The notes below the pieces were generated by a model. That model had not been told where the DNA came from and did no database searches. It saw only the letters and a list, made by a program, of their open reading frames with translations. Below, one piece after another: positions 1 to 64,000 of a stretch of DNA of 64,000 bases. This DNA comes from Candidatus Nomurabacteria bacterium (GTDB taxonomy: Bacteria > Patescibacteriota > Patescibacteriia > HK-STAS-PATE-3). Position numbers and translations under genes: made by a program. The stretch is from the NCBI GenBank assembly GCA_023898465.1, contig CP060223.1:1-64000 (forward strand), given 5' to 3'. How positions within the stretch are numbered: the first letter of the stretch is position 1; each line of letters opens with the position of its first letter.

Positions 1-615
1 TCGCACCAACCAAATAGCAGTTTTTTTATCATAGCCCAGTGCCTGACTTGCTTGCACGAGGTCGTTGGCAAAGGCGTAGAAATATCCCGGGCCGGAGCCG
101 ATTACAGCAGTAATACGATCAATCTCCTTATCATTCTTTACTCGCAAAGTAGTACCAAAGCTCCGCAAAAGCTTTTCCATTCTTACACGTTCCTTTGCTG
201 AGCAGTTTGCTGTTGCTGTCCAGGCGCTGATGCTGCGTCCTTTCGTTGCCGCCAGGTTTGGCATCACGCGAATTACTTTCTTATGCTTAAGCTGTGCAGT
301 GAGATAGGCACGACTCACACCCGCCATAATCGAAATGACAAGAGTGTTTTTATTTAAGTTGCCCTGCAGCTCGAGTAACACTGATTTCGCATCTTGCGGC
401 TTCACGGCGAGCAAGATAATTTTTGCGCGCTTCATGCTCTGAAGATCTAGTTCAGCTTGTGCAGTGTAGTGCCGACGAATACCTCGACGTCGTTCTGCTG
501 ATCGTTCGATTACTAAGATATCTTGCGCGTGCAGTTGTTTAGCTTTGACGATTTGATTAACAATGGCTGAACCCATTGTGCCAAAGCCGATGGAAATGAA
601 TGTTCGGGATTTCAT
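1..615 (-). CDS. proC: pyrroline-5-carboxylate reductase (partial; C-terminus beyond window start)
   Basis: Minus-strand frame is open from ATG (615-613) to the window edge, so it is absent from the track (no stop in window). The translation MKSRTFISIGFGTMGSAIVNQIVK...VKPQD...VMPNLAATKG has a Rossmann GxGxxG N-terminus and the P5CR pattern. The start overlaps the proB stop (ATGA). Confidence 0.6.
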   Translation of the reverse strand, partial: MKSRTFISIGFGTMGSAIVNQIVKAKQLHAQDILVIERSAERRRGIRRHYTAQAELDLQSMKRAKIILLAVKPQDAKSVLLELQGNLNKNTLVISIMAGVSRAYLTAQLKHKKVIRVMPNLAATKGRSISAWTATANCSAKERVRMEKLLRSFGTTLRVKNDKEIDRITAVIGSGPGYFYAFANDLVQASQALGYDKKTAIWLVR

Positions 616-1673
616 GGGAAGACAAAAATATTATCAGCATGCATAACTTCTAATCCACGAGTAGTATTTTGGGCAACATGCTTTTGGAGCTCACTACTAC
701 TGATCTCGGTTAGTCCATAGCCAATCGGTCGTTGGGCAGTATCTTGGAGCTCAACACATTCTCGAGCTTGAAATTGTCCAGAGATCTTGTGTATCCCTAC
801 GGCCAGGAGGCTATTACGATTCTGTAGGGCAGTGACAGCCCCAGCATCGAGTTGAATACTTGCCCCTGAATTTTGTGCAGAGAGAATCCAACGTTCACGT
901 GAACTGACCTCCATCTCTTTGTGGGTGGCAATGATGCAGACTGTTCCGTGTTGCGCATTTTTTAATATAACCTCGCTTAAGAGAGATGGTTGATTTCCAT
1001 TCATGACAATAGCGGTAATACCGGCAGTTGCCGCTGTACGAGCCGCCTTAAGTTTTGATTCCATGCCACCACGACCCACTGCAGTTTTTCCTTTGGTATC
1101 AAGATGACGGAGATCTCGCATTTCAATAGTGCGAAGTAATTCCACGCCTTGTCCATTACTTGGATTTTCGGCGTAGACTCCATCAACATTGGTGAGGAGG
1201 AAGAGGTGACTGGCCTGACTGAGCATGGCGACAATGGCGGCAAGCTGATCATTATCCAGGAAGTCCGCTTGCTCGGTAAGCGCAGTAGCATCGTTTTCAT
1301 TTACCACCGGGATGATGCCCTGGGCGCATAGTTCTTTCAAAGTTATTTGCAAGGCATCATAGCGCTGGCGATTAGCAATATCTTCACGTGATAGGAGGAG
1401 CTGGGCAATGTGCACCTCAGCTTGCGCGGCAGCTTTATGGGCTGCTTCCATTAAGAGGAGCTGACCATAGGCAGCTTTTGCTTGTTTACTTTGCAGGGCT
1501 TTGCTTTGTCCACCCATACCAACTGCACCAGAAAGTACTACAATACAAAAATGCCCAGCATCTTGAATTTTTTTCAATTCGGCAAAAAGTTGGGTAAGTC
1601 GCTCGTGCGCAAAAACGCCATCAGGCATGACCGTGCTTGTACCGATTTTTATGACAACGGTGTTTTCTTTCAT
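612..1673 (-). CDS. proB: glutamate 5-kinase with C-terminal PUA domain
   Basis: 353-aa ORF. It has a VVKIGTSTV-like N-terminus, amino-acid kinase fold motifs (LLTNVDGVY, GRGGMESKL) and a PUA-like C-terminus. It is co-oriented with and overlaps proC. Confidence 0.85.
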   Translation of the reverse strand: MKENTVVIKIGTSTVMPDGVFAHERLTQLFAELKKIQDAGHFCIVVLSGAVGMGGQSKALQSKQAKAAYGQLLLMEAAHKAAAQAEVHIAQLLLSREDIANRQRYDALQITLKELCAQGIIPVVNENDATALTEQADFLDNDQLAAIVAMLSQASHLFLLTNVDGVYAENPSNGQGVELLRTIEMRDLRHLDTKGKTAVGRGGMESKLKAARTAATAGITAIVMNGNQPSLLSEVILKNAQHGTVCIIATHKEMEVSSRERWILSAQNSGASIQLDAGAVTALQNRNSLLAVGIHKISGQFQARECVELQDTAQRPIGYGLTEISSSELQKHVAQNTTRGLEVMHADNIFVFP

Positions 1674-1699
1674 ACCTGCCTATGGTAGCGGGACTCAGG

Positions 1700-1744
1700 A
1701 GAAAAGAAAAGGCCCCGCTCTGTAGCTTGTACAGAAGCGGGGCC
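1700..1744 (-). terminator. rho-independent terminator (GC hairpin plus T-tract on minus strand)
   Basis: ggccccgctctgtagcttgtacagaagcggggcc forms an inverted repeat. On the minus strand it is followed by ttttcttttc. It lies just downstream of the stop of the 1774-2247 gene. Confidence 0.5.
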
Positions 1745-1773
1745 ATGGAGCCGGCGTGGGGGAACTACGCCAG

Positions 1774-2247
1774 CTAGTTCGAGGCAAAGGTGCAGAATTG
1801 GGCCAGAGTGCGGTCGGGTGGACCGTCGAGGGGTCGGCGATGCTTGGCGTTGATCTGCAACACCACCTGGCCGTTGTTCGTTCGTAGCCACACTGCCGAA
1901 TTGTTCGGCAACACGGTTTGATCGACCCAGATCACCGCATTGTTGTTGAAGGTGACGACCGGGTAGAACACGAGGTCTTGCTGGTCGGGCTGGGGGATGG
2001 TCAGTGTGACCCGGATCGCTTCTTGCTTGGCGTCCAAGTACACCGACTCGTAGGCCTCGACAACCCGGAAGCTGTCGAGACTGTAGATCCTGCCGATCTC
2101 CGGCTGGAAGCTGGCATCGGACACGTAGACAGTGTGTTCTTGAGTGACGTGGCGGGGCAGCAGCCAGTGGCTGACGAGACCGCCGACGAGCAGTGCAGCA
2201 ATGCCGAAGACGATCACTTTCGGCCAATCCGTGGTTCCATGTGACAC
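1774..2247 (-). CDS. hypothetical membrane-anchored protein (visibly GC-rich gene)
   Basis: GTG start at 2247, preceded by AAGGAGG at 6-nt spacing. One hydrophobic segment (VIVFGIAALLVGGLVSHWLL). A TTGACA-17-TAGTAT promoter on the minus strand sits at about 2344-2315. Third codon positions are G/C-rich, unlike proB next door. Confidence 0.5.
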   Translation of the reverse strand: MSHGTTDWPKVIVFGIAALLVGGLVSHWLLPRHVTQEHTVYVSDASFQPEIGRIYSLDSFRVVEAYESVYLDAKQEAIRVTLTIPQPDQQDLVFYPVVTFNNNAVIWVDQTVLPNNSAVWLRTNNGQVVLQINAKHRRPLDGPPDRTLAQFCTFASN

Positions 2248-2468
2248 GACGAACCTCCTTGTTTGTCCATGTGGAGCGAATTTGCACAGCGCAAATCGCC
2301 TTATGAAAGAACGACCCATACTAGCGTAAATCGGGCTTTTTGTCAACCCCACACTAGATTCGCTGCGAGATCAACCCTGTACCAGACTTAGTATGAGGCT
2401 AAGCTTAGCAGTATAGGACTTGGCAAAAGAGATGCTAATGTGTAAGTATAAAGGCATCCGTTACAGAC

Positions 2469-2635
2469 CCCACTGCCGACGGGTGACTCCGGCGCTTCGG
2501 AGGGCAGTGGGTGGCGAGGAGACTCCGAAGCGCCACAAGTTTCATTGATCTTTAGCAGCACGTTCGACCCCTCACTGTCGGCCAGCGGCTCGGGGTACTC
2601 CAGCGACAGTGAGGACAGCGCCCCTGGAGTACCCC
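2469..2635. ncRNA. candidate structured RNA: two tandem H-type pseudoknots (identity unknown)
   Basis: Pseudoknot 1: 2469-2477 pairs 2503-2511 (9 bp), interleaved with 2491-2502 pairing 2523-2534 (12 bp). Pseudoknot 2: 2570-2580 pairs 2604-2614 (11 bp), interleaved with 2592-2603 pairing 2624-2635 (12 bp). All pairs are Watson-Crick. The surrounding 2350-2980 has no credible ORF. Confidence 0.35.
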
Positions 2636-2987
2636 TCCCTTTTCTACGCAGCCCCCACTGCGCCCTGCCCCGTCTCATTTCTCAATCATCCGAGCGAGAA
2701 AGAAGAGGCGGGGCTTTTTCTTACAAAAAAGAGAGGGTACACAGATCCGGTTGTGTACCCTCGTGGCTGTTCTCGCTGTATGCTGAGGCAGATTCGATAT
2801 CCCCTGGTGACTCTCCTGAGCGCAGCAATACTTAGCCTATGGCACGCCCGATGGTAGAGAGTAGGGCGCACGAAAGAAGTATAAAATGGGAAGTGATATC
2901 TGGCAATTTTCTCTTGTGATTTTTTTCACAAGTTGCTAATTTGGGTATAGTCCTTTGATGGATCTCCAATAGCGTAAGGGAGGGAAT

Positions 2988-3296
2988 ATGTTGGGGAGGA
3001 AATGGTCCCTGCAGACCTTGAACATGAACGGAATAGAGGATCCCCACGATAGAGTCGCACACGAAGCGACACAAGATCTGCAGAGTCGACTTGGACACGT
3101 CGGAGTGAGACCTGGAGGGCACACGGAACCGTGCACGCAGATGAGCGCGCAGAGGCAAGGTAACACGATTCGCATCGTGATGCCGGGCGAAGAACGCAGT
3201 ACGGTATTCGTGATCTCGCCGGGACGTGGTAGCACCTTCAGTGCATTACGAGAGCGTTTCCAGACGGCATTCCCGGATGTGGAATTGCAAGAATGA
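2988..3296 (+). CDS. hypothetical protein (102 aa)
   Basis: ATG preceded by AAGGGAGGG at 5 nt. A TTCACA / TATAGT promoter-like pair lies upstream at about 2915-2950. A hairpin-T-tract terminator follows at 3311-3345. Confidence 0.5.
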   Translation: MLGRKWSLQTLNMNGIEDPHDRVAHEATQDLQSRLGHVGVRPGGHTEPCTQMSAQRQGNTIRIVMPGEERSTVFVISPGRGSTFSALRERFQTAFPDVELQE

Positions 3297-3310
3297 GTCA
3301 AACCTAAACT

Positions 3311-3345
3311 TGGCGCGTGGTAATCCATGCGCCTTGTCTTTTTTG
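3311..3345 (+). terminator. rho-independent terminator
   Basis: ggcgcgtggtaatccatgcgcc hairpin followed by ttgtcttttttgc. Confidence 0.5.
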
Positions 3346-3360
3346 CTTTGGAGTATGGCC

Positions 3361-3435
3361 TGGTGCCCCGGGAGGGAGTCGAACCCCCATTAGTGGCTTA
3401 GAAGTCCACAGTTCTATCCGTTGAACTACCGGGGC
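3361..3435 (-). tRNA. tRNA-Arg (anticodon TCT)
   Basis: Reverse complement GCCCCGG-TA-GTTC..GAAC-..CTTCTAA..-GGGGGTTCGACTCCCTC-CCGGGGC-A-CCA gives a cloverleaf with a 7-bp acceptor stem, T-loop TTCGACT and an encoded CCA. There is one A-G mismatch in the anticodon stem. Confidence 0.75.
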
Positions 3436-3523
3436 ACGATTGAAGGTATAGCAGAAGAGGGAAACATTTGGCAATGCATAAAAAAGTAGCCCCACTCCAT
3501 ATTTCAGAAGTGGGGCGCTTCGC

Positions 3524-4915
3524 TTACCGCGAAATGATCAGTTTGGTTGTTTGTTGTTCATCAGGTGTTCGCAAGAAGTACACGCCTGATGGCGACTGCC
3601 TGGAGTCCCAGCTCGCTCCTCCTCGAGTCAGTTCCCCTGACCAGATCTGTCGGCCTTGCGCATCCCAGATACCGAGAGGCAGACTTGCCGCATCGACACC
3701 CTGGGCGAAGATCTGTACTGCACCACGTGATGGGTTTGGATACGCCACGAGTCTGTGCGTCAGCGCGCTCGACGTATCGATTGATGAAACTGGTAGAGCT
3801 GTTGCGGTGGCGCAGAAAAGATCCGCCTGGTTCAGGATTCCATCATAGAATCGTGACCATACCGCAGTCAGCTCATCGCCGGCGACAAAGATGTGTGCTT
3901 CGACATCGTCATCCGTTTCTGTTGCGACAAGCACATCGTCACACCAGGCATTGCCGCCCCACATCTTGAAGGCCACGTCGTAGGAACCAAGACGGAGGTC
4001 CTGCCATGCCACGTAGATGCGACTTTGGCTGCCGGTGGCAATGTGACAGAACTTCGAGTCTTGATCGGTCTCGGTCAATTTCTCCTCGGGATTCCATACG
4101 CCGCCTATACGGCGCTGCATGAAAATCTCGAAATCACCATCTCGCTTGTCGTTGTAGCCGACCAGCAGAGTGTCGCCCATCAAGGCAAGCCGAGGCTGCC
4201 AAGAGTAGGAGGCATCATTGGTGAGTCGTTCCGTCAGTGTGACCGTGCCGTTCAGTAGCGTTGCGTGGTAGATCTCATCGTTGCCATCGCGAGTATCTTG
4301 CCACGCTACATGCACGGTGTCAGCTTCGGCTATCGCATCCGGGTGGGAGGCGTCACCGCTACTATCCGTAATTTGCGTTGGCGTAGACCAGCTTGCTCCA
4401 TTCCACTTGGCGTAGTAGAGCTCGGAATCGGTCGTACTCAGGGTCATGTAGACAACCCCGAATGAGTCGTCCGACTCGAGCACGAGATCAGCATTCACGG
4501 CGTTCACAGTGGCGAAACTGAGCTCGACTGGCGTTGACCAAGTTGAGCCCGCATCAGTGGAGAAGCTGGAGAAGATCTGGAAAAGGTCATCGACCAAATC
4601 CTCCCATACCACGCAGATAGTGCCACCGTTGCTCACTGAGATACAGGGATTCTCTGGATTGCTTCCACCTGCTATCGCCACCTCCGTGACGAGGGTGGTG
4701 CCGTCCAGTTCGCCGTAGTAGATCTCGAGCCCTCCACTTCGCTTGTCGTTCCAGGTGAGGTGCTGGGCACCGTCGGAGCTAGCGTAGGTGTCGAGCTGAA
4801 ATCCAATACTGTCGGCGAAGGTGAGCTGGATGGCTGATCCAAACTCGACCTGTTCGGCAAGGCTGGTCTGCACTACAGCAAGGAGAGCCAAGAAGGCAAG
4901 AAGCAAACGATACAT
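3524..4915 (-). CDS. secreted BNR/Asp-box repeat (sialidase-like beta-propeller) protein with T9SS-type C-terminal sorting domain
   Basis: Start ATG at 4915 (MYRLLLAFLALLAVVQTSLA signal peptide), preceded by AGGAAGGA. Asp-box-like motifs are present (STDAGSTWS, WNGASWSTP). The C-terminus ...YPNPSRGAVQIF...IWDAQGRQIW...SGVYFLRT...KLIISR matches the Por-secretion tail pattern. A terminator hairpin follows at 3490-3520. Confidence 0.75.
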   Translation of the reverse strand: MYRLLLAFLALLAVVQTSLAEQVEFGSAIQLTFADSIGFQLDTYASSDGAQHLTWNDKRSGGLEIYYGELDGTTLVTEVAIAGGSNPENPCISVSNGGTICVVWEDLVDDLFQIFSSFSTDAGSTWSTPVELSFATVNAVNADLVLESDDSFGVVYMTLSTTDSELYYAKWNGASWSTPTQITDSSGDASHPDAIAEADTVHVAWQDTRDGNDEIYHATLLNGTVTLTERLTNDASYSWQPRLALMGDTLLVGYNDKRDGDFEIFMQRRIGGVWNPEEKLTETDQDSKFCHIATGSQSRIYVAWQDLRLGSYDVAFKMWGGNAWCDDVLVATETDDDVEAHIFVAGDELTAVWSRFYDGILNQADLFCATATALPVSSIDTSSALTHRLVAYPNPSRGAVQIFAQGVDAASLPLGIWDAQGRQIWSGELTRGGASWDSRQSPSGVYFLRTPDEQQTTKLIISR

Positions 4916-5049
4916 GCTGAGAGTCCTTCCTTTTGACAATGAACACCCGTAATCTCCGTGATTACGTGTTTGGGGAACATGCAAGATAGCATGTATGTGA
5001 TTTTGGTCAAGCGGTCGACTTTCTTACCCTCATCCTTTACACTATATAT

Positions 5050-5424
5050 ATGCAGCATAAGCAGCGCCATATATACATTCCAACGCTACTCATCATCTTC
5101 TTGCTGATTGCCATTGTACTTTTGTGGCAATTTAGTGAGCCTGAAGCTGATGCCGTCTTTACTAGTGGTGAGGTGATGACACTCCATGGCAAGGTAGCAG
5201 AAAATGTCACTCAGGGCGTAGATGTTGATGCTTCTTCCTATCTTCTCTTAGCGCTTGATGAGGGGAGTGTTGCAAAAGTGGAATATCATCGTGGTGAAGC
5301 TGATTGCGAAAATAGAGTAGATGGCTTTTCTATCAATAAGGGTCAGTCTATCGAGGTCCGGGGTGTGGCAACCAGTCAGGATACAGTGAGCACCTGTGAC
5401 TCAAAAGGTTTCTATATTCGGTAA
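5050..5424 (+). CDS. hypothetical protein with N-terminal membrane anchor (124 aa)
   Basis: ORF with the hydrophobic segment LLIIFLLIAIVLLW. There is no recognisable domain. Confidence 0.4.
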   Translation: MQHKQRHIYIPTLLIIFLLIAIVLLWQFSEPEADAVFTSGEVMTLHGKVAENVTQGVDVDASSYLLLALDEGSVAKVEYHRGEADCENRVDGFSINKGQSIEVRGVATSQDTVSTCDSKGFYIR

Positions 5425-5515
5425 TAGCTCATACTCTTGACTCGTGACCTGGGTAGTGGTATAACACTCAGGCTCTTTTTTATTTGGCAATGACCATGTC
5501 ACATCAGGAGGATAC

Positions 5516-5968
5516 GTGGCAGAAACGCTCAAGATTGCGCTTACCGATGGTGAGCGGCAGGTCGTCGATGCGTTGGGGGTGAGTCCAGCAGTGAATTTCC
5601 TCATCGGCTTGTACGAGGAGATGCAGCAGAGGGGTGCTCGCTCGGTGACGCTGCTCGATGAGCAGAATGAGCCGCATGAGACCTTCGTGCCATTCCTGGT
5701 TCGTCGATCAGGTCTCGAGGGCGACCGTGCCTTCGTTGATGTTCCTCGAGACGATGCGGTGAGTAGGCTGCTGGAGCTGGCTCCTTGCCGGGAAGGTGCG
5801 CCGGAGTCCGAAAGGTTGCGACGTGCGCTGGCCTTGTTCATGCGCATCTGTCGCTGGGTGAAGGAGTCTGGCATCCTGGGCAAGGTTGGTTTGCCGGACA
5901 TGCGGGGCCGGATTCAGCATCAGCTAGACTTGAGCTGGATGCGACCGCTTCTGTCGATCTCGGTCTAG
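5516..5968 (+). CDS. hypothetical protein (150 aa; GC-rich gene)
   Basis: GTG start preceded by AGGAGGA. Third positions are G/C-rich, unlike the neighbours. There is no recognisable domain. Confidence 0.45.
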   Translation: MAETLKIALTDGERQVVDALGVSPAVNFLIGLYEEMQQRGARSVTLLDEQNEPHETFVPFLVRRSGLEGDRAFVDVPRDDAVSRLLELAPCREGAPESERLRRALALFMRICRWVKESGILGKVGLPDMRGRIQHQLDLSWMRPLLSISV

Positions 5969-6059
5969 ACTTCTCTTGACCGAAACAACGGCTCAGTTAC
6001 GACTGGGCCGTTTTCATTTTCCTCTATACAGTAATCCTCTTTTCTTTTATACTATAACC

Positions 6060-6647
6060 ATGCCCAAGAAGCTTGTCGTGACCACCAAAACAGTAGAAGT
6101 ACAAACACCTCCGCCATCAGCGGTAGATGAAGAGCTCTTTGACGAAGAATTTGGTGACGACGATGAGCAAAGCAGCACTGACCCAATGTTCAATCCTGAA
6201 ACTGGGAAGATTGAACAAGTAAATGGTGATGCTACTTTCTTCCAGGATATTGGAGCAGGTCGACAGAGCGAGGATGATAACGGTGCCTGGCTCAATGACG
6301 AGTACACTGGCCAGTTAGCCGTTGATGTATATCAGACTGAGCAGGATATTGTGATCAAGGCGGCAATCGCTGGAGTGCAGTCTGATGATGTAGATATCCA
6401 GGTAACCAACGACATGGTTACGATCAAAGGCGCTCGACGACTGGAGGATGAAGTAACTGATGATCAGTACTTTTATCGAGAATGTTATTGGGGCCGCTTC
6501 TCCCGTACCATAATTTTACCGGTTGATGTACGGAGTGATAAAGTTTCGGCCACTATTAAAAACGGAATACTAAGCGTTCGCCTGCCTAAATCTGAACCCT
6601 CGAAGGTGACAGTGGTAAGCGTGAACGACGAGGACACAGAGGGCTAA
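6060..6647 (+). CDS. small heat shock protein, Hsp20/alpha-crystallin family
   Basis: Alpha-crystallin domain features are present (IKAAIAGV..., GILSVRLPK). ATG at 6060 lies 9 nt after a TATACT -10-like hexamer and has no SD. Confidence 0.85.
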   Translation: MPKKLVVTTKTVEVQTPPPSAVDEELFDEEFGDDDEQSSTDPMFNPETGKIEQVNGDATFFQDIGAGRQSEDDNGAWLNDEYTGQLAVDVYQTEQDIVIKAAIAGVQSDDVDIQVTNDMVTIKGARRLEDEVTDDQYFYRECYWGRFSRTIILPVDVRSDKVSATIKNGILSVRLPKSEPSKVTVVSVNDEDTEG

Positions 6648-6707
6648 TCAGGCGTAGATGGGGGAAGGAGCGAGGCCACTCTGCTGGCCCATTTTTTTCA
6701 CCTAAAT

Positions 6708-8534
6708 ATGGCAAAGAAGAAAGAAGAGAAAAAAGAAAAGCAACACACGCGGACCTGGATCAAACCTCTTGTCTTTACCTTGTCTGGCATCTTTTTATTT
6801 CTTCTCATCGTCGGACTCAGCCTTGTTTGGTTGCAGCAAGCCTATGCACAGAAGTTTTATCCGGGAGTGCATATTGGTGCAACTTCAGTCAGTGGGCAAA
6901 GCTATCTGGACGTGCTAACTCGATTGGAACGTTATAGTGAATCAGTGGAGAGCGATGGGGTGGAGTTTATCTATCAAGACACTAGGGTAAATGTCACTCC
7001 TTCCGTTTTAGCCACCTCAGATCCCGACCTCGCCGTTTCACTTTTCAGTTTTTATGTTGAGCCAACAGTCCAAGCAGCTTACGCGCATGGTCGCTCAGGC
7101 ACGTACTGGCAAAACACCATGACGCAGATACGTTCCTTTGTATTTGGCTACCATGAAGCTCTGCAATACGAGGTGGCAGACGAAACACTGCAGGGATTGT
7201 TAGAGGAGAGTTTCGCAGCATATGAGACAGCCGCACAGGATGCGCAGCTAGAGGTGAATGAAGCGCATACACTTATTGTGGCCCCTGAGGAAGCAGGTGA
7301 AACATTAGCCTATAGCGATGCAATAGTAATGATGAAGCAAGCTTTTGTTAAACAAGAAAGTCGTATTGAAATTGCGCTTGCAGCAAAATCAGTTGCCCCC
7401 CGCTATACCAGCGCTGATCTGCAACCCTTGTTACCTTCAGCTGAGCAGCTCCTTACTCACGCGCCATTTATTCTACATTCATCCGATGGTGACAATGAAA
7501 TAAGTAAAGAAGAATTAGCTCCTTGGCTTATTGCGCGTCCGGCTACGGTTGGAGTGCTATTAGAAGTGAGCGCAGAACGGGCTGATGAGTTTTTTACCAC
7601 ACTGGCTGAGCAGATTGATGAAGCGCCGCAAGAAGGTCGCTTTGCTATTAGCGATGGAGTGGTCACAGAAACGCAGCCGGGCAAAGAGGGTCGTAGCTTA
7701 GATCGAGAAGCGACTGCCCAGGCCATGACACAAGCATGGATTCAAGAGGGTGTGCAAAGCGCTGAAGTGGTTATGAAAGTGCAAGAGCCACAAATTACCT
7801 CAGATGCTACCGGGCCACTACAAAACCTCCAACTTCTTGGCACTGGTCATTCTAATTTTGCCGGAAGTCCAAACAATCGACGACATAACATCCAAGTTGG
7901 AGCTGATAGCGTGAACGGTGTAGTGGTGATGCCGGGCGAAGAATTTTCTTTAGTAAACATCCTCGGACCAATTGAGAAAGAAACAGGTTACTTGCCGGAG
8001 CTGGTAATTAAGGGCGATAAGACGGTGCCGGAGTATGGCGGCGGACTTTGTCAGATCGGGACTACTGTTTTCCGCGCAGCCATGGCTACCGCTCTACCAA
8101 TTACTGAGCGGCGAAACCATTCGTATAATGTGAGTTATTATTTAGAGAATGGTTTACCCGGCACAGACGCGACTATCTATCCAGCTCATCCGGATTTACG
8201 TTTTGTAAATGATACCGAAAACCCCATCCTTATTCAGAGCAGGATAGAAGGTAATGACATTTACTTTGATTTCTGGGGTAAGTCCGATGGTCGATCAGCA
8301 GTACGTACTACGCCAGAAGTATGGGGGTGGACTGATCCGCCGCCAACCAAGGAGATTGTGAGCACTGATTTAGCACCTGGCCAACGCAAGTGTACAGAGC
8401 GAGCGCATAAGGGTGTGAAGACGCAATTCACCTATACCATCACCTATCCCGACGGACATCAGGAGGAGAAGGTGTTTCAAAGCACCTATAAGCCTTGGCA
8501 AGAAGTGTGTCTGGTAGGCCCTTCTGAAACCTAG
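6708..8534 (+). CDS. VanW family protein with N-terminal TM segment
   Basis: The C-terminal region YGGGLCQIGTTVFRAAMATALPITERRNHSY...GTDATIY is VanW-like. There is an N-terminal hydrophobic anchor. Confidence 0.8.
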   Translation: MAKKKEEKKEKQHTRTWIKPLVFTLSGIFLFLLIVGLSLVWLQQAYAQKFYPGVHIGATSVSGQSYLDVLTRLERYSESVESDGVEFIYQDTRVNVTPSVLATSDPDLAVSLFSFYVEPTVQAAYAHGRSGTYWQNTMTQIRSFVFGYHEALQYEVADETLQGLLEESFAAYETAAQDAQLEVNEAHTLIVAPEEAGETLAYSDAIVMMKQAFVKQESRIEIALAAKSVAPRYTSADLQPLLPSAEQLLTHAPFILHSSDGDNEISKEELAPWLIARPATVGVLLEVSAERADEFFTTLAEQIDEAPQEGRFAISDGVVTETQPGKEGRSLDREATAQAMTQAWIQEGVQSAEVVMKVQEPQITSDATGPLQNLQLLGTGHSNFAGSPNNRRHNIQVGADSVNGVVVMPGEEFSLVNILGPIEKETGYLPELVIKGDKTVPEYGGGLCQIGTTVFRAAMATALPITERRNHSYNVSYYLENGLPGTDATIYPAHPDLRFVNDTENPILIQSRIEGNDIYFDFWGKSDGRSAVRTTPEVWGWTDPPPTKEIVSTDLAPGQRKCTERAHKGVKTQFTYTITYPDGHQEEKVFQSTYKPWQEVCLVGPSET

Positions 8535-8547
8535 GGCTATTGACCGT

Positions 8548-8576
8548 CTTAATTTCGTGTGTTATATAAGTAGCTC
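8548..8576 (+). promoter_or_regulatory. sigma70-like promoter (TTGACC-17-TATATA)
   Basis: Near-consensus hexamers at the canonical spacing. It would drive the roughly 250-nt unit that ends at the 8793-8832 terminator. Confidence 0.4.
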
Positions 8577-8792
8577 GAACTTTTGAGCTGCTAGTGTCGT
8601 GTTGTGCGGAAAGTCTATCCAGCGGGTTTACCCTAGCTGCATAGGTGATCCGCTCGCGCATGTGCGGCTCAACTTTGTCGGAGAGCGGATTGGGTTAGAT
8701 CTGGAAAAAGTCTCGGCTTCTAGCCGGCAGTATGAAACTATAGCCCGTAGAGGTGGAGACGAACACTCTGAGCCTCCGCTCTCCTTTTCTCA

Positions 8793-8832
8793 CCGGCCAT
8801 TGGCGTAGTCCATTGGCCGGTTTTCTTTTTTG
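8793..8832 (+). terminator. rho-independent terminator
   Basis: ccggccattggcgtagtccattggccgg hairpin followed by ttttcttttttg. Confidence 0.5.
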
Positions 8833-9151
8833 TATATGCAAAAAGACCGCACATCTCAGGACAAGAAAATGTTTCTATGGTGTGAGATAGGAGGGGGGAC
8901 CCACCTCATCCAGGGGAAACATTCCCATGCTTGTCGTGTCCTGAGATGCGCGGCCGCTTTGTAAAGTCCGCTACTGCTAGCGTGACTTAGGAGGATAGCA
9001 TAGGACTTCTGGCTTGTCAAGACTTACCCTTCACATCCCATATGAAAAGGGAAAAACCCCCAAAAAATCGATTTTTTTCGTTGACGAGACTAGTATTTCC
9101 TGATACAGTTTTGAAGCTACATATCATTGAAAGCAACAAGGAATCAAAGGC

Positions 9152-10159
9152 ATGACGATTCAAGAAATATATGATTTGGCTATTCGTTTAGCCATTAAGA
9201 ATGACCTCAGGGGTGAAAAACATGTCCGTCATAAGTTAAAGCGGGCAAAAGAGCGTTATGAAAAAATGTCAGGCGATGCAAAAAAGTTTTATGATAAGGA
9301 GCAGCTAGAAAATCCCTATAGCGATACCCGATCCTATGCACTTGAGCCAAATCGACAGGTGAAGCGGATTTTGGCAGGCATTGATGTCGAGGAAGGTGAA
9401 ATCCTGGCAGCGAACGAGCTCTCAAAGGAAAAGCCAATCGATTTAGTTATTTCTCATCACCCAATTGGACATGCCCTGGCCGGTTTGCACGAAGTCATGC
9501 ATATGCAGGCGGAGATCCTGGCCCTTTATGGTATTCCTATCAACGTCGCCGAGAGCGTGCTCTCAGTGCGGGTAAATGAAGTTTCTCGTAAATTAAATCC
9601 AGTTAATCATAGCCAGGTCGTTGACATTGCGCGCTTACTAAAAGTGAACGTCATGTGTTTGCATACGGCAACTGATAATTTGGTAGCAAACCACATGTTT
9701 AGTTTAGTGAAACGTAATGAGAAGAAACTGGAAACCGTGGGTGATGTGATGGACATGTTGTTTGAAGAGTATCCTGAATACGCTGAGGCAAAAAAGATAA
9801 AAGCTGGTCCGATGCTTTTCGCCGGGTCTCGTGATCGCTTAGCTGGTAAAATTGCCGTTACCGAAGTGACTGGTGGAACCGAGGGCAATCCAAAGATATA
9901 CGAAAAAGCTGCTCAAGCTGGAATCGGCACTATCATCGGTATGCACATGAGCGAAGAGCATAAGAAAGAAGCGGAGAAGAATCACATTAATGCAATTATT
10001 GCCGGCCACATGTCCTCTGACTCAATTGGTTTGAATCTTTTCCTAGACGAGTTAGAAAAGCGAGGAGTTGAAGTCATTCCTTTCGGTGGCCTCATCCGGG
10101 TTCGTCACTACACGCCTCGCAAGAAGCGCGTCGCAACTACTCGCCGACGTAAGAAATAA
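9152..10159 (+). CDS. Nif3 family dinuclear-metal protein (GTP cyclohydrolase 1 type 2 homolog)
   Basis: Motifs [19 protein letters not shown] and AGHMSSD match the Nif3 metal-binding pattern. A TTGACG-17-TACAGT promoter lies upstream. Confidence 0.8.
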
Positions 10160-10161
10160 TA

Positions 10162-11196
10162 GTGTCATCGCCCATGCCCGCAGAACGATTAGTGGGAGCG
10201 CAGGATAAACCCGAGGACGTCAGTCTCGATCTTACTCTCCGCCCAAAAAACCTCACCGAGTACATTGGTCAGGACAAGGTGAAGAAGAACCTCGGCATTG
10301 CCTTGCATGCTGCGAAAAAACGCGAGCAAGTTTTAGAGCACGTGCTGCTGCACGGCGCGCCCGGACTTGGGAAAACAACCTTGGCACATATCATTGGCCA
10401 TGAGTTAGGTGTGAATGTTCGCATTACTTCAGGTCCGGCTCTGGAGCGGGCTGGAGACCTGGCGGCAATTCTTACCAATCTCCATGACGGTGATGTTCTT
10501 TTTATAGATGAGGTACATCGACTCCATCGTACCATCGAAGAGGTGCTTTATCCGGCCATGGAGGAGTATCGACTGGATATTGTCATTGGGAAAGGTCCGT
10601 CAGCTCGGACAGTGCGCCTGGACCTGCCAAAATTTACCTTAGTGGCTGCAACTACCCGAGTGAGTTTACTTTCCTCACCGCTTCGTGATCGTTTCGGCAT
10701 GGTCTATCGATTAGAGTATTATGGCCCTGAAGATATTGAACACATTATTCAGCGTTCAGCCGATTTACTTGGAGTCATACTTGAGCCCGCAGCCGCGAAA
10801 GCAATCTCGGCCCGGGCGCGCCGCACGCCACGTATTGCCAACCGGCTCCTGAAGCGAGTTCGCGACTATGCTGAGGTGCATGCTGATGGGAATATTAATG
10901 AAGCAACAGCGATTGAAGCAATGAAGCTGATGGATATTGATGAGTTGGGTTTGGATGATGTCGATCGACGCATTCTCGAAACCATTATCGAGAAGTTCAA
11001 CGGTGGTCCGGTGGGTTTAAGCTCGGTTGCTGCATCAATTGGCGAAGAAGTGGATTCACTTGAAGAAGTATATGAGCCATATTTACTCCAAGTTGGCTTC
11101 CTTGCCCGTACACCCAGAGGTCGATTGGTAACCAAAGCGGCTTATCTGCATCTTGGCTTACCAGTCCCCAACGAAGGTCAGGCAAGTCTGGTATAA
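10162..11196 (+). CDS. ruvB: Holliday junction branch migration ATPase RuvB
   Basis: Walker [10 protein letters not shown], sensor regions and a winged-helix C-terminus are present. The start is ambiguous between GTG at 10162 and ATG at 10174. Confidence 0.9.
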
Positions 11197-11203
11197 TAGT
11201 CTT

Positions 11204-11437
11204 ATGGAAATCTCCTACATTGTCCTCTTCTATATCTACGTCGGACTCGTAGGTCTCTACGTGTTGTTTGCCTTTTTTGATTTATTTCATGTGGTGCGTT
11301 TCGGTATGTGGAATTTCACCACTACGACGGTGACCTTTCTTTTTATTGCCGGTTCAGTGCTGATACTCTTTGTGAGTTTCCAATGGTTAAGTCAGGTTGA
11401 TTGGACTCAGGTTATTACTCTTCGTTTAAATAATTAG
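11204..11437 (+). CDS. small two-TM membrane protein (77 aa)
   Basis: ATG MEISYIVLF... with two hydrophobic helices. It sits immediately upstream of the bPH2 protein. Confidence 0.4.
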   Translation: MEISYIVLFYIYVGLVGLYVLFAFFDLFHVVRFGMWNFTTTTVTFLFIAGSVLILFVSFQWLSQVDWTQVITLRLNN

Positions 11438-11439
11438 CT

Positions 11440-12063
11440 ATGGAAGCAGAGCAACTACCAAATGCACAGCCAAACGAGGAAATCATTTTACTCTTGCGAC
11501 GACATCCTTGGATTATTATTCGTCATTTTCTCTACTTCCTCTTCTTAGCTGGGATTGGCGTAGCAGCTCATGCCTTATTACGTTATGTTGACCCGAGTTG
11601 GTTAAATGAGCAGGATGACATTCGTATGATCCTCGTGACTATTGGCACCAGCGTGTACGGTTTAGCTATTTGGCTTTTCCTTTTTACTGGTTGGCTGGAT
11701 TACTATCTCGACGTCTGGATTCTTACTAATCAGCGAGTTATTAGCATGGAGCTACGAGGACTTTTTGCGCGAGCGACTGCTGAGCAGCATATTGGACGAG
11801 TGCAAGATGTTTCCAGTATTCAGCAGGGGAAGTTAGCTACCTTCCTTAACTTCGGCCATGTGCAGATTCAGACCGCCGGAAGCGAAGTGGTCTTTGTGTT
11901 TGAGGAAGTGCCGAATCCTGAATACGTGGCGCGTCGCGTTTTGCAAGCGCATGATCAGTGGATGCAATCACATCCACACCGGGCAGAGCAAATGACTCAA
12001 GAGGCTCGGGCGGGTATGAGCATTCGAAACGAAGCCTCACCAAAGTCGGGAACCAAGAAGTAG
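11440..12063 (+). CDS. membrane protein with bacterial PH (bPH2/DUF304, YdbS/YdbT-like) domain
   Basis: Two N-terminal TM helices followed by a PH-like region (WILTNQRVI...GHVQIQTAG). Confidence 0.6.
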   Translation: MEAEQLPNAQPNEEIILLLRRHPWIIIRHFLYFLFLAGIGVAAHALLRYVDPSWLNEQDDIRMILVTIGTSVYGLAIWLFLFTGWLDYYLDVWILTNQRVISMELRGLFARATAEQHIGRVQDVSSIQQGKLATFLNFGHVQIQTAGSEVVFVFEEVPNPEYVARRVLQAHDQWMQSHPHRAEQMTQEARAGMSIRNEASPKSGTKK

Positions 12064-12104
12064 TCTTTCATAGACTGAGTATTTGACATACCCGCAGGTA
12101 TTTT

Positions 12105-12365
12105 TTAGTATATCGTCGCGATCACTACTGGTCGCATAAACCGAGGAGGTGCTTCATGCGCCGCTTCGCGCAGGTCGCCGTGATCTAACCTAGCGCCGAA
12201 CGGGGCGTCGCTGCCTTCGTGCAGTGGCGAGGTCTCGGGCCGAGCTTTGTCCCTCCGATATGCTCGCGCCAAATCACGTGTCCGTCGTGTATTAGGACAA
12301 CTCCGTCAGGAGTACGACCAAATAGGACAGCGTACACGACCGTTGTCCTTTTTCATTTTTTGTAA
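12105..12365 (+). ncRNA. orphan transcription unit: promoter, SD plus 10-codon mini-ORF, GC-rich RNA, terminator
   Basis: TTGACA-17-TAGTAT promoter at 12085-12113. GAGGAGG lies 6 nt before ATG (MRRFAQVAVI stop). A GC-rich segment follows, then the hairpin ggacagcgtacacgaccgttgtcc plus tttttcatttttt. Confidence 0.3.
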
Positions 12366-12371
12366 ATTGTA

Positions 12372-14252
12372 TTACCTTACGACCACGCCTGAATTAGTAA
12401 AGATACCCCAGTCTCTTTCAAATTGCGCGCGAGTCCAAGAGACGCGTCCAGCATAGGGATCGTTTAAAATAATCCGCTCTGGATTTTCCGCACTGCCCAC
12501 AAAGCCAATGACGGTACGTGCGTGCTCACCCTTCCAGGCGTAAATAGTTTTTCCTTCCGGCGTCACCCAATCATCGCGATACCCATTTCCGTACACACCC
12601 CAGACCACCACCGCGTTACCGTTTTGTACCTCCTGTGTAAGTTGCTGAATACTCCAGCCGGTGAAGGCTTCACTTGGTCGCCAAGCATTTGCCGCTGCCG
12701 CGATTGGATTCCAATACACACCATAGCCAGTTGTATTTTGCCGTCCATTTATATCACCGACAAAAGCGAGATAGGGATCACCCCAAACGTTACCAGTATG
12801 TGGAGTGCTATCATAGCCGACCCGGGACATAATATCACTTTCACTAACGCTCACCCCTTTATTTGCGAGCGCCATTTTTAATGCGGCAGCTTCACAGGAG
12901 AGCGGTTTATCCTGCAAGTCAGATGCAACGGCCAGTTGGACAGTTTGGGCGGCTGTGGTGAAACTGCTCACGTATGTATCCACAGAATCGGGTCCAAGTC
13001 CCTGGATGCCAGCACGCATGCTTACCGTATATCCCGTGCTGTAGGCGAGTCGTTCGCTGGGTTGATAGGTCATTGCATTTCCGTCCCAGGCAAAACTTCC
13101 ACTAATGTCTGGAGTAATTTGAAAAGCTTGTTCAGCCGAGGCATGCTCTACCTCCTGGTCAAACACTACTTTAATGCCAGCACTAGTACTTATTCCTTGC
13201 GCATTAGTGTCCGGGGTGAGGTAGCTCACTCTGACTGGTCCAATTGTGCCAAAGCTGAAGCTAGTATTTTCTGTTAGGAAACCTCCGTCAGCCGTAGCTG
13301 CGCCTTTGGTAATTTCGAAAGTGTAGGAAGTGTCGTAGGCAAATGCGGTTTCTGGCACAAAGGTAAAGGTGGCATTATCCTCGCTCTCGATGGTACCGTT
13401 AATTTCCGGCGTAATGGAAAAATGCGCACGCACACTTTCGCTATCCATTGCTTGGGTAAAGGTAAAGCTTGGCTTGGTATCGATAGCCACTTGTTCACCA
13501 GTCGGGGAGAGTGAGCTAATGCTAGGCGGCGGAGCGATAGCGAAGTTTCCAGAGTAGACCTCCGTTGCTTCACTTTGTTCCAATACGTGACCAGTAAGTA
13601 AATCCTGCGTCACAAAGACGCGTTCAACGGTGAGGTGATAGGTGCTGCCCTGAGCCCACGAGCTTTCAGGAATGAGTGCGTAGGTATTCAGCTCGGCATT
13701 TTGTTGAATATGGAATTCAGTTGCTGGAGTCAGTCGGAAATAGTATTGCGCATAGTCAGGTGCCGGGCGACTGAGCATGATTTGGACTGGTGCATTAGCT
13801 GAGAGAGCCTCACTCTCATCATTGGGTGATACTTGAGCTACGCCAGGTAAATCTCTTGTACGAAATCCTTGCTGCCAGCTTTGGGTTGATCCGAGAGCAA
13901 GGAGATCGGTAATCCCTTCCAAGGTTATTGTGTATGTCGTATCTGGCTGTAGTACGCGATGGGGAGTGAAGCGCAGTGTTCGGAAGAAGTGATTTCCGAG
14001 CAAGGGATTTTCATAGGTCCACACTCCGTCAATTTCCGGCTCGATAGCAATATGAAGATGTCGACGATCAACCGGTTTATCAAAGTGGATAAGCACTTCA
14101 CTGTCGAGTGCCATTGCCTGTTCATCCTCGTTTGGCTGTACCTCAGTAATCTGCGGATGCCAAAATACAAAATAACCCGTGATAGCTGTGCAGAGCACCA
14201 GACCGATGACCACAAGCACGATAATAAGACTGAAGTGATGAAATTTCCGCAT
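12372..14252 (-). CDS. membrane-anchored protein with Ig-like repeats and C-terminal peptidase C39-like (YvpB-type) domain
   Basis: N-terminal TM segment. The C-terminal region CEAAALKMALANKG...VVVWGVYGNGYRDDW...HARTVIGF resembles the C39-like cysteine peptidase fold. Confidence 0.6.
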   Translation of the reverse strand: MRKFHHFSLIIVLVVIGLVLCTAITGYFVFWHPQITEVQPNEDEQAMALDSEVLIHFDKPVDRRHLHIAIEPEIDGVWTYENPLLGNHFFRTLRFTPHRVLQPDTTYTITLEGITDLLALGSTQSWQQGFRTRDLPGVAQVSPNDESEALSANAPVQIMLSRPAPDYAQYYFRLTPATEFHIQQNAELNTYALIPESSWAQGSTYHLTVERVFVTQDLLTGHVLEQSEATEVYSGNFAIAPPPSISSLSPTGEQVAIDTKPSFTFTQAMDSESVRAHFSITPEINGTIESEDNATFTFVPETAFAYDTSYTFEITKGAATADGGFLTENTSFSFGTIGPVRVSYLTPDTNAQGISTSAGIKVVFDQEVEHASAEQAFQITPDISGSFAWDGNAMTYQPSERLAYSTGYTVSMRAGIQGLGPDSVDTYVSSFTTAAQTVQLAVASDLQDKPLSCEAAALKMALANKGVSVSESDIMSRVGYDSTPHTGNVWGDPYLAFVGDINGRQNTTGYGVYWNPIAAAANAWRPSEAFTGWSIQQLTQEVQNGNAVVVWGVYGNGYRDDWVTPEGKTIYAWKGEHARTVIGFVGSAENPERIILNDPYAGRVSWTRAQFERDWGIFTNSGVVVR

Positions 14253-14333
14253 GGTATTACTATTGTACTGATCCGAGGCGGTCCTTGTCCAACTTATTTG
14301 CCTAGTTCATATTTGTGAGTATACTTTGGCAGT

Positions 14334-15368
14334 ATGCAACTGAGCGATTTTTCCTATCATCTCCCTAAAGATCGCATTGCCCAAAAGCCAATGCGGCCGC
14401 GTGATCATTCGCGTTTATTAGTGCTCAACAGGCAGAAGACGCAGCTTGCGCACCGACATTTTTATAACATCGTCGACTATCTTCAAAAGGGTGATGTGTT
14501 GGTTTTCAATAACTCAAAAGTGTTTCCAGCCCGTCTGCCAGGGAAAAAGATAAGCGGGGGAAATATGGAGGTCTTTTTACTGCGATCCATTTCCCCAGAT
14601 ACTTGGGAATGTTTATTAAGAGGAAAGGGTGCGAAGCCAGGTTTAGAAATGAACATTGTCGGAGTGAAAGCAGCGCAAGATGGCCATCTTCCCTTTCGCG
14701 GTGTGGTAAAGAAAAGCTCTGGAAATGGCATTTGGTGGATACAATTTAATTTTAGGGGAAAGAAATTGCAAAACGCAATCGAGCAATATGGTGAAGCACC
14801 GACGCCGCCATATGTGAAGCGTCTTTCTAACCTCAAGGAGTATCAAACGGTATTTGCGCAAAAGACTGGCTCAGTAGCGGCGCCTACGGCCGGGTTTCAC
14901 TTCACCAAGTCAATCATGCAGAGCTTAGGTCGTAAAGGTGTACAGATTGAGTATGTGACTTTGCATGTTGGCTATGGCACCTTTGCTCCTATTAAAGTAA
15001 ATGATGTGCGTTGGCACCGTATACACGGAGAGTGGATTGAAGTTGATAAGGCAACACATTCCCGATTGGTGCAGGCAAAAAAACAGGGGAGGAGAATAAT
15101 CGCCGTTGGCACAACCAGCGTGCGCACTTTAGAGAGCTTGCCAAAGAAGCCGCAATATACCCACAAGGAAGTGTATACCTATATTTATCCTGGTTATCAC
15201 TTTAAAATGGTTGATGCGATGATCACCAACTTTCATGTGCCTGGCTCGTCGCTTCTCGTACTTGTTTCTGCTTTTGCAGGTCGAGAAAATATATTGAAGG
15301 CATATCAGATCGCTGTGAAGAAAAAATATCGTTTCTATTCGTTTGGGGATGCGATGTTGATTCTCTAG
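14334..15368 (+). CDS. queA: S-adenosylmethionine:tRNA ribosyltransferase-isomerase
   Basis: N-terminus MQLSDFSYHLPKDRIAQKP, full length and C-terminal motifs all match QueA. Confidence 0.9.
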   Translation: MQLSDFSYHLPKDRIAQKPMRPRDHSRLLVLNRQKTQLAHRHFYNIVDYLQKGDVLVFNNSKVFPARLPGKKISGGNMEVFLLRSISPDTWECLLRGKGAKPGLEMNIVGVKAAQDGHLPFRGVVKKSSGNGIWWIQFNFRGKKLQNAIEQYGEAPTPPYVKRLSNLKEYQTVFAQKTGSVAAPTAGFHFTKSIMQSLGRKGVQIEYVTLHVGYGTFAPIKVNDVRWHRIHGEWIEVDKATHSRLVQAKKQGRRIIAVGTTSVRTLESLPKKPQYTHKEVYTYIYPGYHFKMVDAMITNFHVPGSSLLVLVSAFAGRENILKAYQIAVKKKYRFYSFGDAMLIL

Positions 15369-15428
15369 GAAAATAAAAGACCCGCCTAAGGCGGACCTTT
15401 TATTTTTATACGCATGTGTGGAGAGCGT

Positions 15429-17501
15429 TTACTCGTATACGTTTTTTAGTGTAGTGTCTGTATAGAAGTAGCGAAGTATTTCCGCGGCAATTTTTCCATT
15501 CGCTGCCATGTCTAGGGCTCCTCGAGCACTCATACCAACTCCATGGCCATTCATTGTTAATCCTTCACTAGCAGGGTCGGGGACTGAGACGAGCCAGGCT
15601 TTTGGTCCGCCGCCCCATACCTCTTCCCAGCTGCGAGTACGTCCATCAGAGTGGGAGAAGTAGGGAGTAATAACAGCTTCATCCTGATAGGCGACTACTT
15701 GTCCGCGAGTCGCATCGACTGCTGCGCTGACATTCGGTGATCGTAGCTCAAAGCCATAGCCCCGATAGACTTGGTCATACGTCGCGTCAACAGTGAAATG
15801 CTCGTCAGCATGTTTTGTATTACGCTGCACGTGATACCAGGCATAGGAACGAGCAGCGATCATGAGTGTTTTTTGGAATTCAGCTTCGCTATCGTTAGAG
15901 GTTTCTGCAATACCGCGGAGATATTGTTCAAGAGCTAATTCATTGATAAGCCAAAGCGTATCGCTTTCCTCTGCGTAGCGCAGCTCGATATTTCCGCGGA
16001 AACGGTTGTCGTTGAGGTTAGGATTCCAACCCGGTCGATTTTCATAACTTGTCACTTCCAGAATTGTGTTTCCTACCGGAGCTATTTGAAAAGCCTCTGG
16101 TCGAGTAAAGGCGATACCGGCGTAACTCGCAGTGTAAACGCCATTCGCATAGCGTATTCGTATTTCCGTGCCTGAAACCTGGTCTAAGGCTTCACCTTGA
16201 TACATAAGTTGCATGGCTCCGTTTCCAGCCACGGTAATTTCATCCTGCACCGCGCTGATACCAACTCGGATACTTGGCTCATTATAACTTTGCTCAAGCA
16301 CATTAGGATTACCTACCCGCAATTGATAGGCGACTTTGCCGCCAGCTAGCCAGGTGAGATCCTCGGCCACTAGTCCAAAGTGTTCTGTGTACACCCCAAT
16401 TTCTTCAGGTGCTTGTAGGGCAAAAACGACTCGACCAGTTTCTCCAGGGCGAACGCTTGATTGGAGCAGACGAGCAGGACGATAGTCATATTTCCAGTAG
16501 CTATGAGTAAAAGGACTTGTCCGACCAGCCGGCTGATCTACATTAAGCGCAATAAAATGATCACCAGTGTTTGTCCAGGTTGTAGTTCCGACGTTTTTAA
16601 AATCCGCCCAAACGGTAATAGCGCGACCTGGATCCATGCCAATCACCTTCGCTGATTGGTTGGCGAGCTTTGCTTCATAAGGGCTAGCAACAATGATGGT
16701 GAGCGTTAATTCGCCTCCTTCAATCCAAGCTTTGTTCTCGGCTACCAGCTTGAAATGCTCCACATAAGTACCAGGCTCGTTCGGCGCATGGATAGCGAAA
16801 TTGAGGGTAGCGTTTTGCCCAGGAGCGATAGGTCCTTGTTTTAATCGAGCCGGACGATAATAGTGCTCATTCCAGAAACTATGTTGAAAAGCGCTGATAC
16901 GACCAGCCGGCTGGTCTACATTAAGGGCAATAAAATTGTTATCGGTCGCACTCCAGGTAGCTGTGCCGGTGTTTTTATATTCAGCTGAAACGGTAAAAGA
17001 TTTCCCAGGAGCAAGTCGGATATACTCATGAGATTGTGCTACTAACTCGGCTTGGTACTCCTGCACTTCGGCTGCTTGAGCAGTGTGAATGCCAAAAAGC
17101 GTATGCCAGAATGATCGAGAAATTGGTTGAACTTCTTGTTCTGAGACGGTAATAAAGTCGGGGGACGTTGGGACTACCTGCATTAACAAATGCGCAGGAG
17201 CAATATATCCTTCATAAAAACTTTCATGAATACTAGTCGGTTGTACCTGAGTTGTTTTTACCTGCTCAGTTGTCTGGGCGTGGGCGGTGGAAAATTCTAG
17301 CTCAAACCAACGTAGAGCAATTGCGCCTACAATGAGCAGCATAATAGAAACCGCTACTGCTGCGATGGTATCAAACCATTTTGTTTTTTCGAGGATAAGG
17401 TCCTCTTGGTACATGTTTTTGATGTTTGTTTGTATATGCGAACAAGCGTTCCGATCAATGCGGAACACTTGAGTCTTCCCGTACGCGTTTTTCACGTACA
17501 T
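15429..17501 (-). CDS. SpoIID/LytB domain protein with N-terminal TM and repeated beta-sandwich domains
   Basis: The C-terminal region (HFTVDATYDQVYRGYGF...MNGHGVGMSARGA) is SpoIID-like. Start ambiguity: ATG 17501 lies 4 nt after a TTGACC-17-TATACT promoter, with further in-frame ATGs at 17549 and 17414. Confidence 0.7.
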   Translation of the reverse strand: MYVKNAYGKTQVFRIDRNACSHIQTNIKNMYQEDLILEKTKWFDTIAAVAVSIMLLIVGAIALRWFELEFSTAHAQTTEQVKTTQVQPTSIHESFYEGYIAPAHLLMQVVPTSPDFITVSEQEVQPISRSFWHTLFGIHTAQAAEVQEYQAELVAQSHEYIRLAPGKSFTVSAEYKNTGTATWSATDNNFIALNVDQPAGRISAFQHSFWNEHYYRPARLKQGPIAPGQNATLNFAIHAPNEPGTYVEHFKLVAENKAWIEGGELTLTIIVASPYEAKLANQSAKVIGMDPGRAITVWADFKNVGTTTWTNTGDHFIALNVDQPAGRTSPFTHSYWKYDYRPARLLQSSVRPGETGRVVFALQAPEEIGVYTEHFGLVAEDLTWLAGGKVAYQLRVGNPNVLEQSYNEPSIRVGISAVQDEITVAGNGAMQLMYQGEALDQVSGTEIRIRYANGVYTASYAGIAFTRPEAFQIAPVGNTILEVTSYENRPGWNPNLNDNRFRGNIELRYAEESDTLWLINELALEQYLRGIAETSNDSEAEFQKTLMIAARSYAWYHVQRNTKHADEHFTVDATYDQVYRGYGFELRSPNVSAAVDATRGQVVAYQDEAVITPYFSHSDGRTRSWEEVWGGGPKAWLVSVPDPASEGLTMNGHGVGMSARGALDMAANGKIAAEILRYFYTDTTLKNVYE

Positions 17502-17664
17502 GAGTAGTATAGCAAAGAAATGCGTTTTGGTCAATAAAGACGGGCTCAATTTTCATTTCAGGGAACACAAAAAGTGTTCACCCTATTTTGGCACACCCTC
17601 TTGTCTTCTTCAAAACTATTTGCTATAGTCGTTTGCGTCCCACAACATTCTCTTCACATGTCTG

Positions 17665-17736
17665 GCCTGGATAGCTCAGTGGTAGAGCGCAGCCCTGAAG
17701 AGGCTGGCGTCGTCAGTTCAATTCTGACTCCAGGCA
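17665..17736 (+). tRNA. tRNA-Phe (anticodon GAA)
   Basis: GCCTGGA acceptor pairs TCCAGGC. D-arm GCTCAGTGGTAGAGC, anticodon loop CTGAAGA, T-loop TTCAATT. CCA is not encoded. Confidence 0.85.
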
Positions 17737-17737
17737 T

Positions 17738-18173
17738 GTGCAGAGAATTAGCGATAATCTTTCGCATTTTGCCAAAAGACCCAATCGAACCACAATTTAA
17801 ACAGATCGCACTCTGGCCAGAGTACGAGAGTTTTCGTGCAGCTGCACTCCTTTTCTTCTTAGGAGAGAATGTAGTGCTCGCAGTGGCTAATCTGGGATTG
17901 TATTGGAATTGGTTGCCGGCTCAGGTGATTGCGGTGCTTGGAATACTCTTAGCTATCGTTGCATCGTACCAGGCTGTGGTGTTTGTTGATAGGACAAAGT
18001 CTCATTTTGTTAGTCAGCCAAAAGTTATGGAGGCAATCGCGCACAGTGATACAAAGCTTACAAAGCCTAATCATTGGGCTAGGTTTTTTCGTACGCTCGA
18101 TGGGCAACTTTTTTTACTAACTCTTGCTCAACTTGTCCTGGTGATTGGGCAGCTGTGGTTTGCACTACATTGA
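17738..18173 (+). CDS. hypothetical polytopic membrane protein (about 145 aa)
   Basis: The track ORF 17574-18173 overlaps tRNA-Phe at its 5-prime end. The first ATG after the tRNA (17738) gives MCRELAIIF... with 3-4 hydrophobic segments. Confidence 0.35.
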
Positions 18174-18530
18174 TATGTCGTTCTTTCGAAGGATTCAAGA
18201 ATGGCAAATCCATCAAGATACACAGGATCCAGTTAAGCTGGTCTTACGAGCTTTTACAACTTATATAAGTGCTCTCAATAACTTGGCCGATAAAATATAT
18301 CGAGCAAGTGACCCCAGATCAGGCAAGAAGCGTAATACATCTTCCCACTAGGCAATTTTTTTAAGTATGCTATGCTAGGCCTGGTCGTCAAAGGCTCTGT
18401 TTTGCCGACCACTGAACCTTTCACGAATCCAAGGAAATGGTCCCCCCATGTACCGCGGGTACGTGAAAGACCGTTGCTGGACAACACGCCCATTCACTGG
18501 ATGGACGTGCTTACCTTAGGGGTTGGAATG

Positions 18531-18701
18531 AAGAAAGTCCTGTTGCTCTTTGGGGTACTCGCGCTGATGGCACTTCCGTCGGGTCCGGTTCGAGCCGGCG
18601 AGGACGAGGAGGAGGTGCTCATCAGAGCGAAGTTCCCCGTGGACTTCATGGTTCAGGTCGAGTTGGTACGAGGCCTCTCCTTCATTGGGCTGGTAGGCTA
18701 G
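18531..18701 (+). CDS. putative small secreted peptide (57 aa; GC-rich)
   Basis: Internal ATG MKKVLLLFGVLALMALPSGPVRAG is signal-peptide-like. AGGGG lies upstream. A bidirectional hairpin follows at 18730-18760. Confidence 0.3.
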   Translation, partial: KKVLLLFGVLALMALPSGPVRAGEDEEEVLIRAKFPVDFMVQVELVRGLSFIGLVG

Positions 18702-18768
18702 CCTGAGAAGGTCGTACCTCAAGTTCCCCCATGGGTCATCTGACTCATGGGGGCCTTTTACATCCGAA

Positions 18769-20589
18769 TTACTTAATTCCTTTTGCGGCGCGCCGTGCCT
18801 CTGCTTCGTCCAGTATTTTTTTGCGGATGCGGACGGCCTTAGGGGTCACTTCGACAAGCTCATCATCAGAAATAAAGTCCAGGGCATCCTCTAGGTCCAT
18901 AATTTTTGGTGCGTTGATATGCTCACTTTCACCATCGCCTTTAGAGCGCATGTTTGAAAGCTGCTTTGCTTTACAGACGTTCACGCGGATATCTTCATCG
19001 CGAGAGTTCTGACCAACTACCTGTCCTTTATACACCTCGGCACCTGGACCAATGAAAAAGATGCCGCGATCTTGTACATTCAATATTCCATAGGCATTTG
19101 CTGTACCTGTTTCATGAGCAACCAAGGAGCCAGTTTCACGCTCATATCGCTTGCTATGATCAGGTCGATATTCTTCAAAAGCAGTATGCATAATGCCCAA
19201 ACCCCGCGTGTCGGTTAGGAAAGCATTGCGGTAGCCAAAGAGTCCACGTGTCGGAATAACAAATTCAATGTAGGTAATACCTTCGTGGGTTTCCATATCT
19301 TCCATAGTGCCACCACGAGCACCCAGCTTCTGAATAACTGGGCCACTATGCGCTTCTGGCACCTCAACCGAAACTCGATCAAAAGGAGCCAGCATCTTAC
19401 CGTCTTCTTCTTTGAGAATTACCTCAGGTCGAGATACTTGGAATTCATATCCCTCTCGTCGTAAGCGCTCAATTAATATAGCTAAGTGAAGTTCTCCGCG
19501 ACCTGAGACTACCCAACCACCATTTGGCGCATCCTCTACTCGCAACGCTAAGTCAGTTTCCAGCTCTTTAACTAGACGTTCTTGGATCTGACGAGAAGTG
19601 CAATACTCACCCTCTTGTCCGGCAAATGGGGAGTCGTTCACACTAAAAGTCATCTTCACTGTTGGCTCTTCAATATCGAGCAGCGGTAAAGCAATTGGAT
19701 CATTTGCATCGGCAAGAGTTTCTCCGATAGTTGCATCCGGGATTCCAGCGATAGCGACAATATCTCCGGCGCTTGCCTCAGTTGTTTCAACACGCTCCAA
19801 CCCTTGGTAGGTCATGAGGTTGCTCATGCGATATTTCTTCTGCTCTCCCAAGCGATTGATGTGCACGATCTGTTGACCAGATTTCATGACCCCATTGGCA
19901 ATGCGACCAGTAGCAATGCGACCAAGGAAGTTATCAGCTGCAATGGTGGTCACCAACATCTGCAGCGGTTTTGCAGCGTCGCCTTTTGGCTTTGGTACGT
20001 GGGCAAGGATAGCTTCAAAAATAGGAGACACATCGGTCATATTGTTCAAGTTTGGCTCGATGCCAGCCTTGCCAGCCTTTGCTGAAGCATAGACCACAGG
20101 GAAATCAAGTGTTGCATCATCAGCACCCAACTCAACAAAAAGGTCAAAGGTCTGATTGAGTACATGGTCTGGTTGCGCATCAGCCTTATCGATTTTATTT
20201 ACTACCACAATGATGCGCAGTCCCATAGCCAGCGCCTTCTTCAATACAAATCGGGTTTGGGGCATCGGTCCTTCTTTTGCATCAACCAGTAGTAAACAGC
20301 CATCAGCCATATTCAATACTCGTTCTACTTCGCCACCAAAGTCTGTGTGACCCGGGGTATCAATAATGTTGATCTTTGTATCATGCCAAAGTACCGAGGC
20401 GTTTTTTGAAAAAATGGTAATACCTCGTTCACGTTCTAAATCATTAGAGTCCATTATTAAATTGGCACCAGCCTGATCTTTTTTCAGGTGTGTTTTTGAT
20501 TGACGCAGTAGGGCGTCGACTAGAGTAGTTTTGCCATGATCAACGTGGGCAATAATTGCGACGTTGCGAATATTTTGTTCAGTAGACAT
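18769..20589 (-). CDS. typA: translational GTPase TypA/BipA
   Basis: G-domain motifs AHVDHGKTT and DTPGH, EF-G-like domains, and a length of 606 aa. Confidence 0.9.
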   Translation of the reverse strand: MSTEQNIRNVAIIAHVDHGKTTLVDALLRQSKTHLKKDQAGANLIMDSNDLERERGITIFSKNASVLWHDTKINIIDTPGHTDFGGEVERVLNMADGCLLLVDAKEGPMPQTRFVLKKALAMGLRIIVVVNKIDKADAQPDHVLNQTFDLFVELGADDATLDFPVVYASAKAGKAGIEPNLNNMTDVSPIFEAILAHVPKPKGDAAKPLQMLVTTIAADNFLGRIATGRIANGVMKSGQQIVHINRLGEQKKYRMSNLMTYQGLERVETTEASAGDIVAIAGIPDATIGETLADANDPIALPLLDIEEPTVKMTFSVNDSPFAGQEGEYCTSRQIQERLVKELETDLALRVEDAPNGGWVVSGRGELHLAILIERLRREGYEFQVSRPEVILKEEDGKMLAPFDRVSVEVPEAHSGPVIQKLGARGGTMEDMETHEGITYIEFVIPTRGLFGYRNAFLTDTRGLGIMHTAFEEYRPDHSKRYERETGSLVAHETGTANAYGILNVQDRGIFFIGPGAEVYKGQVVGQNSRDEDIRVNVCKAKQLSNMRSKGDGESEHINAPKIMDLEDALDFISDDELVEVTPKAVRIRKKILDEAEARRAAKGIK

Positions 20590-20764
20590 ACACGTTTATA
20601 GCTTCTCAAAAAAATCGCACAACCCCCACCTTCGCCCAGAGGCTTCAGCGGACAGACCCGTGCGAGACCAGCGTAGAATAGTAGAAAAAACTCTTTTCGT
20701 CAAGAGAGAAGGTGTTCATTGAAGTCCCCCATAGCCGTAAAGGTATTTTACTATCAGTATGTCA

Positions 20765-20841
20765 TGGTCGGGGTGGAGAGACTCGAACTCTCGGCCTCCT
20801 GCTCCCAAAGCAGGCGCGCTAGCCAACTGCGCCACACCCCG
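20765..20841 (-). tRNA. tRNA-Pro (anticodon TGG)
   Basis: Reverse complement CGGGGTG..GCGCAGTTGGCTAGCGC..CCTGCTTTGGGAGCAGG..GAGAGTTCGAGTCTCTC CACCCCG A CCA. Confidence 0.8.
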
Positions 20842-20957
20842 TAAATGAGAACAGAGACATAGTACGTGTTCTTTATAACTTCGTCAATGCTTCACTTGTC
20901 GAGATGGGTAAGGAGGAGTAACGTAAAACTATAAACAGTAAAGCGGGAGATATTAAA

Positions 20958-21356
20958 ATGCGAGGCTTTCTCATCAATATCGAAGAGGCGACATTACAAA
21001 ATACCGACTATCGTCGTGTGCTTTATACAACCTATAATAGCCAACTTGTCCTTATGAGTCTGAAACCGGGTGAAGAAATTGGAAGCGAACGACACGGCCT
21101 AGATCAGTTTATTCGCTTGGAGCAAGGAAAGGGTAAGGCGATCATCGATGAGGAGGAGAAGGAAATAGTGGCCGATGATGCTCTAGTTATCCCAGCTGGC
21201 ACTTGGCACAATATCATGAATACCGGTGAGGAGGATATAAAGCTCTATACGCTCTATACCCCACCGGAACACAAATTCGATACAGTGCAGCCAAGTAAAA
21301 CTGACGAAGTGGAAGATCACTTCGATGGTGTGACTAATCTCGCAAAAGACACCTAG
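20958..21356 (+). CDS. cupin domain protein
   Basis: Small beta-barrel cupin pattern (G..HRH ... PAGTWHN). A GGGAG RBS is present. Confidence 0.7.
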   Translation: MRGFLINIEEATLQNTDYRRVLYTTYNSQLVLMSLKPGEEIGSERHGLDQFIRLEQGKGKAIIDEEEKEIVADDALVIPAGTWHNIMNTGEEDIKLYTLYTPPEHKFDTVQPSKTDEVEDHFDGVTNLAKDT

Positions 21357-22027
21357 TGCTGTTTGTGTAAGCGACCGTCCTGTAGCTGATAAATTTCATC
21401 AGCCTGCTTCGCTACCTCGGTATCATGCGTCACGATAATAATTGTTGTGTGCTCTGTTTTAGCTAGATGATGCAACAATTCAATAATCGTTTTTGCTGTT
21501 TGAGTGTCTAAATTTCCGGTCGGCTCATCAGCTAAAATAAGTTTTGGCTGATTTGCTAGAGCGCGGGCAATTGCTACGCGTTGCTGTTCACCTCCCGAAA
21601 GCTTTCCAGGGCGACGCGTGAGCTTATCTTTTGTTAGGCCTACTTGTGAGAGTAGGTGAGTTGCTCGTTTTTTTCTTTCCTCGCTACTTATCTTATTAAA
21701 TTCCATTGGCAGCATGACATTTTCCAGGGCCGTAAGATTTGGGATAAGGTTGTAGCTTTGAAAAATAAATCCAATAGTTGATCGCCGGTAGCGAAGGAGT
21801 TCCTGACCGCTGAATTTGGTTACCTCGTCATGCTCTACTGCAATACTACCTTCATCAGCCTGATCAAGCGTACCAAGCAGTGCAAGAAGCGTGCTTTTAC
21901 CGCTACCACTTTTTCCTACGATAGCAGCTAGCTTTCCGCTATCCAGGGTAAACGCGACATCTCGCACAGCGTGAACGCTATTATTTCCACTTGTAAAGGT
22001 TTTGGAAAGTTTATCTACTTTAAGCAT
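21353..22027 (-). CDS. ABC transporter ATP-binding protein (MacB/LolD-type)
   Basis: Walker A GKSGSGKST, signature LSGGEQQR, Walker B ILADEPT. Confidence 0.85.
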   Translation of the reverse strand: MLKVDKLSKTFTSGNNSVHAVRDVAFTLDSGKLAAIVGKSGSGKSTLLALLGTLDQADEGSIAVEHDEVTKFSGQELLRYRRSTIGFIFQSYNLIPNLTALENVMLPMEFNKISSEERKKRATHLLSQVGLTKDKLTRRPGKLSGGEQQRVAIARALANQPKLILADEPTGNLDTQTAKTIIELLHHLAKTEHTTIIIVTHDTEVAKQADEIYQLQDGRLHKQH

Positions 22028-22032
22028 AGTGA

Positions 22033-23403
22033 TTATTCTCCTCGGAGTACTTCAGCTGGACGAACTTTGCCAATCAGCCAGGCTGGGAAAGCAGATCCGA
22101 TTATGGCGATAAGAATAGCTGCTAGGAAACCGTAGGCAATAAGACGGAAATCTAACACCGCCTGCAGGTCCTGAATTGTGTTCCCTAGTGCCCGAAATCC
22201 TCCTACGGCTACGCGAGCAAATCCACCGCCTGGCCCAGAACTGGTGAAGCTGGGTTCAGAGCTAGAGGATCGTAGGAGTGAATCGAGAATCGGGTTGCTA
22301 AAAATGAAGCCGAGTACAGTACCAATGACACCTCCAAGCAGAGAGAGCATAACGGCCTCACTCACAAACTGACTCACAATGCTCGCATCGCTGCCGCCAA
22401 TAGCCTTCAGTACAGCTATTTCTTTACGGCGCTCTCGTACTATCATAATCATGGTGAGGAGGGTGATCACGGTGGCTGCGAGGAGGGCGCCTATTAAACT
22501 CGTTGTGGCAATGGTTTGAATATTTTCTAAGGGTTCGATTGCCTGCGTGACTGTTTCCTCGGATGAGGTGATATCTGCTGCGCTGCCTAATTGTTGGCTA
22601 ATCGCATCACTGGCCGAGGCAATATTATCGGCTGAGTCGATGTGAGCTACTGCTGAGTTGATTTGACCATCCTGCCCAGAGAGTAGCTGCAGGGTATGCA
22701 TTGGAAAGAGCACAGAGTTATTGGAGAATTCATTTCCAGCATCGTAAATTCCACTCACGGTAATCGTTGTAGCAAAGGCGGTAAATGTCGATCCAACACT
22801 GAGACTATTTTTTTCCGCCACATTTTTTCCAAGAATAGCCACATAATCACTTGAGGATCCATCAAAGTATTCGCCTTCGCTTAAAGTGACATTGGCACCA
22901 ACAAGCTCACCCGCATAACGAGGATTTGAAGTACCAATTGCGAAGATTGGCGGAGTAAAGTTTACTGGTGGCTCATTAGTGCTGTCGTTTGCACTTTGTC
23001 CGGCAGCACCACCCTCGACCCGAAAAGCCCGACCTTGGCGATTACCTAGAGTCCCTGCCTCGATGGGAGATTGTAGGGTAGTATCAGTATCAGGGATGAG
23101 TTGTGCATCAATCGTAGCATCAACCGAGCTGACGTGAGAGATTGTCGCTACAGCATCTATTTGCTCCTGAGTAAGGGGCTCGCCTCCACCTAAAAATCCC
23201 CGCGCGCCGGCGGAGTTAATGGTAACGGTATTCCCAATGCGTTCTTTTACCTCGGTGATGCGCTGATCAACAGCAGAGCGAGCTGATAACATCACCAATA
23301 CGAGACCAAGGCTGATACCGAGAATGAGCATGACCGAGAAAGTGCGAAGGAGATTTCTGAAGGTGTTACGTATACCGCGTTTGAGAGGTCCCATAGGCTC
23401 CAA
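22033..23403 (-). CDS. ABC transporter permease, FtsX-like/MacB-type with large periplasmic domain
   Basis: N-terminal TM segment, a long extracytoplasmic region and a C-terminal FtsX-type helix bundle. It is co-operonic with the ATPase. Confidence 0.8.
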   Translation of the reverse strand: MEPMGPLKRGIRNTFRNLLRTFSVMLILGISLGLVLVMLSARSAVDQRITEVKERIGNTVTINSAGARGFLGGGEPLTQEQIDAVATISHVSSVDATIDAQLIPDTDTTLQSPIEAGTLGNRQGRAFRVEGGAAGQSANDSTNEPPVNFTPPIFAIGTSNPRYAGELVGANVTLSEGEYFDGSSSDYVAILGKNVAEKNSLSVGSTFTAFATTITVSGIYDAGNEFSNNSVLFPMHTLQLLSGQDGQINSAVAHIDSADNIASASDAISQQLGSAADITSSEETVTQAIEPLENIQTIATTSLIGALLAATVITLLTMIMIVRERRKEIAVLKAIGGSDASIVSQFVSEAVMLSLLGGVIGTVLGFIFSNPILDSLLRSSSSEPSFTSSGPGGGFARVAVGGFRALGNTIQDLQAVLDFRLIAYGFLAAILIAIIGSAFPAWLIGKVRPAEVLRGE

Positions 23404-23550
23404 GTAGTTAAAATATTGTCTTACCCTACTAGTACAATCTATTTACCCCAGCTCTTTCATGTGTCAAAAAGTAGCGTATTGACCTAAGTGTCAAAGCGCT
23501 ATACTGTTCTCATATTCATCAATCCTTGTCTCTAACCATTGGGAGGGAAG

Positions 23551-23829
23551 ATGCGAGAGATGGATGACTTCGAGGCTGGGTTGCGTGACTGGGCGAGTCG
23601 CGTCATTGCCAGCGCTGGAACGCATCGGCCGGAGGATGAGCGCTTCGACGGCGAGTTCACGGAGTACACTGCCTGGAAGGCGCTGCTGCACCCGCATATG
23701 CACATGTTTGGCATGAGCGGCGTGCAGCTGGTCCTGGATACCTGGGACGTGCAGACTGATGCCACGCATGGAATCGTCCTCGAGATGATGAGCTTCCTCC
23801 AGGAGCAGTCAGCTGGTGTTTCAGCCTAA
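23551..23829 (+). CDS. hypothetical protein (92 aa; GC-rich solitary gene)
   Basis: TTGACC-17-TATACT promoter at 23480-23508. GGGAGGG RBS. A terminator hairpin gacgctcgg...ccgagcgtc plus T-tract follows at 23833-23870. Confidence 0.45.
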   Translation: MREMDDFEAGLRDWASRVIASAGTHRPEDERFDGEFTEYTAWKALLHPHMHMFGMSGVQLVLDTWDVQTDATHGIVLEMMSFLQEQSAGVSA

Positions 23830-23886
23830 ACGCGACGCTCGGACCTTTATGGCCCGAGCGTCTTTCTTTTGCTTGCTATAGGTTAT

Positions 23887-24333
23887 TTAGTTGAGGGCGT
23901 TTACCTTCGCTTGAGTCACTTCACTTCCAAGCGATCCAAGCAAGAGCGCATTGAGTTGCGCGTCAGCCAGGTTGGAATGTTGACCTCGACCGCCTTGTGT
24001 CGCAAAAGCCGTGCTCGCATCCTTACCGCAGTAGGGTGTGATCTCCCTTGATCCACCTGGATGCTGTGGCAGATAGCTTGTAGCAACATAGATATTTCCA
24101 TCGATGAGTAACCAACAGTCCCGTGAGCTGTTGTGTTGGGCGAGCTCGCTTTGCGTAAGAGTAATTAAAGCGTTTCCCGATGTTGTTGTGGTATTAGCGT
24201 TTGATCCAGTGCTTGTGTTCGTGCCAGTCGTAGAAGTATTTTGATTTACTTGGTTGGTCCCGCGTGAAAATAGGATGCCGCCAATAATGATGATTGCGAT
24301 AACAATGAGTCCGATGACTATTTTTTTCTGCAT
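23887..24333 (-). CDS. membrane-anchored cytochrome b5-like heme-binding domain protein
   Basis: N-terminal TM segment, a Thr/Asn-rich linker, and the b5-like motif LAQHNSSRDCWLLIDGNIY...LPQHPGG. Confidence 0.7.
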   Translation of the reverse strand: MQKKIVIGLIVIAIIIIGGILFSRGTNQVNQNTSTTGTNTSTGSNANTTTTSGNALITLTQSELAQHNSSRDCWLLIDGNIYVATSYLPQHPGGSREITPYCGKDASTAFATQGGRGQHSNLADAQLNALLLGSLGSEVTQAKVNALN

Positions 24334-24518
24334 AAAAAAGAGTTACTGGTATTATCTACTACTACCTATTTTAGCACTATTTTCTTTCATGACTATGGCG
24401 TGGGATTAAACATCACACCGATCGTGGTGCCGGGAAGAGGATTTGCCCGCCCGCCATCGCTTACGTTCAGGCGCGATCGGGCGGGAACCTCCATGGCCTT
24501 GCGGCCATCCCGCACTAG

Positions 24519-24605
24519 TGGTGGGCGAGGAGAGACTTGAACTCTCACGGAATTACTTCCACACGGCTCTGAACCGTGCGCGTCTACCAATTCCGCCACT
24601 CGCCC
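24519..24605 (-). tRNA. tRNA-Leu (anticodon CAG), class II with long variable arm
   Basis: Reverse complement GGGCGAG...CACGGTTCAGAGCCGTG...long variable arm...GAGAGTTCAAGTCTCTC CTCGCCC A CCA. Confidence 0.8.
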
Positions 24606-24684
24606 CCCACAGATGCGGGACGTGCACCTCACTTTCACCATCCCGGCATGAGTTTTCTTTACCTTGTCTCTTGGGATACGTCAA

Positions 24685-26514
24685 CTAATGCCAGCGCAGG
24701 CTGGTAGAAATATACCAGTTTTCAATATGGGCGAATCGATCAGAAGGAACTTCAATGAAAGTAGTTGAATAGCCTTTCACTTTTGCGCTGAGTCCGTAGG
24801 TATAGATTGGCTGATACAGGAAAATAGCAGGCACTTCGTCGGCGAGAATATTTTGAAACTCTACGTACTTAAGCTTTCTTTCCTCTTCGCTGGTAACTTG
24901 GCGAGCTCTTTCGAGGGCCTTGTCAGAATCTTTTTGGAAAAAGATAGCCAGTGCGAGACCTGGATCACGTTGTTGTGATGAGTGCCAGAAAGGATAAGGA
25001 TCAGGATCAAAGCCGATAATTTCTCCGAAGAGAAGGGCTTCATAGGAGCGAGGCTTAATTGATTCACTCTGGATACGATTAGCATCGAGAATATTTATTT
25101 CAACTCGTACTCCAATTTTCGCCCATTGCTCGGCTAGGAGTTGAGCAGCCTGTACATAGAGTTCGCGATCAGAAGTAGTGAGTGTGAAGGCCAGGTCAGA
25201 TCCATTTTTCTGTCGCACCTCGGCGTCCTCCGGATATTTCCAACCCGCCTCTTCTAATAAACCATTTGCGCGGTCGAGGTCATAGTTATAGGTGGTCATC
25301 TCTGGGTTGAATCCGAGCATGCCTGGCAGGATAGGGCCATCAACAGATTCGCCTTCGCCTTGGAGTACACTATCAATAAGACCTTGTTTATCTGTGGCGA
25401 GGGCGAGAGCTTGGCGTACTTTTTTATCTTGGAAGCGCGTATTCGTTTTTTGGTTAAAGAAGATTGCCGTATATTGTGGCAAGTTAAGTTGGACAAAGTT
25501 AAGACCACGCTCGTTCTCAACATCTTTTTGGAGCTCTTCAGGAACGAAGCTAATCCCGTCCACCTTCTTATTCTCTACCGCTGAAATAGCGCTTTGGAAA
25601 TCAGGATAGAATTTATACTCCAAGGTCTGTACATAGCTTTGCGGTCCATAGTAGTTTTCATTTCGCTGAAGAGTGTAGCTCTTGATATTACCCAAGCGAT
25701 CTCGAGTGAGCTTTTCAAAGACATAAGGACCAGAGCCAACTGGCTTCAGGTTGTATTCGACCAGTCCGACATTTAGAGGAGGAACATCGCCCCAGAGATG
25801 GACTGGGAGAATCCCGAAAGTAAGCGTATTAATAAATGGAGCAAAGGGTTCAGGAAGCGTTAAAGTGAAGGACGTGTCATCAACGCGCTGCACCTGTACC
25901 CCGGACAAATTTACCGAGAGCGGGCTTTGGTATTCTGCGTTTTGAATGCTCTCAATCGTGAAAAGGACGTCGTCCATGCTAACCGGTTGACCATCGTGCC
26001 AATAGGCATCTTGGCGGATAGTGATGGTGTAGGTTTTTTCATCTTCTGAAAGTTGAAAGCCAGTGGCAAGATCAGGGATTAAGCCATCGGTACCTTGCTG
26101 ACGGAAAAGACCAGAGTAAATAAGACGCGAAAGGTCTCGGTCTACATCATTTGCTACTGCATAGATTGGGTTTACTCGACTCGGGCTACCGACTAGAGCT
26201 TCCGTATAGGTGCCGCCAACTTTAGGGACAAACTCAACATGGCGTTGGATAAATCGAACACCTAGGAATAGTGCGCTAAATACAACCACGAGTGCGGCTA
26301 TACGGAGCACAATCGCGTCTCGTCGGCTGAGCACTTTTTGCAGGTAGCGCAATTGAGCCGCCGATGGTATGCGACCACTTTGTTGTTGGCGTACTAAACG
26401 CTGATCAAGGTCTCGTTGGGTTGATCGAGTCGTACTATCGGTTTTGCGACGGTCTTGCCAAGCGCGCCAAGGCTTCATGACAGCACTGCCGACCGTGCGG
26501 AAGAAATCTCTCAC
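24685..26514 (-). CDS. ABC transporter substrate-binding protein, family 5 (peptide/nickel; OppA/DppA-like) with N-terminal TM anchor
   Basis: Length and conserved SBP-5 regions. It is membrane anchored rather than a lipoprotein. Confidence 0.8.
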   Translation of the reverse strand: MRDFFRTVGSAVMKPWRAWQDRRKTDSTTRSTQRDLDQRLVRQQQSGRIPSAAQLRYLQKVLSRRDAIVLRIAALVVVFSALFLGVRFIQRHVEFVPKVGGTYTEALVGSPSRVNPIYAVANDVDRDLSRLIYSGLFRQQGTDGLIPDLATGFQLSEDEKTYTITIRQDAYWHDGQPVSMDDVLFTIESIQNAEYQSPLSVNLSGVQVQRVDDTSFTLTLPEPFAPFINTLTFGILPVHLWGDVPPLNVGLVEYNLKPVGSGPYVFEKLTRDRLGNIKSYTLQRNENYYGPQSYVQTLEYKFYPDFQSAISAVENKKVDGISFVPEELQKDVENERGLNFVQLNLPQYTAIFFNQKTNTRFQDKKVRQALALATDKQGLIDSVLQGEGESVDGPILPGMLGFNPEMTTYNYDLDRANGLLEEAGWKYPEDAEVRQKNGSDLAFTLTTSDRELYVQAAQLLAEQWAKIGVRVEINILDANRIQSESIKPRSYEALLFGEIIGFDPDPYPFWHSSQQRDPGLALAIFFQKDSDKALERARQVTSEEERKLKYVEFQNILADEVPAIFLYQPIYTYGLSAKVKGYSTTFIEVPSDRFAHIENWYISTSLRWH

Positions 26515-26521
26515 GGAACCT

Positions 26522-26740
26522 TTAGTTCAGGATTAGCAAAAGGAGAGCGAGGGCTAAGAAAACGATCGCCAAAACAATGGTAGCAATGAAGAGGATTTTT
26601 TCAAGTCCACGCTTGGTAGCGTAGACACTGACGTCAGCTCCAAAAGCGCTGCCCATGCCTGAACCACGTTGTTGTAACAAGATAGCGACAGTCATTAACG
26701 CTGCCACAATCATAATACCGATTTTGATCCAGAATATCAT
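26522..26740 (-). CDS. secG: preprotein translocase subunit SecG
   Basis: 72-aa two-TM protein with a Gly-rich loop GSGMGSAFG. Confidence 0.75.
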   Translation of the reverse strand: MIFWIKIGIMIVAALMTVAILLQQRGSGMGSAFGADVSVYATKRGLEKILFIATIVLAIVFLALALLLLILN

Positions 26741-26903
26741 AGCGTAAGTAATTGAATGCAGACTAGATTCTACGAAATAGAGGGTTTTTTGTCAACGAGA
26801 GCTGGCAATGCGGGGTTCGTAATTGTGTAGGGCTTTATCTATTGACAATATCATCCCTCTCTGCTACTCTCCGCTGTTACTCTTTATACCTAAAAAGGAC
26901 CGT

Positions 26904-28082
26904 ATGACGAAGCGCATTCGCATCGCCATGATTGGCCAAAAAGGAATACCGACACGCTATGGAGGTGTCGAGCGACACGTTGAAGAACTCAGCGCTGACT
27001 TAGTGCAGCGCGGTTTTGTTGTGACTGCCTATACTCGTCCTTATTACACTCCACAGCATCGACGCTGGCATCGAGGCGTACAGCTGGTGAGTCTGCCTAC
27101 TGTGCACACTAAACACTTTGATGCGATTACACATACCTTCTTCGCCAGCCTGCACGCAATCTGGAAGGGTCACGATGTTATTCACTATCACGGGGTGGGA
27201 CCTTCCCTCATGAGTTGGTTACCTCGTCTCTTACGGCCTTCTACTCGAGTGGTCACTACTTTTCACTGCATTGATCGACATCATGAGAAGTGGGGTCTCT
27301 TAGCTCGATTGATGCTACAAGCGGGCGAGTGGACAGCCACGCATTTTGCGCATACCACTATTGCTGTATCAAAAACTATCCAGACATACATTGCAGAAGA
27401 GTATGGTCGCGACTCCTTATATATACCGAATGGTGTGTCACGCAGTCCGCGTTATAGTCTGCGTTCTGTCTTACGACGCTTTAACCTACAGCGGGACGCA
27501 TACTTCTTGGCGGTTACTCGCTTAGTCCAGCACAAAGGAGTGCTAGAGCTGATCCGTGCCTACCGCGCTTCTGGATCACGCTTACCATTGGTGATTGTGG
27601 GTGGGAGTGCTGCCACTGACCGTTATGTGCAGCAACTGCATGCCGAGGCAGCTGATTTACCTCAGGTAAAATTTCTTGGCTACCAATCACCCCGAACCGT
27701 ACAATCTCTTTTTCAAGGAGCTCGGGCTTTTGTGCACGCTTCACGAGCAGAGGGTTTACCAATCGTAGTGCTTGAAGCTATGGAAGCAGGCGTGCCAATT
27801 ATCGCTAGTGATATTCCAGAGCATCGTGAACTATTACGTCCCGAAATCGGTGGTGAGTACGGCCGACTTTTCCCAGTCAACGATATTGATGCGCTAGCCC
27901 TCCAATTAAAAGAGATCGGTCGTCAATCAAAGCAGCGACTCCAGGTAGCCGGTGCTGCGCAGCGTTTTGTCCGACGTGCCTTACAGTGGAAAAGCGTCAG
28001 TGCGAAGACAGCCGAGCTCTATGATGAGCAACTGGAGCCTAAGAAGCAGAGTGTTCGGGTAGAGGATTATTCCCTTGCCTAA
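26904..28082 (+). CDS. glycosyltransferase family 4 (GT-B, group 1)
   Basis: MTKRIRIAMIGQKGIPTRYGGVERHVEEL N-terminus and a C-terminal EGLPIVVLEAMEAGVPIIASD motif. A TTGACA-17-TACTCT promoter lies upstream. Confidence 0.8.
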   Translation: MTKRIRIAMIGQKGIPTRYGGVERHVEELSADLVQRGFVVTAYTRPYYTPQHRRWHRGVQLVSLPTVHTKHFDAITHTFFASLHAIWKGHDVIHYHGVGPSLMSWLPRLLRPSTRVVTTFHCIDRHHEKWGLLARLMLQAGEWTATHFAHTTIAVSKTIQTYIAEEYGRDSLYIPNGVSRSPRYSLRSVLRRFNLQRDAYFLAVTRLVQHKGVLELIRAYRASGSRLPLVIVGGSAATDRYVQQLHAEAADLPQVKFLGYQSPRTVQSLFQGARAFVHASRAEGLPIVVLEAMEAGVPIIASDIPEHRELLRPEIGGEYGRLFPVNDIDALALQLKEIGRQSKQRLQVAGAAQRFVRRALQWKSVSAKTAELYDEQLEPKKQSVRVEDYSLA

Positions 28083-28252
28083 GCTTTTTTCCGGAGAGGA
28101 GACGCTCTGTGCTGGGTCCACTATGGTTGACAGAAGCCTCGCTTCGTGGTAACGTGCGGGCGTTCATTCATATTTATTAATTGCACGATAGCCTGGATAT
28201 GGGACGTGAGGCGTGCCTATCTCAGCTACTCGTGAGGAAAGAAGGAAAAACT

Positions 28253-28522
28253 ATGCCTCTGGATAAGAAAACCAAAGACAGTATTATCAAAAAATATAAA
28301 ACACACGAATCGGATACAGGATCCTCTGAAGTGCAGATTGCCATCCTGACCGAGGAGATTAAAGACTTAACAGGACACCTTCAAGATCACAAGAAGGATT
28401 TTTCGTCACGCCGAGGTTTGCTGCGCAAGATTGGCCAGCGACGTCGCTTGCTAAAATTCTTGGAAAAAGAAAGCCTCGAACGCTACGAAGCTCTTGTGAA
28501 AAAGTTGAAGTTAAAGAAATAG
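28253..28522 (+). CDS. rpsO: 30S ribosomal protein S15
   Basis: 89 aa, [43 protein letters not shown]... An AAGGAA RBS is present. Confidence 0.9.
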
Positions 28523-28546
28523 TGGTTTTTCATTTACCACACGATC

Positions 28547-29209
28547 ATGATTCAACATAAAGACCAACGCGTTGGCGTCTTTGTTGACGTCCAAAATATG
28601 TATTATTCAGCGCGCTACCTATACGGGAAGCACGTGAACTTTGGCAAAGTGCTCGAAGCAGCCATTGCTGGGCGTCGTTTAATTCGAGCCATGGCTTACG
28701 TTATTCAAACCCAGACACAGGAAGAGCAACCATTCTTTGATGCACTCTCTAAGCAGGGTTTCGAAGTACGTTCAAAAGACCTACAAATTTTTTCCGGCGG
28801 TCAGAAAAAGGGCGACTGGGATGTAGGTTTAGCAGTTGATACTATCCGCATGGCATCAAAGCTCGATGTAGTAGTTATCGTATCGGGCGATGGTGATTAT
28901 CTGCCACTGGTAGACTTTTTACAGAACCATGGATTACTCGTTGAGGCGGTTGCCTTTGGTGGATCCAGCTCAATGAAATTGAAAGAGCGAGTTGACCAGT
29001 TCACTGATTTGTCAGAAGAGCCAGATAAATATCTGATTAGTCCAAAAGGAAAAACCCGTTTGCCATGGGTTGAGCAATCTTTACCTCGAGGCAATGGCAA
29101 CAATGGACACGAAGGAAAACATCAAGGACATGAACATCGCCCTCAACAAAAGCAGGGAGGACGTCGTTTGAATATTCCATTTATCCGAAATCGAAATGGC
29201 GGAAAATAG
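28547..29209 (+). CDS. NYN-domain (LabA-like) predicted ribonuclease
   Basis: VGVFVDVQN...VVIVSGDGDYLPLV matches the NYN/LabA pattern. Confidence 0.75.
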   Translation: MIQHKDQRVGVFVDVQNMYYSARYLYGKHVNFGKVLEAAIAGRRLIRAMAYVIQTQTQEEQPFFDALSKQGFEVRSKDLQIFSGGQKKGDWDVGLAVDTIRMASKLDVVVIVSGDGDYLPLVDFLQNHGLLVEAVAFGGSSSMKLKERVDQFTDLSEEPDKYLISPKGKTRLPWVEQSLPRGNGNNGHEGKHQGHEHRPQQKQGGRRLNIPFIRNRNGGK

Positions 29210-38177: not shown

Positions 38178-39158
38178 TCACGCTGGTTTAATAGTCCAGC
38201 CTTGAGGGGTTTCAATAATAGTGCCCGGGGTGGTGAAGCCGGCTGCTTTGACGTGCCCGCCGCCGCCATACTCGGCTGCCATTTTGGAGACGTCGACGCC
38301 CTCCTGAGTGGTGCGATAACTTCCGCTAATGAGGCCATCAGGTAGCTCTTTTAAGAAAAAGGCAGCCTTAGCATCATCTAGTCCATTGAGGAAGTTAGCA
38401 AAGCCATCAACCGCATCAACATCCACACCACATTCGAGGAAGTCTTTTTGAAAAAGTGCAGTTGAGATAATGCCAGTTTCCACATTGCGTTGTAGGCGAC
38501 TAAGGGCAATGCCCCAGAGTCGCAGCATAGCCAGAGACTTATTCTTCAGAGTACCATCGTTGATTTCTTTTAAGACCGCGCCCCGTTCAAGTAATTCAGC
38601 TGCCGCGCCCATGGCACTTGGTGTAGTTGCGAGATTCGCAAATCCTCCCGTGTCAGTCAATATCCCGGTAAGTAAACTCGTGGCCATTGCTCGTGTGATG
38701 GGTGCGCCTACGTGCGTAAGGAAGGAATAGATCAACTCAGCAGTTGAGGAAGCCTGGACATTGATGTGGGCGTGATCAACTACGTTACGACCCTCGTATT
38801 CCAATCGGGTGGGGTGGTGGTCAATGCAGACGACTTGTGCTTTTTTCTCACCTTTTAACAATAGCTCAGTTGCTTGTGTGCGCTTCACATCACCAATATC
38901 AAGTAGGACGATCACGTCAAAGTCTTGCGTGCGCAAATCATCTGGATTTGAACTGATACGCTGGATATCTAAAAAGTCGAAGTAGGGTGCTGGACGATCA
39001 TTACTAAAACAAAGGTGTGACTTTCCCATTTGTTCAAGGTAATGACTTAATCCCAACATTGCGCCGATTGCATCACCGTCTGGGCGCTCATGGGCGGTCA
39101 GGAGGATATGACGCGCGTTTTGGAGCAGCGCTTGTAATTTGGGGGCAAAGTATTCCAT
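38178..39158 (-). CDS. DHH/DHHA1 family phosphoesterase (NrnA-like oligoribonuclease/pAp phosphatase)
   Basis: HERPDGDAIGA and DHH (IDHH) motifs, with a DHHA1-like C-terminus (GGGH). Confidence 0.75.
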   Translation of the reverse strand: MEYFAPKLQALLQNARHILLTAHERPDGDAIGAMLGLSHYLEQMGKSHLCFSNDRPAPYFDFLDIQRISSNPDDLRTQDFDVIVLLDIGDVKRTQATELLLKGEKKAQVVCIDHHPTRLEYEGRNVVDHAHINVQASSTAELIYSFLTHVGAPITRAMATSLLTGILTDTGGFANLATTPSAMGAAAELLERGAVLKEINDGTLKNKSLAMLRLWGIALSRLQRNVETGIISTALFQKDFLECGVDVDAVDGFANFLNGLDDAKAAFFLKELPDGLISGSYRTTQEGVDVSKMAAEYGGGGHVKAAGFTTPGTIIETPQGWTIKPA

Positions 39159-39173
39159 AGAAAGCCCCTGACT

Positions 39174-39518
39174 CTACTCTTTCTCAGCAATGTCGTCAAG
39201 GAGTGACTCAACGCGAAACGCTTTCTCCTCGGTATAGTCGATATGAAACTCAATGTGTGGGACAAATTTCATTACCAGTTTTCGATTGAGATAGTGCTGC
39301 AGTTCGCCGCGCTGTTGGCTAAGGATTTTTTCAACTGCTTCCACTTGCTCGATTGGCAGCACTGAAATCCAAACCCTGGTGACGCTTAAATCCACCGCAG
39401 TGTCCACCTTGGAAATAGTCACAATCGTACCCAAAGGGAACTCAACAAGCCGCTTCATGAGCTGGCCGAGCTCTGTCGTAATGAGCGCGTTTACTTTCGC
39501 TATTCGGTCTCCGGGCAT
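39174..39518 (-). CDS. rbfA: ribosome-binding factor A
   Basis: 114 aa with the RbfA KH-like pattern. It sits immediately downstream of infB. Confidence 0.85.
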   Translation of the reverse strand: MPGDRIAKVNALITTELGQLMKRLVEFPLGTIVTISKVDTAVDLSVTRVWISVLPIEQVEAVEKILSQQRGELQHYLNRKLVMKFVPHIEFHIDYTEEKAFRVESLLDDIAEKE

Positions 39519-39519
39519 T

Positions 39520-41319
39520 TTAGGCGCCTAAAGTTTTTTTACGTGTTTCCTCAGTGTAGAACTCAAGCGTGTCGCCCTCAGCGACAATTGGCTCGCCTTC
39601 ATAGCGGACACCACATTGACCGCCAACACTTACTTCATTCACTACACGCTTTTCAATCTTCACTTGCTTGGCGGTGCCAGTGCCAATACTTTCATCGTTA
39701 CGCTTCACTCGGATTAGCACATCCGGCACTGCTTTGCCTTTAGTAACCTCACCACCCACAATCATGGCCTTGCGTTCAGTTCGGAAGATGGCCAGCACCT
39801 TCATTGCACCAATTTCAGTCACAATAACTTCTTGACTCAATTGTGATTCAGCCTCAATGCGGACCGCGGCGACCAAGTCATAGATAATACTGTAGTGTTC
39901 AATCGCAATATCTTTTCCTTTGGCAACTGCTTCGGCAGATGGAGTGGCGTCAACGTTGAAGCCATAGAGCTTGGCTTTACTTGTTTCTGCTGCCAGGACA
40001 TCAGCCTCAGAGATATTTCCTAATCCTTTGTGAATCACTCGCACAGCTACCTCTTCATTCTGGAGTTTTTCAAGCGCGCCAACAATTGCTTCGAGTGATC
40101 CAAGTGTATCAGCCTTCACCACCACCGGAATAATAGTAGCCGCATGTGTTCCTTCACTTTCCACTAAGGTATGGGAAGCGCTGACTTGCGCTGGAGCTTG
40201 GTTCTTTAACTGATAGCTCTTCACTCGTTTTTTCACGTCGCTTAAATCAGTAACGGCCTGGAGGATGTCACCAACCGCTGGTGCACCTTTCAATCCAATA
40301 ATTTTGGCCGGGGTAGCTGGCGCAGCTTCGCTTAAGCTTTTTCCACGATAGTCTTTGAGTGCTTTAATCTTTCCATACACATTTCCAATCGTGACTTGGT
40401 CGCCGCGGTGCAGCGTACCTGATTGCACGAGTACGGTAGCCACTGGACCTTCGCCCGGGTCAATGTGTGATTCGATAATCGTTCCAATTGCTAAGCGATC
40501 TGGGTTCGCACGTAGGCGATCCTTTTGTAAGTCAGCCACTAAGAGCACCATATCAAGTAACTCTGGAATACCTTGGCCGGTCTTGGCTGATACAGGTGCC
40601 ATCACTACATTACCGCCCCAGTCCTCAGCTTGTACTTCCTGCTCAGCCAAACCCTGTTTTACTCGCTCCAGATTCGCTTCAGGTTTATCAATTTTGTTAA
40701 TAGCTACAACAAAAGGCAGATTGCTCGCTTTAATAATTTTCAAAGCCTCAAGAGTCTGAGGCTTCACGCCATCGTCAGCAGCAACAACTAGGATTGCTAC
40801 ATCGGCTACACGGGCGCCACGTGAACGCATGGCACTAAAGGCTTCATGGCCTGGGGTGTCAATAAAGGTAATCGCGCGTTCCTTATCAATTACTTGATAC
40901 GCACCAATGCTTTGGGTGATACCGCCAGCTTCTTTTTCCGCTACATTTGTTTCACGGATTTTATCGAGCAACAGAGTTTTACCATGATCAACGTGACCCA
41001 TCACCACAACGACCGGTGGACGCACCTTCAATTTCGAAGCCTCTTCCTTATTTGCATTTTCAAGAGCGCTCAGGTCCTGTGCATTGCTCTCTTGTGCTTC
41101 TTTCTCAGTGCTTACATTAAATTCCGCAGCAATAATTGAGGCAGTATCAAAATCAATCCGTTCGTTTTGACCGGACATGATGCCATTTTTCATGAGTTCA
41201 GCAATGACGCGGGTGACTGGGACTTCTAGCTTTTCAGCTAAATCCTTAATCACTACCGTCTCAGGAAGTGTGATGTTTTTTTCTTCGCTTGCTGGAGCTG
41301 GGCTTGTTGCTGTGTCCAT
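39520..41319 (-). CDS. infB: translation initiation factor IF-2
   Basis: G-domain motifs GHVDHGKT and DTPGH, with IF-2 C-terminal domains. 599 aa. Confidence 0.9.
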
Positions 41320-41447
41320 AGTGTACCCAAGAGTAAATCGACTGCCCCCAAATTTGTTAGCGTTAGGTCAGGCGCAGTGTACAATGTTCAATGCGTCTTG
41401 TCAATAAAAAAGCCCGCAATCGCTAGCTATTTTATTAAGATATTTTT

Positions 41448-41862
41448 TTACCTTTGACTCCGAGCAATTGCTACCGCAAAAATGGCCACCACCGTAAACA
41501 GCGAGAGCAGCATCCAATATCCTAAGCGTTTGCTAATGCTGCCAGCTTGGGTGGATTGTGCGTGATGTAATTGTACGGTGATCACTTGTCCGGCCAGGAC
41601 AGCCTCCATGACGATCAAGCCCATTTTTATGAGAAAGGTGGGAGAGCTCAAGGCCTTAGAGAGATAGGGAATAACTAAGGCGATTCCGCTGAGAATTGTT
41701 ATTCCTGCGATGAAAAAACCTAAGCGTCGAGTTTGTACTAAACGATCTAGTCTCTCTGCACTCAAATTTCGCGGCATGGCCAGGATAACGGTGAAGAACA
41801 CCACACCAAGTAAAAGTCCGGCACCAATGATATGAATAATAACTAGGAGAGTATGTAACATA
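41448..41862 (-). CDS. hypothetical polytopic membrane protein
   Basis: Four hydrophobic helices. The ATG at 41862 is preferred over the longer track ORF. Confidence 0.4.
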
Positions 41863-41940
41863 TTGAAACCTAAGAATGAGACGCGTATAGTATAAGGGTG
41901 CTTTTGCATGAGTACAAGCAAGCAATAAGGAGGTGTACTC

Positions 41941-42402
41941 ATGGTGATGGCAGTAGGTGCTGCAGTTTCGCTCCTTGAGAGCTTGATTGAGAAAGCGCGA
42001 CAGCAGGGGTGGCTCGTCTATCGTCACGATCTACAATGGGACGATAGCGTCTACGCCCAGATCGTCGATTTCATAGCATCGCTCGGTTCAGCGACCTTGC
42101 CGACGTGTTTGTGCATCCCTATGCATGAGGGTCGGATGCTGCTGGGTATCCCATGTGATGCGGAGCCTGAGATGATTTGTCATCTGCAGTATATGGATGA
42201 TATGGAGCGCGACGTATTGTCCATGCTGCTTGAGGAGCTGGGTTTGCACGAGCACGCGGCCGATCGGACATCCGTAGTGATCCAATTTGCTGTCGATGTG
42301 GAAGTGACCGACGGTCAGACTGTGCGCAAGGAGGTGACACATCGCTGGAGGGTGGCGGACCAGTCTACTTGGGAAGAATGCCTTAGCGACGCTCTTGCAT
42401 AA
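41941..42402 (+). CDS. hypothetical protein (153 aa; GC-rich solitary gene)
   Basis: AAGGAGG RBS at 6 nt. Terminator hairpin gacgc...gcgtc plus T-tract at about 42375-42415. Confidence 0.45.
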   Translation: MVMAVGAAVSLLESLIEKARQQGWLVYRHDLQWDDSVYAQIVDFIASLGSATLPTCLCIPMHEGRMLLGIPCDAEPEMICHLQYMDDMERDVLSMLLEELGLHEHAADRTSVVIQFAVDVEVTDGQTVRKEVTHRWRVADQSTWEECLSDALA

Positions 42403-42778
42403 AGGGCGTCGTTTGCTTTTCTTGACAGTTTTGGTTATCAGATTTAGGCTAACCTTGAGGCATGAAAGTCTTGAAGGCAGGTGTTCGGCTTGTTCCGGAA
42501 TCACTGACCGAATAGGCAAAAGGGTTGCTCCCAGACCAGTAGCTAAGGTTCGATGTACACGTACATTCCTCTACAGAGAGGTGTTGCGCTAAGTGCGCGA
42601 TTACTACGTGAAACCTCACCCTGCATCTGGGGAGGTGCCGAAGCTCTGGGCGTCACCATTTGGTGTGCGCGGTAGTGTCTCACTTCATGGGGGTCAGCAT
42701 TTCGATGTCTGGCCCCCTTTCCTTTATATACACAAAACCCCGCGTGTGCGAGGTTGTTTGTGTATCACCCTTAGGTGA

Positions 42779-43300
42779 TTAGAGTATTTCCATTTTCACT
42801 ATACGAGCGCCCCATTGCTTAGCTTCTTCTCGTGTGTGCATCCAGATATCGGCGATAGATCCGCCGTAGCGCGCATTCATCCGATCCTCGACCACAAATA
42901 TTTTGTCGCCGTAGACATCGGGGAATCGCACCTGGGTGCCAAAGGGTAAGAGGTTATAGGCAATGATTCCGTCCCGGACATGTGATCCAGATGCAGTGGT
43001 GAATGGATCGCCATCCGTTTGGTCCACCGTACTGGAGTAGGCAGTCAGGGTCAGCCAAAGAGTACGCTTGGCTGGTCGAGCAGGCACATCAGGGAGATGT
43101 CCGCTTGTTTGCGGAGTGGTCAGGAGCGCTTCATCCACGGTGATGCAGCTTGCATCAGGGAGAGCGCTGATGGCAGGTCCGCTGACGTGAGCCATAGCAG
43201 GCTGAGGAAATATGATGTTGATGAGCGCTAGTAAACTGAGAAAAGTGATATGGATTGGCCGCGAGGCTTTCCTCGCAAAGCGTCCAGGAACGTTCGGCAT
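42779..43300 (-). CDS. secreted 3D-domain (MltA-like) protein
   Basis: Signal peptide, then a 3D-domain region TQVRFPDVYGDKIFVVEDRMNARY...IDIWM. Confidence 0.7.
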   Translation of the reverse strand: MPNVPGRFARKASRPIHITFLSLLALINIIFPQPAMAHVSGPAISALPDASCITVDEALLTTPQTSGHLPDVPARPAKRTLWLTLTAYSSTVDQTDGDPFTTASGSHVRDGIIAYNLLPFGTQVRFPDVYGDKIFVVEDRMNARYGGSIADIWMHTREEAKQWGARIVKMEIL

Positions 43301-43462
43301 AAGTAATGCTTACTGGTAAGTGGACGGCCCCCCAACGCATCGAATGATGCATCCGTACTCAACAAAAAACAGCTAGAACAAGCTGTCTTGGAGCGAGGCA
43401 CACCTTAGCACGGATAGGTGATTTGGTCAAGCCTTAAGGCCTAAAAAAGTGTGTTTTAGGGC

Positions 43463-44122
43463 CTATTTTAGGGCCTGAAGCACATCTTGCAAATCGAGCA
43501 ATTGGAGCTCCTCACCATATATTTTTCGCTGCACATCAGTGGCATATCCCGAGGCAGCAAAAGAGATAGCTCGAGGGATTTTTTGGGCAATGAGGCTCTG
43601 ATAAAGCTCATTCAGGTCTTGTCGCGTGACTGTTTTTCCCTTTGGAGCACAGTAGACCGGCACCTTTCCTTTATTTGTAGCGAGGAAGAAGTCAGGTGAG
43701 GGCGATGCAGAGGATTGTGGGCTGGGAAGTATTTGAAAACCCTGTTGTGTAAAGAATTTTTGTAGCTCCTTTATCTGTTGGACATCATTCACTTGTTGCC
43801 AAAAGTAAGTTTGCGAGACTTGCTCTTGCTTAACTTCCTTTTGTTGGAGCTCTTTCTCTACTTTATTTGTTCGCCAGGCAGGAGAGAAAAGTCCGAGAAT
43901 TCTTTTTATTTCTCCAATTTGGTAGACAGCCATGTAAAGTCCGATGAGACCACCTGCCATACCAAAGAGGAAAAGGGAAATAGCAATGTTACGGAAGGTG
44001 AAGCCGGCAAAGAGGAGGAGTACCAGCGCCACGAGGATACCAAAGGTCACTCCGGCGATGACGGTCTGGGTGGGGAGGTGGGCTTCTCTTTGCTCCATTC
44101 TTTTTTTGTCGTCCATATGCAT
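43463..44122 (-). CDS. membrane protein with C-terminal restriction-endonuclease-like (Mrr_cat-type) domain, tentative
   Basis: Two TM helices, then a PD-(D/E)xK-like segment DFFLATNKGKVPVYCAPKG. The domain assignment is weak. Confidence 0.35.
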   Translation of the reverse strand: MHMDDKKRMEQREAHLPTQTVIAGVTFGILVALVLLLFAGFTFRNIAISLFLFGMAGGLIGLYMAVYQIGEIKRILGLFSPAWRTNKVEKELQQKEVKQEQVSQTYFWQQVNDVQQIKELQKFFTQQGFQILPSPQSSASPSPDFFLATNKGKVPVYCAPKGKTVTRQDLNELYQSLIAQKIPRAISFAASGYATDVQRKIYGEELQLLDLQDVLQALK

Positions 44123-44217
44123 AGTATACCCGACTCTAGACTACTTGACAGCCACTACAGAAATTCTCTCGAGCCTGTTACAATTTTATTACCTATAAAA
44201 AGAAAGGAGGCTGAATA

Positions 44218-44313
44218 ATGCTTAATCATCGATTAATGGACGACCCAGAAGAGGAAGGTATGGAAGAAGAGGGTATGGACGAAGACATGGGTGACATGGA
44301 CGAGAACGAATAG
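44218..44313 (+). CDS. putative 31-aa highly acidic peptide
   Basis: AAAGGAGG lies 9 nt before ATG (MLNHRLMDDPEEEGMEEEGMDEDMGDMDENE). Terminator hairpin ctgcccccac...gtgggggcag plus T-tract at 44338-44400. Confidence 0.35.
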   Translation: MLNHRLMDDPEEEGMEEEGMDEDMGDMDENE

Positions 44314-44403
44314 TCCATTCTCCTTCTGGAATCACAACTGCCCCCACACTTCTCATAGTCTGAAAAGGCAAAGAGAGGCGTGGGGGCAGTTTTATTTTTC
44401 CGA

Positions 44404-45237
44404 TTAGTTCGCCGGAAGTATTTCTACACTATCGACCATGCGCTGGTCGTAGTTGTTTCCCTCAGTGGTGATTTCGCCATCTTGCTCATCAGGATTTTTT
44501 GACCAGTAGGTGGCTTCTTGTCCAAGTGACCAGGAAATGACCCGGCCATACTCAGGGGAGTATAAGGTATAGAGTGCTTGGTAATTTTGACATTTCGTTT
44601 CATCAAGACTGAGACCGTCACCAGCAATGCTCACTCGATAGACACCCTCTTGTGAAGCAGGGGTGAGTTCGTCCACCTGACAAGTATCACCATAATACTG
44701 CCTAAGAAAGGCATTCAGTTCATCTTCATTCGCTACCGTCCGACTAATAATATTCCAGCCAATGAAATGAAACTCTAATTGAGGGCTTGTTAGTGAAACT
44801 TTTATACAATCATTAAAGTAGTAGCCAAAAGTATTGTCGTGGTTTTCCTGAATATGCTCATCTTGAAGTAGATAGGTATACTCTGGGGCAATGCGTATTG
44901 TGTTTTCGTGCTGAAAAATTCGGACAGGTGCCTTTGCCCAATCCAGGTATCTTGTTCCATCTTGTTCTTTGCTGCAGGTGGCGCCGTAGTACCACATCGA
45001 TTTTGGGATATCCATAGCAAAGCCCAATCGTTCGTCAGTGTAGCGCCAGAAGTCCGCATCAATTGTTTTGAGTGAGGATCCGGACAATAGGGTGAGTTTT
45101 GTGTCATTGCCTATAGTTACGCTCTGGTCATCATGCGTGCCTGATTGGCCCCAGATAAGTGCTCCAATAATAAGGAGGAGTAGTCCAACTCCAACGACTA
45201 TAGCGACATTACGGGCCTGGCGAAGTTCAGTTTGCAT
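44404..45237 (-). CDS. hypothetical exported/membrane-anchored protein (277 aa)
   Basis: N-terminal hydrophobic anchor. No recognised domain. Confidence 0.5.
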   Translation of the reverse strand: MQTELRQARNVAIVVGVGLLLLIIGALIWGQSGTHDDQSVTIGNDTKLTLLSGSSLKTIDADFWRYTDERLGFAMDIPKSMWYYGATCSKEQDGTRYLDWAKAPVRIFQHENTIRIAPEYTYLLQDEHIQENHDNTFGYYFNDCIKVSLTSPQLEFHFIGWNIISRTVANEDELNAFLRQYYGDTCQVDELTPASQEGVYRVSIAGDGLSLDETKCQNYQALYTLYSPEYGRVISWSLGQEATYWSKNPDEQDGEITTEGNNYDQRMVDSVEILPAN

Positions 45238-45349
45238 GGGTGTAGAGGATAATGCTTACGAAATCAGTGTAGCATGCTACACTTGTCATGCAGAGAGGGG
45301 CGTGCTACAGTGGCTTGCCTGCCTCGCAGGACAAGCTTTCCTTATATAT

Positions 45350-46585
45350 ATGTCATCACCAAATCAATCAGGTTTTTACGGCCTACATGTTGCTCCAAAG
45401 TTCTTGGACATACTCGCCCGTCTCAACTTTACTCAACCCACCCCAATTCAACAAAAAGCCATTCCTTTAGCCATTGATGGCAAGGATCTGATTGGTATTG
45501 CCCAGACTGGTACGGGTAAAACCCTGGCTTTTGGCTTACCAATGTTGCAAAACCTTTCTCGGGTGAAGGGGCAGGGTCTGGTCGTGCTGCCGACTCGTGA
45601 ATTAGCCGCCCAGGTAGATGAAACACTACAACGCTTAGGTCGTGGAATTGGCGTGCGTACGGCAATCATCGTGGGCGGCGCTTCTATGGATCGACAAGAG
45701 CGGATGCTGCGTAATCGTCCACACGTCATTGTCGCTACACCCGGGCGTCTGATTGACCACCTTGGTTCAAAGCCAAACCTCTTGCAGCAGGTAAAAATCC
45801 TGGTGCTTGATGAGGCTGACCGCATGCTTGATATGGGATTTGCGCCGCAGATAAATCAGATATTAGAGAAAGTTTCTAAAGAGCGTCAGACCATGCTCTT
45901 CTCAGCCACGATGCCAACCGAGATTGTGAGCATCGCACAGAAGCACATGGCCCTACCAGTGCGGGTTGAAATTGCTCGACCGGGTAGTACGACTGATCAA
46001 GTGGATCAAGAAGTGCTCTTTGTGTCTAAGCGAAATAAGAACGCACAGCTCGAGCGCTTACTTCAGCGCTATCATGGTACCGTGCTGGTGTTTTCTCGCA
46101 CGAAGTGGAATGCAAAGAAGTTGACTCGCGACATTCGTCAGATGGGCCACACTGCAGCTGAGATTCATTCCAACCGCACTCAAGCACAACGTCGGGAAGC
46201 ACTAGATGGTTTTAAAAGGGGTAAGTATCGTGTCCTCGTGGCGACCGACATTGCTGCACGTGGTATTGATGTAAAAAATATCGAGCTGGTGGTGAACTAT
46301 GACCTGCCAAGTACACCGGATGATTATGTGCACCGTATCGGCCGCACTGGTCGAGCCGGCAAGAAAGGCAAGGCTATTTCCTTTGCCATGCCTGAGCAGC
46401 AACGAGACGTGAGAGACATTGAGCGTCTTATTCGGGCCGAGCTGCCAGTGGGAGAGGATTCCGAGCCAGTAGAAAACCTTGGTTTAGCCAAGAAGGAGTT
46501 TCGACAACAGAAACGACATTTCCCTCGTCAGGGCGGTCGACCACAGCGCCCTCATCGACGCTCAGGTTTTCGCCGACGTCGCTAA
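45350..46585 (+). CDS. DEAD-box ATP-dependent RNA helicase with RG-rich C-terminal tail
   Basis: Q motif, AQTGTGKT, DEAD, SAT and HRIGRTGR motifs. The ATG at 45350 directly follows a TATATA element. Confidence 0.85.
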   Translation: MSSPNQSGFYGLHVAPKFLDILARLNFTQPTPIQQKAIPLAIDGKDLIGIAQTGTGKTLAFGLPMLQNLSRVKGQGLVVLPTRELAAQVDETLQRLGRGIGVRTAIIVGGASMDRQERMLRNRPHVIVATPGRLIDHLGSKPNLLQQVKILVLDEADRMLDMGFAPQINQILEKVSKERQTMLFSATMPTEIVSIAQKHMALPVRVEIARPGSTTDQVDQEVLFVSKRNKNAQLERLLQRYHGTVLVFSRTKWNAKKLTRDIRQMGHTAAEIHSNRTQAQRREALDGFKRGKYRVLVATDIAARGIDVKNIELVVNYDLPSTPDDYVHRIGRTGRAGKKGKAISFAMPEQQRDVRDIERLIRAELPVGEDSEPVENLGLAKKEFRQQKRHFPRQGGRPQRPHRRSGFRRRR

Positions 46586-46633
46586 ACGAGGAGTATAAAA
46601 AAACCATTCCACAGCGGAATGATTTTTTTGTGC

Positions 46634-46765
46634 TTATTTTTTCTTTCCTCGTCGCTTTTTTGCGAGGGCTTCTAGCATTTGTCGCTTGATCTCCAGACGC
46701 TTCTTTGTTTTGCGTGATTTTGATCGTTGCGGGCGACCGACCGCGTGAGCTCGTTTTGCTGCCAT
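46634..46765 (-). CDS. putative 43-aa basic small protein
   Basis: AAGGAA RBS 6 nt upstream. MAAKRAHAVGRPQRSKSRKTKKRLEIKRQMLEALAKKRRGKKK. It is below the track length cut-off. Confidence 0.3.
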   Translation of the reverse strand: MAAKRAHAVGRPQRSKSRKTKKRLEIKRQMLEALAKKRRGKKK

Positions 46766-46849
46766 AGTATTTCCTTAGGATTAATGCGCACTCGCTATTC
46801 TAGCTGATGAGAGAGAGAAAGGCAAAAAACGAGCGTCGCTTTTATCTAA

Positions 46850-47179
46850 TTATTTTTCCGGAAGTGTTTGTACAAAGCTTAATCCTTGCTCCACCCAGTA
46901 CTCAAGCTGCTTTTTTGTCTTTATTCCCTTAGGTTTAATATTGAGCACGCCCCTCATTGGCCTGCCGGTGAAAAGCATTTCCTGAGCGTGTTTGTGTTTC
47001 AGTAGCTCCGGGTATTTTTCTTTCCCTACTCGGACGACCAGTTTATCTTTGATAATTCCGCAGCATAAATTACCGTTTACCATAATAACCAAACCACCGA
47101 ACATTTTTCGTTCATCAACGTGCGGTACGGTAATAAAAATTTTGTAGAGACGTTCTGCGAGTTTCTCGTCGTAGGCCAT
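46850..47179 (-). CDS. TfoX N-terminal domain protein
   Basis: The pattern MFGG...NGNL.CG...LVVRV resembles TfoX/Sxy N-terminal domains. Confidence 0.6.
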   Translation of the reverse strand: MAYDEKLAERLYKIFITVPHVDERKMFGGLVIMVNGNLCCGIIKDKLVVRVGKEKYPELLKHKHAQEMLFTGRPMRGVLNIKPKGIKTKKQLEYWVEQGLSFVQTLPEK

Positions 47180-47497
47180 TATTTTAATTGTACTCCAAAA
47201 TAACGTTTACCGCAGCCATTTTATTAAGTCCAGATTCTTGTCATTATTCTTTCCGTCGGCAAGTTTTGAGTGTTTTTTATGCTAGCTCCCTACTCGATTT
47301 AGGCGATAGGTGAAAAATCTAGCCCGGGGGGTAGAGAATGCAGAAAGTGAAGGTGGAGGGCTTTGTCCGACGGGAGCCGCGCAAGGTGGAGTTGGTCCCA
47401 GGTCAGATAGCTGTGGTACTAGAAAATGGAAGAGGTGGAAAGTTTAGCCTAGCTGTATTAGAGTAGGATTAATAACACCTTGATAAGATAAAGTACA

Positions 47498-48487
47498 ATG
47501 AATATAATACTAGATTCGAATGTGCTGAAGGATAATTATTATCTCAATACACCGAGATTTCAAGCCCTGTTTAGCTATCTAAAAAAAACAAAATCAGAGT
47601 GTTTCATTCCTGAAATAGTAATTTTAGAAACGATAAAAAATTATAAAAGAGATACTGAAGAATACAACAGTATTGTTGATTCCCTAAAGAAGACTAATAG
47701 AGTTTTAGGTCTTAATGGTCCGAACCTTGAAATTAATATGAGCGATATTGTAAATAAGTATGAGCGAAGTATTTATAAAATAATAAAAAAAGTTGGAATA
47801 AAACTAATTCCGACTAAAGACTTGTCAATTTCAATTGATTCAGTTATTTCTCGATCGTTAAATGATATCCCGCCATTTTATAGATCAGGTAGATCAAGTG
47901 ATGTAGGATTTCGAGACTATATAGTTTGGGAGACTGTAAAATTTGTTAATAAAGACTTCGAAGGTAATCTGTGCTTTATATCGAACGATAAAAAAGCATT
48001 CGGACAAAGTTGTGAGTTATTTAGTAGATTAAAAAATGAATCCAACGTTCACTTTTATAACCTATTGGATGAGTTTTTAAATGAATATGCAGAAAAAATT
48101 AATTTTATTAGTGAAGAATACTTGGAGGACTACTTTCGTGAAGTTTTAGAAGATGAAATCCCTAATGTGGTGACTCTTAGCGAGCTACTAGCGACGAAAC
48201 CTGAGAATGAATATATAGATCCTTCTGACATAACTGACTATGAGTTTGATGAAATATCTATTTTGGATTTTTACGTTTATAATGCGACAACAAAATACTA
48301 TTACGTTTTCGTAAGGACAGACTTAATAGTAAGAGCTTATTATCTAAATAGATTAATGCTAGCGGCCGGACTTGATGATGAAGTATCTTCCGATTATTCT
48401 TTTTTAAGGTTCAAGAAATCCTTTTTACTAAGAATTGATAGAAGAACTAAAAGACCAGATCGTTTTCAAAATCATACTAGCAATTAA
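47498..48487 (+). CDS. PIN-like domain protein (DUF4935-type), very AT-rich foreign gene
   Basis: The N-terminus IILDSNVL...FIPEIVILE...ISND carries the three acidic PIN positions. The gene reads as about 30 % GC by eye, in strong contrast with its neighbours. Confidence 0.55.
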   Translation: MNIILDSNVLKDNYYLNTPRFQALFSYLKKTKSECFIPEIVILETIKNYKRDTEEYNSIVDSLKKTNRVLGLNGPNLEINMSDIVNKYERSIYKIIKKVGIKLIPTKDLSISIDSVISRSLNDIPPFYRSGRSSDVGFRDYIVWETVKFVNKDFEGNLCFISNDKKAFGQSCELFSRLKNESNVHFYNLLDEFLNEYAEKINFISEEYLEDYFREVLEDEIPNVVTLSELLATKPENEYIDPSDITDYEFDEISILDFYVYNATTKYYYVFVRTDLIVRAYYLNRLMLAAGLDDEVSSDYSFLRFKKSFLLRIDRRTKRPDRFQNHTSN

Positions 48488-48745
48488 ACTTCTAAGTCCG
48501 CTTGGAAAAACTAGATTTATTTTAAATTATCAACAACCTTATCTATTACGGCCCTTCTTTTCGCTTGCCCATCCAGAGGTCAATAAGGTTTTTCGCATAC
48601 TTAGGTCAAGTTGTCTCACTAACGGGGAGTTTTTTAATGCTTCTTTCATGCTGCGAATGGCAAATAGTATAGCAAATACAATATTGACCAGTACGTTTTT
48701 CTCTGGTATTCTTCCGAGCTGTAACTGAACTTGCACAATAGCGTG

Positions 48746-48820
48746 GTGGCTATAGCACAGTGGTTAGTGCACCGGGTTGTGGTCCCGGTGACATGGGTTC
48801 GAATCCCATTAGCCACCCCA
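48746..48820 (+). tRNA. tRNA-His (anticodon GTG) with G-1
   Basis: G-1 followed by GTGGCTA acceptor, anticodon loop TTGTGGT, T-loop TTCGAAT and an encoded CCA. Confidence 0.85.
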
Positions 48821-48845
48821 GTGTTGTGCAGGTGATGCGAAGACT

Positions 48846-49799
48846 TTATTCGTCTTCGTCTTTTTCATCCCTCCGCCGGCCATGAAAGGCTTTGTACACT
48901 TCACGTAGCTGCGCATTAGTAACGTGGGTGTATATTTGCGTGGTCGTAATAGAGGAGTGGCCGAGCAATTCCTGCACAGAGCGAATATCAGCACCATTCA
49001 TTAGCAGGTCAGTAGCAAAGCTGTGCCGCAGGGTATGCGGTGTAATCTTTTTCGTAATCCCGGCAATCGCGGCGTAGCGCTGCACCATCCGTTGGATAGA
49101 GCGGGGCGTAAGTGGACTGACTTCCTCGCCTTGTATCTCATCACTTTTTCCAGCAGCTCGATCATGTCGGACAAACAGCGCATCGTTGCCGTCGCGCCGC
49201 ATCTGCAGGTAGTGTCGGATCGCCTGCTTCGCTTGTTCAGAAATAAATACCAGTCGGACTTTGCCGCCTTTACCCTTGACCGAGAATTCATCCTTTTCCA
49301 GGTTGAGACTGTTGCGCTGCAGTTTCGCTAACTCGGAAATACGTAATCCCGTTGAGAAGAGTGTTTCGAGAATTGCTCGGTCGCGTTGCTTCACGATGTC
49401 GCTGCTTGGACTTTTATATGGAGCTTGCAAGAGTTGCTCCAAATCCTCTGAATCAAGGAAGTTGACAGAGCGCTGCGACTGTTTCATTAGCTCAATTTTT
49501 TCTGGAGCTAGTGAAGCAATATCGTGTCGCGATAGATATTTCAAAAATGAACGCAGGGCAATGAGGTGGTAGTTTTGCGTTGAGGCTTTAAGAGTTTCAC
49601 TATCTTTACCGAGCAGGCGATTCAACTTCAAACGAAAAGAGCGCACATTCGCCTCGGTAATATCCTTAGGAGTTTTTACTCCGCTCAGCTCAAAAAAGCG
49701 CGTGAGATAAAAATCATAATTGCGGACAGTGAGTTGACTCCGTCCACGCTCGATTTCGAGATACTCAAGAAATTCAGTTTTTAGCTTTTGCAGATCCAC
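48846..49799 (-). CDS. tyrosine site-specific recombinase (XerC/XerD / phage-integrase family)
   Basis: N-terminal core-binding domain and catalytic R...HxxR...Y (LRHSFAT..., GHSSITTTQIYTHV). It starts 25 nt beyond the tRNA-His 3-prime end on the opposite strand. Confidence 0.85.
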   Translation of the reverse strand: MDLQKLKTEFLEYLEIERGRSQLTVRNYDFYLTRFFELSGVKTPKDITEANVRSFRLKLNRLLGKDSETLKASTQNYHLIALRSFLKYLSRHDIASLAPEKIELMKQSQRSVNFLDSEDLEQLLQAPYKSPSSDIVKQRDRAILETLFSTGLRISELAKLQRNSLNLEKDEFSVKGKGGKVRLVFISEQAKQAIRHYLQMRRDGNDALFVRHDRAAGKSDEIQGEEVSPLTPRSIQRMVQRYAAIAGITKKITPHTLRHSFATDLLMNGADIRSVQELLGHSSITTTQIYTHVTNAQLREVYKAFHGRRRDEKDEDE

Positions 49800-49933
49800 C
49801 AGGGAATTTTACGACACAACGGAAGGAAATACAATAAATGCAAAAATCAAAATATGAAACCCACTGTTTGGTAGTATGTGTAGCAGCTTAGTTTTTGACC
49901 AATTTCGATTTTCGTATTTCGAAATTCGAGCTT

Positions 49934-50893
49934 TTATAGTGGTGGTATATACACCCGGTGCAGCTCTTCGTTGCCCTCGAGATTTTGCTGATGCTCAGCT
50001 TCCCGAATCGCCAGGGCAATTTGTCGGACAATGATGTGGAGGAGGATCTGGTTATTGTAGTTGAAGTCGCGCTTGCCTTCTTTATCACCCAGCAGGATAG
50101 CACCAACAACCTCGCCACCAGTGCGGACTTTCACTCCCAGCATAGAAGCGGAGCTATAGGCTGTTTCTAGGTTTGGCTTGGCTTTAAAAACCTCATGTGT
50201 GATAAAGATGTCGCGCTGGGTGCGGTGAATTTCACCGAGAATCGGATCATCGCGCAAGGAGAGTTTTAGAGATTCGATATCCTGATTTTTCTCATAGCCG
50301 ATCGCTTTTTCTATCACGATGCGATTTTCCATTGGGCGATACCAAGCAAAGAGGGCTTTTTTCGCACGAATCGTTTCAGTGATAGTTTGCAATAGAGCTT
50401 CAATCAGATTATCAAGATTGGAGTAGCTGGTAGCAATTTTACCTGTCGCATACACGGTGACAAGTTTATTATTCGCGTGATGCAAGCGATCAGTCAGGTT
50501 GCCCATGATATTGCCAAAGAGCACATTGGCGATGGCGGGTTCCTGTTGCCTGAACTTTTGGAAATCCTTACCAGAAATCACGAGCAGCTGCGCGTCCTCG
50601 GTTACCTCAGCCAGGTGGTGGTGCTCTACATCAGGATTGATCAGGGCGCTCTCTACTAAAAAGGTGTGTGCGCCAAGTAAGGCCAAGGTTTGTACCTCAT
50701 CTTTAAAGGTGCGGTAAATATGCACCTGCCCAGAAAGCACGATAATGAATTCTTTACGCTTATCACCGTTCTCAAACAAGAGTGTCCCACGCTTTGCTTC
50801 TCGCATTTGCGTGATGGCCGCGATTTTTCCTAGGGCTTCATCACTAAGTCCCTGGAAAACGGGGATAGGTTTGAGAATAGAGAGCTCAGGCAT
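49934..50893 (-). CDS. cyclic-nucleotide-binding domain plus GAF domain protein
   Basis: N-terminal cNMP-binding beta-roll (FENGDKRKEFIIVLSGQVHIY) and a C-terminal GAF-like domain. It is co-oriented with pilT at a 2-nt gap. Confidence 0.65.
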   Translation of the reverse strand: MPELSILKPIPVFQGLSDEALGKIAAITQMREAKRGTLLFENGDKRKEFIIVLSGQVHIYRTFKDEVQTLALLGAHTFLVESALINPDVEHHHLAEVTEDAQLLVISGKDFQKFRQQEPAIANVLFGNIMGNLTDRLHHANNKLVTVYATGKIATSYSNLDNLIEALLQTITETIRAKKALFAWYRPMENRIVIEKAIGYEKNQDIESLKLSLRDDPILGEIHRTQRDIFITHEVFKAKPNLETAYSSASMLGVKVRTGGEVVGAILLGDKEGKRDFNYNNQILLHIIVRQIALAIREAEHQQNLEGNEELHRVYIPPL

Positions 50894-50895
50894 GG

Positions 50896-51945
50896 TTAAT
50901 CGAGGAATTCAGGGTTGGCCATGTGTGCCACCGCGACTTCCCGGGAGATTAATTCGTTTTGATACATTTGTTTGAGCGATTGATCCATGGTCATCATGCC
51001 CTCCTCTGAGCTGGTCTGAATCGCTGTCTTAATCTGGTGTACCTTATTTTCTCGGATCAGGTTAGCAATAGCCGGAGTGTTGATGAGCACTTCACGAGCA
51101 GCCACACGACCGCCGCCGTTTTTCGGCAAAAGCAGCTGGGAAATAATCCCGCGCAAGAAAAGCGAGAGCTGCAAACGTACCTGCGCCTGCTGATACGGCG
51201 GGAAGACGTCAATAATACGATCGATCGATTGGGCTGCATTTAAGGTGTGCAGCGTGGCAAAAACCAAGTGACCGGTTTCGGCTAAGGTAATGGTAGAGGC
51301 GATAGTTTCTAAGTCGCGCATTTCTCCAACCAGAATGATGTTCGGATCCTGACGGAGGACGTGCTTCAAACCTTCACCAAAGCTCAACATGTCAGAGCCA
51401 AGCTGACGTTGTCGGATGACACTCTTCTTCGGTGTGTACAGGAACTCAATCGGATCTTCCAGTGTAATAATGTTCGCGTTTCGCTTAGAGTTGAGCAGCT
51501 CTATCATAGCGGCCAGGGAAGTGGACTTACCACAACCAGTTGGACCGGTAACGAGGATTAAGCCTTGATTAAGGTCAAGTAAATCATAAACCACCGGAGG
51601 CATGAGGAGCTCCTCCATAGCTGGTATGTTGGTTGAAATAACACGAGACACGAGACCCGGGTAAGTTTTTTCCCAAAGCATGTTTACACGGAAACGTGAA
51701 ACATCTTTTATCTCATAGGAAATATCCAGCTCGCGTTTGCTTTCGTATATCTTGCGCTGGCTCTCATTTAATATGCTGAAGCACAAGGTTTTCACTTGCT
51801 CAGGCGTCAGAACTGGCTTATCAGGCACACGCTGCAAAACTCCATCAATACGGACGATGGGCGGGAGGTTGGCGATTAAGTGAATGTCAGAGGCTTTGTG
51901 TTTGACTGCGTAGAGAAAAATTTCGTCGATGGATAGGCTAGGCAT
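50896..51945 (-). CDS. pilT: type IV pilus retraction ATPase PilT
   Basis: Walker A GPTGCGKST, Asp box, His box, and the PilT-specific C-terminus. Confidence 0.9.
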   Translation of the reverse strand: MPSLSIDEIFLYAVKHKASDIHLIANLPPIVRIDGVLQRVPDKPVLTPEQVKTLCFSILNESQRKIYESKRELDISYEIKDVSRFRVNMLWEKTYPGLVSRVISTNIPAMEELLMPPVVYDLLDLNQGLILVTGPTGCGKSTSLAAMIELLNSKRNANIITLEDPIEFLYTPKKSVIRQRQLGSDMLSFGEGLKHVLRQDPNIILVGEMRDLETIASTITLAETGHLVFATLHTLNAAQSIDRIIDVFPPYQQAQVRLQLSLFLRGIISQLLLPKNGGGRVAAREVLINTPAIANLIRENKVHQIKTAIQTSSEEGMMTMDQSLKQMYQNELISREVAVAHMANPEFLD

Positions 51946-52150
51946 TTTCTTTTGTTAGACAAGCATGGGTAAGTACTCCTTATAGTAGCAGGAATGAGAG
52001 AAATTCGAAATATGAAGCTCGAAATGCAAAACAAATTCGAATGAGAAAAATACCAATGAGATAAACAGGCAGGTTTTGAGCCTTGAAATATTCGCGTTTT
52101 ATATGTGCTTAGGACTTAGCGCTTAGGGTTTCGTGTTTTTCTCTGTGGTC

Positions 52151-52179
52151 TTGACAATTTTAACAATTTGTGCTATTAT
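52151..52179 (+). promoter_or_regulatory. consensus sigma70 promoter TTGACA-17-TATTAT for the four-gene operon
   Basis: Perfect -35 hexamer. A leader of about 145 nt runs to the first ATG. Confidence 0.5.
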
Positions 52180-52334
52180 CCCGCGTTACGTTGCCAGAAA
52201 TGGCGGTCGTAGCACGATCATTGACAAGTGAATAGTCAGTTGATCGTCACAATAGTGAGGCAGCTTTTAGGCTGTTCTCTTGTGAATGGTCGTAAGCGTT
52301 CGAAAAAGCAGGTCTTAGACCTGGGGAGGATGCA

Positions 52335-52919
52335 ATGGCTGATATCACCGGCTTCTTGGAAAAGATTGCCGGGGCGATAATTGGAGCCAAAGATGAAAAA
52401 GGTGCCGACCAAAAGCCAGCCACGAAAAAGAAGGGTTGGCTTGAGGACGTCGCAGAGATCGAGATGGACAGGGTTTTGCCTGCCATTGCGAGGTCTATTT
52501 TTCGTCTGACCGGCGGCCGAGGTAAGGAGTTTATCGCTCTACTCACGAGCGATCCGGCTAAGTTGGTCTGGGCTCGACTCACCCCTGATCATTGGAAGTA
52601 CTCGAACCTGATCGACAATGCTCGAAATCGTCTGGCTGTTGAACTTTCCAAACTATCGACTGGAGAGGCCTCGCTCGATGATGACGAAGTAGGTCTAAGT
52701 CTGGCAGAGATCGATTGGTCCGTCGCCGACTTCGAGACACTACTTGAGGTGAGCATTGCTCGAGCCGAGTTTGAGTTGGAGTATCCCGAAATGATACCCG
52801 CCTATGATAGGTTTGTGGCAAATCTCCTGAAAGGGAATGGCGCAAAGAAGAAAGAGGGCGGTAAGGATACGAGGGGCAGCAAAGGCAAGCAGTCAGGAGG
52901 TAAAGATGGTGGAAAGTAG
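52335..52919 (+). CDS. operon gene A: hypothetical soluble protein with Lys/Gly-rich C-terminal tail
   Basis: GGGGAGGA RBS. 194 aa. GC-rich codons. No recognised domain. Confidence 0.5.
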   Translation: MADITGFLEKIAGAIIGAKDEKGADQKPATKKKGWLEDVAEIEMDRVLPAIARSIFRLTGGRGKEFIALLTSDPAKLVWARLTPDHWKYSNLIDNARNRLAVELSKLSTGEASLDDDEVGLSLAEIDWSVADFETLLEVSIARAEFELEYPEMIPAYDRFVANLLKGNGAKKKEGGKDTRGSKGKQSGGKDGGK

Positions 52920-53445
52920 CAACCCCAAGAAGGGCCTCCTCGATCGCTTCCTGAAAGGGACGCCAGACGAGAAGGCCACCGTGCTGCGAAGTGTCGGCAT
53001 GGGTACTGGAAGTGGAGGAGCCACGGCAAAACGTGACTTCAACGCGCTTTTGTATCGCAGTTCTCAGATCACGGATCAGATGCGTGAAGCGTATGCGGAG
53101 TTTCGACGTGGTCTCAGCATCGAACAACTGGAAGCAGTCCGGCGTATTGAGGCGACGTTGAATGATGTCGGTTCAGTACGTTCATGGCTTGAGTTGAATG
53201 ATGACCAGCGTATCGAGGTGGCTGAGAACTACAGCACCACTACCGTGCCTCAGCAAGAGGTAGCCGATGCAGTTCGTGGAGCTGCCGGGGCGCTTCAACG
53301 GGGTACTGCCTCGATGGCGGGTTTTCGTGAACGCCACCGTGCTGGTCTGGAAGAGAAGAAGCAGAAGTGGCAAGAAGAAGATGAAGCAAGAGCGCGTCGG
53401 CGAGAAGCTGTGCGCGGCTGGCTTCGAAATCCTTTCCGGCGATAG
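52906..53445 (+). CDS. operon gene B: hypothetical soluble protein with Gly-rich loop and charged helical C-terminus
   Basis: GGAGG lies 6 nt before ATG (MVESSNPKK...). It overlaps the end of A by 14 nt. The track lists a longer ORF from 52837. Confidence 0.5.
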   Translation: MVESSNPKKGLLDRFLKGTPDEKATVLRSVGMGTGSGGATAKRDFNALLYRSSQITDQMREAYAEFRRGLSIEQLEAVRRIEATLNDVGSVRSWLELNDDQRIEVAENYSTTTVPQQEVADAVRGAAGALQRGTASMAGFRERHRAGLEEKKQKWQEEDEARARRREAVRGWLRNPFRR

Positions 53446-53460
53446 TCAACGAAGGAGGTC

Positions 53461-54813
53461 ATGATGTGGGAACGGATCAAGCGTTTCTTCGCCGGCGAGG
53501 TGGAGGACGCGCTAGGTGAGCTTGGTGGCGAAAGTGTGAATGTCATCACAGCGTTCCTGGAAACGGTCTGGTGCGTAGCCTCGGTCTTTTACCAGACTGA
53601 GGTCAGAGTGTTGAAGCGTGGGCTTCCTTGGTTGATTGTTTGGTTGACCACTTGGGCCATGACGACAATAGTAGCCTGGGTTTGCAACAACTTCTTTTGG
53701 CACCGACCTTGGTTGTCGTCAGTAATTGGTCTTGCCTCGACTCTCTTCGCCTTATTCGTCTTTATCTATGGAGGGAGAATTCTCTTCATATTAGCGGTGG
53801 CGAAGGGGATCACGACCATGAGGCTCTCGAGGTGGAAGCCCTGGGAGATAAATGTGCTCATGGAAGATCTCCGTCGGGGCATGGATGGAACGCTCGACGG
53901 GTATTTCTACTTTCTCCGGATTCTGAGTTGGGTGGCAATTGGTGAGCTCTTGTTCTTCATCTATGGGAACATCTTCCCAATGTGGAACAATTACGCCGTG
54001 ATGCCGCTTTTCTTTTCCACCCTTCTTGTGTTCATACTTCTGTCGAAGAAGCTGAGCACGGGCGCGGAGAAGGCGGCTCGGATGCAGCAGGTGCAGCAGG
54101 TGATGCTCGTCATCGCCGTTCTGTGTTCGGGGAGCTTCCTGGCGCCGGGACCTTTCCAGCGCTTTGGAGCAATGCTCACGAGCCTACAGACCAAGGCAGC
54201 CTCTGACACCTGGTTCCCAGTGTCGGCGCTCTTGATCGTCTTCATCACTCTTGCGGTGTACGGCAGCAAGTCCTTGCTCAAGTACACGCAGTGGTTGATG
54301 ATCGGCTTGGCGTCGTCGTACATCGGCTACGTGGCCATCTCCGCAGTCTGGATCAAGCACAACACTCCGCTCGTGCCGACGGTTTTCCTAGGTACGGTCG
54401 CTCTGGTGCTGGTGCTGGCGGCAATCGGACTCACGATGCCGAAGTCGACTGACGGGTCCGGTAAGCGGATGGCTCTTGGTGTTGGTCTGGCTGGATTGAC
54501 TTGCGCCTGCCTCCTCCTCTTCTACGGGGGGAGTCAGGACGGACAGTATCTGGATCCGGTCTCGGGTGCCGCGAAGGTTTTCGTGGCAACTGATCCGGTG
54601 ACAGAGACCCAGATCGGCGTTCGCGGACCAAAGGCGGCGACGTACACGGTTGATCCCGAGTACGGACAGCCCTTCGTTGCCTGGACCTCTCTCACCAGAG
54701 AGGAGCAGGACAAGTTCCGCAAGAACCCGAAGTGGATCGATGAGGTCAAGCTGGAAGGCTTGGGTCTCACGAACAGTAACGCGACCTACACACTGAAAGG
54801 AGGCACACCGTAA
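53461..54813 (+). CDS. operon gene C: hypothetical polytopic membrane protein (450 aa)
   Basis: GGAGG RBS. At least 8 hydrophobic segments. No recognised family. Confidence 0.55.
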   Translation: MMWERIKRFFAGEVEDALGELGGESVNVITAFLETVWCVASVFYQTEVRVLKRGLPWLIVWLTTWAMTTIVAWVCNNFFWHRPWLSSVIGLASTLFALFVFIYGGRILFILAVAKGITTMRLSRWKPWEINVLMEDLRRGMDGTLDGYFYFLRILSWVAIGELLFFIYGNIFPMWNNYAVMPLFFSTLLVFILLSKKLSTGAEKAARMQQVQQVMLVIAVLCSGSFLAPGPFQRFGAMLTSLQTKAASDTWFPVSALLIVFITLAVYGSKSLLKYTQWLMIGLASSYIGYVAISAVWIKHNTPLVPTVFLGTVALVLVLAAIGLTMPKSTDGSGKRMALGVGLAGLTCACLLLFYGGSQDGQYLDPVSGAAKVFVATDPVTETQIGVRGPKAATYTVDPEYGQPFVAWTSLTREEQDKFRKNPKWIDEVKLEGLGLTNSNATYTLKGGTP

Positions 54814-55757
54814 TGGTGTCGATCCTCGATATCTATGTGCTTTTCGCCGTCTTCATGCTGGTGTTTCTCAACTTCCGGCGTGGAGACTGGACGCGGGGTA
54901 TCGCAGCGGTGATCTTCGGCGCTTTGGGTGTCGGCTTCCTCGTCGGGATGATCAAGTCTTTCCCGCTGCAAGTGGGAATGCTGGAGCCTCCGCTTCGCAC
55001 CTGGTCGACTGCAGGCACGGTGGAAATCGTGTTCCGCCTGGCGATCACGTTCGGCCTGATCTATTGGCTTGTGTACATGATCAGGGTAAAGAAGTGGACG
55101 CTGCGACCTGTTGTCTTGGGGATTGCGGTCCTCATGGCACTGGGCTTCGATACTGGCATGATGCTGCGACCGTACTATACGGACAGTCTCGCGCCGGTCG
55201 TCGAGGTAGCAGCAGCTGATTCACTCGAAACGAACTACGAGTCCTTGACTCTGGTCGCACGTGCGAATCAGCGAGAGAATCGGGTGCGTTCGGTTCAGAA
55301 GGGCGATCTCGTCATCTGCCGCTTCGTAGGAGAGCCTGACAAGTTCTGCTACCGAGCGCTCAAGAGCACTCCGTACTATCGGGGCGCTCGAGAGGTGCAG
55401 TTGGTCGGCTCCTATCAGGATCCTACCCAGCACTCGGTTCGTGACTACATCAACGCGACGGACTACAGCTTCCTGCTTCCGCCGTCGCGCATCAGCGCTC
55501 GACGAATCCCCACCAGCCTCAACTTCATCGGTGTCTGCGGCTATGCCCCGGCACCTCTGCAAGATGAGGTGGCAAGCTTCGTGGTACGGGAGTCAGGGGA
55601 TTTGTACATCGGGTATAACACCCGAGCCTACAATATGCCTTTGACTCGCTTCGCTACCTTCAACTTCGGCTACTGGCACGCACCCATGAATCCTCCTACG
55701 GTGAATGGGGAACGTGTCTTTCAGGTCACGGTCATTCCTGCTGGAGAGTGGGGATGA
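54813..55757 (+). CDS. operon gene D: hypothetical membrane protein (4 N-terminal TM helices plus a soluble C-terminal domain of about 200 aa)
   Basis: AGGAGG RBS. Its ATG overlaps the stop of C (TAATG). Confidence 0.55.
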   Translation: MVSILDIYVLFAVFMLVFLNFRRGDWTRGIAAVIFGALGVGFLVGMIKSFPLQVGMLEPPLRTWSTAGTVEIVFRLAITFGLIYWLVYMIRVKKWTLRPVVLGIAVLMALGFDTGMMLRPYYTDSLAPVVEVAAADSLETNYESLTLVARANQRENRVRSVQKGDLVICRFVGEPDKFCYRALKSTPYYRGAREVQLVGSYQDPTQHSVRDYINATDYSFLLPPSRISARRIPTSLNFIGVCGYAPAPLQDEVASFVVRESGDLYIGYNTRAYNMPLTRFATFNFGYWHAPMNPPTVNGERVFQVTVIPAGEWG

Positions 55758-55813
55758 TCACAATGTTCTTTTACCTTCAACCGCCTGGGCGTGGAAGCCC
55801 TGGCTATCAAAGG

Positions 55814-55858
55814 CCCTGTCTCGAATAAACAACGAGAGACAGGGTCTTTTTCTTTTTG
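55814..55858 (+). terminator. rho-independent terminator of the four-gene operon
   Basis: ccctgtctcg...cgagagacaggg hairpin followed by tctttttctttttg. Confidence 0.55.
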
Positions 55859-55939
55859 TAAGCACACCAAGGCTGGGATGCCTTGGCTAGTTGTTATTAC
55901 CTTGAAATTCAGGCCATTTTTTGCTATACTGCACCTACC

Positions 55940-58900
55940 ATGCGATTTCATTTAGCTTCACGCATCCTCATCGGAGCGCTTCTCGTGCTTACTGGAGCGC
56001 TATTTTCGCATACCGTGTTTGCTGCATATGGTGATGTGACGAGTTTTACCAGCAAAGTGTATGCAGGAGATGGCGGACAAGCAGCTAATGCATGGTTAGA
56101 TTTTCCGGAAGATATTAATTTTGATGCTGATGGCAACCTTTACGTTGCTGATACAGAGAATTTTGTTATTCGAAAAATAGACACGAACGGCGTGATCAGC
56201 ACCTACGCCGGATCTGGCCATTATGGTTTTTACAATGCGCCTGGGAATGCTGCTCAATTTGCTTCGCCAAAAGGACTTGCCATTGATAGCTCAGGGAATA
56301 TCTACGTGGCGGACACGGATAACAACATGATTCGCAAGATTGATCGTTATCGTGGCATCTCCACTGTGTTATCAGACAATTTGAACGCTCCCGAAGGTAT
56401 CACAGTATATGGTAGCTATCTCTACATTGCCGATACTGGGAATAACGCAGTAAAAAAACTCAATCTTGGTAACGGACGAGTTGATATTCTTAGTTCTGAT
56501 GTTTCTCATCCACGTAAGTTAGTAGTAAATACTGATGGGAGCTTAGTCTATGTCACTGACTCGGGAAATAATCGAGTAGTTTCAGTGAATACCAGCACCG
56601 GATTAACCTCATTGATTGCTGGAAGCTCAGAAGGGTATCGAGAGGGTGTGGGAAGTGCGGCAAAGTTTTCTAATCTCGCAGGAATTGCCTTTGACGGCAC
56701 CTATATATATGTGGGCGATGGATCAGGGCATGATAATCGCATTCGCAAAATCCACATTGGCACGAGACAGACAAGCTTGGTGGCTGATGATCCTCGTTTG
56801 CAAGTATTTAGCACTCCTTTTGGCATCCGGATTCGAAACGGGAAAATCTACGGCGCCAGCACCGGAAATAGCACCATCCAATCCTTTACTGCTTCAAACG
56901 GCGAACACTATGCGCGCATCGCCGGAATTGATCGCTTTGGTTATCGTAACGGGTCAATCACTGAAGCGCTTTTTGGTCGACCAAATGATGTGGTTATGAA
57001 CGCGGCTCGGACAAAAATGTATGTAGCTGAGAATAATAAGATTCGTGAAATTAACCTCGAAACCAGTCAGGTTCGATTAGTAGCGGGTAACTCGATTGAT
57101 GATTACGTAGGCGAGGGACAAAGCGGATCCGCAGCTCGCTTCAGCACTATTACTGCCATGGCAATCAATAGTGATGGAGATACGCTCTATGTGGTTGATC
57201 ACTGGAATAATCGCATTCGCGCAGTCGACGTTGCCACGGGCACTACGTCTTTAATTGCTGGAGGAGGAGAGTACAATACGAGTGGCTCAGGCAATGGTTA
57301 TGCAGAGGGAAGTGGAGAAAGTGCTCGTTTTGATAATCCTTTTGGTATTGCTATTTCGCCTGACGATACCACCTTATATATCACTGATGTAGCAAATCGT
57401 CGTATTCGTAAAGTGGTTATTTCGACTGGCGCCACCTCTCTTGTTGCTGGCTCAGGTGCAAATACTTCAAGTGATGGCTCAGGTGCTGCCGCGTCATTTA
57501 TGTATCCGGCTGGCATTACTATCGATACCGCAGGTGAAAATCTCTATGTAGCAGATCGCGATGCGCATACTTTGCGTAAGATTCGCTTGTCCGATGCTAT
57601 GGTCACCACGATCGTTGGTACGGCCGGTCGACAAGGTTATCGTGATGGCATTGGTGCAAATGCTGTCCTTTCTTATCCGCTGTATGTGAAGTGGGGCAGT
57701 GATAATCGCCTTTATTTCTCCGAAGCAGGATCGCTTCGACTTCGCTTAGTAGAAGTGAGTGACATGTTAACTAAATTGGTAGCTGGTAGCGGAAATCGTG
57801 GCTATCACGATAGCACACGGACTGATGCAAAATTCAATAATATCGCTGGATTTGCTGTTGATATTCCTTCACATACGCTTTTTGCTGCTGATAATCGTAA
57901 TGATTTAATTCGACGTATTAGTATTGCCGGTTCGCCGCCTTACTCTGATCCACAACCAGTTGTACAAGGTGTGCGACCAAGTCCGATAAAAGATCAAACA
58001 GATGCGTCAGCCGTAGCCTATCTCGATGTTTTGGGCGCGAACTTCCTGCATGGCGCCGAAACAAAGTTTGGTGATTTTCGCACTACTACCTATGTAAAGA
58101 GTGATTCGCAGCTTACCGTAGTTATCCCGATCGGTTTGATGGAGCCGGGACACTACGATGTCTCAGTGACAAATCTTGATGGCCAGGTTGATATCCTTAC
58201 CAATGGCTTTGGTCTCTCTGATGCGAATGGAAATGTGCCGGAGCGCTTCTTCCCCATTTTGGAGCAAGGTGGCTTCTATGCCTATGCGCCAAACTTCCCA
58301 GGAGGAGTAAATCTGAGTTCCGGCGATGTGAATAATGACGGTCGTGATGAAATAATTACCGCCCCGGCATCTCTCGGTGGACCACATGTTCGTTACTTTA
58401 CCAAAGATGGCTCTGTGGTCGGTCAGCTCTTTGCCTATGCGCCGAGTTATCGCGGGGGAGTGAGTGTTGCCTCTTGCGACATTGATGGTGATGGTAAGGA
58501 CGACATCGTGACGGGTACGGATGGAGCGAAGGCGCCGCATGTACGTATCTTGCGAGCCGACGGTTCATTAATTAACCAATTCTTTGCCTACCCGCAGGCT
58601 TTCCGGATCGGTGTGACAGTAGCCTGTGGTGATGTGACTGGTGACGGTAATCCGGAAATTGTAGTGAGTCCGCAAGCACGCGGTGGTCCACACGTCCGCG
58701 TCTTTACTCCAAATGGCCAATTAGTTTCTCAATTCTTTGCCTACCCGGCACATTTTCGCTTAGGTCTCGACTTAGCTCTCGGCGACACTGACGGGGACGG
58801 TACAAAAGAAATTATTGTCGCACCGTTGACCAATGGCGGTCCACATGTTCGCCGTTTTAATGCGCAGGGTCAACTCCTCGGTCAATTCTTTGCCTACGGT

Positions 58901-59185
58901 GCAAATCTGAGAACTGGAATCACTATTGAAGCTGGCGATACCGATGGTGATGGTCGGGATGAAATTGTGACTGGCACTGAGAATGGCGCAGCGCCTCACA
59001 TTCGTATCTTTGATGGTAATGGATCTGTTGAAGGACAGTTCTATGGATTTGCTTCGCGCCTCCGCAATGGTGTACACATTGGGGTAGGTGATTACGACGG
59101 TGATGGTGTTGCCGATATTGCCGCAAGCTTGGCGCGTGGTCTTTCCACAGTGCATGTCTACGATAGCAACGGCAACGATTTGTAA
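55940..59185 (+). CDS. large secreted protein with N-terminal NHL repeats and C-terminal FG-GAP (integrin-alpha-like) repeats
   Basis: Signal peptide MRFHLASRILIGALLVLTGALFSHTVFA. Repeated YVADTxNxxIRKID units. At least 7 C-terminal D.DGDG...PHVR..F repeats. The ATG lies 9 nt after a TATACT -10-like hexamer. Confidence 0.8.
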   Translation: MRFHLASRILIGALLVLTGALFSHTVFAAYGDVTSFTSKVYAGDGGQAANAWLDFPEDINFDADGNLYVADTENFVIRKIDTNGVISTYAGSGHYGFYNAPGNAAQFASPKGLAIDSSGNIYVADTDNNMIRKIDRYRGISTVLSDNLNAPEGITVYGSYLYIADTGNNAVKKLNLGNGRVDILSSDVSHPRKLVVNTDGSLVYVTDSGNNRVVSVNTSTGLTSLIAGSSEGYREGVGSAAKFSNLAGIAFDGTYIYVGDGSGHDNRIRKIHIGTRQTSLVADDPRLQVFSTPFGIRIRNGKIYGASTGNSTIQSFTASNGEHYARIAGIDRFGYRNGSITEALFGRPNDVVMNAARTKMYVAENNKIREINLETSQVRLVAGNSIDDYVGEGQSGSAARFSTITAMAINSDGDTLYVVDHWNNRIRAVDVATGTTSLIAGGGEYNTSGSGNGYAEGSGESARFDNPFGIAISPDDTTLYITDVANRRIRKVVISTGATSLVAGSGANTSSDGSGAAASFMYPAGITIDTAGENLYVADRDAHTLRKIRLSDAMVTTIVGTAGRQGYRDGIGANAVLSYPLYVKWGSDNRLYFSEAGSLRLRLVEVSDMLTKLVAGSGNRGYHDSTRTDAKFNNIAGFAVDIPSHTLFAADNRNDLIRRISIAGSPPYSDPQPVVQGVRPSPIKDQTDASAVAYLDVLGANFLHGAETKFGDFRTTTYVKSDSQLTVVIPIGLMEPGHYDVSVTNLDGQVDILTNGFGLSDANGNVPERFFPILEQGGFYAYAPNFPGGVNLSSGDVNNDGRDEIITAPASLGGPHVRYFTKDGSVVGQLFAYAPSYRGGVSVASCDIDGDGKDDIVTGTDGAKAPHVRILRADGSLINQFFAYPQAFRIGVTVACGDVTGDGNPEIVVSPQARGGPHVRVFTPNGQLVSQFFAYPAHFRLGLDLALGDTDGDGTKEIIVAPLTNGGPHVRRFNAQGQLLGQFFAYGANLRTGITIEAGDTDGDGRDEIVTGTENGAAPHIRIFDGNGSVEGQFYGFASRLRNGVHIGVGDYDGDGVADIAASLARGLSTVHVYDSNGNDL

Positions 59186-59234
59186 TTGCTTGATTTAGAA
59201 AAAACCTTGAGAATTTAGGGTTTTTTTATTTATT

Positions 59235-59268
59235 ATTACGTTCTTGCAAAAAAGAAAAAAATGTGTTA
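59235..59268 (+). promoter_or_regulatory. sigma70-like promoter TTGCAA-17-TAAAAT
   Basis: It lies upstream of the Kelch-repeat giant ORF and follows the terminator hairpin of the NHL gene (aaaaacc...ggttttt). Confidence 0.4.
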
Positions 59269-59331
59269 AAATAATTTAGGTAAATTCATGTTCGTAATTG
59301 TGAAAAACCTCGGTATTTCCAAGCTTGTGCC

Positions 59332-62300
59332 GTGGAACGATTGAAACAAAGAAAAGTCAGAATAGGGGAAAAACGCCAATTTAGAAAAACAAGGGGGAAA
59401 ACTCTTGGGAGTGGTGGCGTATTTTTGCGTCGTCGAGCAAAGAAAAAAACCCTAGGTTTTCGACAGTTTATTACACGTTCTGTTCGCCTAAGCCCTCGTC
59501 CAGCGCTTATTGGCGCTTTTGTGGCGCTCGCAGCCCTGGGTGGCATTTGGTATTGGTATGCCCGTTCATCTTTTGCTGTATCGGAAATCTACACATTTAG
59601 CAGCCAATCTGAATGGGAATCAGGTGAGTATTGGCTTCACCAACTCGATACGAAAACGTCAGCTGGTGATATTTCTATAGCTAGTGGAAGTGTTGGGTCT
59701 TGGGATGCTGGTACTCCGGGATATCCAGCAAACGAGCGGGGAAATCCTACCATCGTTCCAGAGGGCACGAATTATGGTGCCGATTTAGTGACTGATGGAT
59801 ATTACGTATACATGATCGTGGGAGGTCGGCAGCCAGGCTTCTTCCGTTACAACCCAGACACTAACACCTGGAAGTCATTAGCCGATGCGCCAACTTCTTT
59901 CTACTATGGAAGTGCGCTGACTTACTACGATGGAAAGATATACGCCATCAATGGACAAGAGGGTGATCCAAGCGCTGATTATTCCGCCGTGCTTTTCAGT
60001 TACGATATTGCTACAGATCTTTGGACACGCTTGGCAGATGCGCCATCAAACTGGGGGCTTGGGTCAGATATCATCAGTGGTCGCAATGGTAAGCTCTACG
60101 CGGTTAAAGGACAAAGCACCGACTTTTTCTGGTCATATAACATTTCCAACGACACTTGGAGTGATACCCTGCCGAGTATTCCGGCTCCCTATCAAATCTA
60201 TACTACCAATAGCCACACCTTAGAATTTTCTGATGTGTCCTACGGAGGGCCCGATCCAGTAAATTGTGAGGCTGGTTGTATTTATGCTTTTCGTGGGAAC
60301 AATAATCGGCAATTTTTACGATTTGATATCCAGTTGAATCAATGGGTAACTGGATTTGCCGATATTCCTTCAGCAATACGCGGAATACATTATGGAAGCT
60401 CGATGGCCTTTGATGATGTGAATGGTATGATGTACGCCTTTACCGGAGGAAACGATGATGAATTTGTAAAATATGATATTGCAAATGAAACCTGGGATGC
60501 CGACACCTTGGATACGCCGGACGCACCTCGCGCAGTATATTACGGCGGGGCGCTTGTGTATTTACAAGGCTACGTGTATGGAACTCTAGGAAGTAACCTG
60601 AGTGAGTTTGTTCGTTACGATGTCACTGCAGGTGAATGGAATTCAATTGTAAGTCCAGCCGCCTCCAGTACTAATGTTAATAATCCAGAAGATGAACTCA
60701 TGGCCTATGTGCCAAACGGTGCGGATTGTGCTGATGCCGATGGTTGTCTTTTCTTAGCACGTGGATCAAATAGTAACACTTTTTGGCGCTATGATATTGG
60801 AGCAAAAACCTGGAATTCACTTACGAACATCACTGCCAGCGTCTATTATGGCGGCTCATTATGCTACGACGGTAACAACAATATTTTTATTGCTCGAGGC
60901 GCAAATACTACTTCTGTCTATAATTACAGTATTAGCGGTAATAGCTTTTCTTCACTAACCTCACCAGGCGCGATTGGAAATGGTGGGGCGATCACATGTT
61001 TAGGCGATAATAACTTTTATCTTTTGCGGGGAAATAACCAGCCGAGTTTTTATCACTACAATGGTTCATGGACGACAGAAACAAATATCCCGGTTGCTCA
61101 GGCAAACCTCGGTGCAGCGGCAACGAATGATGGAACTTATATTTACGTGATGGCCGGTAACTTACGCGGGAGCTTTTTCCGTTTTGAGCCGGGCGTCGGT
61201 TGGACTGAGTTACCTGGATTGCCTACCTCATCCTACTATACCGGAACACTGGAATACGATGGTGTGGATAGTATTTATGCAATTGCCGGACGCTATGAAA
61301 AAGACTTTTGGCGCTACGATATTACTGATCAGACTTGGAATCGTATCACTGATTTGCCAGGCCGTTTTGTAAACTCCCATGCCGCTGCTCATGATGATGC
61401 GAATGATATTCTCTATTTACTCCGAGGTTTCGGCACATCATCTATCTATCGCTTCAATACAGAAACAGATGCGTATATCCCGAGTGCAAATTGGGTTTCA
61501 CCAATTATCGACCTCACCTATGTTTCATCGTTTACGAGTTTTGGTGACTCAGCAACTACACCAGGCTCAACTTCTTTTACCTACGAGTCTCGTACTTCCG
61601 ACGATAAAGTAAATTGGTCAGCTTGGCAGACGATTACCGGAGGCACAAGCATTCAATCTCCTACCAATCGGTATATTCAGATCAAGATAACTTTTAACTC
61701 TGACGACACCAATACTCCAACGCTCTCCAGCTTCAGCATCACCTATGAAAAAGATTCAGTTGATCCGACAAACCCGACAATCACCGGGTATTCCAACAGT
61801 GGCAAAACCGCAACCCTAAATTCTGGATCTTCCTATTACCATACCAATCCTTACTTTGAATTCTCGGGTGCTAGTGATGCCGAGTCTGGTGTAGTCGGCT
61901 ACTATGTTGCCTGGACGACAAACGCGACGCTTGATCCAAGTGCGGATGAAGACTATTTCCAGACAAGCGAGTCCTTTGAAGTAAATACCAGTTTACAAAC
62001 GAGCGCGCCTGGTCCGAATTATTATCTCCGCATCGCAACAAAAGACGGGGCGGGTAATGTCTCAACGCCGCAAACTGCTTTTACCTATGTATACTCCGGT
62101 ATCTCACCGGCTTCAGCAACAACTTGGACAACCCAAGGTGACTTTGAGACAAGCGGAACAAGTGGCACAAATGTGAATACTGCGGCTAATAGTGGCGTTG
62201 ATCTTACCTTAAGCTCCATTACTGATGGCGTATGGACAAACGAAGCGCCAACTCCTAATAACGTTAGTCATGGTGCTAGCTTAGCCTATGACGGAAACGA

Positions 62301-64000
62301 TACGCTGTATTTTGTTCGTGGCACTAACTCACAAGAAATCTACGCGTATTCTATTTCTCAAAAAACCTACACCCAGCTCACGAACTATGGAGTCAATGTA
62401 TATAATGGATCGAGCATGGTGTACATCCCTAGTGGCGCTCAGTGTGCTGACGCTACCGGATGTTTATTTGTGACACGCGGTGCTACCTCGCAAACTTTTC
62501 AGCGTTACAATATTGCCGCGGCTACATGGTCACCTCTCACAGATGTACCCGGAGTAGTGAACTATGGGAGCTCGATAGCCTGGGGTCAGGGAAATTATCT
62601 CTATGTGACCCGTGGAAACAACTCAAGCGACCTTTATCGTTACTCTATTTCAGGTAATTCCTGGACTAGCCTTACTTCAACCGATCAAACGCTTTATTAT
62701 GGATCGACCCTTGTATATGTTGCGCCTGGTGATTATTGCGCTGATCCAACCGGATGTCTCTTTGCTACTCGGGGAAACTCAGATTCTGACTTGTATCAAT
62801 ATAATATAAGTGAAAATTCTTGGATTTATCTTACGAACGCGCCTATTTGGACGCAGTATGGCGCATCATCATACTACTTAAATGGCGCCCTGTATCTCGT
62901 GCGTGGTTATCTCGCAAATGATTTCTTGAAGTATGATATTGCCAACGACTCGTGGTCTTATCTCGATGAAATTCCCACCAACCACTATCAAGGTAGTACC
63001 AATGGTTTAACCTACGTTCCTTCCACAGATACCATGTATCTTCTGCGGGGCTATAGCGACTACTCCCTCTTTGCCTATGATGTGTCAGAGGATCGATGGA
63101 AAACGCCAAGCTTGCCGCAGGATATTTCAAACACTGGATTCTATTATGGCGCAGTAGCCTATGATAGTAATATTGATCAGTTATATGTTTCGCGCGGACA
63201 AAATTACACTGATTGGTGGGCTTTCCATATCGATACAGATGAATGGGAAGAGTTAGCTGATGTGCCAATGCGTGTCTACCAGGGTGCTGATGCTTCTGTG
63301 ATAGATCATGCCAGCAATCAATACGATGGTGTATATTTAATGAATGGCGCCGAAAGTCTCGGTGACAGTGTTGGCTATTTCTTCCGATATAGCCGCACGA
63401 CAGATCTGTGGACTCGTCTAGCTGATCTACCAGCTGAGCCAGGACTTGGTGCTGATCTTGTTTGGGATGGAGTTGATACCCTCTATTCGCCTCGTGGACA
63501 AAACACCACGACCTATTATAAGTATACGATTTCTACAAATACCTGGGACACAGTTGCTTCAACAGTTCCAGGGGCTGTATATCAAGGTGGTTGTCAGGTA
63601 AATGGCGGTGACGGATATATTTACTTAGTACGAGGACAAAACACTGCTAACATTTATCGCTTCAACATTTCGACCGAAACTTGGGACGCTGCTGGCACCC
63701 TAACCTCGGCCCCGGGCAATTTCTATTACGGCGATGCATGTGTCTTAGATGGGCAGGGTAATATCCTCATCCCACGTGGCAATAATACGACAGACATGTA
63801 TGTCTATAACATTGCTGGTGATAGTTGGTCCACTCGATCGGTATTGCAGTACTTTGAATACGGCGAATTGGCCATGACTTCAAATAACGTCATTCTCGGT
63901 TTCCGTGGTGAAAGCACCTCTGCTCTACAGCGCTATGTTGTTGCCACAAGCACGACTGGCTTTGAGGGGAATGGCTCATGGACATCCCAAATTCTTGACT
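59332..64000 (+). CDS. giant Kelch/galactose-oxidase-like beta-propeller repeat protein (partial; continues beyond window end)
   Basis: The frame is continuously open from 59284 to the window edge, so it is absent from the track. Basic N-terminus, then a TM helix ALIGAFVALAALGGIWYWY, then dozens of Y.YD/W.R.D repeats (FFRYNPDTNTWKSL, FWRYDIGAKTWNSL, LYRYSISGNSWTSL...). The start codon is uncertain (GTG 59332 or TTG 59341). The ATG at 59288 is in another frame. Confidence 0.65.
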   Translation, partial: MERLKQRKVRIGEKRQFRKTRGKTLGSGGVFLRRRAKKKTLGFRQFITRSVRLSPRPALIGAFVALAALGGIWYWYARSSFAVSEIYTFSSQSEWESGEYWLHQLDTKTSAGDISIASGSVGSWDAGTPGYPANERGNPTIVPEGTNYGADLVTDGYYVYMIVGGRQPGFFRYNPDTNTWKSLADAPTSFYYGSALTYYDGKIYAINGQEGDPSADYSAVLFSYDIATDLWTRLADAPSNWGLGSDIISGRNGKLYAVKGQSTDFFWSYNISNDTWSDTLPSIPAPYQIYTTNSHTLEFSDVSYGGPDPVNCEAGCIYAFRGNNNRQFLRFDIQLNQWVTGFADIPSAIRGIHYGSSMAFDDVNGMMYAFTGGNDDEFVKYDIANETWDADTLDTPDAPRAVYYGGALVYLQGYVYGTLGSNLSEFVRYDVTAGEWNSIVSPAASSTNVNNPEDELMAYVPNGADCADADGCLFLARGSNSNTFWRYDIGAKTWNSLTNITASVYYGGSLCYDGNNNIFIARGANTTSVYNYSISGNSFSSLTSPGAIGNGGAITCLGDNNFYLLRGNNQPSFYHYNGSWTTETNIPVAQANLGAAATNDGTYIYVMAGNLRGSFFRFEPGVGWTELPGLPTSSYYTGTLEYDGVDSIYAIAGRYEKDFWRYDITDQTWNRITDLPGRFVNSHAAAHDDANDILYLLRGFGTSSIYRFNTETDAYIPSANWVSPIIDLTYVSSFTSFGDSATTPGSTSFTYESRTSDDKVNWSAWQTITGGTSIQSPTNRYIQIKITFNSDDTNTPTLSSFSITYEKDSVDPTNPTITGYSNSGKTATLNSGSSYYHTNPYFEFSGASDAESGVVGYYVAWTTNATLDPSADEDYFQTSESFEVNTSLQTSAPGPNYYLRIATKDGAGNVSTPQTAFTYVYSGISPASATTWTTQGDFETSGTSGTNVNTAANSGVDLTLSSITDGVWTNEAPTPNNVSHGASLAYDGNDTLYFVRGTNSQEIYAYSISQKTYTQLTNYGVNVYNGSSMVYIPSGAQCADATGCLFVTRGATSQTFQRYNIAAATWSPLTDVPGVVNYGSSIAWGQGNYLYVTRGNNSSDLYRYSISGNSWTSLTSTDQTLYYGSTLVYVAPGDYCADPTGCLFATRGNSDSDLYQYNISENSWIYLTNAPIWTQYGASSYYLNGALYLVRGYLANDFLKYDIANDSWSYLDEIPTNHYQGSTNGLTYVPSTDTMYLLRGYSDYSLFAYDVSEDRWKTPSLPQDISNTGFYYGAVAYDSNIDQLYVSRGQNYTDWWAFHIDTDEWEELADVPMRVYQGADASVIDHASNQYDGVYLMNGAESLGDSVGYFFRYSRTTDLWTRLADLPAEPGLGADLVWDGVDTLYSPRGQNTTTYYKYTISTNTWDTVASTVPGAVYQGGCQVNGGDGYIYLVRGQNTANIYRFNISTETWDAAGTLTSAPGNFYYGDACVLDGQGNILIPRGNNTTDMYVYNIAGDSWSTRSVLQYFEYGELAMTSNNVILGFRGESTSALQRYVVATSTTGFEGNGSWTSQILD

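Follow-up and report, generated by a model that had tools for sequence, protein, structure and literature searches.

Five small GC-rich orphan genes in a Candidatus Nomurabacteria genome, possibly acquired separately and kept as self-contained transcription units

The window analysed here, the whole stretch of 64,000 nt, comes from a 1.08-Mb single-contig MAG of "Candidatus Nomurabacteria", an ultra-small bacterium of the Candidate Phyla Radiation, and has an overall GC of 0.479. It contains five small ORFs (o1 to o5, 57-157 aa), the features of which are given in Table 1. The units are flanked by proB; HSP20/VanW; TypA; an ABC transporter with Cyt-b5; and IF-2, and the core genes between them (proB, RuvB, QueA, TypA, PNPase, RNase Y and IF-2) space them 3-18 kb apart. 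The initial annotation described each unit as wedged between housekeeping genes of lower GC. This requires qualification, since several neighbours encode small membrane or hypothetical proteins, and o5 is followed by further GC-elevated DNA and a '3D' gene (GC3 0.54).

Table 1. Positions of the five units and of associated GC-rich genes in the window.
Feature	Position	Strand	Details
o1 cassette	1700..2346	-	promoter through terminator
o1 promoter	-35 2346-2341; -10 2323-2318	-	TTGACA, TAGTAT; 17-nt spacing
o1 SD	2260-2254	-	AAGGAGG
o1 ORF	2247-1774	-	GTG start, 157 aa; GC1/GC2/GC3 0.61/0.39/0.78; GC3 z 5.7
o1 terminator	hairpin 1744-1711; T-tract to about 1700	-	
por companion gene, o1 block	3524..4915	-	463-aa secreted protein; GC3 0.63
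o2 cassette	5437..6025	+	promoter through terminator
o2 promoter	-35 5437-5442; extended -10 5457-5465	+	TTGACT, TGgTATAAC; 17-nt spacing
o2 SD	5506-5511	+	AGGAGG
o2 ORF	5516-5968	+	GTG start, 150 aa; GC1/GC2/GC3 0.68/0.42/0.70; GC3 z 4.2
o2 terminator	hairpin 5987-6012	+	T-tract
o3 island	18433..18766	+	ORF and terminator
o3 ORF	18528-18701	+	57 aa; GC1/GC2/GC3 0.69/0.31/0.76; GC3 z 5.2
o3 terminator	hairpin 18726-18753	+	
o4 cassette	23479..23871	+	promoter through terminator
o4 promoter	-35 23479-23484; -10 23500-23505	+	TTGACC, TATACT; 15-nt spacer
o4 SD	23541-23547	+	GGGAGGG
o4 ORF	23551-23829	+	92 aa, pI 4.6; GC1/GC2/GC3 0.65/0.41/0.74; GC3 z 5.0
o4 terminator	hairpin 23834-23862	+	T-tract
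o5 cassette	41863..42422	+	promoter through terminator
o5 promoter	41863-41891	+	TTGAAA-17-TATAGT
o5 SD	41927-41933	+	AAGGAGG
o5 ORF	41941-42402	+	153 aa, pI 4.5; GC1/GC2/GC3 0.65/0.38/0.61; GC3 z 2.7
o5 terminator	hairpin 42385-42413	+	overlaps stop codon; then T-tract
Two membrane-protein genes, 52-kb operon	53461..55757	+	450 aa, GC3 0.72; 314 aa, GC3 0.70

Comparison of the five ORFs with 42 backbone genes (GC3 0.451 ± 0.059, maximum 0.572) confirmed the strong third-position G/C bias that had been reported for them. GC3 lies above the backbone maximum in every case (0.61-0.78, an excess of 0.25-0.33 in o1-o4 and of 0.16 in o5), and the possibility that it is indistinguishable from the backbone was thereby dismissed. 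Arginine greatly outnumbers lysine in o1, o2, o4 and o5, with K/(K+R) of 0.15-0.27, compared with 0.50 in o3 and 0.47 in the backbone. Codon-position periodicity is significant in all five (permutation p < 2e-4 each). The five ORFs are real protein genes, as indicated by this periodicity and, for o1, o2 and o4, also by dN/dS ratios of 0.22-0.30. Core genes gave dN/dS of 0.02-0.12, and the 0.2-0.3 of the tested orphan ORFs corresponds to weaker purifying selection. As initially stated, the proteins are free of recognisable domains, searches of Pfam, PHROG and PADLOC yielding no family for any of them.

The layout said to be common to the units proved to be complete in four. Each ORF is followed by a hairpin and a U-tract (dG -18 to -26.5 kcal/mol, z -3.5 to -5.3), and a sigma-70-like promoter and a strong SD precede o1, o2, o4 and o5. 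The 15-nt promoter spacer of o4 is suboptimal, yet both boxes and their spacing are preserved in a relative. For o3 no clear promoter was found and the SD is weak; its start, previously placed at 18531, was corrected to 18528. The o3 protein consists of a signal-peptide-like N-terminus, MKKVLLLFGVLALMALPSGPVRA, and a 34-aa acidic/hydrophobic tail. This 57-aa ORF is unannotated by NCBI.

Wherever short-read contigs from Logan and ENA (four different samples) cover the window, they are identical to it (100%). The o1, o2, o4 and o5 units with their flanks all lie inside regions matched by such identical contigs, and copies of o5 are identical in the four samples. The suggestion of a compositionally chimeric scaffold is excluded by these contigs and by the presence of o1, o2 and o4 in place in relatives. 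An artefact in the wider sense, whether assembly chimera, contamination or spurious ORFs over GC-rich structured RNA, would be compatible with a MAG as source, with the disagreement of gene callers on strand in the islands (o1 was called antisense in one relative) and with the missing annotation of o3. It is nevertheless largely refuted, and we give it almost no weight: in addition to the identical contigs, orthologs are in place in two relatives, dN/dS for o1 is lowest in the annotated frame, periodicity extends to all five ORFs, and Rfam returned no family overlapping them.

Homology searches place the five genes in a very narrow lineage. Among 5.8e9 protein clusters, o1 and o5 match themselves only and o2 matches one near relative, while among 1.84e9 representatives o4 matches its own cluster only. 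No match was found for any of the five in INPHARED phages, PLSDB plasmids or IMG/VR, and no homologs at the other Patescibacteria loci examined; the only related genes are orthologs carried by two uncultured strains close to this one. The proposal that they form a family of small accessory genes was rejected in the sense of paralogy, the best hit of an all-against-all BLASTP among the five having E = 1.9.

Neither a donor nor mobility machinery was found. No TIR or TSD was found around any of the five units, the units share no DNA, and their 3' elements share no sequence. An IS or MITE-type element does not fit, given the lack of TIR/TSD and of DNA common to the units. Integron cassettes were also considered and appear unlikely, as the units are solitary and their 3' hairpins are mutually unrelated, each with a T-tract, which identifies them as intrinsic terminators. 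The window has a single tyrosine recombinase (48846-49799), of Xer-like type, and no unit is closer to it than 6 kb. The Xer-type integrase adjoins tRNA-His, and further islands of deviant GC are also present. The window also carries genes for a TfoX-like competence regulator (TfoX_N) and a pilus-type ATPase (T2SSE).

Comparators were available as three short contigs (L062, L071 and L120) from two uncultured related strains, L120 belonging to the more distant one. The genes o1 and o2 are each covered by one relative only, the o5 site by none, and none of the relatives covered carries o3. The genes o1, o2 and o4 are present in the relative covering each, and o3 is absent in L120, where the orthologous spacer downstream of TypA measures 184 nt as against 595 nt in the window; this absence could be a deletion. 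Whether the genes are conserved syntenic core genes, which the initial annotation had set against insertion, received a divided answer. In the nearest relatives, o1, o2 and o4 keep their synteny, are conserved and evolve under purifying selection, so they are neither fresh insertions nor junk, but their limitation to a narrow lineage means that they are not core genes.

The ortholog of o1 is intact in L071 at an unchanged position, and dN/dS against it is 0.30, the lowest among the six reading frames. Gene calling in L071 picked an antisense ORF instead. The AF2 model of o1, of low confidence, has an N-terminal TM helix followed by strands or a beta-rich domain. Contrary to its description as solitary, o1 belongs to a 3.3-kb GC-rich block (1653-4911), which also contains a hairpin-dense non-coding stretch, a tRNA-Arg and the gene for a GC-rich secreted protein (por gene). 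The product of the latter has a weak BNR-like Pfam match and a C-terminal Por_Secre_tail (T9SS-type), and the gene is conserved in L062 with dN/dS of 0.12. Silent divergence of o1 and of the por gene equals that of the backbone, which indicates ancestral presence in the two strains compared and gives no sign of later exchange. The four-gene operon at 52 kb, to which the same compositional flavour had been ascribed, shows it in its two large membrane-protein genes (GC3 0.70-0.72) but not in the two upstream ORFs (0.53-0.55). The former overlap stop to start and both encode multi-pass membrane proteins, which matched no family in Pfam, PHROG or PADLOC and had no relative in IMG/VR.

The o2 ortholog (P0002 on L062) is 89% identical, with synteny kept and dN/dS of 0.25. 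AF2 modelled o2 as two successive beta-alpha-alpha motifs in one chain (pLDDT 76.8, pTM 0.74; the other four models reached <=51). The best Foldseek match in the PDB had E = 0.78, and o2 gave no Pfam RHH family and no sequence-profile match to RHH families. According to this model o2 may be a DNA-binding protein of the tandem ribbon-helix-helix type, its predicted topology being that of the single-chain tandem RHH proteins TraY and VirC2 (Arc/MetJ/CopG superfamily); unlike for these, no relaxase or partner gene lies near o2.

The alignment of the window with L120 at o4 (83%) is confined to the segment from the -35 box through the terminator, and the 5' UTR is almost invariant. The ortholog has 78% amino-acid identity, GC3 of 0.72 and dN/dS of 0.22, while the left neighbour is a different gene and the right neighbour has 41% amino-acid identity. 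A rearrangement breakpoint adjoins o4. Silent divergence is reduced in both o4 and o2: silent-codon differences amount to 30% in o4 vs 53% in flanking genes (p = 4e-4; 63 codons), and silent divergence to 13% in o2 vs 25% in neighbouring core genes (p = 0.003; 127 codons). Exchange after the strains split would account for values about half those of flanking core genes, but the reduction could equally be due to constraint on silent sites. If o4 is ancestral, GC3 near 0.73 in both lineages points to maintenance of GC rather than to a fading foreign signature.

This bears on the possibility that the five are native lineage-specific genes with actively maintained GC-rich silent sites, their composition being a functional trait rather than a trace of transfer. 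Candidate causes would be avoidance of AU-specific endoribonucleases, selection acting on the structure or stability of the mRNA, or a dual RNA/protein function. Such an origin agrees with the synteny of o1, o2 and o4, with the reduced silent divergence of o2 and o4, and with the near-constant 5' UTR and GC3 of o4 (0.72-0.74) in two lineages with near-saturated silent sites in their core genes (TypA dS about 2.3). We nonetheless consider it unlikely, because RNA selection does not predict the high-GC-type amino-acid usage of four of the five proteins, and the same unusual constraint would be needed in five unrelated proteins; moreover, o1 shows no reduction, o3 is missing from a relative, and the other Patescibacteria loci examined hold no homologs.

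Total GC is nearly equal (0.59-0.60) in four of the five ORFs, as would be expected if one integrated prophage, ICE or plasmid of GC-richer origin had decayed and its remains had been dispersed by rearrangement and deletion. The likeness of the o2 model to relaxosome or regulatory RHH proteins, the integrase beside tRNA-His, the other deviant-GC islands and the breakpoint beside o4 could be read in the same way. Third-position usage, however, differs by unit (o1 is C3-rich, 0.49; o2 is G3-rich, 0.46), long tracts of core genes separate the units, and neither PHROG matches nor structural or replication genes were found, so that we regard a single element as quite improbable.

De novo emergence, in which chance long ORFs in GC-rich non-coding DNA were later recruited, appears less plausible still, and we judge it very unlikely. 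GC-rich non-coding stretches without codon periodicity do occur in this genome (2388-2678 and 2988-3296), and every island contains long antisense ORFs. But the codon-position structure (GC2 0.31-0.42 vs GC3 0.61-0.78) and the abundance of Arg imply that the sequences have long been coding under GC pressure, L120 has no homologous non-coding sequence at the o3 site, and the question would merely shift to the origin of GC-rich DNA in a 48% GC genome.

On balance we lean towards five lineage-restricted ORFans that were acquired separately from a pool of ~58-62% GC and kept as self-contained transcription units between resident genes. The initial proposal of independent micro-insertions from a high-GC donor is supported by the GC3 excess, the predominance of Arg over Lys in four of five, the lack of homologs and of shared DNA, and the absence of o3 in a relative. 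The case for import is made by composition and one indel, with no donor, homolog or mobility machinery found, and import is favoured because AT-biased mutation or an origin in AT-rich spacers would yield AT-rich ORFans, whereas these deviate in the opposite direction. Entry may have occurred by DNA uptake, for which the TfoX-like regulator and pilus-type ATPase would be suited, with illegitimate or flank-guided recombination. Once related strains had split, cassettes may still have moved or been exchanged between them. Their retention would suggest useful accessory functions of mixed type, with o1 probably membrane-anchored, o3 putatively secreted, and o4 and o5 predicted to be small acidic cytoplasmic proteins.

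Orphan cassettes of this kind do not constitute a new kind of system. Like integron gene cassettes, including solitary attC cassettes, the units are discrete, single-gene and mostly orphan, with a small ORF and an imperfect inverted repeat at the 3' end; unlike them, they have their own promoters (o3 excepted), form no array, have no IntI nearby and carry 3' elements without common sequence. With ORFans and the single-gene genomic islets attributed to horizontal transfer they have in common short length, lineage restriction, lack of homologs, atypical composition and a purifying selection weaker than that on core genes. In the classical case ORFans exceed their own genome in AT content (PMC12315717, PMC3514957), whereas the bias here is towards GC (GC3 about 0.16-0.33 above backbone), and o2 and o4 show less, not more, silent divergence than core genes. 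A phage moron, a concept of Hendrix and Juhala, consists of one ORF placed between two resident genes and equipped with a sigma-70-type promoter and a factor-independent terminator of its own, unlike its neighbours in composition, with no recognisable recombinase target or repeat and an unknown mechanism of acquisition (PMC4378225). The units likewise are single ORFs between resident genes, with their own terminator (five of five) and promoter (all but o3), a nucleotide composition deviating from that of adjacent genes and no recognised recombinase target or repeat. They differ from phage morons in lying in a chromosomal core-gene backbone and not in a prophage, in having no PHROG, IMG/VR or INPHARED relatives, and in that, of the four units that could be compared, three occur in relatives and are not variably present. 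By this analogy, the units appear to behave like morons in their architecture, outside any prophage.

The composition of five small GC-rich ORFs (o1 to o5) was compared with that of a backbone of 42 ordinary resident genes of the window, taken from gene calls on identical Logan contigs and from long ORFs with NCBIfam or Pfam hits. Backbone GC3 was 0.451 ± 0.059, with a maximum of 0.572, and all five ORFs lie beyond this maximum (0.61–0.78), which bears out the GC3 bias claimed for them in the initial annotation. Total GC is remarkably uniform, at 0.59–0.60 in four of the five, compared with 0.479 for the whole window. Each ORF displays the coding signature GC1 > GC2 < GC3 (permutation p < 2e-4 each). 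The Lys/(Lys+Arg) ratio is 0.15–0.27 in o1, o2, o4 and o5, compared with 0.47 in the backbone and 0.50 in o3, and the proteins of these four ORFs look like products of high-GC genomes. The occurrence of GC-rich small ORFs is real and beyond chance. Two further GC-rich ORFs predicted by a gene caller near o1 lack codon periodicity, and are probably non-coding.

Positions, third-position GC and silent-site divergence of the features discussed. Differing codons are positions with an identical amino acid but a different codon in the two genomes; Fisher p is for comparison with the flanking backbone.
Feature	Position (strand)	GC3	z vs backbone	Differing codons	Flanking backbone	Fisher p
o1	1774-2247 (-)	0.78	5.7	21%	25%	not significant
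o2	5516-5968 (+)	0.70	4.2	13%	25%	0.003
o3	18528-18701 (+)	0.76	5.2			
o4	23551-23829 (+)	0.74	5.0	30%	53%	4e-4
o5	41941-42402 (+)	0.61	2.7			
por, secreted-protein gene in the GC-rich block of o1	3524-4915 (-)	0.63		25%	25%	not significant
First predicted ORF near o1	2388-2678					
Second predicted ORF near o1	2988-3296					
Hairpin-dense region	2388-2762 (-)					
proB start region	1673-1745 (-)					
HSP20 promoter and start region	6025-6062					
ABC-ATPase/MacB-permease pair	21353-23394					
Membrane-protein ORF, as listed	41448-41942 (-)					
GC-elevated region after o5	42440-42780					
Low-GC island	46792-49799					
PIN_12-domain gene	47498-48487	0.24				
tRNA-His	48746-48820					
Xer/phage-integrase-family gene	48846-49799					

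The MAG consists of a single contig of 1,082,586 bp annotated as "Candidatus Nomurabacteria bacterium" (locus tags H6760_000xx, proteins USN5355x-USN5360x). The best matches of its TypA are in Magasanik-, Komeili-, Doudnabacteria and other Patescibacteria MAGs at 65–72% identity, which confirm placement of the window in the Patescibacteria/CPR. The initial annotation had also entertained a compositionally chimeric scaffold. The window shows 100% identity over 1-15968, 20532-24598 and 34270-52402 to Logan/ENA contigs of four different samples (SRR12358676, SRR23493594, SRR14234116, ERZ28655839), leading us to reject chimerism over the stretches covered. Several of the short contigs run through o4 or o5 and include the flanking DNA. 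The five-ORF pattern is not an assembly artefact.

Each ORF had been described as carrying its own promoter, Shine–Dalgarno (SD) sequence and terminator. The terminator part holds for all five: a hairpin with a U-tract lies within 60 nt past every ORF (-18 to -26.5 kcal/mol, z -3.5 to -5.3 relative to shuffles). A simple terminator scanner picks three of these hairpins, and the chance of three in five 60-nt windows is ~1e-3, as estimated from hit density. The promoter and SD part holds for four ORFs. Near-consensus promoter boxes with 17-nt spacing, and an SD of AAGGAGG or AGGAGG, precede o1, o2 and o5, and o4 has TTGACC-15-TATACT and GGGAGGG. For o3, no promoter could be recognised, and its SD is weak.

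Observations were also made on the starts of neighboring genes. The proB start codon (1673) lies ~30 nt past the T-tract of the o1 terminator, leaving no room for a normal proB promoter, and this arrangement is kept in a relative (relative 1, described below). Judging from this layout, proB–proC may rely on read-through or attenuation at the o1 hairpin, or else a weak promoter that overlaps the hairpin may drive them. HSP20 seems to be a leaderless gene: a promoter-like site (TATACA-17-TATACT) reaches to 6053, and the relative's gene call has its ATG at 6060. The membrane-protein ORF listed with 164 aa probably starts at 41871 (MLHTLLVII...), giving a protein of ~141 aa. The divergent o5 promoter extends into the start region of this ORF, which is absent from the Logan gene calls.

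The suggestion that the ORFs form a family of small accessory genes was not upheld, as all-against-all BLASTP returned nothing among the five (best pairwise E = 1.9) or with other GC-rich ORFs. A shared repeat or mobile-element scaffold was likewise rejected, with the units (a single ORF with its terminator and, o3 apart, its promoter) sharing only chance 9-11-mers and no TIR or TSD. No family was found for o1 to o5 in Pfam, PHROG or PADLOC, the last giving only a chance-level Cas11d match for o4 (E = 0.003), so that a defence-system identity was discarded. In 5.8 billion protein clusters, o1 and o5 match only themselves and o2 has one near relative; a complete HMMER search of 1.84 billion representatives gives, for o4, its own cluster only. 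A phage origin was rejected on the basis of negative searches of PHROGs and of IMG/VR for o1, o2, o4 and o5 (four scans); three IMG/VR scans with larger GC-rich genes were also negative, and tblastn of the five concatenated ORFs found nothing in INPHARED phages. The corresponding search of PLSDB was negative for plasmids. Three of the five units lie within ~1 kb of a tRNA, which is not significant with seven tRNAs in 64 kb (rough estimate p ~0.07). These tRNAs are the only Rfam matches above gathering threshold in the window, and no known RNA family overlaps the five ORFs.

We next turn to relatives. TypA-anchored loci in GTDB genomes and JGI metagenomes gave at best 72% TypA identity, without synteny, and the two useful relatives came from 90%-identity clusters of flanking proteins. 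Relative 1 (SRR17818317, contigs L071 and L062; 87–90% nucleotide identity to the window) covers o1 and o2. Relative 2 (SRR32105342, contig L120; TypA 92% identical in amino acids and 79% in nucleotides) covers o4 and the o3 site. Neither covers o5.

In relative 1, o1 and o2 are at the same positions, with promoters, SD, stops and terminators kept and no indels in either ORF. Their dN/dS values are 0.30 (o1, the lowest of six frames) and 0.25 (o2), compared with 0.02–0.07 for the flanking proB, HSP20, VanW and 124-aa genes. Substitutions in o1 fall mainly in the TM/linker region and those in o2 mainly in the N-terminal half, the remaining parts being nearly invariant. The o1 ortholog (354-827, +) was missed by protein search, and o1 seemed a singleton, because the gene caller had annotated an antisense ORF (291-761, -) across it in L071. 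This carries a practical lesson, in that one antisense call hid a true ortholog from protein-level searches. GC-rich islands that are open in frames of both strands are prone to such wrong-strand calls.

In relative 2, the o4 ortholog adjoins Cyt-b5 and has 78% amino-acid identity, GC3 of 0.72 and dN/dS of 0.22. The alignment of the two loci (83%) begins at the -35 box and stops at the terminator hairpin, with an almost identical 5' UTR. Beyond the unit, the left neighbor differs and the right neighbor is only 41% identical. L120 lacks the ABC-ATPase/MacB-permease pair that stands between a cupin gene and o4 in the window, and has cupin and o4 as neighbors (1824-1945); the o4 cassette thus directly borders an indel or rearrangement breakpoint. 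At the o3 site, TypA and the orthologous membrane-protein gene are separated by 184 nt in L120 and by 595 nt in the window, the latter including a 334-nt GC island, indicating that o3 is present in the window and absent from L120.

At silent sites, at least two units (o4 and o2) are less diverged than the surrounding core genes, while o1 and por do not differ significantly from theirs. If an imported gene were simply drifting toward the composition of its host, its silent sites should change faster than those of the core, not more slowly. The low divergence of o4 and o2 reflects either exchange after the strains split or constrained silent sites.

The predicted proteins are diverse. The o1 product combines a TM helix at the N-terminus with a C-terminal part that is beta-rich and well conserved (AF2 model pLDDT 52, not usable); o3 resembles, by its sequence, a Sec-signal peptide with a tail of 34 residues; and o4 and o5 are small acidic proteins (pI 4.6 and 4.5). 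One AF2 model of o2 is confident (pLDDT 76.8, pTM 0.74) and contains beta-alpha-alpha twice, the other four models reaching ≤51. Its BFVD matches include CopG/ribbon-helix-helix proteins, and Foldseek against PDB gave nothing significant. The model offers a lead, for o2 alone, toward a putative tandem ribbon-helix-helix DNA-binding protein. The mixed predicted locations make one common function for the five unlikely.

Other compositional islands were also seen. The hairpin-dense region (GC ~0.58), flanked by a terminator (2762-2733) and by the promoter of o1, lacks codon periodicity although one caller made a 96-aa ORF there. It is 92–96% identical to relative 1, compared with 69–85% in nearby 100-nt stretches, has a fold z of -3.8 and matches no Rfam family; it is a candidate structured non-coding RNA or hairpin array. 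The region between the o5 terminator and a '3D-domain' gene is GC-elevated over ~340 nt, with no credible ORF, a minus-strand terminator-like hairpin (42755-42736), a fold z of only -2.0 and only sub-threshold Rfam hits. Permissive-threshold RNA-family searches of 2250-3000 and 42400-42800 gave nothing credible. The por product is a 463-aa secreted protein carrying a T9SS C-terminal sorting domain (Por_Secre_tail) together with a weak BNR-like match, a type of protein not expected in Patescibacteria genomes; relative 1 retains it (dN/dS 0.12). An island of the opposite type contains the PIN_12-domain gene (GC 30%) beside tRNA-His and the Xer/phage-integrase-family gene, so that the window has foreign-looking DNA of both low and high GC.

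A crude scan of ~200 kb of other Patescibacteria loci revealed only ~4 comparable GC3 outliers, compared with at least nine in the 64-kb window; the comparison is not rigorous, and the phenomenon may be more general, with a higher density here. One of these outliers, on another Patescibacteria contig (L011; 40% GC, backbone GC3 ~0.34), is a stand-alone 234-aa ORF without a Pfam domain (8518-9222, +; GC3 0.64) that lies directly downstream of TypA, a position like that of o3, to which it is not homologous.

The best-supported reading, which we consider somewhat probable, is independent acquisition from a GC-richer source. This retains the proposal of repeated insertions from a high-GC donor, but treats the genes as established, under selection and in part common to relatives. 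Entry may have occurred by DNA uptake followed by recombination, as suggested by TfoX_N and pilus-type ATPase genes in the window. A bolder possibility, which we think rather unlikely, is that related Nomurabacteria exchange self-contained GC-rich single-gene cassettes from a circulating pool by uptake and recombination, without phages or a dedicated recombinase. This traffic would then have left its footprints in the low silent divergence of o2 and o4 and in the edges of o4 at its -35 box and terminator, and the high GC would be either actively maintained or a signature of a bacterial host or its mobile elements. Such a pool would be a chromosomal counterpart, by analogy, of phage morons in ultra-small symbiotic bacteria.

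With independent acquisition as the preferred reading, the ORFs fit best among ORFans gained by horizontal transfer, as a further example of something already known. Two aspects are mildly surprising, namely which way the bias runs and the combination of sharp cassette edges with little silent divergence. Classical ORFans are AT-richer than their genome, and local mutation pressure can also produce such bias (PMC12315717, PMC3514957). In contrast, the ORFs here deviate strongly toward GC, and import from a ~60% GC pool is favoured because local processes in a 48% GC genome cannot yield such a deviation. CPR/Patescibacteria have tiny genomes full of hypothetical genes, and gene gain in such symbionts is poorly known. 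The window provides a clean, checkable case of orphan genes with their own expression signals, under selection and deviating toward GC. It bears on the 'imported versus invented' ORFan debate, because the bias is opposite to that of classical ORFans and beyond local mutation bias. Should the GC signature point to the symbiont's host or the mobile elements of that host, the cassettes could help to identify hosts of uncultured CPR bacteria. Phage morons are defined as single ORFs with their own promoter and terminator, inserted between two genes, of deviant composition and without a recognisable recombination site (PMC4378225). The units here share these features, including the lack of a recognisable recombination site, the one exception being their chromosomal backbone of core genes without phage signal. 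By this analogy, they are moron-like in their working, but do not belong to the moron class.

What the first reader, a model, noticed from the sequence alone, without database searches (positions are those of the whole stretch)
2350..2980. Two tandem, perfectly paired H-type pseudoknots in a GC-rich ORF-free stretch
- Pseudoknot 1: 2469-2477/2503-2511 (9 bp) interleaved with 2491-2502/2523-2534 (12 bp).
- Pseudoknot 2: 2570-2580/2604-2614 (11 bp) interleaved with 2592-2603/2624-2635 (12 bp).

The two share one architecture: stem 2 begins immediately after stem 1 ends, with a zero-length loop 2. All pairs are Watson-Crick.

Further hairpins follow (2655-2714, gggtacaca...tgtgtaccc at about 2733-2760), and the whole 600-bp region lacks a credible ORF.

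Tandem pseudoknots with this geometry recall tmRNA PK2-PK4. However, I could not find a tRNA-like T-arm/CCA end or a convincing tag reading frame. The element might be a different large structured RNA, a cis-regulatory element, or a 3-prime UTR structure.
Basis: seen in the sequence. Interest (0 to 1): 0.6.

Follow-up and report, generated by a model that had tools for sequence, protein, structure and literature searches.

The report
Orphan small RNA with twin pseudoknots
A roughly 265-base stretch in a tiny-genome Patescibacteria (Nomurabacteria) bacterium most likely encodes a previously undescribed small non-coding RNA built from two copies of an unusually long, perfectly paired pseudoknot; the structure is real and conserved in the one relative available, but its function is unknown.

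Summary
Four perfect Watson-Crick inverted repeats (9, 12, 11 and 12 bp) are interleaved A-B-A'-B' twice, giving two 66-nt units with no loop 2. This is far beyond chance: a single interleaved pair appeared in 2 of 20,000 shuffles, and two are present.

The units lie in a block (2419-2722) that looks like a stand-alone plus-strand RNA gene:
- A conserved TTGGCA box opens the block.
- There is no credible ORF.
- A plus-strand-specific intrinsic terminator (2667-2722) closes it.

In the only orthologous contig available (87% identical overall), bases 2419-2553 are identical. The next-longest identical run, in proB, is 68 nt. The four changes further on lie in a linker and a loop, not in stems.

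It is not tmRNA or any Rfam family. ARAGORN and Rfam found nothing, even at E<=10. No Type III toxin, reverse transcriptase or Nop-domain (TIGR-associated) protein lies nearby.

No further homologues were found in the protein, genome, metagenome, viral, phage or plasmid searches. Orthologue covariation therefore could not be tested, and there are no expression data.

Best reading: a lineage-restricted structured sRNA made of a duplicated pseudoknot module, possibly using a C/U-rich, anti-Shine-Dalgarno-like tail as its seed. Function is inferred, not shown.

The parts
2419..2553 (+). Block 100% identical to the only orthologous contig (L001). It begins at a TTGGCA box and covers the whole of unit 1.
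   Evidence: a 135-nt identical run, against a next-longest run of 68 nt in proB. The adjacent intergenic 2287-2386 is only 73% identical.
2420..2452 (+). Putative promoter: -35-like TTGGCA (2420-2425) and A/T-rich -10-like TAAGTATAAA (2443-2452). Start site inferred near 2450-2460.
   Evidence: Read directly from the sequence. Conservation starts exactly here. The consensus scan did not list it, so it is weak and inferred.
2469..2534 (+). Pseudoknot unit 1 (66 nt): S1 2469-2477/2503-2511 (9 bp), S2 2491-2502/2523-2534 (12 bp), L1 13 nt, L2 0 nt, L3 11 nt.
   Evidence: Rough pseudoknot energy about -37 kcal/mol, against -29.8 for the best nested fold.
2535..2569 (+). Linker between the units. 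Two substitutions in L001 (2554 A>C, 2561 C>G).
2570..2635 (+). Pseudoknot unit 2 (66 nt): S1 2570-2580/2604-2614 (11 bp), S2 2592-2603/2624-2635 (12 bp), L1 11 nt, L2 0 nt, L3 9 nt.
   Evidence: The L001 changes 2582 C>A and 2586 C>A fall in L1, not in stems. L001 ends at 2595.
2633..2646 (+). C/U-rich tract CCCUCCCUUUUCUA, mostly unpaired. Nine bases (2633-2641) are complementary to the ribosome-binding site AAGGGAGGG (2976-2984) of ORF 2988.
   Evidence: repeat I7. AAGGGAGG occurs only at these two places in the 64 kb.
2647..2662 (+). Small hairpin CGCAG-CCCCCA-CUGCG. It carries a third copy of the CCCC(N)ACUG motif found in the 5' strand of S1 in both units.
   Evidence: (repeat D3).
2667..2722 (+). 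Intrinsic terminator: stem 2667-2676/2705-2714 (10 bp, including a U-G wobble that pairs only on the plus strand), an inner stem 2678-2683/2696-2701, then UUUUUCUU.
   Evidence: -35.1 kcal/mol for 2640-2722, z = -4.8; sequence.
2723..2762 (-). Convergent minus-strand intrinsic terminator (11-bp stem, then UCUUUUUUGU). It stops minus-strand transcription just before the element.

Best explanation
Bases ~2455-2720 on the plus strand are most likely a stand-alone small non-coding RNA gene of about 265 nt, restricted to one Nomurabacteria-like (Patescibacteria) lineage.

Proposed anatomy:
- Transcription starts just downstream of a conserved TTGGCA/A-T-rich promoter at 2420-2452. This is inferred.
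- The RNA folds into two tandem, probably duplicated, 66-nt H-type pseudoknots. In each, a 9-11-bp stem and a 12-bp stem stack end to end with no loop 2, giving a 21-23-bp quasi-continuous helix whose grooves are crossed by 9-13-nt loops. The pairing is shown in the sequence. The fold itself is inferred from energy and geometry.
- Then come a C/U-rich unpaired tract, a small hairpin with a CCCCCA loop, and a plus-strand-specific intrinsic terminator.

Proposed mechanism (inference, about one chance in four). The pseudoknots act as rigid, nuclease-resistant or protein-binding scaffold modules. The anti-Shine-Dalgarno-like tract CCCUCCCUU, together with the C-rich loop, is the seed that pairs with G-rich ribosome-binding sites and blocks translation initiation. 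The first candidate target is AAGGGAGGG of the neighbouring ORF 2988.
For: Structure:
- Four perfect interleaved stems are at the stated coordinates and far exceed chance.
- Each pseudoknot is about 8-10 kcal/mol better than the best nested fold, by a rough Dirks-Pierce-type estimate.
- The loop lengths are long enough to span the stems (my own knowledge of pseudoknot geometry, not computed).

Conservation:
- This is the most conserved stretch in the 2.6-kb alignment with L001. Bases 2419-2553 are identical, and 2419-2595 has 4 changes in 177 nt.
- The neighbouring intergenic DNA is 73% identical and the coding DNA 76-96%.
- All 4 changes are outside stems.

Gene-like boundaries:
- Conservation begins at a TTGGCA box.
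- The divergent promoter of the minus-strand gene is separately conserved, with a variable spacer between the two.
- A strong terminator with a plus-strand-only U-G pair and a U tract ends the block.
- There is no plus-strand gene upstream, so a plus-strand transcript ending at this terminator has to start inside the intergenic region.
- A minus-strand terminator at 2762-2723 shields the block from antisense read-through.

Non-coding:
- The only called ORF has no homologue and a junk-like translation.

Unit duplication:
- The two units have the same length and layout. Their 5' parts match at 20 of 32 positions ungapped (p about 0.02).
- If the units are homologous, 7 of 12 S2 pairs and 2 of 9 S1 pairs differ on both sides, and none is broken.

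Seed idea:
- A 9-nt match links the tract to the ribosome-binding site of ORF 2988. The 8-mer occurs nowhere else in the 64 kb.
Against: - Only two genomes carry the element, and the second contig stops inside unit 2. There is therefore no orthologue covariation and no test of the 3' half.
- There are no expression data.
- The promoter is weak by sigma-70 consensus and was not listed by the scan.
- All 44 pairs are Watson-Crick with no G-U pair. That is unusual for a natural RNA and would also fit a DNA-level element.
- The similarity between the units is only modestly significant.
- The high identity with L001 could partly reflect recent exchange rather than constraint.
- The 9-nt match to the ribosome-binding site was found post hoc. 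About one 9-nt inverted match is expected anywhere in a 750-nt region, and C-rich against G-rich composition makes such a match easier.
- ORF 2988 is itself an orphan of uncertain reality.
Confidence: 0.6

Rival explanations
1. DNA-level element. The interleaved perfect inverted repeats, with a shared CACTG/CAGTG core spaced exactly 29 bp apart in both units, are binding sites for a sequence-specific DNA-binding or recombination protein, or they form cruciform-like structures. RNA folding would then be irrelevant.
For: - All 44 pairs are Watson-Crick with no G-U pair, so the symmetry holds equally on both strands.
- The CACTG...CAGTG core recurs with identical spacing.
- A third core copy lies at 2656-2660.
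Against: - No recombinase, transposase or replication gene is adjacent.
- There are no DnaA boxes near the element and no GC-skew switch.
- It is single-copy in the window.
- S2 differs completely between the units while keeping perfect pairing. That is expected for a helix, not for a shared protein-binding site.
- The block ends in a strand-specific terminator.
- I know of no system that uses A-B-A'-B' interleaved sites.
Confidence: 0.12
2. Relic or recently exchanged sequence with no function, for example debris of a mobile element next to tRNA-Arg. Its identity with L001 would reflect recent transfer, not selection.
For: - The region at about 1.7-6 kb is more GC-rich than the window (54-61% against 48%) and lies beside tRNA-Arg.
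- The flanking ORFs are orphans.
- The element is absent from the syntenic site in more distant relatives.
Against: - No tRNA-derived direct repeat (att-like) is present, and no integrase.
- The identity block has sharp, gene-like edges at a promoter box.
- Substitutions resume in the linker and a loop but not in stems.
- Two independent perfect pseudoknot layouts of identical size are hard to obtain without selection.
Confidence: 0.1
3. Cis-acting leader, either a riboswitch or a protein-dependent attenuator. The pseudoknots would be the sensor and the 2667-2722 hairpin the regulated terminator, controlling the plus-strand ORF 2988-3296.
For: - Same strand and order: structured domain, terminator, then ORF.
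- Pseudoknots are common riboswitch aptamers (my own knowledge).
- The C/U tract is complementary to the ribosome-binding site of that ORF.
Against: - About 270 nt separate the terminator from the start codon. That gap holds a convergent minus-strand terminator, a minus-strand promoter-like site, a CRP-type box and the ORF's own plus-strand promoter-like site.
- No convincing anti-terminator pairing was seen in the folds.
- The stems, at 9-12 perfect bp, are much longer than in known pseudoknot aptamers.
- There is no Rfam match.
- ORF 2988 is an orphan.
Confidence: 0.08
4. A divergent member of a known RNA class: tmRNA (including two-piece forms), RNase P, a Type III antitoxin, a retron msr/msd, a TIGR array, or OLE/GOLLD/ROOL/raiA.
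For: Tandem pseudoknots recall tmRNA PK2-PK4 and the ToxI repeats. Patescibacteria are divergent, so covariance models could miss a homologue.
Against: - ARAGORN and Rfam find nothing, even at E<=10.
- There is no tRNA-like end.
- The two units do not form a near-identical direct repeat.
- No toxin, reverse-transcriptase or Nop-domain gene is nearby.
- TIGR arrays have 5-15 units of alternating 8-12-nt repeats with 9-nt spacers, next to Nop-domain genes (PMC12045711). None of that is present here.
Confidence: 0.03
5. Protein-coding after all: the 96-aa minus-strand ORF 2388-2678 that a gene caller annotated, or a plus-strand ORF.
For: The ORF was called on the public contig L003.
Against: - It has no homologue but itself in 5.8 billion protein clusters.
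- Its translation is Ser/Leu/Pro/Gly-rich low complexity.
- Pfam finds nothing.
- A 135-nt run with no synonymous change, beside genes at 87% identity, is not a coding pattern.
- The NCBI record appears to annotate no protein here: the flanking proteins have consecutive accessions USN53554 and USN53555 (this is an inference).
Confidence: 0.02

Closest known systems
tmRNA pseudoknots PK2-PK4
   Same: Several H-type pseudoknots in tandem within a stable, independently transcribed bacterial RNA of a few hundred nucleotides.
   Different: There is no tRNA-like domain, no tag reading frame, and no ARAGORN or Rfam hit. The stems here are 9-12 perfect bp, whereas tmRNA pseudoknot stems are typically about 5-8 bp (my own knowledge). 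The units are about 35 nt apart.
Type III toxin-antitoxin antitoxin RNAs (ToxI, CptI, TenpI)
   Same: Layout of promoter, tandem pseudoknot-forming units, then a Rho-independent terminator.
   Different: Those antitoxins are near-identical direct repeats of about 36-45 nt, followed directly by the toxin gene (my own knowledge). Here the units share little sequence, are 66 nt long, and no toxin gene follows. PADLOC, Pfam and NCBIfam are all negative.
C-rich-seed regulatory sRNAs of Gram-positive bacteria (RsaE/RoxS, RNAIII hairpins)
   Same: A stand-alone sRNA with several C-rich motifs (CCCC in a hairpin loop and in a single-stranded tract), an intrinsic terminator, and complementarity to a G-rich Shine-Dalgarno sequence.
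   Different: There is no sequence or Rfam relationship. In this RNA two of the three C-rich motifs are locked into long pseudoknot stems. The comparison rests on my own knowledge and was not tested.
Upstream pseudoknot domain of tobamovirus 3' UTRs; dicistrovirus IGR IRES
   Same: Consecutive coaxially stacked pseudoknots that form a rigid rod-like domain.
   Different: Those are eukaryotic viral elements with much shorter stems and no relationship to this one. The analogy is architectural only (my own knowledge; the IGR IRES description comes from the listing).

Membership tests
tmRNA (one-piece or permuted) | tRNA-like domain: acceptor stem, T-arm and a 3' CCA context | tested here: not met
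   ARAGORN finds no tmRNA in 1-64000. No T-arm is seen in 2350-2980.
tmRNA (one-piece or permuted) | Match to the tmRNA covariance models | tested here: not met
   Rfam 15 gives no hit at gathering score or at E<=10 on 2200-3400.
tmRNA (one-piece or permuted) | Tag reading frame with a resume codon, ending in a stop | tested here: not met
   No ATG occurs in 2455-2720. The UUAGCAGCA triplets are not followed by a stop and are altered in L001.
Type III toxin-antitoxin antitoxin RNA | Near-identical tandem direct repeats | tested here: not met
   The units share 20 of 32 positions at best, and their S2 sequences are unrelated.
Type III toxin-antitoxin antitoxin RNA | Toxin gene (ToxN/AbiQ, CptN or TenpN) immediately downstream of the terminator | tested here: not met
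   The next plus-strand ORF is 270 nt away, is 102 aa long, and has no hit in PADLOC, Pfam or NCBIfam.
Riboswitch / transcription-attenuating leader | The regulated gene directly follows the terminator in the same transcription unit | tested here: not met
   A convergent terminator and separate promoter-like sites lie between the terminator and the ORF.
Riboswitch / transcription-attenuating leader | Mutually exclusive terminator and anti-terminator pairing | tested here: inconclusive
   No strong competitor for the 2667-2714 stem appears in the minimum-free-energy or centroid folds. This was not searched exhaustively.
TIGR array (TIGR-Tas) | 5-15 units of alternating 8-12-nt repeats with 9-nt spacers, next to a Nop-domain Tas gene (PMC12045711) | tested here: not met
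   Only two units are present. The variable arms are self-complementary. No Pfam domain hits were found on the neighbouring genes.
Large ornate ncRNAs (OLE, GOLLD, ROOL, raiA, HEARO) | Match to the family covariance model | tested here: not met
Stand-alone bacterial sRNA gene (generic kind) | Own promoter, strand-specific intrinsic terminator, and no ORF | tested here: met
   The terminator is strong and plus-strand-specific. The ORFs are not credible. The promoter is only a conserved TTGGCA plus an A/T-rich box, so that part is inferred.
Stand-alone bacterial sRNA gene (generic kind) | Conservation above that of the surrounding intergenic DNA | tested here: met
   A 135-nt identical run, against 73% identity in the adjacent spacer. 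This rests on one relative only.
Stand-alone bacterial sRNA gene (generic kind) | Detected transcript with defined ends | not testable with these tools
   No RNA-seq data were available.
Stand-alone bacterial sRNA gene (generic kind) | Covariation supporting the fold in orthologues | tested here: inconclusive
   The only orthologue is identical across unit 1 and ends at 2595. Between the two units, 9 pairs differ on both sides and none is broken, but this counts only if the units are homologous.

The most novel reading that the evidence does not exclude
This is the founding member of a new class of structured RNA in Patescibacteria. The functional unit would be a duplicated 'long-stem' H-type pseudoknot: a 21-23-bp all-Watson-Crick coaxial helix wrapped by its own loops. 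It might act as a dsRNA-mimicking decoy or scaffold for a host or episymbiont-specific RNA-binding protein or nuclease, with an anti-Shine-Dalgarno-like tail. No known RNA family matches this architecture or mode of action.
Probability: 0.3. Interest if true: 0.7.

Novelty: new variant of a known kind. Interest (0 to 1): 0.5.

Why it matters
Patescibacteria have genomes of about 1 Mb with very little non-coding DNA, and almost nothing is known about their regulatory RNAs. Here, a 265-nt block is more conserved than the neighbouring proline-biosynthesis genes. It folds into two perfect 21-23-bp pseudoknots and matches none of the 4,227 Rfam families.

If it is transcribed, it would be one of the first lineage-specific sRNAs described in this group. 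Its architecture, with pseudoknot stems twice the usual length and no wobble pairs, would also be an unusual subject for RNA structural biology.

If instead it acts at the DNA level, interleaved inverted repeats of this kind would have no known precedent.

The practical limit is that it has so far been seen in only one genus-level lineage.

Tried and rejected
Known RNA families
- Rfam at gathering score on the whole window, and at E<=10 on 2200-3400, gave only tRNAs and noise.
- ARAGORN found no tmRNA.

Homologue hunt, exhausted with one partial orthologue
- proB against GTDB species genomes: no relatives.
- proB against the protein database: one close relative (L001, 94% aa) and then nothing above 51%.
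- More distant relatives (L002, L100-L102) have no synteny and no element.
- One protein search was wasted on a wrong frame, 1670-2245 instead of 1774-2247.
- I used the spurious 96-aa ORF as bait to find translated copies of the element. It found only itself.
- The 90%-identity clusters of the flanking proteins hold only this strain. They identified the source as an NCBI MAG named 'Candidatus Nomurabacteria bacterium'.
- An exact 20-mer from unit 1 in JGI metagenomes gave 0 hits.
- An architecture pattern, CACTG-N29-CAGTG-N{48,78}-CACTG-N29-CAGTG, in GTDB genomes gave 89 loci. All are protein repeats or unrelated repeat families, and none has A-B-A'-B' pairing.
- A unit-consensus pattern gave 14 hits in JGI and 1 in viral contigs, all random. 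An earlier module pattern gave 2 random hits in viral contigs.
- blastn against the phage and plasmid collections gave nothing.
- A covariance model of the unit found only the known copies in the window and the related loci.

Other ideas checked and dropped
- Integrated element at tRNA-Arg: no att-like repeat.
- Replication origin: no DnaA boxes nearby and no skew switch.
- Functional link through neighbouring proteins: the 157-aa and 102-aa proteins have no hit in Pfam, NCBIfam or PADLOC. The 102-aa ORF has no homologue among 1.84 billion cluster representatives.
- Literature: no paper combines Patescibacteria with pseudoknots. The TIGR-Tas paper was read and that family excluded.
Full report
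**1. What is in the sequence**

- 2469-2477/2503-2511, 9 bp
- 2491-2502/2523-2534, 12 bp
- 2570-2580/2604-2614, 11 bp
- 2592-2603/2624-2635, 12 bp

They are interleaved A-B-A'-B' twice. In both units the 5' strand of stem 2 is followed at once by the 3' strand of stem 1, so loop 2 is 0 nt. Both units are 66 nt long. Loop 1 is 13 and 11 nt; loop 3 is 11 and 9 nt.

The arrangement is far beyond chance.
- The whole 64-kb window (48% GC) has only 25 perfect stems of >=9 bp with loops <=40 nt. Five of them are in 2469-2762.
- Shuffles of the 62%-GC local sequence give 0.038 such stems on average, against 4 observed.
- One interleaved pair occurred in 2 of 20,000 shuffles, against two pairs observed.
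- Weaker interleaved 7-8-bp pairs do occur at about the chance rate elsewhere. Only the long ones are special.

**2. Source and surroundings**

The flanking proteins identify the window as an NCBI metagenome-assembled genome named 'Candidatus Nomurabacteria bacterium'. The 157-aa protein is USN53554.1, locus H6760_00015, on a 1,082,586-bp contig. The best named proB relatives are also Patescibacteria.

The element sits in a 740-nt gap with the following neighbours.
- To the left is a minus-strand gene at 1774-2247 (157 aa, membrane-anchored, no family hit). It has a GTG start at 2247 preceded by AAGGAGG. Its promoter-like site is TTGACA-17-TAGTAT at 2346-2318.
- To the right is an orphan plus-strand ORF at 2988-3296 with the ribosome-binding site AAGGGAGGG. 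It has its own promoter-like site (2923-2951) and its own terminator (3312-3343).
- Beyond that is tRNA-Arg(TCT) at 3361-3435 on the minus strand.
- Between the element and ORF 2988 lie a minus-strand terminator (2762-2733 plus a U run) and a minus-strand promoter-like site (2906-2878).

**3. Evidence that the block is functional**

Only one orthologous contig exists in the collections I could reach. L001 (Logan SRR17818317) is 87% identical over 2.6 kb and ends at window position 2595.
- Within that alignment, 2419-2553 is a 135-nt identical run. The next-longest run is 68 nt, inside proB.
- The spacer just upstream (2287-2386) is 73% identical.
- Conservation starts at a TTGGCA box (2420-2425). 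The divergent promoter of the minus-strand gene is separately conserved, with variable DNA between the two.
- From 2554 to 2595 there are four substitutions: two in the linker between the units (2554, 2561) and two in loop 1 of unit 2 (2582, 2586). None is in a stem.
- That split (0 of 57 stem bases against 4 of 84 other bases) is suggestive but not statistically significant.

**4. Which strand, and is it RNA?**

All pseudoknot pairs are Watson-Crick, so they do not reveal the strand. The context points to the plus strand.
- The block ends in a long hairpin (2667-2676/2705-2714, with an inner stem) followed by UUUUUCUU. It folds at -35.1 kcal/mol, z = -4.8.
- That stem contains a U-G pair that exists only on the plus strand.
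- There is no plus-strand gene upstream, so any plus-strand transcript ending there has to start inside the gap.
- Minus-strand transcription coming from the right meets its own terminator at 2762-2723, just before the element.

The promoter is inferred. TTGGCA is followed 17-18 nt later by TAAGTAT/TATAAA, which is weak by consensus and was not listed by the scan.

The coding alternative fails.
- The 96-aa minus-strand ORF that a gene caller annotated on L003 has a low-complexity translation.
- It has no homologue but itself among 5.8 billion clusters, and no Pfam hit.
- There is no ATG at all in 2455-2720 on the plus strand.

**5. The fold**

Nested folding of 2440-2725 is already better than shuffles: z = -3.6 on the plus strand and -4.1 on the minus strand. 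A nested fold, however, can use only one stem per unit.

A rough estimate adds the stacking energies of both stems to Dirks-Pierce-type pseudoknot penalties. It gives about -37 and -39 kcal/mol for the two 66-nt units. The best nested folds reach -29.8 and -28.8.

Loops of 11-13 nt across a 12-bp stem, and 9-11 nt across a 9-11-bp stem, are long enough sterically. This rests on my own knowledge of pseudoknot geometry and was not computed. Each unit would be a 21-23-bp quasi-continuous helix.

Alternative pairings exist.
- The 5' strand of S1 carries a motif, (G)ACCCC(N)CACUG, that recurs a third time at 2649-2661 (repeat D3).
- There it sits in a small hairpin, CGCAG-CCCCCA-CUGCG.
- In the nested minimum-free-energy fold, this third copy pairs with the 3' strand of S1 of unit 1. 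A conformational switch therefore cannot be excluded.

**6. Are the units duplicates?**

They have the same length and layout. The CACTG...CAGTG cores are exactly 29 nt apart in both. The 5' parts align without gaps at 20 of 32 positions, which 48 of 2,000 shuffles reach (p about 0.02).

If the units are homologous, 7 of the 12 S2 pairs and 2 of the 9 comparable S1 pairs differ on both sides, and none is broken. That is internal evidence of selection for pairing, but it depends on the homology.

**7. What it is not**

- tmRNA: no ARAGORN hit, no Rfam hit, no tRNA-like end, no tag frame.
- No other Rfam family matches, even at E<=10.
- Type III antitoxin: the units are not a near-identical repeat and no toxin gene follows.
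- TIGR array: no Nop-domain gene, no 5-15 units, and none of the repeat-and-spacer pattern described in PMC12045711.
- Replication origin: no DnaA boxes nearby and no skew change.
- tRNA-integrated element: no att-like repeat.
- Multi-copy mobile repeat: the element is single-copy in the window and absent from the related loci.

**8. How widespread is it?**

Every route to more homologues came back empty.
- GTDB species genomes by protein and by architecture pattern.
- JGI metagenomes by exact 20-mer and by unit consensus.
- Viral contigs, phages and plasmids.
- The protein database, using the spurious ORF as bait.
- Contigs of more distant proB relatives.

These pattern searches are exact-match and would miss diverged copies. 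Within that limit, the element is restricted to one genus-level lineage, seen in about six samples.

**9. Most likely mechanism**

The well-supported part (confidence about 0.6) is that this is a stand-alone, lineage-specific, highly structured sRNA gene built from a duplicated pseudoknot module.

The functional step is inference. The region between unit 2 and the terminator is C/U-rich and largely unpaired: CCCUCCCUUUUCUA followed by a CCCCCA loop.
- Nine bases (2633-2641) are complementary to the ribosome-binding site of the adjacent ORF 2988.
- The 8-mer AAGGGAGG occurs nowhere else in the 64 kb.
- The tract also resembles the anti-Shine-Dalgarno tail of 16S rRNA (my own knowledge, not tested).

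I therefore favour, at about one chance in four, a trans-acting regulator. Its C-rich seed would occlude G-rich ribosome-binding sites. The pseudoknots would serve as rigid, nuclease-resistant or protein-binding modules.

There are caveats. The match was found post hoc. Three of the nine bases belong to S2. ORF 2988 has no homologue anywhere.

The complete absence of G-U pairs in 44 pairs is unusual for an RNA. It keeps a DNA-level reading alive, at about 0.12.

**10. Verdict**

The tmRNA idea is wrong. The best reading is an orphan structured sRNA with an architecture not represented in Rfam.

Support is limited to one partial orthologue, with no expression data and no orthologue covariation. 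I rate it a new variant of a known kind (a bacterial sRNA gene), with interest 0.5. There is about a 0.3 chance that it founds a genuinely new RNA class.

Noticed in passing
window 2915-2930 and 53535-53550: Perfect CRP/FNR-type palindromes TGTGA-N6-TCACA: 2 found in the window against 0.04 expected. The first sits between the divergent promoter-like sites 2906-2878 (minus strand) and 2923-2951 (plus strand), just upstream of ORF 2988. This suggests a CRP-family regulator site.
   Followed up: partly
window 2723-2871 (minus strand): A second candidate small RNA, convergent with the main one. It has a promoter-like TTGCCA-17-TATACT at 2906-2878 (10 of 12 matches) and a clean intrinsic terminator at 2762-2733 followed by UCUUUUUUGU. 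There is no start codon or ribosome-binding site. Fold z = -2.9 and no Rfam hit. Its conservation could not be tested.
   Followed up: partly
window 2988-3296 (plus strand): A 102-aa ORF with a strong ribosome-binding site, its own promoter-like site and its own terminator. It has no homologue among 1.84 billion cluster representatives and no family hit. NCBI appears not to annotate it, because the flanking proteins have consecutive accessions (an inference). It is either a true orphan gene or not a gene.
   Followed up: partly
L001 and L004-L007 relative to window 2595-2897: Public contigs from five other samples break close to the element. L001 ends at 2595, inside unit 2. L005, L006, L004 and L007 start at 2735, 2745, 2859 and 2897, while their far ends are spread over 900 nt. 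This could reflect strain variation, a coverage drop at the GC-rich structure, or assembly-graph branching at a conserved block.
   Followed up: no
window 3524-4915 (minus strand): A 463-aa protein with BNR/beta-propeller-like repeats and a T9SS type A (Por_Secre_tail) C-terminal sorting domain, in a Patescibacteria genome. That sorting signal is typical of Bacteroidota, so its presence here is unexpected.
   Followed up: no
window ~1600-6000: A patch of raised GC (54-62% in 200-nt windows, against 48% for the whole window). It covers the 157-aa gene, the RNA element, ORF 2988 and the T9SS-domain gene, next to tRNA-Arg. No integrase or att repeat was found.
   Followed up: partly
window 32358-32385, 33694-33725, 44336-44391: Other perfect 12-14-bp hairpins. 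The first two have 4-nt loops and are probably terminators. The third, AACTGCCCCCAC/GTGGGGGCAGTT, has a 32-nt loop. None was examined further.
   Followed up: no

Follow-up and report, generated by a model that had tools for sequence, protein, structure and literature searches.

[quoted passage not shown] In genome analyses, such C-terminal domains (CTDs) are taken to mark type IX secretion, and genomes bearing a T9SS usually encode many CTD proteins. To our knowledge, the domains have been reported only from the Bacteroidota and the allied FCB phyla, and T9SS genes are, as far as we know, reported to be absent from Patescibacteria. From the sequence of the locus, the initial annotation had proposed either a horizontally acquired cargo, non-functional without a T9SS, or a host endowed with a T9SS-like pathway.

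The open reading frame runs from ATG to stop and codes for a protein of 463 residues with, in this order, a Sec-type signal peptide, a seven-bladed sialidase-like beta-propeller and a T9SS type A CTD. It corresponds to GenBank protein USN53555.1, already named "T9SS type A sorting domain-containing protein", and the neighbouring gene to USN53554.1, both being labelled Candidatus Nomurabacteria bacterium. The NCBI version of the protein is 471 residues long, from an upstream TTG start. In L063, a contig from a different sample that carries the syntenic ortholog, an in-frame TAG lies between the ATG at 4915 and this TTG, which supports the ATG as the start. The signal peptide MYRLLLAFLALLAVVQTSLA exhibits n-, h- and c-regions on direct reading and forms a helix at residues 2-17 in the structural model. 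The features of the locus are collected in Table 1.

Table 1 Features of the gene and its immediate surroundings, in window coordinates.
Feature	Positions	Strand	Basis
Sigma-70-type promoter, TTGACC-16 nt-(TG)TATCTT	4983..5010	-	consensus scan
Ribosome-binding site GGAAGGA, 8 nt upstream of the ATG	4924..4930	-	direct sequence reading
Start codon and Sec (SPase I type) signal peptide, residues 1-20 MYRLLLAFLALLAVVQTSLA, cleavage before EQ	4856..4915	-	read by eye
Seven-bladed beta-propeller, residues ~23-375	3791..4849	-	AlphaFold, Foldseek, repeat alignment
Asp-box STDAGSTW (S-x-D-x-G-x-T-W), residues 119-126	4538..4561	-	regex scan; only canonical one
T9SS type A C-terminal sorting domain, residues 387-463	3527..3757	-	
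Stop codon	3524-3526	-	
Intrinsic terminator, 10-bp stem then T-run, 7 nt past the stop codon	3489..3516	-	terminator scan
tRNA-Arg(TCT), directly downstream; context, outside the gene	3361..3435	-	ARAGORN and Rfam

We found that the C-terminal domain is a genuine T9SS type A sorting domain, as had been proposed from its motifs, and the profile searches place it above both cutoffs. TIGR04183 matched residues 392-461 with 34.1 bits (cutoff 23) over profile positions 2-71 of 72, and PF18962 gave 31.3 bits (gathering score 27) over positions 2-75 of 75. The domain ends two residues short of the stop codon, on the same protein as the N-terminal Sec signal peptide. The AlphaFold model of the CTD alone (pLDDT 89) exhibits seven strands arranged in the Ig-like 3+4 beta-sandwich (PMC11285876), and the solved structures closest to it are T9SS CTDs, those of PorZ, mirolase, PorU and NucA. 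By phmmer against the sequences of the PDB, the only match was a marginal one, to a lipase with a C-terminal CTD (E = 0.79); the structural search of this domain was far clearer than the sequence search.

Four motifs were identified in the CTD: YPNPSRG (392-398), IWDAQGR (416-422), SGVYFLRT (443-450) and KLIISR (458-463). By sequence inspection, IWDAQG421R corresponds to the beta3-beta4 loop with its conserved glycine, and K458LIISR contains the lysine of beta7. The loop motif D-x-x-G-R and the beta7 lysine are the elements that matter for T9SS recognition (PMC11285876), and both segments are identical in the ortholog of L063, which shares 89% identity with the target. Compared with the solved type A CTDs of PorZ (5M11), mirolase (8QB1), PorU (6ZA2) and RgpB (5AG9), to which the translocon-bound CTDs of NucA and FspA (8GLK/8GLJ) can be added as references, the target CTD occupies the same extreme C-terminal site, has about the same length of 75 residues, and shares the seven-strand Ig-like sandwich, the initial YPNP, the G-x-Y-F and the lysine of the last strand. 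It is however divergent from typical members, with a score of ~33-35 bits (E = 1e-9) on a family HMM built from 24 homolog CTDs, compared to 85-100 bits for these members. It differs also from the known T9SS CTDs by its patescibacterial host and by being alone in ~70 kb of genome.

The gene is kept under purifying selection and is not dead cargo. In L063, the surrounding VanW, Hsp20, 150-aa and 124-aa genes, tRNA-Arg and ORF102 are found in synteny at 90% nucleotide identity. Between the target and its ortholog, dN/dS is 0.116 for the whole gene at a dS of 0.46, with 0.096 for the propeller and 0.263 for the CTD alone (p = 0.0013, from two sequences). None of the 13 CTD substitutions falls within the 28 motif residues (p = 0.0016). 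The two hexamers of the promoter are identical in L063, with one base different in the spacer, and the stem and loop of the terminator are also identical, its two differences being both within the T-tract. A gene intact in two syntenic genomes, with its promoter, start codon and terminator conserved, does not agree with the initial view of a protein non-functional without a T9SS; in a cell lacking an outer membrane, export requires no more than a Sec signal peptide. A pseudogene or decaying cargo was likewise rejected on the dN/dS of 0.12. Full conservation of the T9SS-recognised motifs (the beta3-beta4 glycine and the C-terminal lysine) is slightly above what a purely structural need would require, with the low power of a two-sequence comparison.

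The host belongs to the Patescibacteria, outside the FCB group, as had been suspected from its promoters. The best matches of its TypA protein (65-72% identity) are from Komeili-, Doudna- and Magasanikbacteria, an unclassified Patescibacteria bacterium, and metagenome-assembled genomes (MAGs) with uninformative or other labels, and the next-best matches, from other phyla, reach only 47-55%; the GenBank labels of USN53554.1 and USN53555.1 agree with this assignment. The NCBI record of the host is a MAG consisting of a single 1.08-Mb contig. The cell-wall genes of the window are of monoderm type (VanW, SpoIID, PG_binding_4, G5), CPR bacteria are treated as Gram-positive-type (PMC11495043), and they are described as episymbionts and reported to be without an outer membrane (10.1101/2025.01.22.634366). 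Several sigma-70-like promoters with 10-11 of 12 matches lie upstream of genes, including TTGACC-16-TATCTT before the target. The claim of such promoters throughout the window is thus confirmed in part: at a lax threshold of 9/12, positions 1-12 kb contain 22 matches against 12 ± 3.9 in shuffled sequences, and the 28 found in 12-52 kb are no excess over the ~26 of the shuffles.

The N-terminal part of the mature protein was modelled as a seven-bladed propeller (full-length AlphaFold model, pLDDT 85), with blade motifs W-x-D-x-R-x-G-x-x-E-I-Y/F starting at residues 55, 104, (154), 205, 254, 304 and 353. The designation "BNR/Asp-box beta-propeller" is thus correct for the fold and for one canonical Asp-box, but Pfam BNR_2 stays below threshold (22.2 vs 31.4 bits). 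In a Foldseek search of the full model against the PDB, the best matches were sialidase, GH145 and PL42 propellers with TM values of 0.4-0.57. The GH33 exo-alpha-sialidases (2W38, 7LBU), GH145 (5MUK) and PL42 (7ESK) have in common with the target a beta-propeller fold with an Asp-box; at an identity of only 9-15%, it is the fold alone that is shared. The RIP/FRIP motif is absent from the target protein on direct reading of its sequence. A sialidase (GH33/BNR_2) identity was rejected on the subthreshold BNR_2 score, the single Asp-box and the missing RIP motif. A role in binding, or in acting on glycans, at or close to the cell surface is probable for the propeller.

We then consider where the gene comes from. 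A homolog search returned 51 proteins, many of them of 456-501 residues with PF13088 and PF18962, and an exhaustive search of 1.84 billion representatives gave 249 at E ≤ 1e-30; among the top 148, a CTD is present in 84. Relatives with a taxonomic name come from Eisenbacteria, as T9SS type A proteins, and from Krumholzibacteria, with identity not above ~40%; examples are MFH1312211.1 (Candidatus Eisenbacteria, "T9SS type A sorting domain-containing protein") and the Krumholzibacteria cluster P0027. These proteins belong to the T9SS cargo of candidate phyla in the FCB group. The target shares full-length similarity and domain order with this family of BNR-like propellers with CTD: like its members of 456-501 residues (E = 1e-30 to 1e-89), it has a signal peptide, about seven blades, a short linker and a CTD, and the family repeat W-x-D-x-R-D-G-N-x-E-I-Y-Y-K-R-S-x-D-G-G-x-x-W is common to both. 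It differs from them by an identity of only ~21-31% over the full length, by degenerate repeats with one Asp-box left, where the family consensus has one in each blade, and by the missing "NPTGNP" linker. Ranked by score, the nearest relatives are far longer and contain several propellers.

The composition of the gene points in the same direction. As had been noted for the gene and its flanks, positions 1001-5000 of the window are GC-richer, with 0.52-0.55 compared to ~0.47 elsewhere, and the GC3 of the target is 0.627 against 0.458 ± 0.049 in 35 core genes (z = +3.4). Other GC3-rich genes, of unassigned origin, are scattered through the genome, so that GC3 alone is weak evidence of foreignness. 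Foreign composition together with distant FCB relatives (not above ~40% identity) fits an old horizontal transfer. Given the non-FCB host, the atypical composition and the relatives in FCB phyla, the horizontal acquisition already suggested appears to be the best reading: the gene most likely derives from an old transfer from an FCB-related lineage, its direction being suggested by composition and taxonomic distribution.

We consider it probable, at roughly 0.6, that the product is a Sec-exported extracellular propeller, derived from the FCB group by horizontal transfer, in which the inherited CTD has been kept as a folded domain. The family would consist of secreted seven-bladed propellers exported via the type IX secretion system in Eisenbacteria, Krumholzibacteria and relatives, from which an ancestor of the Candidatus Nomurabacteria lineage would have gained the gene, probably from a GC-richer FCB donor and before the two sampled strains diverged. 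Transcription would start at the gene's own sigma-70-type promoter, and Sec would carry the protein across the single membrane by means of its N-terminal signal peptide. Export would need no outer-membrane translocon, and the CTD would therefore no longer act as a secretion signal; it probably remains uncleaved because cleavage needs the PorU sortase, and it may stay as a folded Ig-like domain kept for protein stability or surface retention. Cargo genes could in this way enter monoderm-type cells and stay useful, since Sec export suffices, and CPR bacteria would draw surface proteins from lineages unrelated to them, possibly those of their hosts.

The selection on the CTD and its unchanged motif residues, together with the retention of both T9SS-recognition elements, may also indicate that the domain has been co-opted, the propeller docking on T9SS surface components of an FCB host (PorV, PorU, the attachment complex) or the CTD anchoring to the wall or S-layer of the CPR cell itself. 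The FCB origin of the gene's relatives and the episymbiotic life of CPR bacteria would suit this explanation, which we nevertheless hold to be rather unlikely: the conserved motif residues are also part of the fold core, two sequences at a dS of 0.46 do not separate structure from recognition, CTD recognition is species-specific even within the Bacteroidota (PMC11285876), and full-text literature searches returned no precedent, that is, no paper joining T9SS CTDs with CPR or Patescibacteria. Quite unlikely, in our view, is the specific case of a CPR epibiont that captured an FCB T9SS cargo gene whose CTD is still read, either by the T9SS surface machinery of the FCB host (PorV, PorU or the attachment complex) or by a CTD-recognising system of monoderm CPR cells. 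If the host machinery did read it, the propeller would be docked, even covalently attached, on the host surface, as a cargo mimicry for attachment, and recognition by the T9SS of a partner cell would represent a new kind of epibiont-host interface.

A family native to the CPR lineage, vertical or ancient, whose CTD would be a widespread C-terminal Ig-like domain untied to T9SS, would require no recent transfer. The closest non-orthologous relatives are indeed distant, with a gap among the 1.84 billion representatives between the 89% ortholog and the next matches at ~26-44% identity over the repeats, from which any transfer must be old; most homologs come from taxonomically unlabelled metagenome contigs, and the genome has other large propeller surface proteins (NHL/FG-GAP, Kelch). 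This explanation is unlikely in view of the GC3 lying 3.4 SD above core genes, and of the named relatives in the top-scoring lists, which are all from FCB-group candidate phyla or unclassified, the only other named matches being marginal (E ≥ 4e-5) "sialidase family" proteins. The domain is, moreover, closest in sequence and structure to experimentally verified T9SS CTDs and not to generic Ig domains. The related CPR loci also argue against it: neither a CTD nor a homolog of the target was found in their 163 kb + 465 kb (~630 kb), and T9SS components were likewise absent from them. A metagenome scan with VanW gave 41 such loci, in which VanW is only 35-40% identical and the genes are differently arranged. 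The Hsp20-VanW pair is present in 34 of the 41 (at this identity, on unlabelled contigs whose lineage we infer), and in these distant loci tRNA-Ile/tRNA-Val stand upstream of Hsp20 instead of the target region.

That the host possesses a T9SS or a T9SS-like pathway, the protein being a regular cargo, is very improbable, and the corresponding suggestion of the initial annotation found no support. The CTD is complete and conserved, as would be expected of a cargo, and the scans covered ~70 kb of the 1.08-Mb genome, only ~6% of it. Within this range, however, no T9SS component was matched among the ~45 proteins scanned in the window, and the family HMM detected no second CTD in the 64-kb window or in the 6.5 kb of sequence preceding it. 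None of the large secreted proteins encoded in the window (NHL/FG-GAP, Kelch and Big_5) carries a CTD, which leaves one CTD protein among several large secreted ones, compared to six CTD proteins in a row on L065, a contig carrying a homolog. CPR bacteria are moreover thought to be without an outer membrane (10.1101/2025.01.22.634366), and a system of more than ten genes would find little space in a genome of 1.08 Mb. A T9SS sorting domain alone is thus no proof of a T9SS.

The composition of the gene, different from its flanks, could finally reflect an artefact of assembly or binning in which an FCB gene was chimerically joined into a CPR contig, but this is scarcely credible and was rejected, as both junctions recur in an independent sample with the same synteny, at 90% identity and with co-varying divergence (dS 0.46 for the target and 0.48 for the neighbouring 124-aa gene), a 14.9-kb stretch of the window is matched at 100% identity in the Logan assembly of SRR12358676, and the NCBI record is a single contig. 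As it stands, the locus is a well-documented oddity, already auto-annotated in GenBank, and not a new system.

The surroundings of the gene gave no trace of a mobile element by the searches made: no match was obtained in viral contigs, none to window positions 1600-6100 in phage genomes, and no repeat of the tRNA-Arg 3'-end, as an integration scar, was seen elsewhere in the window. The small neighbouring genes (157, 124 and 150 aa) have no family matches, and the 157-aa protein has no homolog besides itself. In the ORF-poor stretch 2388-3360, Rfam shows only tRNA and no other non-coding RNA. The tRNA-Arg locus itself exhibits tRNA-fragment indels in the ortholog contig L063.

The gene was found as an intact open reading frame, whose product of 463 amino acids was predicted identically by gene callers in two public assemblies, with a promoter, a ribosome-binding site and an intrinsic terminator (see table). 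In GenBank the protein (USN53555.1) is 471 aa long and begins at a TTG upstream of the ATG. On L063, a metagenome contig (SRR17818317) carrying a syntenic ortholog, an in-frame TAG lies between this TTG and the ATG, so that the ATG at 4915 is the conserved start and the initially annotated limits of the gene were correct. Residues 1-20 (MYRLLLAFLALLAVVQTSLA, followed by EQ) were read directly as a putative Sec signal peptide. Residues about 23-375 formed a seven-bladed beta-propeller in the AlphaFold model (32 sequences, pLDDT 85), the blades exhibiting a degenerate W-x-D-x-R-x-G-x-x-E-I-Y repeat with a period of ~50 residues. The closest PDB folds were sialidases and the 7-bladed GH145 and PL42 enzymes (TM 0.4-0.57, identity 9-15%). 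Since Pfam BNR_2 scored 22.2 bits, under its threshold of 31.4, and the sole canonical Asp-box is STDAGSTW (residues 119-126), the label of BNR/Asp-box propeller holds for fold and ancestry, and an enzymatic assignment is not justified. [quoted passage not shown] Experimental work assigns a role in T9SS recognition to the beta3-beta4 loop with a Gly and to the C-terminal strand with a Lys (PMC11285876); both are kept in this CTD, as IWDAQGR and KLIISR, respectively.

The window belongs to a Patescibacteria (CPR) genome. The top matches of its TypA among GTDB species genomes, 65-72% identical, were Komeili-, Doudna- and Magasanikbacteria and an unclassified Patescibacteria bacterium, with MAGs of uninformative or other labels interspersed, and identity to the next-best phyla was 47-55%. 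The gene content is CPR-compatible (VanW, SpoIID, G5, PG_binding_4, RNase Y, YmdB, PilT). The 157-aa neighbour gene is 100% identical to USN53554.1 (H6760_00015), and USN53555.1 is the entry with which the target clusters; the two entries carry the label 'MAG: Candidatus Nomurabacteria bacterium' and lie on a 1,082,586-bp contig. As the product name in GenBank is 'T9SS type A sorting domain-containing protein', the raw observation is already in public annotation; full-text literature searches found no paper discussing T9SS CTDs in CPR. The target is a divergent protein of a known kind in an unexpected host, auto-annotated and apparently undiscussed.

The GC3 of the target (0.627) and of its L063 ortholog (0.631) was compared with that of 35 core genes (0.458 ± 0.049; target z = +3.4). 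When 1.84 billion representatives were searched exhaustively with phmmer, 8,705 proteins matched at E ≤ 1e-3, among which identity fell from 89% for the ortholog to ~26-44%, with none intermediate. The strong matches bearing names were 'T9SS type A sorting domain-containing protein [Candidatus Eisenbacteria]', Krumholzibacteria proteins, or unclassified. The CTD was present in 84 of the 148 best representatives (C-terminal in 78), and one homolog was located within a run of six CTD proteins. With an HMM built from homolog CTDs, no second CTD was detected in the window plus 6.5 kb, and none in 163 kb of TypA-centred or 465 kb of VanW-centred CPR loci, which contained no target homolog either; as a positive control, the HMM recovered eight CTD proteins, along with two weak matches from Chloroflexota, in non-CPR loci. 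Taken together, the GC3 excess, the identity gap, the names from FCB (Bacteroidota-allied) lineages and the CTD absence from CPR loci would fit an old transfer into the CPR lineage from an unsampled, GC-richer FCB-group donor. The recovered CPR relatives were too distant for an empty-site comparison, with a tRNA-Ile/tRNA-Val-Hsp20-VanW layout unlike that of the window. The two weak matches, both from Aggregatilineales (L049 20145-21146, 18.5 bits; L021 20013-20978, 15.2 bits), may be CTD-like domains in a further lineage often regarded as monoderm.

Between the target and its L063 ortholog, dN/dS (Nei-Gojobori) was 0.116, with 55 non-synonymous and 114 synonymous differences (binomial p = 4e-33). 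The ratio was 0.096 in the propeller and, in the CTD, 0.263 (14 non-synonymous vs 16 synonymous, p = 0.0013), and none of the 13 residue substitutions of the CTD fell within the 28 residues of its four motifs (hypergeometric p = 0.0016; two orthologs). The promoter hexamers, start codon and terminator were all kept. Judged from these comparisons, the gene is not decaying cargo. We propose that the protein would be exported by Sec with cleavage of the signal peptide, the propeller and the uncleaved CTD then being released or kept at the surface. The CTD would be retained as a compact Ig-like domain that the protein still requires, whether to fold, to stay stable, for spacing or for retention. 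The propeller would probably bind or process a glycan or other surface ligand, in keeping with the group of propeller surface proteins that the same genome encodes. The main rival is a co-opted CTD, which might, for example, bind the T9SS components exposed on an FCB host cell, or tether the protein to the CPR envelope; the conservation of the CTD motifs is compatible with it, and there is a small chance that the interface between epibiont and host involves something of greater interest. The gene is a clear example of how a T9SS CTD can persist in a monoderm-type CPR genome.

The initial annotation, which saw either foreign cargo, non-functional without a T9SS, or a sign of a T9SS-like pathway in the host, was half right. 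Foreign origin is supported by the GC3 deviation and the FCB-named relatives; lack of function is contradicted by the purifying selection and the conserved promoter, start and terminator. The non-functional reading also presupposes a diderm cell, and in a one-membrane cell a Sec signal peptide alone suffices for export. CPR bacteria have been proposed to be without an outer membrane (10.1101/2025.01.22.634366) and are handled as Gram-positive-type (PMC11495043). A host pathway is unsupported, no T9SS component being found among about 45 scanned window proteins, in a readable part of ~6% of the genome. The CTD is also absent from the other large secreted proteins (NHL/FG-GAP, Kelch, Big_5-C39, SpoIID). 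A T9SS in this host would be very unlikely. T9SS genes are reported to be absent outside the FCB phyla (PMC11285876).

A chimeric assembly was excluded, because window 1-14,915 recurs with 100% identity in the Logan assembly of SRR12358676, L063 (a different sample; ortholog 89% identical in protein, about 90% in DNA) shares the flanks on both sides in the order VanW, Hsp20, 150-aa, 124-aa, target, tRNA-Arg and ORF102, and dS of the target (0.46) equals that of the adjoining 124-aa gene (0.48).

Features of the locus and of other regions of the window
Feature	Position	Strand	Remarks
157-aa gene	1774-2247	-	N-terminal TM segment; GC3 0.785
ORF102, 102 aa	2988-3296	+	in ORF-poor GC-rich stretch; predicted by gene callers in both assemblies
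Terminator	3312-3333		behind ORF102
Intrinsic terminator	3516-3489		10-bp stem; begins 7 nt past target stop codon
Target gene	3524-4915	-	463 aa
Ribosome-binding site			GGAAGGA; upstream of target
Sigma-70-type promoter	5010-4983	-	TTGACC-16-TATCTT; upstream of target
150-aa gene	5516-5968	+	GC3 0.695
Hsp20-VanW pair	5976-8534		kept in 34/41 distant metagenome loci, presumed CPR (L066-L105)
PIN_12 gene	within low-GC islet 47498-49799		GC 0.30 (GC3 0.24)
tRNA-His(GTG)	48746-48820		adjoins PIN_12 gene
Tyrosine recombinase/Xer-like gene	48846-49799		also beside PIN_12 gene
450-aa multi-TM + 314-aa gene pair	53461-55757	+	GC3-rich (0.72, 0.70); one-base stop/start overlap
NHL + FG-GAP repeat protein, 1,100 aa	55883-59185	+	very large propeller-repeat protein; native codon usage
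Kelch repeat protein, >1,570 aa	59284-63999+	+	very large propeller-repeat protein; continues past window end
Y1_Tnp (IS200/IS605-type) transposase gene	L146 (same genome, just outside window) 18982-19461		~10.5 kb beyond window position 1; between fabH and uvrC

The strains differ at the tRNA-Arg(TCT) locus (window 3361-3435, L063 4700-4950). In L063, an additional 55-nt fragment resembling a tRNA 5' half precedes the tRNA, and a 117-nt insert behind the tRNA closes with 26 nt that repeat the tRNA 3' end; acceptor-stem differences between the two full tRNAs are compensatory. The locus looks like a recombination or integration scar, and no matching repeat was found elsewhere in the window. ORF102, with 27 of its 50 window/L063 mismatches at codon position 3, is probably a real small gene, and had no family match. 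Conservation over 2388-2990 is about 88%; no ORF in it was convincing, and Rfam gave no match. The 157-aa and 150-aa genes flank the target region and both exceed the target GC3; the 124-aa gene, which separates the target from the 150-aa gene, has a native-like GC3 of 0.416. None of the three proteins had a family match, and for the 157-aa protein the only homologs found were those of the same genome and strains. In most of the 14 distant loci examined for tRNAs, tRNA-Ile(TAT) and tRNA-Val(GAC) lie ahead of Hsp20-VanW. The 450-aa and 314-aa proteins had no Pfam or NCBIfam match, and their gene pair lies directly upstream of the NHL/FG-GAP gene. In several loci, tRNA-Arg(TCT) and tRNA-His(GTG) are adjacent ~8.5 kb downstream of Hsp20-VanW; their spacing in the window is 45 kb.

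Follow-up and report, generated by a model that had tools for sequence, protein, structure and literature searches.

A candidate gene for a highly structured small RNA in a Patescibacteria genome

Introduction

The DapZ and MicL type of sRNA is enterobacterial, is located in a 3′-UTR, and has its own promoter. The unit described here covers about 12118–12358 on the plus strand of the window, which is the whole 64-kb stretch of DNA that was analysed. Like the DapZ and MicL type, it has a promoter at or just after the end of an upstream ORF, shares the only terminator of the upstream operon, and is a discrete sRNA of no more than a few hundred nucleotides. In contrast, its promoter is intergenic and not inside an ORF, its predicted fold is far more structured and leaves almost no single-stranded seed, and there is no sequence relationship. 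We also know of no chaperone in this lineage, which is a further difference from the DapZ and MicL type.

RNAIII and RsaE/RoxS represent the staphylococcal and Bacillus sRNAs that pair C-rich loops with ribosome-binding sites. The unit resembles them in displaying the C-rich sequence CCUCC, complementary to GGAGG, in a hairpin loop. It differs in having one 5-nt loop instead of several UCCC motifs, in belonging to a host where most genes have no SD sequence, and in lacking an Rfam match. SgrS/SgrT, RNAIII/hld, and SR1/SR1P are dual-function sRNAs, and the unit shares with them a structured RNA with a short, SD-preceded ORF. However, this ORF comprises only 10 codons, and its ribosome-binding site is buried in a predicted hairpin. 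A peptide of 10 amino acids is, to our knowledge, shorter than that of any established dual-function sRNA.

The raiA motif RNA is an orphan, complex-folded noncoding RNA of unknown function (PMC11706538). The unit resembles it in standing alone as a gene with a promoter and a terminator of its own, in its length of about 200 nt, in its multi-stem junction, and in having a candidate contact of the tertiary or pseudoknot type. In contrast, the unit fails the raiA model and the other Rfam models at E ≤ 10, and it is found in two close genomes instead of thousands.

Patescibacteria (CPR bacteria) have very small genomes with few regulators and lack a cultured model, and no regulatory RNAs were found described for them in the literature. 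The proteins neighbouring the unit in the window place its host in this group. An orphan bacterial sRNA gene is a well-known kind of object and is no surprise in itself. The reading that is favoured here, with some confidence though not a high one, is that the unit is a gene with transcription of its own, whose product is a noncoding, highly structured sRNA of about 240 nt. It is a clean, selection-supported example of narrow distribution, and its main use would be as a candidate to validate in metatranscriptomes and to seed covariance-model searches.

Genomic location

NIF3, ruvB, a small ORF, and a bPH_2-domain gene lie upstream of the unit on the plus strand, with the bPH_2 stop codon at 12063. 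A Big_5/Peptidase_C39_2 gene (12372–14252) occupies the minus strand downstream and is convergent to the unit, its stop codon being only 13 nt from the unit's U-tract. The next plus-strand gene is queA (14334–15368), beyond the peptidase gene. The initial annotation had reported a GC-rich RNA body, with queA about 2 kb off behind a convergent gene. The gene map of the window agrees with this and contains no co-oriented downstream gene, and the G+C content is 0.59 over 12100–12324 versus roughly 0.40–0.55 in the flanks.

The unit occupies the same place in a second genome, L008, which is 91.4% identical over 5.3 kb, and in L001, a public assembly identical to the window. Neither has a co-oriented gene immediately downstream. 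The unit is carried by the samples SRR12358676 and SRR17818317 from the source environments. In L002 (at 4585), bPH_2 overlaps queA directly, whereas the window, L001, and L008 have the RNA unit and the peptidase gene in between. The L002 genome has its peptidase orthologue on a separate contig (L015), without the RNA. The presence of the RNA and the peptidase gene between bPH_2 and queA in the first three sequences, and their absence there in L002, mark the stretch 12064–14333 as a rearrangement or insertion hotspot.

Promoter and terminator

A sigma-70-type promoter, TTGACA-17-TAGTAT, is found on the plus strand at 12083–12111 (−35 element at 12083–12088, −10 element at 12106–12111, 10/12 match), and begins 20 nt past the bPH_2 stop codon. 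The initial annotation had given the same hexamers and spacing at 12085–12113; the sequence stands, but the real site is 2 nt further to the left. A generic promoter scan shows no enrichment, with 3 sites versus 2.8 expected in 2.5 kb. The pattern TTGAC[ACT]-N16-18-TAnnnT, which the promoter of the unit matches, occurs 17 times in the window versus about 4 that we estimate to be expected; most of the 17 sites lie immediately before genes or tRNAs. Window promoters also share the pattern TTGAC[AC]-N14-TGCTATACT. The −35 and −10 hexamers and the spacer of the unit are identical in L008, a genome of about 91% identity.

Transcription would start at about 12118, some 7 nt past the −10 element, and would end at the hairpin of a predicted intrinsic terminator (12324–12358, plus strand). 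The terminator hairpin, previously placed at about 12325–12365, is present as a 9-bp stem at 12324–12349 with the loop UACACGAC (12333–12340), followed by TTTTTCATTTT and including a U-tract. It has a folding energy of −13.1 kcal/mol alone, with z = −5.0. A terminator scan finds no other plus-strand terminator between 11440 and 12324, so this is the only one for the upstream NIF3-ruvB-bPH_2 genes. As the bPH_2 operon lacks its own terminator, the 3′ end of read-through operon transcripts would also be formed by the RNA. With a promoter where the upstream gene ends and a terminator common to the upstream mRNA, the transcripts predicted from the sequence have the arrangement of a 3′-UTR-type sRNA. 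A consensus scan, which weak promoters could escape, finds no minus-strand promoter inside 12064–12371.

The lack of a terminator between the bPH_2 stop codon (12063) and 12324 also fits a reading in which the unit is mainly a 3′-end element. It would then be a structured UTR or terminator that stabilises the NIF3-ruvB-bPH_2 transcript or insulates it from the peptidase gene, and the promoter would be incidental. The same reading gains from L011 and L012, which carry a different conserved hairpin-plus-terminator module, that of L012 being at the equivalent place downstream of its C39 gene. Even so, it is an unlikely account of the unit. The promoter hexamers and spacer show no change in L008 and match the promoter pattern of the genome, a stable hairpin stands exactly at the predicted 5′ end, and a constrained multi-helix RNA of about 200 nt far exceeds what a terminator needs. 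The preferred reading is still an sRNA with its own promoter.

Conservation

Two sequence variants are compared, that of the window (and L001) and that of L008. The RNA (12118–12358) is 95.0% identical between them, and the upstream spacer with the promoter region (12064–12117) is 96% identical. Identity is lower at the third codon positions of the flanking genes, at 74–88%, and falls to 54% in the 13-nt spacer that separates the U-tract from the peptidase stop codon.

The changes are unevenly placed. A variable arm (12185–12233) contains 6 of the 11 substitutions and the sole indel, and the rest of the RNA, about 190 nt, has 5 changes. With neutral rates of 0.16–0.23, so few changes have a probability of about 1e-9 to 1e-15. 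Outside the variable arm, the unit is about 9 times more conserved than the neighbouring third codon positions. The arm and the 13-nt spacer have diverged normally, which makes selection, and not a recent local transfer, the explanation of the conservation. At the level of these two variants, the comparison shows the unit to be under purifying selection.

Predicted structure

The plus strand folds with an MFE of −99.6 kcal/mol and z = −3.5, and none of 200 shuffled sequences is equally stable; the fold of the minus strand has z = −1.8. The predicted RNA begins with the 5′ hairpin P1, GCGAUCA-CUAC-UGGUCGC (12118–12135), which has −9.5 kcal/mol and z = −5.5 alone and is invariant in L008. It is followed by hairpin P2 (12142–12168, −15.3 kcal/mol), in which GAGG-A-GGUGC pairs with GCGCC-G-CUUC.

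A multi-helix junction domain (12173–12319) comes next and is present in both the MFE structure and the RNAalifold consensus. It is closed by GGUCG/CGACC (12173–77/12315–19) and CGUGAU/AUCACG (12179–84/12273–78). The domain comprises the variable arm with the hairpin GUCGCUGC-CUUCGU-GCAGUGGC, a CCUCC hairpin (12238–12270, −15.9 kcal/mol), a hairpin X formed by UGUCC/GGACA (12279–12299) with the 11-nt loop GUCGUGUAUUA, and the hairpin ACUCC-GUCA-GGAGU (12300–12313), which is invariant in L008. The 5-nt CCUCC loop is at 12252–12256 and is unpaired with a probability above 0.9. The only direct repeats in the unit are a single weak 12-nt pair, and there is no tandem array.

The X loop and the terminator loop are complementary. 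Perfect 8-nt complementarity exists between GUCGUGUA (12284–12291) and UACACGAC, and none of 500 shuffled and refolded sequences reaches it, the maximum among them being 6. The 8-mer has no other occurrence in the 64 kb. In addition, the 3′ strand of the terminator, GUUGUCCU (12342–49), can pair either with AGGACAGC (12324–31) or with AGGACAAC (12294–301). Neither pairing makes an antiterminator, as both leave a hairpin before the U-tract. The 8-nt pairing of the two loops and that of AGGACAAC with GUUGUCCU are ordered a-b-a′-b′ with a′ and b′ 1 nt apart, and their full co-formation is judged impossible. The 3′ domain would thus have either a partial loop-loop contact or alternating conformers.

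The substitutions in L008 can be placed on this fold. In the RNAalifold consensus of the two sequences, 1 of the 11 is in a paired column, where U12184-A12273 becomes U-G, a change that is compatible with the plus strand only. In the MFE structure of the window sequence, the change of U12191:A12230 to A:U within the variable arm is compensatory, and two further changes become G-U pairs; these wobble changes are tolerated on the plus strand only. When the L008 sequence is threaded on this MFE structure, it loses 5.6 kcal/mol versus 16 ± 5 for random sets of 11 substitutions, and 1.9% of such sets do no worse than L008. The sole change in the CCUCC hairpin affects a bulged base (C12267), and the sole change in the loop-loop pair (A12291G) keeps the pair as G-U.

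With only two variants, the structural support consists of 11 substitutions and one compensatory pair, and proper covariation statistics are not possible. Within this limit, the substitutions speak modestly but consistently for a structured RNA on the plus strand. The idea of an orphan unit that makes a structured RNA, put forward in the initial annotation, is supported by the conserved promoter, the terminator, the lack of a co-oriented downstream gene, the purifying selection, and these structure-preserving substitutions.

The mini-ORF and the coding potential

A 10-codon mini-ORF on the plus strand (12157–12189), ATG CGC CGC TTC GCG CAG GTC GCC GTG ATC TAA, would encode MRRFAQVAVI. It is preceded by GAGGAGG at 12144–12150 and 6 nt (TGCTTC), as the initial annotation had pointed out. 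The site, with GGAGG, 6 nt, and ATG, resembles the few genuine SD sites of the window, such as AAGGAGGTGTACTCATG at 41941. SD-like sequences are found for about 5 of the 36 larger ORFs in the window, and about 31 have none. Many window genes carry a −10-like TATACT or TACACT 6–9 nt before the ATG (for example at 14334, 38143, 41319, and 44122), which suggests that most mRNAs are leaderless.

These features could make the unit a dual-function RNA, which is structured and also translated into MRRFAQVAVI, or in which ribosome loading remodels the downstream fold. The SD sequence and its spacing to the start codon match the quality of the real SD sites of the genome, and the region is invariant in L008. 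The mini-ORF also overlaps the 5′ strands of the junction-closing helices (12173–12184), and since it runs through them, a translating ribosome would open the core domain.

In contrast, the SD-like GAGGAGG and the AUG (12157–12159) are enclosed by P2, with the SD bases and the G of the AUG paired, and are thus sequestered in the hairpin of −15.3 kcal/mol. The 33 nt of the mini-ORF are 100% identical in L008, the only other copy, and the comparison is therefore uninformative about the peptide. By our own estimate, 10 codons would stay free of synonymous changes with a probability of about 0.1, given the local neutral rate. The peptide is only 10 amino acids long, about 31 of the 36 window genes do without an SD sequence, and a codon-degenerate search for the mini-ORF in viral contigs is empty. 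A dual function is accordingly regarded as improbable. Translation of the mini-ORF is possible but unsupported; according to the predicted fold, the SD-like sequence and the AUG are probably one strand of a stable hairpin and are not used for translation, and the mini-ORF is probably not what matters in the unit.

Longer coding sequences are rejected on either strand because of an indel and the absence of codon periodicity. Counted by frame, the substitutions fall 5/1/5, and all ORFs of 48–77 amino acids, on either strand, are frameshifted by a 1-nt insertion in L008. A spurious 77-aa ORF is called across the RNA in L008, and a protein-database search with it returned itself alone.

A type I toxin-antitoxin locus and a relic attenuator had both been suggested for the unit in the initial annotation. 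The small ORF with its SD sequence and the strong promoter are in line with a toxin-antitoxin locus or a decaying attenuator or leader, and so are the alternative pairings of the terminator 3′ strand in a unit with no downstream gene. However, the unit has no hydrophobic ORF of at least 20 amino acids. A ribosome-binding site is present on the 10-aa ORF only, the 1-nt indel between the two copies throws the 48–69 aa ORFs and the 77-aa ORF of L008 out of frame, and no promoter of an antisense RNA is found in the unit by the consensus scan. A relic should drift neutrally, yet the unit outside the variable arm is under clear purifying selection, and no co-oriented gene follows it. Neither suggestion is supported, and this pair of explanations is the most improbable one considered. 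A type III antitoxin, which is a ToxI-like repeat RNA, is rejected as there are no tandem repeats and no downstream gene. A noncoding sRNA is still the preferred reading.

Distribution and known RNA families

Among all models of Rfam 15, only seven tRNAs pass the gathering threshold in the whole window. The region 11950–12500 searched at E ≤ 10 has one spurious match, mir-5881, with 13.9 bits versus a gathering score of 87. ARAGORN finds no tRNA or tmRNA in the unit. SRP RNA, RNase P RNA, tmRNA, and 6S RNA are rejected on Rfam, ARAGORN, and the shape of the fold. In the case of 6S RNA, both the MFE and the consensus structures show local 5′ hairpins and a multi-branch junction and no end-to-end rod.

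The unit is single-copy in the window. The position beside bPH_2 was inspected in L002, L003, L006, and L007 (57–76% amino acid identity), and no such RNA is present; bPH_2 of L002 is 57% identical, and L003, L006, and L007 have other sequence there. Searches by blastn, nhmmer, and a covariance model find no adjoining RNA at 52 loci with C39 peptidase homologues and on 3 short contigs. The Patescibacteria orthologues of the peptidase among these loci have 52–75% amino acid identity. With filters off, the covariance model gives marginal matches of about 11 bits in L011 and L012. They are rejected as homologues because generic GC-rich hairpins are aligned, including the own terminator of those RNAs.

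Viral contigs contain no match to seven DNA patterns that cover every conserved block of the RNA. Two metagenome scans give 0 and then 7 matches, all of which are unrelated inverted repeats or coding sequence, and blastn against phages and plasmids gives no match to the unit. The search for further copies that the initial annotation called for has thus yielded the L008 copy, but no second copy in the window and no homologue in more distant relatives. Within the reach of these searches, the unit appears confined to two genomes of about 91% identity and belongs to no described family. The lack of homologues in more distant relatives suggests an RNA that is very young, fast-evolving, or dispensable.

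The neighbourhood of the peptidase gene allows a further reading, in which the RNA regulates the Big_5/C39-peptidase gene in cis as an antisense RNA or through convergent transcription. The hairpin at 12324–12349 would be shared, and read-through would give sense-antisense pairing. Only 13 nt separate the U-tract from the end of the peptidase coding sequence, and since the minus-strand U-tail after the hairpin (AUUUGG) is poor, peptidase transcripts probably enter the RNA gene. The RNA and the peptidase gene adjoin in the window, L001, and L008, and the separate orthologue of the L002 genome (L015) is without the RNA. In contrast, the peptidase homologues at the 52 loci, including the Patescibacteria orthologues, have no adjoining RNA. 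The overlap is possible for the terminator only, whereas the constrained body extends beyond it. Such a cis-acting regulator is very unlikely, and an RNA that acts in trans is preferred.

Possible interactions

The RNA produced from its own promoter at about 12118 and ended by the 12324–12349 hairpin would act as RNA, in trans, through a few exposed conserved loops. The CCUCC loop and the complementary loop pair would be the likeliest interaction surfaces in the predicted fold. The CCUCC pentaloop could pair with ribosome-binding sites of the GGAGG type, but 5 nt are too short for target specificity. The SD-bearing genes of the window give only the generic 5-bp match with the RNA and no extended complementarity. 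The GUCGUGUA/UACACGAC pair may be a loop-loop lock of the 3′ domain or a site for an outside partner.

A bolder proposal is that CPR bacteria have a so far undescribed class of complex-folded noncoding RNAs, with a multi-helix junction and an 8-bp loop-loop contact, and that this RNA is its first member to be recognised. The RNA might also belong to a wider, uncharted set of orphan sRNAs in SD-poor, leaderless-rich genomes, with loops that are either C-rich (GUCCC..UCC) or complementary and G-rich (GGAGGGGGGACC). The proposal is speculative and is given little credence at present. If it is true, the targets of such RNAs might be the SD-led minority of mRNAs, other RNAs of the same set, or the anti-SD of the ribosome. 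The shared GUCCC..UCC motif is not significant, with 3 occurrences versus 2.1 expected. Pairing of the 12118–12358 RNA with the other orphan RNAs of the window is also rejected, as whole-length duplex energies are no better than those of shuffles.

Other orphan RNA units

At least four promoter-to-terminator units without an Rfam match are present in the 64 kb, which suggests that RNA regulation in CPR bacteria is under-annotated.

The orphan RNA at 8834–8992 on the minus strand has a TTGACA promoter element at 9020–9015 and a hairpin of about 50 bp, with z = −8.6 and no Rfam match. It contains a 10-nt asymmetric loop, CGACAAGCAU, and the apical sequence GGGUCCCCCCUCCU, and is 100% identical in L008. 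L002 has a homologue at 691–850 (minus strand) with covarying stems and the invariant sequences GGACACGACAAGCATGGGA, GGGTCCCCCCTCCT, and CTTGTCC. Its invariant 19-mer also occurs in the IMG/VR contigs L072 (4214–4232) and L073 (76–94, minus strand), where the hairpin architecture is the same. This orphan RNA is a candidate for an unnamed motif and appears, from these matches, more widely conserved than the 12118–12358 RNA.

The orphan unit at 8541–8832 on the plus strand is convergent with the one at 8834–8992. It has a TTGACC promoter-like site at 8541 and an RNA of about 260 nt (8572–8832) with two long hairpins and a terminator, CCGGCCAATGG..CCATTGGCCGG followed by a T-run. The fold has z = −6.6, and there is no Rfam match. 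L008 covers only the 3′ end of this unit.

The orphan unit at 42422–42735 on the plus strand has the promoter TTGACA..TAGGCT (42422–42450) right after a plus-strand gene. A structured RNA of about 280 nt (from about 42457, z = −2.9) has a GC-rich terminator and is followed by a convergent gene, a layout that it shares with the 12118–12358 unit. It has no Rfam match above noise.

The module of L012 (3588–3830, minus strand) and L011 (4125–4242, minus strand) consists of a GGAGGGGGGACC hairpin and then a GC-rich terminator, and about 70 nt are identical between both. The L012 module has its own TTGACA-17-TACCAT promoter and is convergent to the C39 peptidase gene, in the same place as the 12118–12358 RNA. 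The L011 module lies at a greater distance from its C39 gene, inside the 3′ end of a candidate ORF of 116 amino acids. The GGAGGGGGGACC sequence is the exact complement of the GGUCCCCCCUCC motif in the window RNA at 8834–8992.

A small plus-strand ORF at 18528–18701 encodes 57 amino acids (MKKVLLLFGVLALMALPSGPVRAGEDEEEV...) and has a signal-peptide-like N-terminus. Within 18360–18701, this ORF is preceded by about 150 nt of untranslated and possibly structured sequence that contains GGTCCCCCC.

What the first reader, a model, noticed from the sequence alone, without database searches (positions are those of the whole stretch)
47300..49800. Very AT-rich PIN-like (DUF4935-type) gene between a TfoX-like gene and tRNA-His plus an integrase-type recombinase
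- Composition: 47498-48487 encodes a 329-aa protein whose N-terminus carries the PIN acidic triad pattern (IILDSNVL / IPEIVILE / ISND). Its DNA is strikingly AT-rich compared with every neighbour.
- Context: directly downstream is tRNA-His (48746-48820). A tyrosine recombinase gene on the opposite strand starts 25 nt beyond the tRNA 3-prime end. A tRNA followed by an integrase is the canonical integrative-element arrangement.
- Interpretation: solitary PIN-like proteins of this type are typical cargo of defense islands. Its position upstream of the tRNA may instead reflect insertion at another hotspot.
Basis: partly seen in the sequence, partly recalled or inferred. Interest (0 to 1): 0.65.

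Follow-up and report, generated by a model that had tools for sequence, protein, structure and literature searches.

The report
Foreign Cosus-like PIN nuclease gene
A single, very AT-rich gene for a two-domain PIN nuclease was acquired from elsewhere by a tiny Nomurabacteria genome; it is probably a stand-alone anti-phage gene distantly related to the "Cosus" defence protein, and the tRNA and recombinase beside it are ordinary chromosomal genes.

Summary
ORF 47498-48487 (329 aa) is a full-length Pfam PIN_12/DUF4935 match (E 6e-21) with every family-invariant residue. At 30% GC (GC3 24%) it is the most deviant kilobase of the window (z -5.9).

The "tRNA plus integrase" reading does not hold:
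- The recombinase is a Xer-type enzyme, 50-69% identical across Patescibacteria.
- Its adjacency to tRNA-His, usually Xer, tRNA-Arg(tct), tRNA-His, is conserved in many relatives.
- No repeat of the tRNA exists in the 64 kb.
- The PIN gene lies 5' of the tRNA.

The gene is a roughly 1.2-kb single-gene insert with no partner gene and no recognisable ends. A confident AlphaFold model (pLDDT 92.5) shows a VapC-like PIN domain with a helical insert, plus an NTF2/VirB8-like C-terminal domain.

The same Pfam family contains Brc24 "Cosus", a single-gene integron cassette reported in a preprint to give complete T7 resistance. Profile-profile comparison links the two clades over 258 columns (93.9% probability), although BLASTP shows nothing.

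In all 11 homologue loci examined, including Brc24 itself, the gene is more AT-rich than its flanks. One homologue sits between the two genes of a type III restriction-modification pair, another in an island with a reverse transcriptase.

Verdict: a new, distant member of a known and barely characterised kind. The defence function is inferred, not shown.

The parts
47498..48487 (+). PIN_12 (DUF4935) family gene, 329 aa, stop codon included. This is the only gene of the foreign insert.
   Evidence: ORF. Pfam PIN_12 E 6.2e-21 over the full profile. 1077 representative clusters at E<=1e-3, lengths 320-380 aa, aligned from residue 1. GC 30.1%, GC3 24%.
47498..48010 (+). N-terminal VapC-like PIN domain (about residues 1-171), with a long two-helix insert (residues 39-99) between strand 2 and strand 3. 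Predicted metal-binding residues are D6, E44, D140 and S162/D164.
48095..48484 (+). C-terminal alpha+beta domain (about residues 200-329): two helices followed by a four-strand curved antiparallel sheet, NTF2-like/VirB8-like. Proposed regulatory or oligomerisation module.
47440..48700 (.). Low-GC tract (27-38% in 120-nt windows), the approximate extent of the acquired DNA. It is barely longer than the gene. The right edge is gradual, between about 48520 and 48700.
   Evidence: Fine-scale GC profile. No flanking direct or inverted repeats beyond chance.
47338..47466 (+). 42-aa ORF with a G-rich Shine-Dalgarno-like sequence upstream, ending 31 nt before the PIN start. About 57% GC. Status unknown, probably not part of the insert.
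   Evidence: ORF list. No homologue in any fetched locus. No RNA-structure signal, z -1.3. No Rfam hit.
48684..48712 (+). Promoter-like site (TTGACC, 17 nt, TATTCT, with TG) about 35 nt upstream of tRNA-His. Native tRNA upstream region that bounds the insert on the right.
   Evidence: Consensus scan. This is a pattern match only, and the total number of sites found is not above the shuffle expectation.
48745..48820 (+). tRNA-His(GTG) with encoded G-1, C73 and CCA. Ordinary chromosomal tRNA, right-hand neighbour, not an att site.
   Evidence: ARAGORN. Rfam 71.9 bits. Sequence reading. No repeat of it elsewhere in the window.
48846..49799 (-). Xer-type tyrosine recombinase (317 aa), convergent with tRNA-His. 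Conserved core gene, not an element integrase.
   Evidence: Pfam Phage_integrase plus SAM_1. NCBIfam XerC, XerD and XerA-type. Orthologues 50-69% identical with the same tRNA neighbours. Catalytic motifs intact.
46850..47179 (-). TfoX_N-domain gene (109 aa), left-hand neighbour. Native-like composition (GC 42%, GC3 46%).
   Evidence: Pfam TfoX_N E 8.8e-14. GC.

Best explanation
Window 47498-48487 is a horizontally acquired gene that arrived alone. It sits in a roughly 1.2-kb AT-rich insert in the spacer between a TfoX_N gene and the promoter region of the chromosomal tRNA-His, in a Candidatus Nomurabacteria (Patescibacteria/CPR) genome.

Shown:
- It encodes a two-domain protein of Pfam family PIN_12/DUF4935.
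- The N-terminal domain is a VapC-like, metal-dependent PIN nuclease domain carrying a long helical hairpin insert.
- The C-terminal domain is NTF2/VirB8-like.
- The gene is a distant relative of Brc24 'Cosus', which a preprint reports as a one-gene anti-phage system.

Inferred mechanism:
- It is a self-contained anti-phage or anti-mobile-element effector with no antitoxin.
- The C-terminal domain and/or an oligomeric state keeps the PIN active site (D6, E44, D140, D164) idle.
- Phage infection relieves this restraint and the PIN domain cuts RNA, stopping phage production.
- The strong AT bias may keep expression of a costly gene low.

The neighbouring Xer recombinase and tRNA-His are housekeeping genes and played no demonstrable part in the insertion.
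For: Family membership and intact active site.

Fold.

Foreign origin:
- GC 30% against 48%, z -5.9, GC3 24% against 46-55%.
- The family is patchy. The nearest relatives are single-member clusters from metagenomes, and the best is 42% identical in another Patescibacterium.
- Neighbourhoods differ in all 10 homologue loci of its own clade, and no neighbour recurs.
- In all 10 of these loci the gene is 6-17 GC points below its flanks. Brc24 on plasmid pKAZ2 is 2.5 points below.

Link to defence:
- Brc24/Cosus gives complete T7 resistance, and D14A reduces it by more than 1e5-fold.
- Brc24, recovered as pKAZ2 ALG87191.1, hits PIN_12 at E 2.4e-36.
- Brc24 D14, E52, D153 and D177 align with window D6, E44, D140 and D164.
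- hhalign of the two clade profiles gives 93.9% probability, E 1.5e-7, over 258 columns reaching into the C-terminal domain.
- The Brc24 model shows the same pattern of helices followed by a beta-meander at its C-terminus.

Context of homologues:
- P0009 sits between the methylase and the ResIII restriction subunit of a type III R-M pair, near an integrase, a terminase and a NERD protein.
- P0002 lies in a 5.5-kb low-GC island with a reverse transcriptase.
- P0023 lies near a SocA/Panacea antitoxin-type gene and a Fic gene.
- P0005 lies about 700 nt 3' of a tmRNA gene.
- A full-length structural match exists in a metagenomic siphovirus (E 6e-17, TM 0.67).
- Some Cosus-clade proteins carry an N-terminal cold-shock (RNA/ssDNA-binding) domain.

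Monocistronic habit of the family: Matelska et al. 2017, PMC5499597.
Against: - No experiment exists on this clade.
- Similarity to Cosus is at profile level only (BLASTP not significant; the A1 profile scores 22.5 bits on Brc24).
- The Cosus data come from a preprint. Of 11 mutants only T12A, D14A and D96A were reported as strongly defective. D153A and D177A, the equivalents of the invariant D140 and D/N164, are not among them. Escape mutations mapped to tail protein gp12, and the authors suggest interference with genome injection as well. A nuclease mechanism is therefore unproven even for Cosus.
- PADLOC v2 gives no hit, but it also misses Brc24 itself.
- Several homologues sit among plain housekeeping genes with no defence neighbour.
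- No promoter-like site lies upstream of the ATG. The two best sites would start transcription downstream of it.
- No close relative of this genome was found, so the empty site has not been seen.
Confidence: 0.55

Rival explanations
1. Cargo of an integrative element that targeted tRNA-His, with the adjacent tyrosine recombinase as its integrase.
For: A tRNA and a tyrosine recombinase are 25 nt apart and a compositionally foreign gene is next to them. One homologue lies 3' of a tmRNA gene, a classic island target.
Against: - The recombinase is Xer-type.
- It is conserved at 50-69% identity across Patescibacteria, with the same Xer, tRNA-Arg(tct), tRNA-His neighbourhood in many relatives.
- No repeat of the tRNA or its 3' spacer occurs in 64 kb.
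- The PIN gene is on the 5' side of the tRNA.
- Genes beyond Xer (cNMP/GAF, PilT) have normal GC.
Confidence: 0.03
2. Toxin of a type II (VapBC-like) toxin-antitoxin pair whose small antitoxin gene is unannotated, for example the 42-aa ORF at 47338-47466.
For: The PIN fold is closest to VapC toxins. A 42-aa ORF with a Shine-Dalgarno-like sequence ends 31 nt upstream.
Against: - The small ORF is 57% GC against 30% for the PIN gene, so the two were not acquired together.
- The small ORF has no homologue upstream of any of the PIN_12 relatives examined.
- The family is described as monocistronic.
- The protein is 2.5 times the size of VapC and carries its own extra domain.
- Cosus works as a single cloned gene.
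Confidence: 0.08
3. A passenger with no current role for the host: recently transferred DNA that is silent, selfish or on its way to decay.
For: Unameliorated composition points to recent arrival. No convincing promoter lies upstream of the ATG. The nearest relatives are rare singletons.
Against: - The ORF is intact over 329 codons in 70% A+T DNA, where stop codons arise easily.
- Every family-invariant residue is kept.
- The model is very confident.
- CPR genomes of about 1 Mb shed useless DNA quickly (general knowledge).
Confidence: 0.25
4. A housekeeping RNA-processing PIN nuclease that merely happens to be AT-rich (a low-GC core gene).
For: PIN domains include rRNA/tRNA maturation enzymes. 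The gene lies among translation-related genes (IF-2, DEAD-box helicase, tRNAs).
Against: - The gene is absent from all 16 Xer-syntenic genome loci of relatives.
- Its context differs in every homologue locus.
- It is always more AT-rich than its host DNA.
- There is no NCBIfam equivalog.
Confidence: 0.04

Closest known systems
Brc24 'Cosus' (ALG87191.1, IncC plasmid pKAZ2): single-gene anti-phage integron cassette (bioRxiv 10.1101/2024.07.02.601719)
   Same: - Same Pfam family (PIN_12): Brc24 E 2.4e-36, window protein E 6e-21, both covering the whole 172-position profile.
- Similar length (382 against 329 aa) and the same two-part layout, a PIN domain with a helical insert followed by helices and a beta-meander.
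- Aligned D/E/D/S-x-D signature.
- Clade profiles align over 258 columns at 93.9% probability.
- Both stand alone with no partner gene, and both are more AT-rich than their surroundings.
   Different: - No BLASTP-detectable identity.
- Different host range: Gammaproteobacteria against Patescibacteria and metagenomic singletons.
- No integron and no attC-like site was recognised here; this rests on reading the downstream spacer and a repeat scan, with no attC-specific search.
- Brc24 T12 corresponds to I4 here, and Brc24 D96 lies in the variable helical insert.
- The phenotype is known only for Brc24.
Pfam PF16289 PIN_12 / DUF4935 as described by Matelska et al. 2017 (PMC5499597)
   Same: - N-terminal VapC-group PIN domain with 4-5 conserved acidic residues.
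- Long helical insert after strand 2.
- Less conserved alpha/beta C-terminal region.
- About 350 aa, and usually monocistronic. All of this matches.
   Different: That paper found no structural homologue for the C-terminal region. Here the model places it in the NTF2/VirB8-like fold class. The family was then recorded in Actinobacteria, Bacteroidetes, Firmicutes and Proteobacteria, not CPR.
VapC toxins of type II VapBC toxin-antitoxin systems
   Different: - No conserved antitoxin gene.
- 329 aa against about 130-150 aa.
- A 60-residue helical insert and an extra C-terminal domain.
- Sequence identity to the matched structures is only 9-19%.
XerC/XerD/XerA chromosome-dimer resolvases (for the neighbouring recombinase)
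   Same: Domain pair SAM_1 plus Phage_integrase, Xer-family HMM scores, full catalytic set, conserved across the phylum.
   Different: It scores below the XerC and XerD equivalog cut-offs and passes only the XerA-type model. It may therefore be the single Xer of a CPR genome. No dif site was looked for.

Membership tests
Pfam PIN_12 / DUF4935 (PF16289) | Match to the family HMM above the gathering score, over the whole model | tested here: met
   76 bits against a cut-off of 32, E 6.2e-21. Residues 3-168 cover profile positions 1-172 of 172.
Pfam PIN_12 / DUF4935 (PF16289) | Conserved acidic PIN active-site residues | tested here: met
   D6, E44 and D140 are invariant wherever aligned (136-138 of 138 homologues). 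S/T162 is kept in 137. Position 164 is always D or N, and is D here.
Pfam PIN_12 / DUF4935 (PF16289) | About 320-380 aa, with a helical insert after strand 2 and an alpha/beta C-terminal region | tested here: met
   329 aa. Helices at residues 39-70 and 81-99. C-terminal helices plus four long strands. Homologues are 320-380 aa.
Pfam PIN_12 / DUF4935 (PF16289) | Usually monocistronic, with no conserved partner gene | tested here: met
   No co-directional neighbour in the window. Ten homologue loci have ten different neighbourhoods.
Cosus (Brc24) anti-phage system | Full-length homology to Brc24 | tested here: inconclusive
   hhalign of the clade profiles gives 93.9% probability, E 1.5e-7, over 258 columns. 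BLASTP is not significant and phmmer with Brc24 finds none of the window protein's 138 relatives. The relationship is distant.
Cosus (Brc24) anti-phage system | Residues whose mutation weakens defence (T12, D14, D96) | tested here: inconclusive
   D14 aligns with D6, which is conserved. T12 aligns with I4, which is not. D96 falls in the variable insert.
Cosus (Brc24) anti-phage system | Protection against phage when expressed alone | not testable with these tools
   Requires cloning and phage challenge. It is shown only for Brc24 in E. coli.
Cosus (Brc24) anti-phage system | Integron cassette with an attC site (typical, but the authors also report homologues without it) | tested here: not met
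   No integron integrase is present. The downstream 258 nt hold only a weak 24-nt, 75% inverted repeat, and I saw no R''/R' core motifs on reading the sequence. No attC-specific search was run.
VapBC type II toxin-antitoxin | PIN toxin fold | tested here: met
VapBC type II toxin-antitoxin | Adjacent, co-transcribed antitoxin gene conserved with the toxin | tested here: not met
   The only candidate is a 42-aa ORF of discordant GC, with no counterpart in any homologue locus.
tRNA-targeted integrative island | Element-specific integrase next to the tRNA | tested here: not met
   The recombinase is Xer-type, and its adjacency to tRNA-His is conserved synteny in relatives.
tRNA-targeted integrative island | Direct repeat of the tRNA 3' end marking the far boundary | tested here: not met
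   The 26-mer with up to 3 mismatches finds only the tRNA itself. No exact 14-mer of the tRNA plus spacer occurs elsewhere in 64 kb. Sequence outside the window was not available.
tRNA-targeted integrative island | Foreign cargo lying 3' of the tRNA, between the att sites | tested here: not met
   The only compositionally foreign DNA (47440-48700) lies 5' of the tRNA. The 3' side has normal GC.
Xer recombinase (neighbouring gene) | Xer-family HMM match and the catalytic R-K-H-R-H-Y set | tested here: met
   XerA-type model 235 bits against a cut-off of 220. XerC 257 and XerD 245 bits, both below their equivalog cut-offs. GLR, HTLRH, GH and IY motifs are present.

The most novel reading that the evidence does not exclude
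The window protein and its relatives form a separate, uncharacterised branch of the PIN_12 family. On this reading they act as antitoxin-less, one-protein immune nucleases in ultra-small CPR/Patescibacteria genomes, lineages generally regarded as poor in known defence systems.

These genes would spread as bare, gene-sized AT-rich inserts with no integrase, repeats or cassette signals, dropping into spacers between housekeeping genes. The NTF2-like C-terminal domain would be the sensor or oligomerisation switch. The extreme AT bias, seen in all 11 loci examined including Brc24 itself, would be a selected way of throttling a costly gene.
Probability: 0.3. Interest if true: 0.55.

Novelty: new member of a known kind. 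Interest (0 to 1): 0.35.

Why it matters
If the gene is an active Cosus-like defence nuclease, three things follow:
- It would be one of the few defence functions assignable in a roughly 1-Mb CPR episymbiont genome.
- It would extend a one-gene immune module from clinical integrons to a very distant branch of bacteria.
- It would provide a well-folded, highly divergent second example for working out how PIN_12 proteins are kept harmless without an antitoxin.

On the practical side:
- The public gene model starts 8 codons too late and removes a catalytic Asp, so anyone cloning from the annotation would get a dead enzyme.
- The case shows that a tRNA lying next to a tyrosine recombinase is not evidence of an island when the recombinase is Xer.

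Tried and rejected
- **att repeats.** The 26-mer of the tRNA-His 3' end with up to 3 mismatches and all 11-14-mers of the tRNA plus spacer found only the T-loop of another tRNA.
- **Flanking repeats around the insert**. Only short matches at chance level. A weak 24-nt inverted repeat at 48578-48689 carries no attC core motifs that I could see on reading the sequence.
- **Empty-site comparison.** The best Xer relatives are 69% identical among genomes and 60% among metagenomes. None of the window's other 10 neighbouring proteins is found in those loci. The site without the insert could not be observed.
- **RNA elements in the two spacers.** Rfam at gathering and at E<=1 gave nothing but the tRNA. 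The fold of 47290-47497 has z -1.3.
- **Small ORFs.** The 42-aa, 65-aa and 97-aa ORFs in the spacers have no homologues in 72 fetched loci.
- **PADLOC and NCBIfam for the PIN protein.** No hit. PADLOC v2 (2023) also misses Brc24, so its silence is uninformative.
- **Phage records.** tblastn gave no match. PHROGs gave only a weak partial hit to a family of unknown function.
- **Plasmid records.** Only distant N-terminal hits of 19-27% identity in actinobacterial plasmids and one Pseudoalteromonas record.
- **Word-index protein search with the alignment.** It returned only 5 proteins.
- **AlphaFold-database fold library.** Not available.
- **Exact look-up of the public 321-aa product.** Not on record.
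- **Brc24 model.** Only moderate quality (pLDDT 72.7, N-terminus poor). I used it only for the topology of its well-predicted C-terminal part.
- **Literature.** 'DUF4935' and 'PF16289' occur in two papers and one paper respectively. Other 'Cosus' hits were journal DOIs.
Full report
**1. What is there**

The window belongs to a Candidatus Nomurabacteria (Patescibacteria/CPR) genome. The identical protein is recorded once, on a 1.08-Mb contig.

The genes around the finding, in order:
- A DEAD-box helicase ending at 46585.
- A TfoX_N gene at 46850-47179 (-).
- A 318-nt spacer.
- The ORF in question at 47498-48487 (+), 329 aa.
- A 258-nt spacer.
- tRNA-His(GTG) at 48746-48820 (+).
- After 25 nt, the stop codon of a tyrosine recombinase gene at 48846-49799 (-).
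- A cNMP-binding/GAF protein and PilT.

The composition anomaly is real and large:
- The ORF is 30.1% GC with GC3 24%. Neighbouring genes are 42-51% GC with GC3 46-55%.
- It holds the lowest 1-kb GC windows of the 64 kb. z = -5.9 against the rest.
- At 120-nt resolution the low-GC tract runs from about 47440 to 48520-48700, so it is hardly longer than the gene.

**2. The protein**

Family assignment:
- Pfam assigns it to PIN_12 (PF16289, the former DUF4935) at E 6.2e-21. Residues 3-168 cover the whole 172-position model.
- An exhaustive HMMER scan of 1.84 billion cluster representatives finds 1077 relatives at E<=1e-3 and 163 at E<=1e-10. Almost all are 320-380 aa and align from residue 1.

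Conserved residues, across 138 of these relatives:
- D6, E44, P126, D140 and W144 are invariant wherever a residue is aligned.
- Position 162 is S or T in 137.
- Position 164 is always D or N, and is D here.

Start codon. The public annotation starts the gene at GTG 47522 (321 aa, MLKDNYY...), which removes D6. The closest homologue begins MNIILDST, as the ATG-initiated product here does. The longer ORF is the right one.

Structure:
- An AlphaFold2 model built on 47 homologues is very confident (pLDDT 92.5, pTM 0.85).
- A two-helix hairpin (residues 39-99) is inserted after strand 2, as Matelska et al. described for DUF4935.
- Matelska et al. could find no structural relative for this region. 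No PDB entry matches the family by sequence.

**3. The tRNA and the recombinase are not an integrative element**

- The recombinase has the SAM_1 plus Phage_integrase domain pair. It scores as Xer: XerC 257 bits, XerD 245 bits, and the XerA-type model 235 bits against a cut-off of 220. The R, HxxR, H and Y catalytic motifs are intact.
- Scans of species-representative genomes and of JGI metagenomes return orthologues at 50-69% identity from many Patescibacteria lineages.
- In relatives whose Xer is at least 55% identical, Xer is followed within about 0.1-1.7 kb by tRNA-Arg(tct), sometimes tRNA-Lys(ctt), and tRNA-His(gtg). This holds in 8 of 16 genome loci and 11 of 23 metagenome loci scanned, a few of which are the same contigs. 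The adjacency is therefore inherited synteny.
- No copy of the tRNA 3' end exists elsewhere in the window, whether as a 26-mer with up to 3 mismatches or as any exact 14-mer. The only 11-13-mers are the T-loop of tRNA-Arg at 34442-34518.
- The foreign DNA lies on the 5' side of the tRNA, and everything 3' of it has ordinary GC.
- The tRNA itself is a normal bacterial tRNA-His with encoded G-1, C73 and CCA, and a promoter-like site lies at 48684-48712.

**4. How the gene got there**

I found no signature of the insertion mechanism:
- No flanking direct or inverted repeats beyond chance.
- No attC-like site that I could recognise. This rests on reading the spacer, not on an attC-specific search.
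- No transposase.
- No RNA family other than the tRNA.

I could not observe the empty site. No genome or metagenome contig closer than 69% Xer identity is available, and none of the other ten neighbouring proteins recurs in the fetched loci.

Foreignness is nevertheless supported by comparison with homologues:
- All ten loci of its own clade that I could fetch have different neighbours.
- In all ten of these loci the PIN_12 gene is 6-17 GC points below its surroundings. Brc24 on pKAZ2 is 2.5 points below.
- In several loci (L072, L076, L077) the dip is gene-sized and sits among housekeeping genes, exactly as here.

**5. What it most likely does**

The only experimental lead in the paper library is the preprint 'Mobile integrons encode phage defense systems' (bioRxiv 10.1101/2024.07.02.601719). 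It reports the following:
- Cassette brc24, named Cosus, encodes one protein with a 'PIN12' domain.
- It gives complete resistance to T7 in E. coli.
- It costs 11% fitness when strongly expressed.
- It loses more than 1e5-fold protection with T12A, D14A or D96A.

I recovered the cassette sequence from the preprint's Table S3. I located it on IncC plasmid pKAZ2 as ALG87191.1, 382 aa.

How Brc24 relates to the window protein:
- Brc24 matches Pfam PIN_12 at E 2.4e-36 over the whole model.
- Brc24 D14, E52, P140, D153, S175 and D177 align with window D6, E44, P126, D140, S162 and D164.
- BLASTP between the two proteins is not significant.
- A profile of the window protein's clade against a profile of 20 Cosus-clade proteins aligns 258 columns at 93.9% probability, E 1.5e-7. 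The alignment runs from the first strand well into the C-terminal domain.
- The well-predicted C-terminal part of a Brc24 model has the same pattern of helices followed by a long beta-meander.
- One JGI record names a Cosus-clade member an NTF2-superfamily protein.
- Some Cosus-clade proteins carry an N-terminal cold-shock domain, which hints at a single-stranded nucleic-acid substrate.

Context in homologues adds moderate support:
- P0009 (33% identical, from a metagenome-assembled 'uncultured bacterium') sits between the methylase and the ResIII restriction subunit of a type III restriction-modification pair. An integrase, a terminase and a NERD protein are nearby.
- P0002 (42% identical, Patescibacteria) lies in a 5.5-kb low-GC island with a reverse transcriptase.
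- P0023 lies near a Panacea-type antitoxin gene and a Fic gene.
- P0005 lies about 700 nt 3' of a tmRNA gene.
- A metagenomic siphovirus encodes a full-length structural match (E 6e-17).
- Other homologues have no such neighbours.

My best reading is therefore a stand-alone anti-phage or anti-mobile-element nuclease. The steps from 'PIN_12 family member with an intact active site' to 'RNA cleavage upon infection, held in check by the NTF2-like domain or oligomerisation' are inference.

The caveats are substantial:
- The Cosus preprint does not list D153A or D177A among the strongly defective mutants.
- Its escape mutants mapped to a tail protein, so even Cosus has no established mechanism.
- This clade is only distantly related to Cosus.
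- The consensus scan finds no promoter-like site upstream of the ATG.

**6. Rivals**

- A VapBC-like pair using the 42-aa ORF at 47338-47466 as antitoxin is unlikely. That ORF is 57% GC and is not found next to any homologue, and the family is monocistronic.
- A silent or decaying passenger cannot be excluded. The intact 329-codon frame in 70% A+T DNA and the complete set of invariant residues argue against decay.
- A housekeeping nuclease is contradicted by the patchy distribution and variable context.

**7. Verdict**

- The DUF4935/PIN call and the idea of foreign defence cargo are supported as far as sequence analysis can go.
- The integrase/tRNA-island idea is not supported.
- The gene is a new, distant member of a known but barely characterised family. 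Its interest is moderate and depends on experiments.

Noticed in passing
window 47498-47522: The public gene model (P0001, 321 aa) starts at GTG 47522 and omits the first 8 codons, including the family-invariant catalytic Asp6. Homologues align from Met1, so ATG 47498 is the likely true start.
   Followed up: yes
window 47338-47466 (+): A 42-aa ORF (MQKVKVEGFVRREPRKVELVPGQIAVVLENGRGGKFSLAVLE) in a purine-rich, roughly 57% GC patch, with a GGGGG..AGAG Shine-Dalgarno-like sequence upstream. It ends 31 nt before the PIN gene. It has no homologue in the fetched loci, no Rfam hit and no RNA-structure signal.
   Followed up: partly
window 3361-3435 and 48746-48820; loci L004-L012, L023-L053: In relatives the order is Xer, tRNA-Arg(tct), sometimes tRNA-Lys, then tRNA-His. 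In all but one locus (L009) the tRNAs run in the same direction as Xer. In the window tRNA-His is convergent with Xer and tRNA-Arg(tct) lies 45 kb away. A rearrangement has therefore broken this tRNA cluster next to the insertion site. Spacers between these tRNAs vary from about 10 nt to 0.9 kb among relatives.
   Followed up: partly
window 43463-44122 (-): A 219-aa protein with an N-terminal hydrophobic segment that looks like transmembrane helices (by eye; no predictor was run). It has a weak C-terminal match to the Mrr_cat restriction-endonuclease domain (E 1.6e-3, below the Pfam cut-off). It lies 3.4 kb from the PIN gene.
   Followed up: no
window ~52200-55600: A high-GC tract (53-60% against a 48% average) holding four ORFs with no Pfam match: 52335-52919, 52837-53445, 53461-54813 and 54813-55757. 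The third is highly hydrophobic and looks multi-membrane-spanning by eye. It is followed by a 1100-aa NHL/FG-GAP repeat protein. This may be a second compositional island.
   Followed up: no
L070 1143-1487 and 2185-3162: PIN_12 homologue P0005 (36% GC in a 53% GC contig) lies about 700 nt downstream of a tmRNA gene, a classic island integration target.
   Followed up: partly
L073 5991-11759: PIN_12 homologue P0009 is wedged between an N6_N4 methyltransferase (636 aa) and a ResIII/DEAD/RE_endonuc protein (914 aa), all on one strand. It is therefore inside a type III restriction-modification pair. A terminase, ParB_N, an integrase and a NERD protein are nearby.
   Followed up: partly
proteins P0246, P0250, P0256, P0263 (Cosus clade): Some close relatives of Brc24/Cosus (about 462-467 aa) carry an N-terminal cold-shock domain (PF00313) fused to PIN_12. 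This suggests a single-stranded nucleic-acid substrate.
   Followed up: no
L001, L067, L068, L070-L073, L075-L078: In every locus examined, including Cosus on pKAZ2, the PIN_12 gene has lower GC than its flanks, by 2.5 to 17 points. This looks like a family-wide trait rather than a peculiarity of this window.
   Followed up: partly
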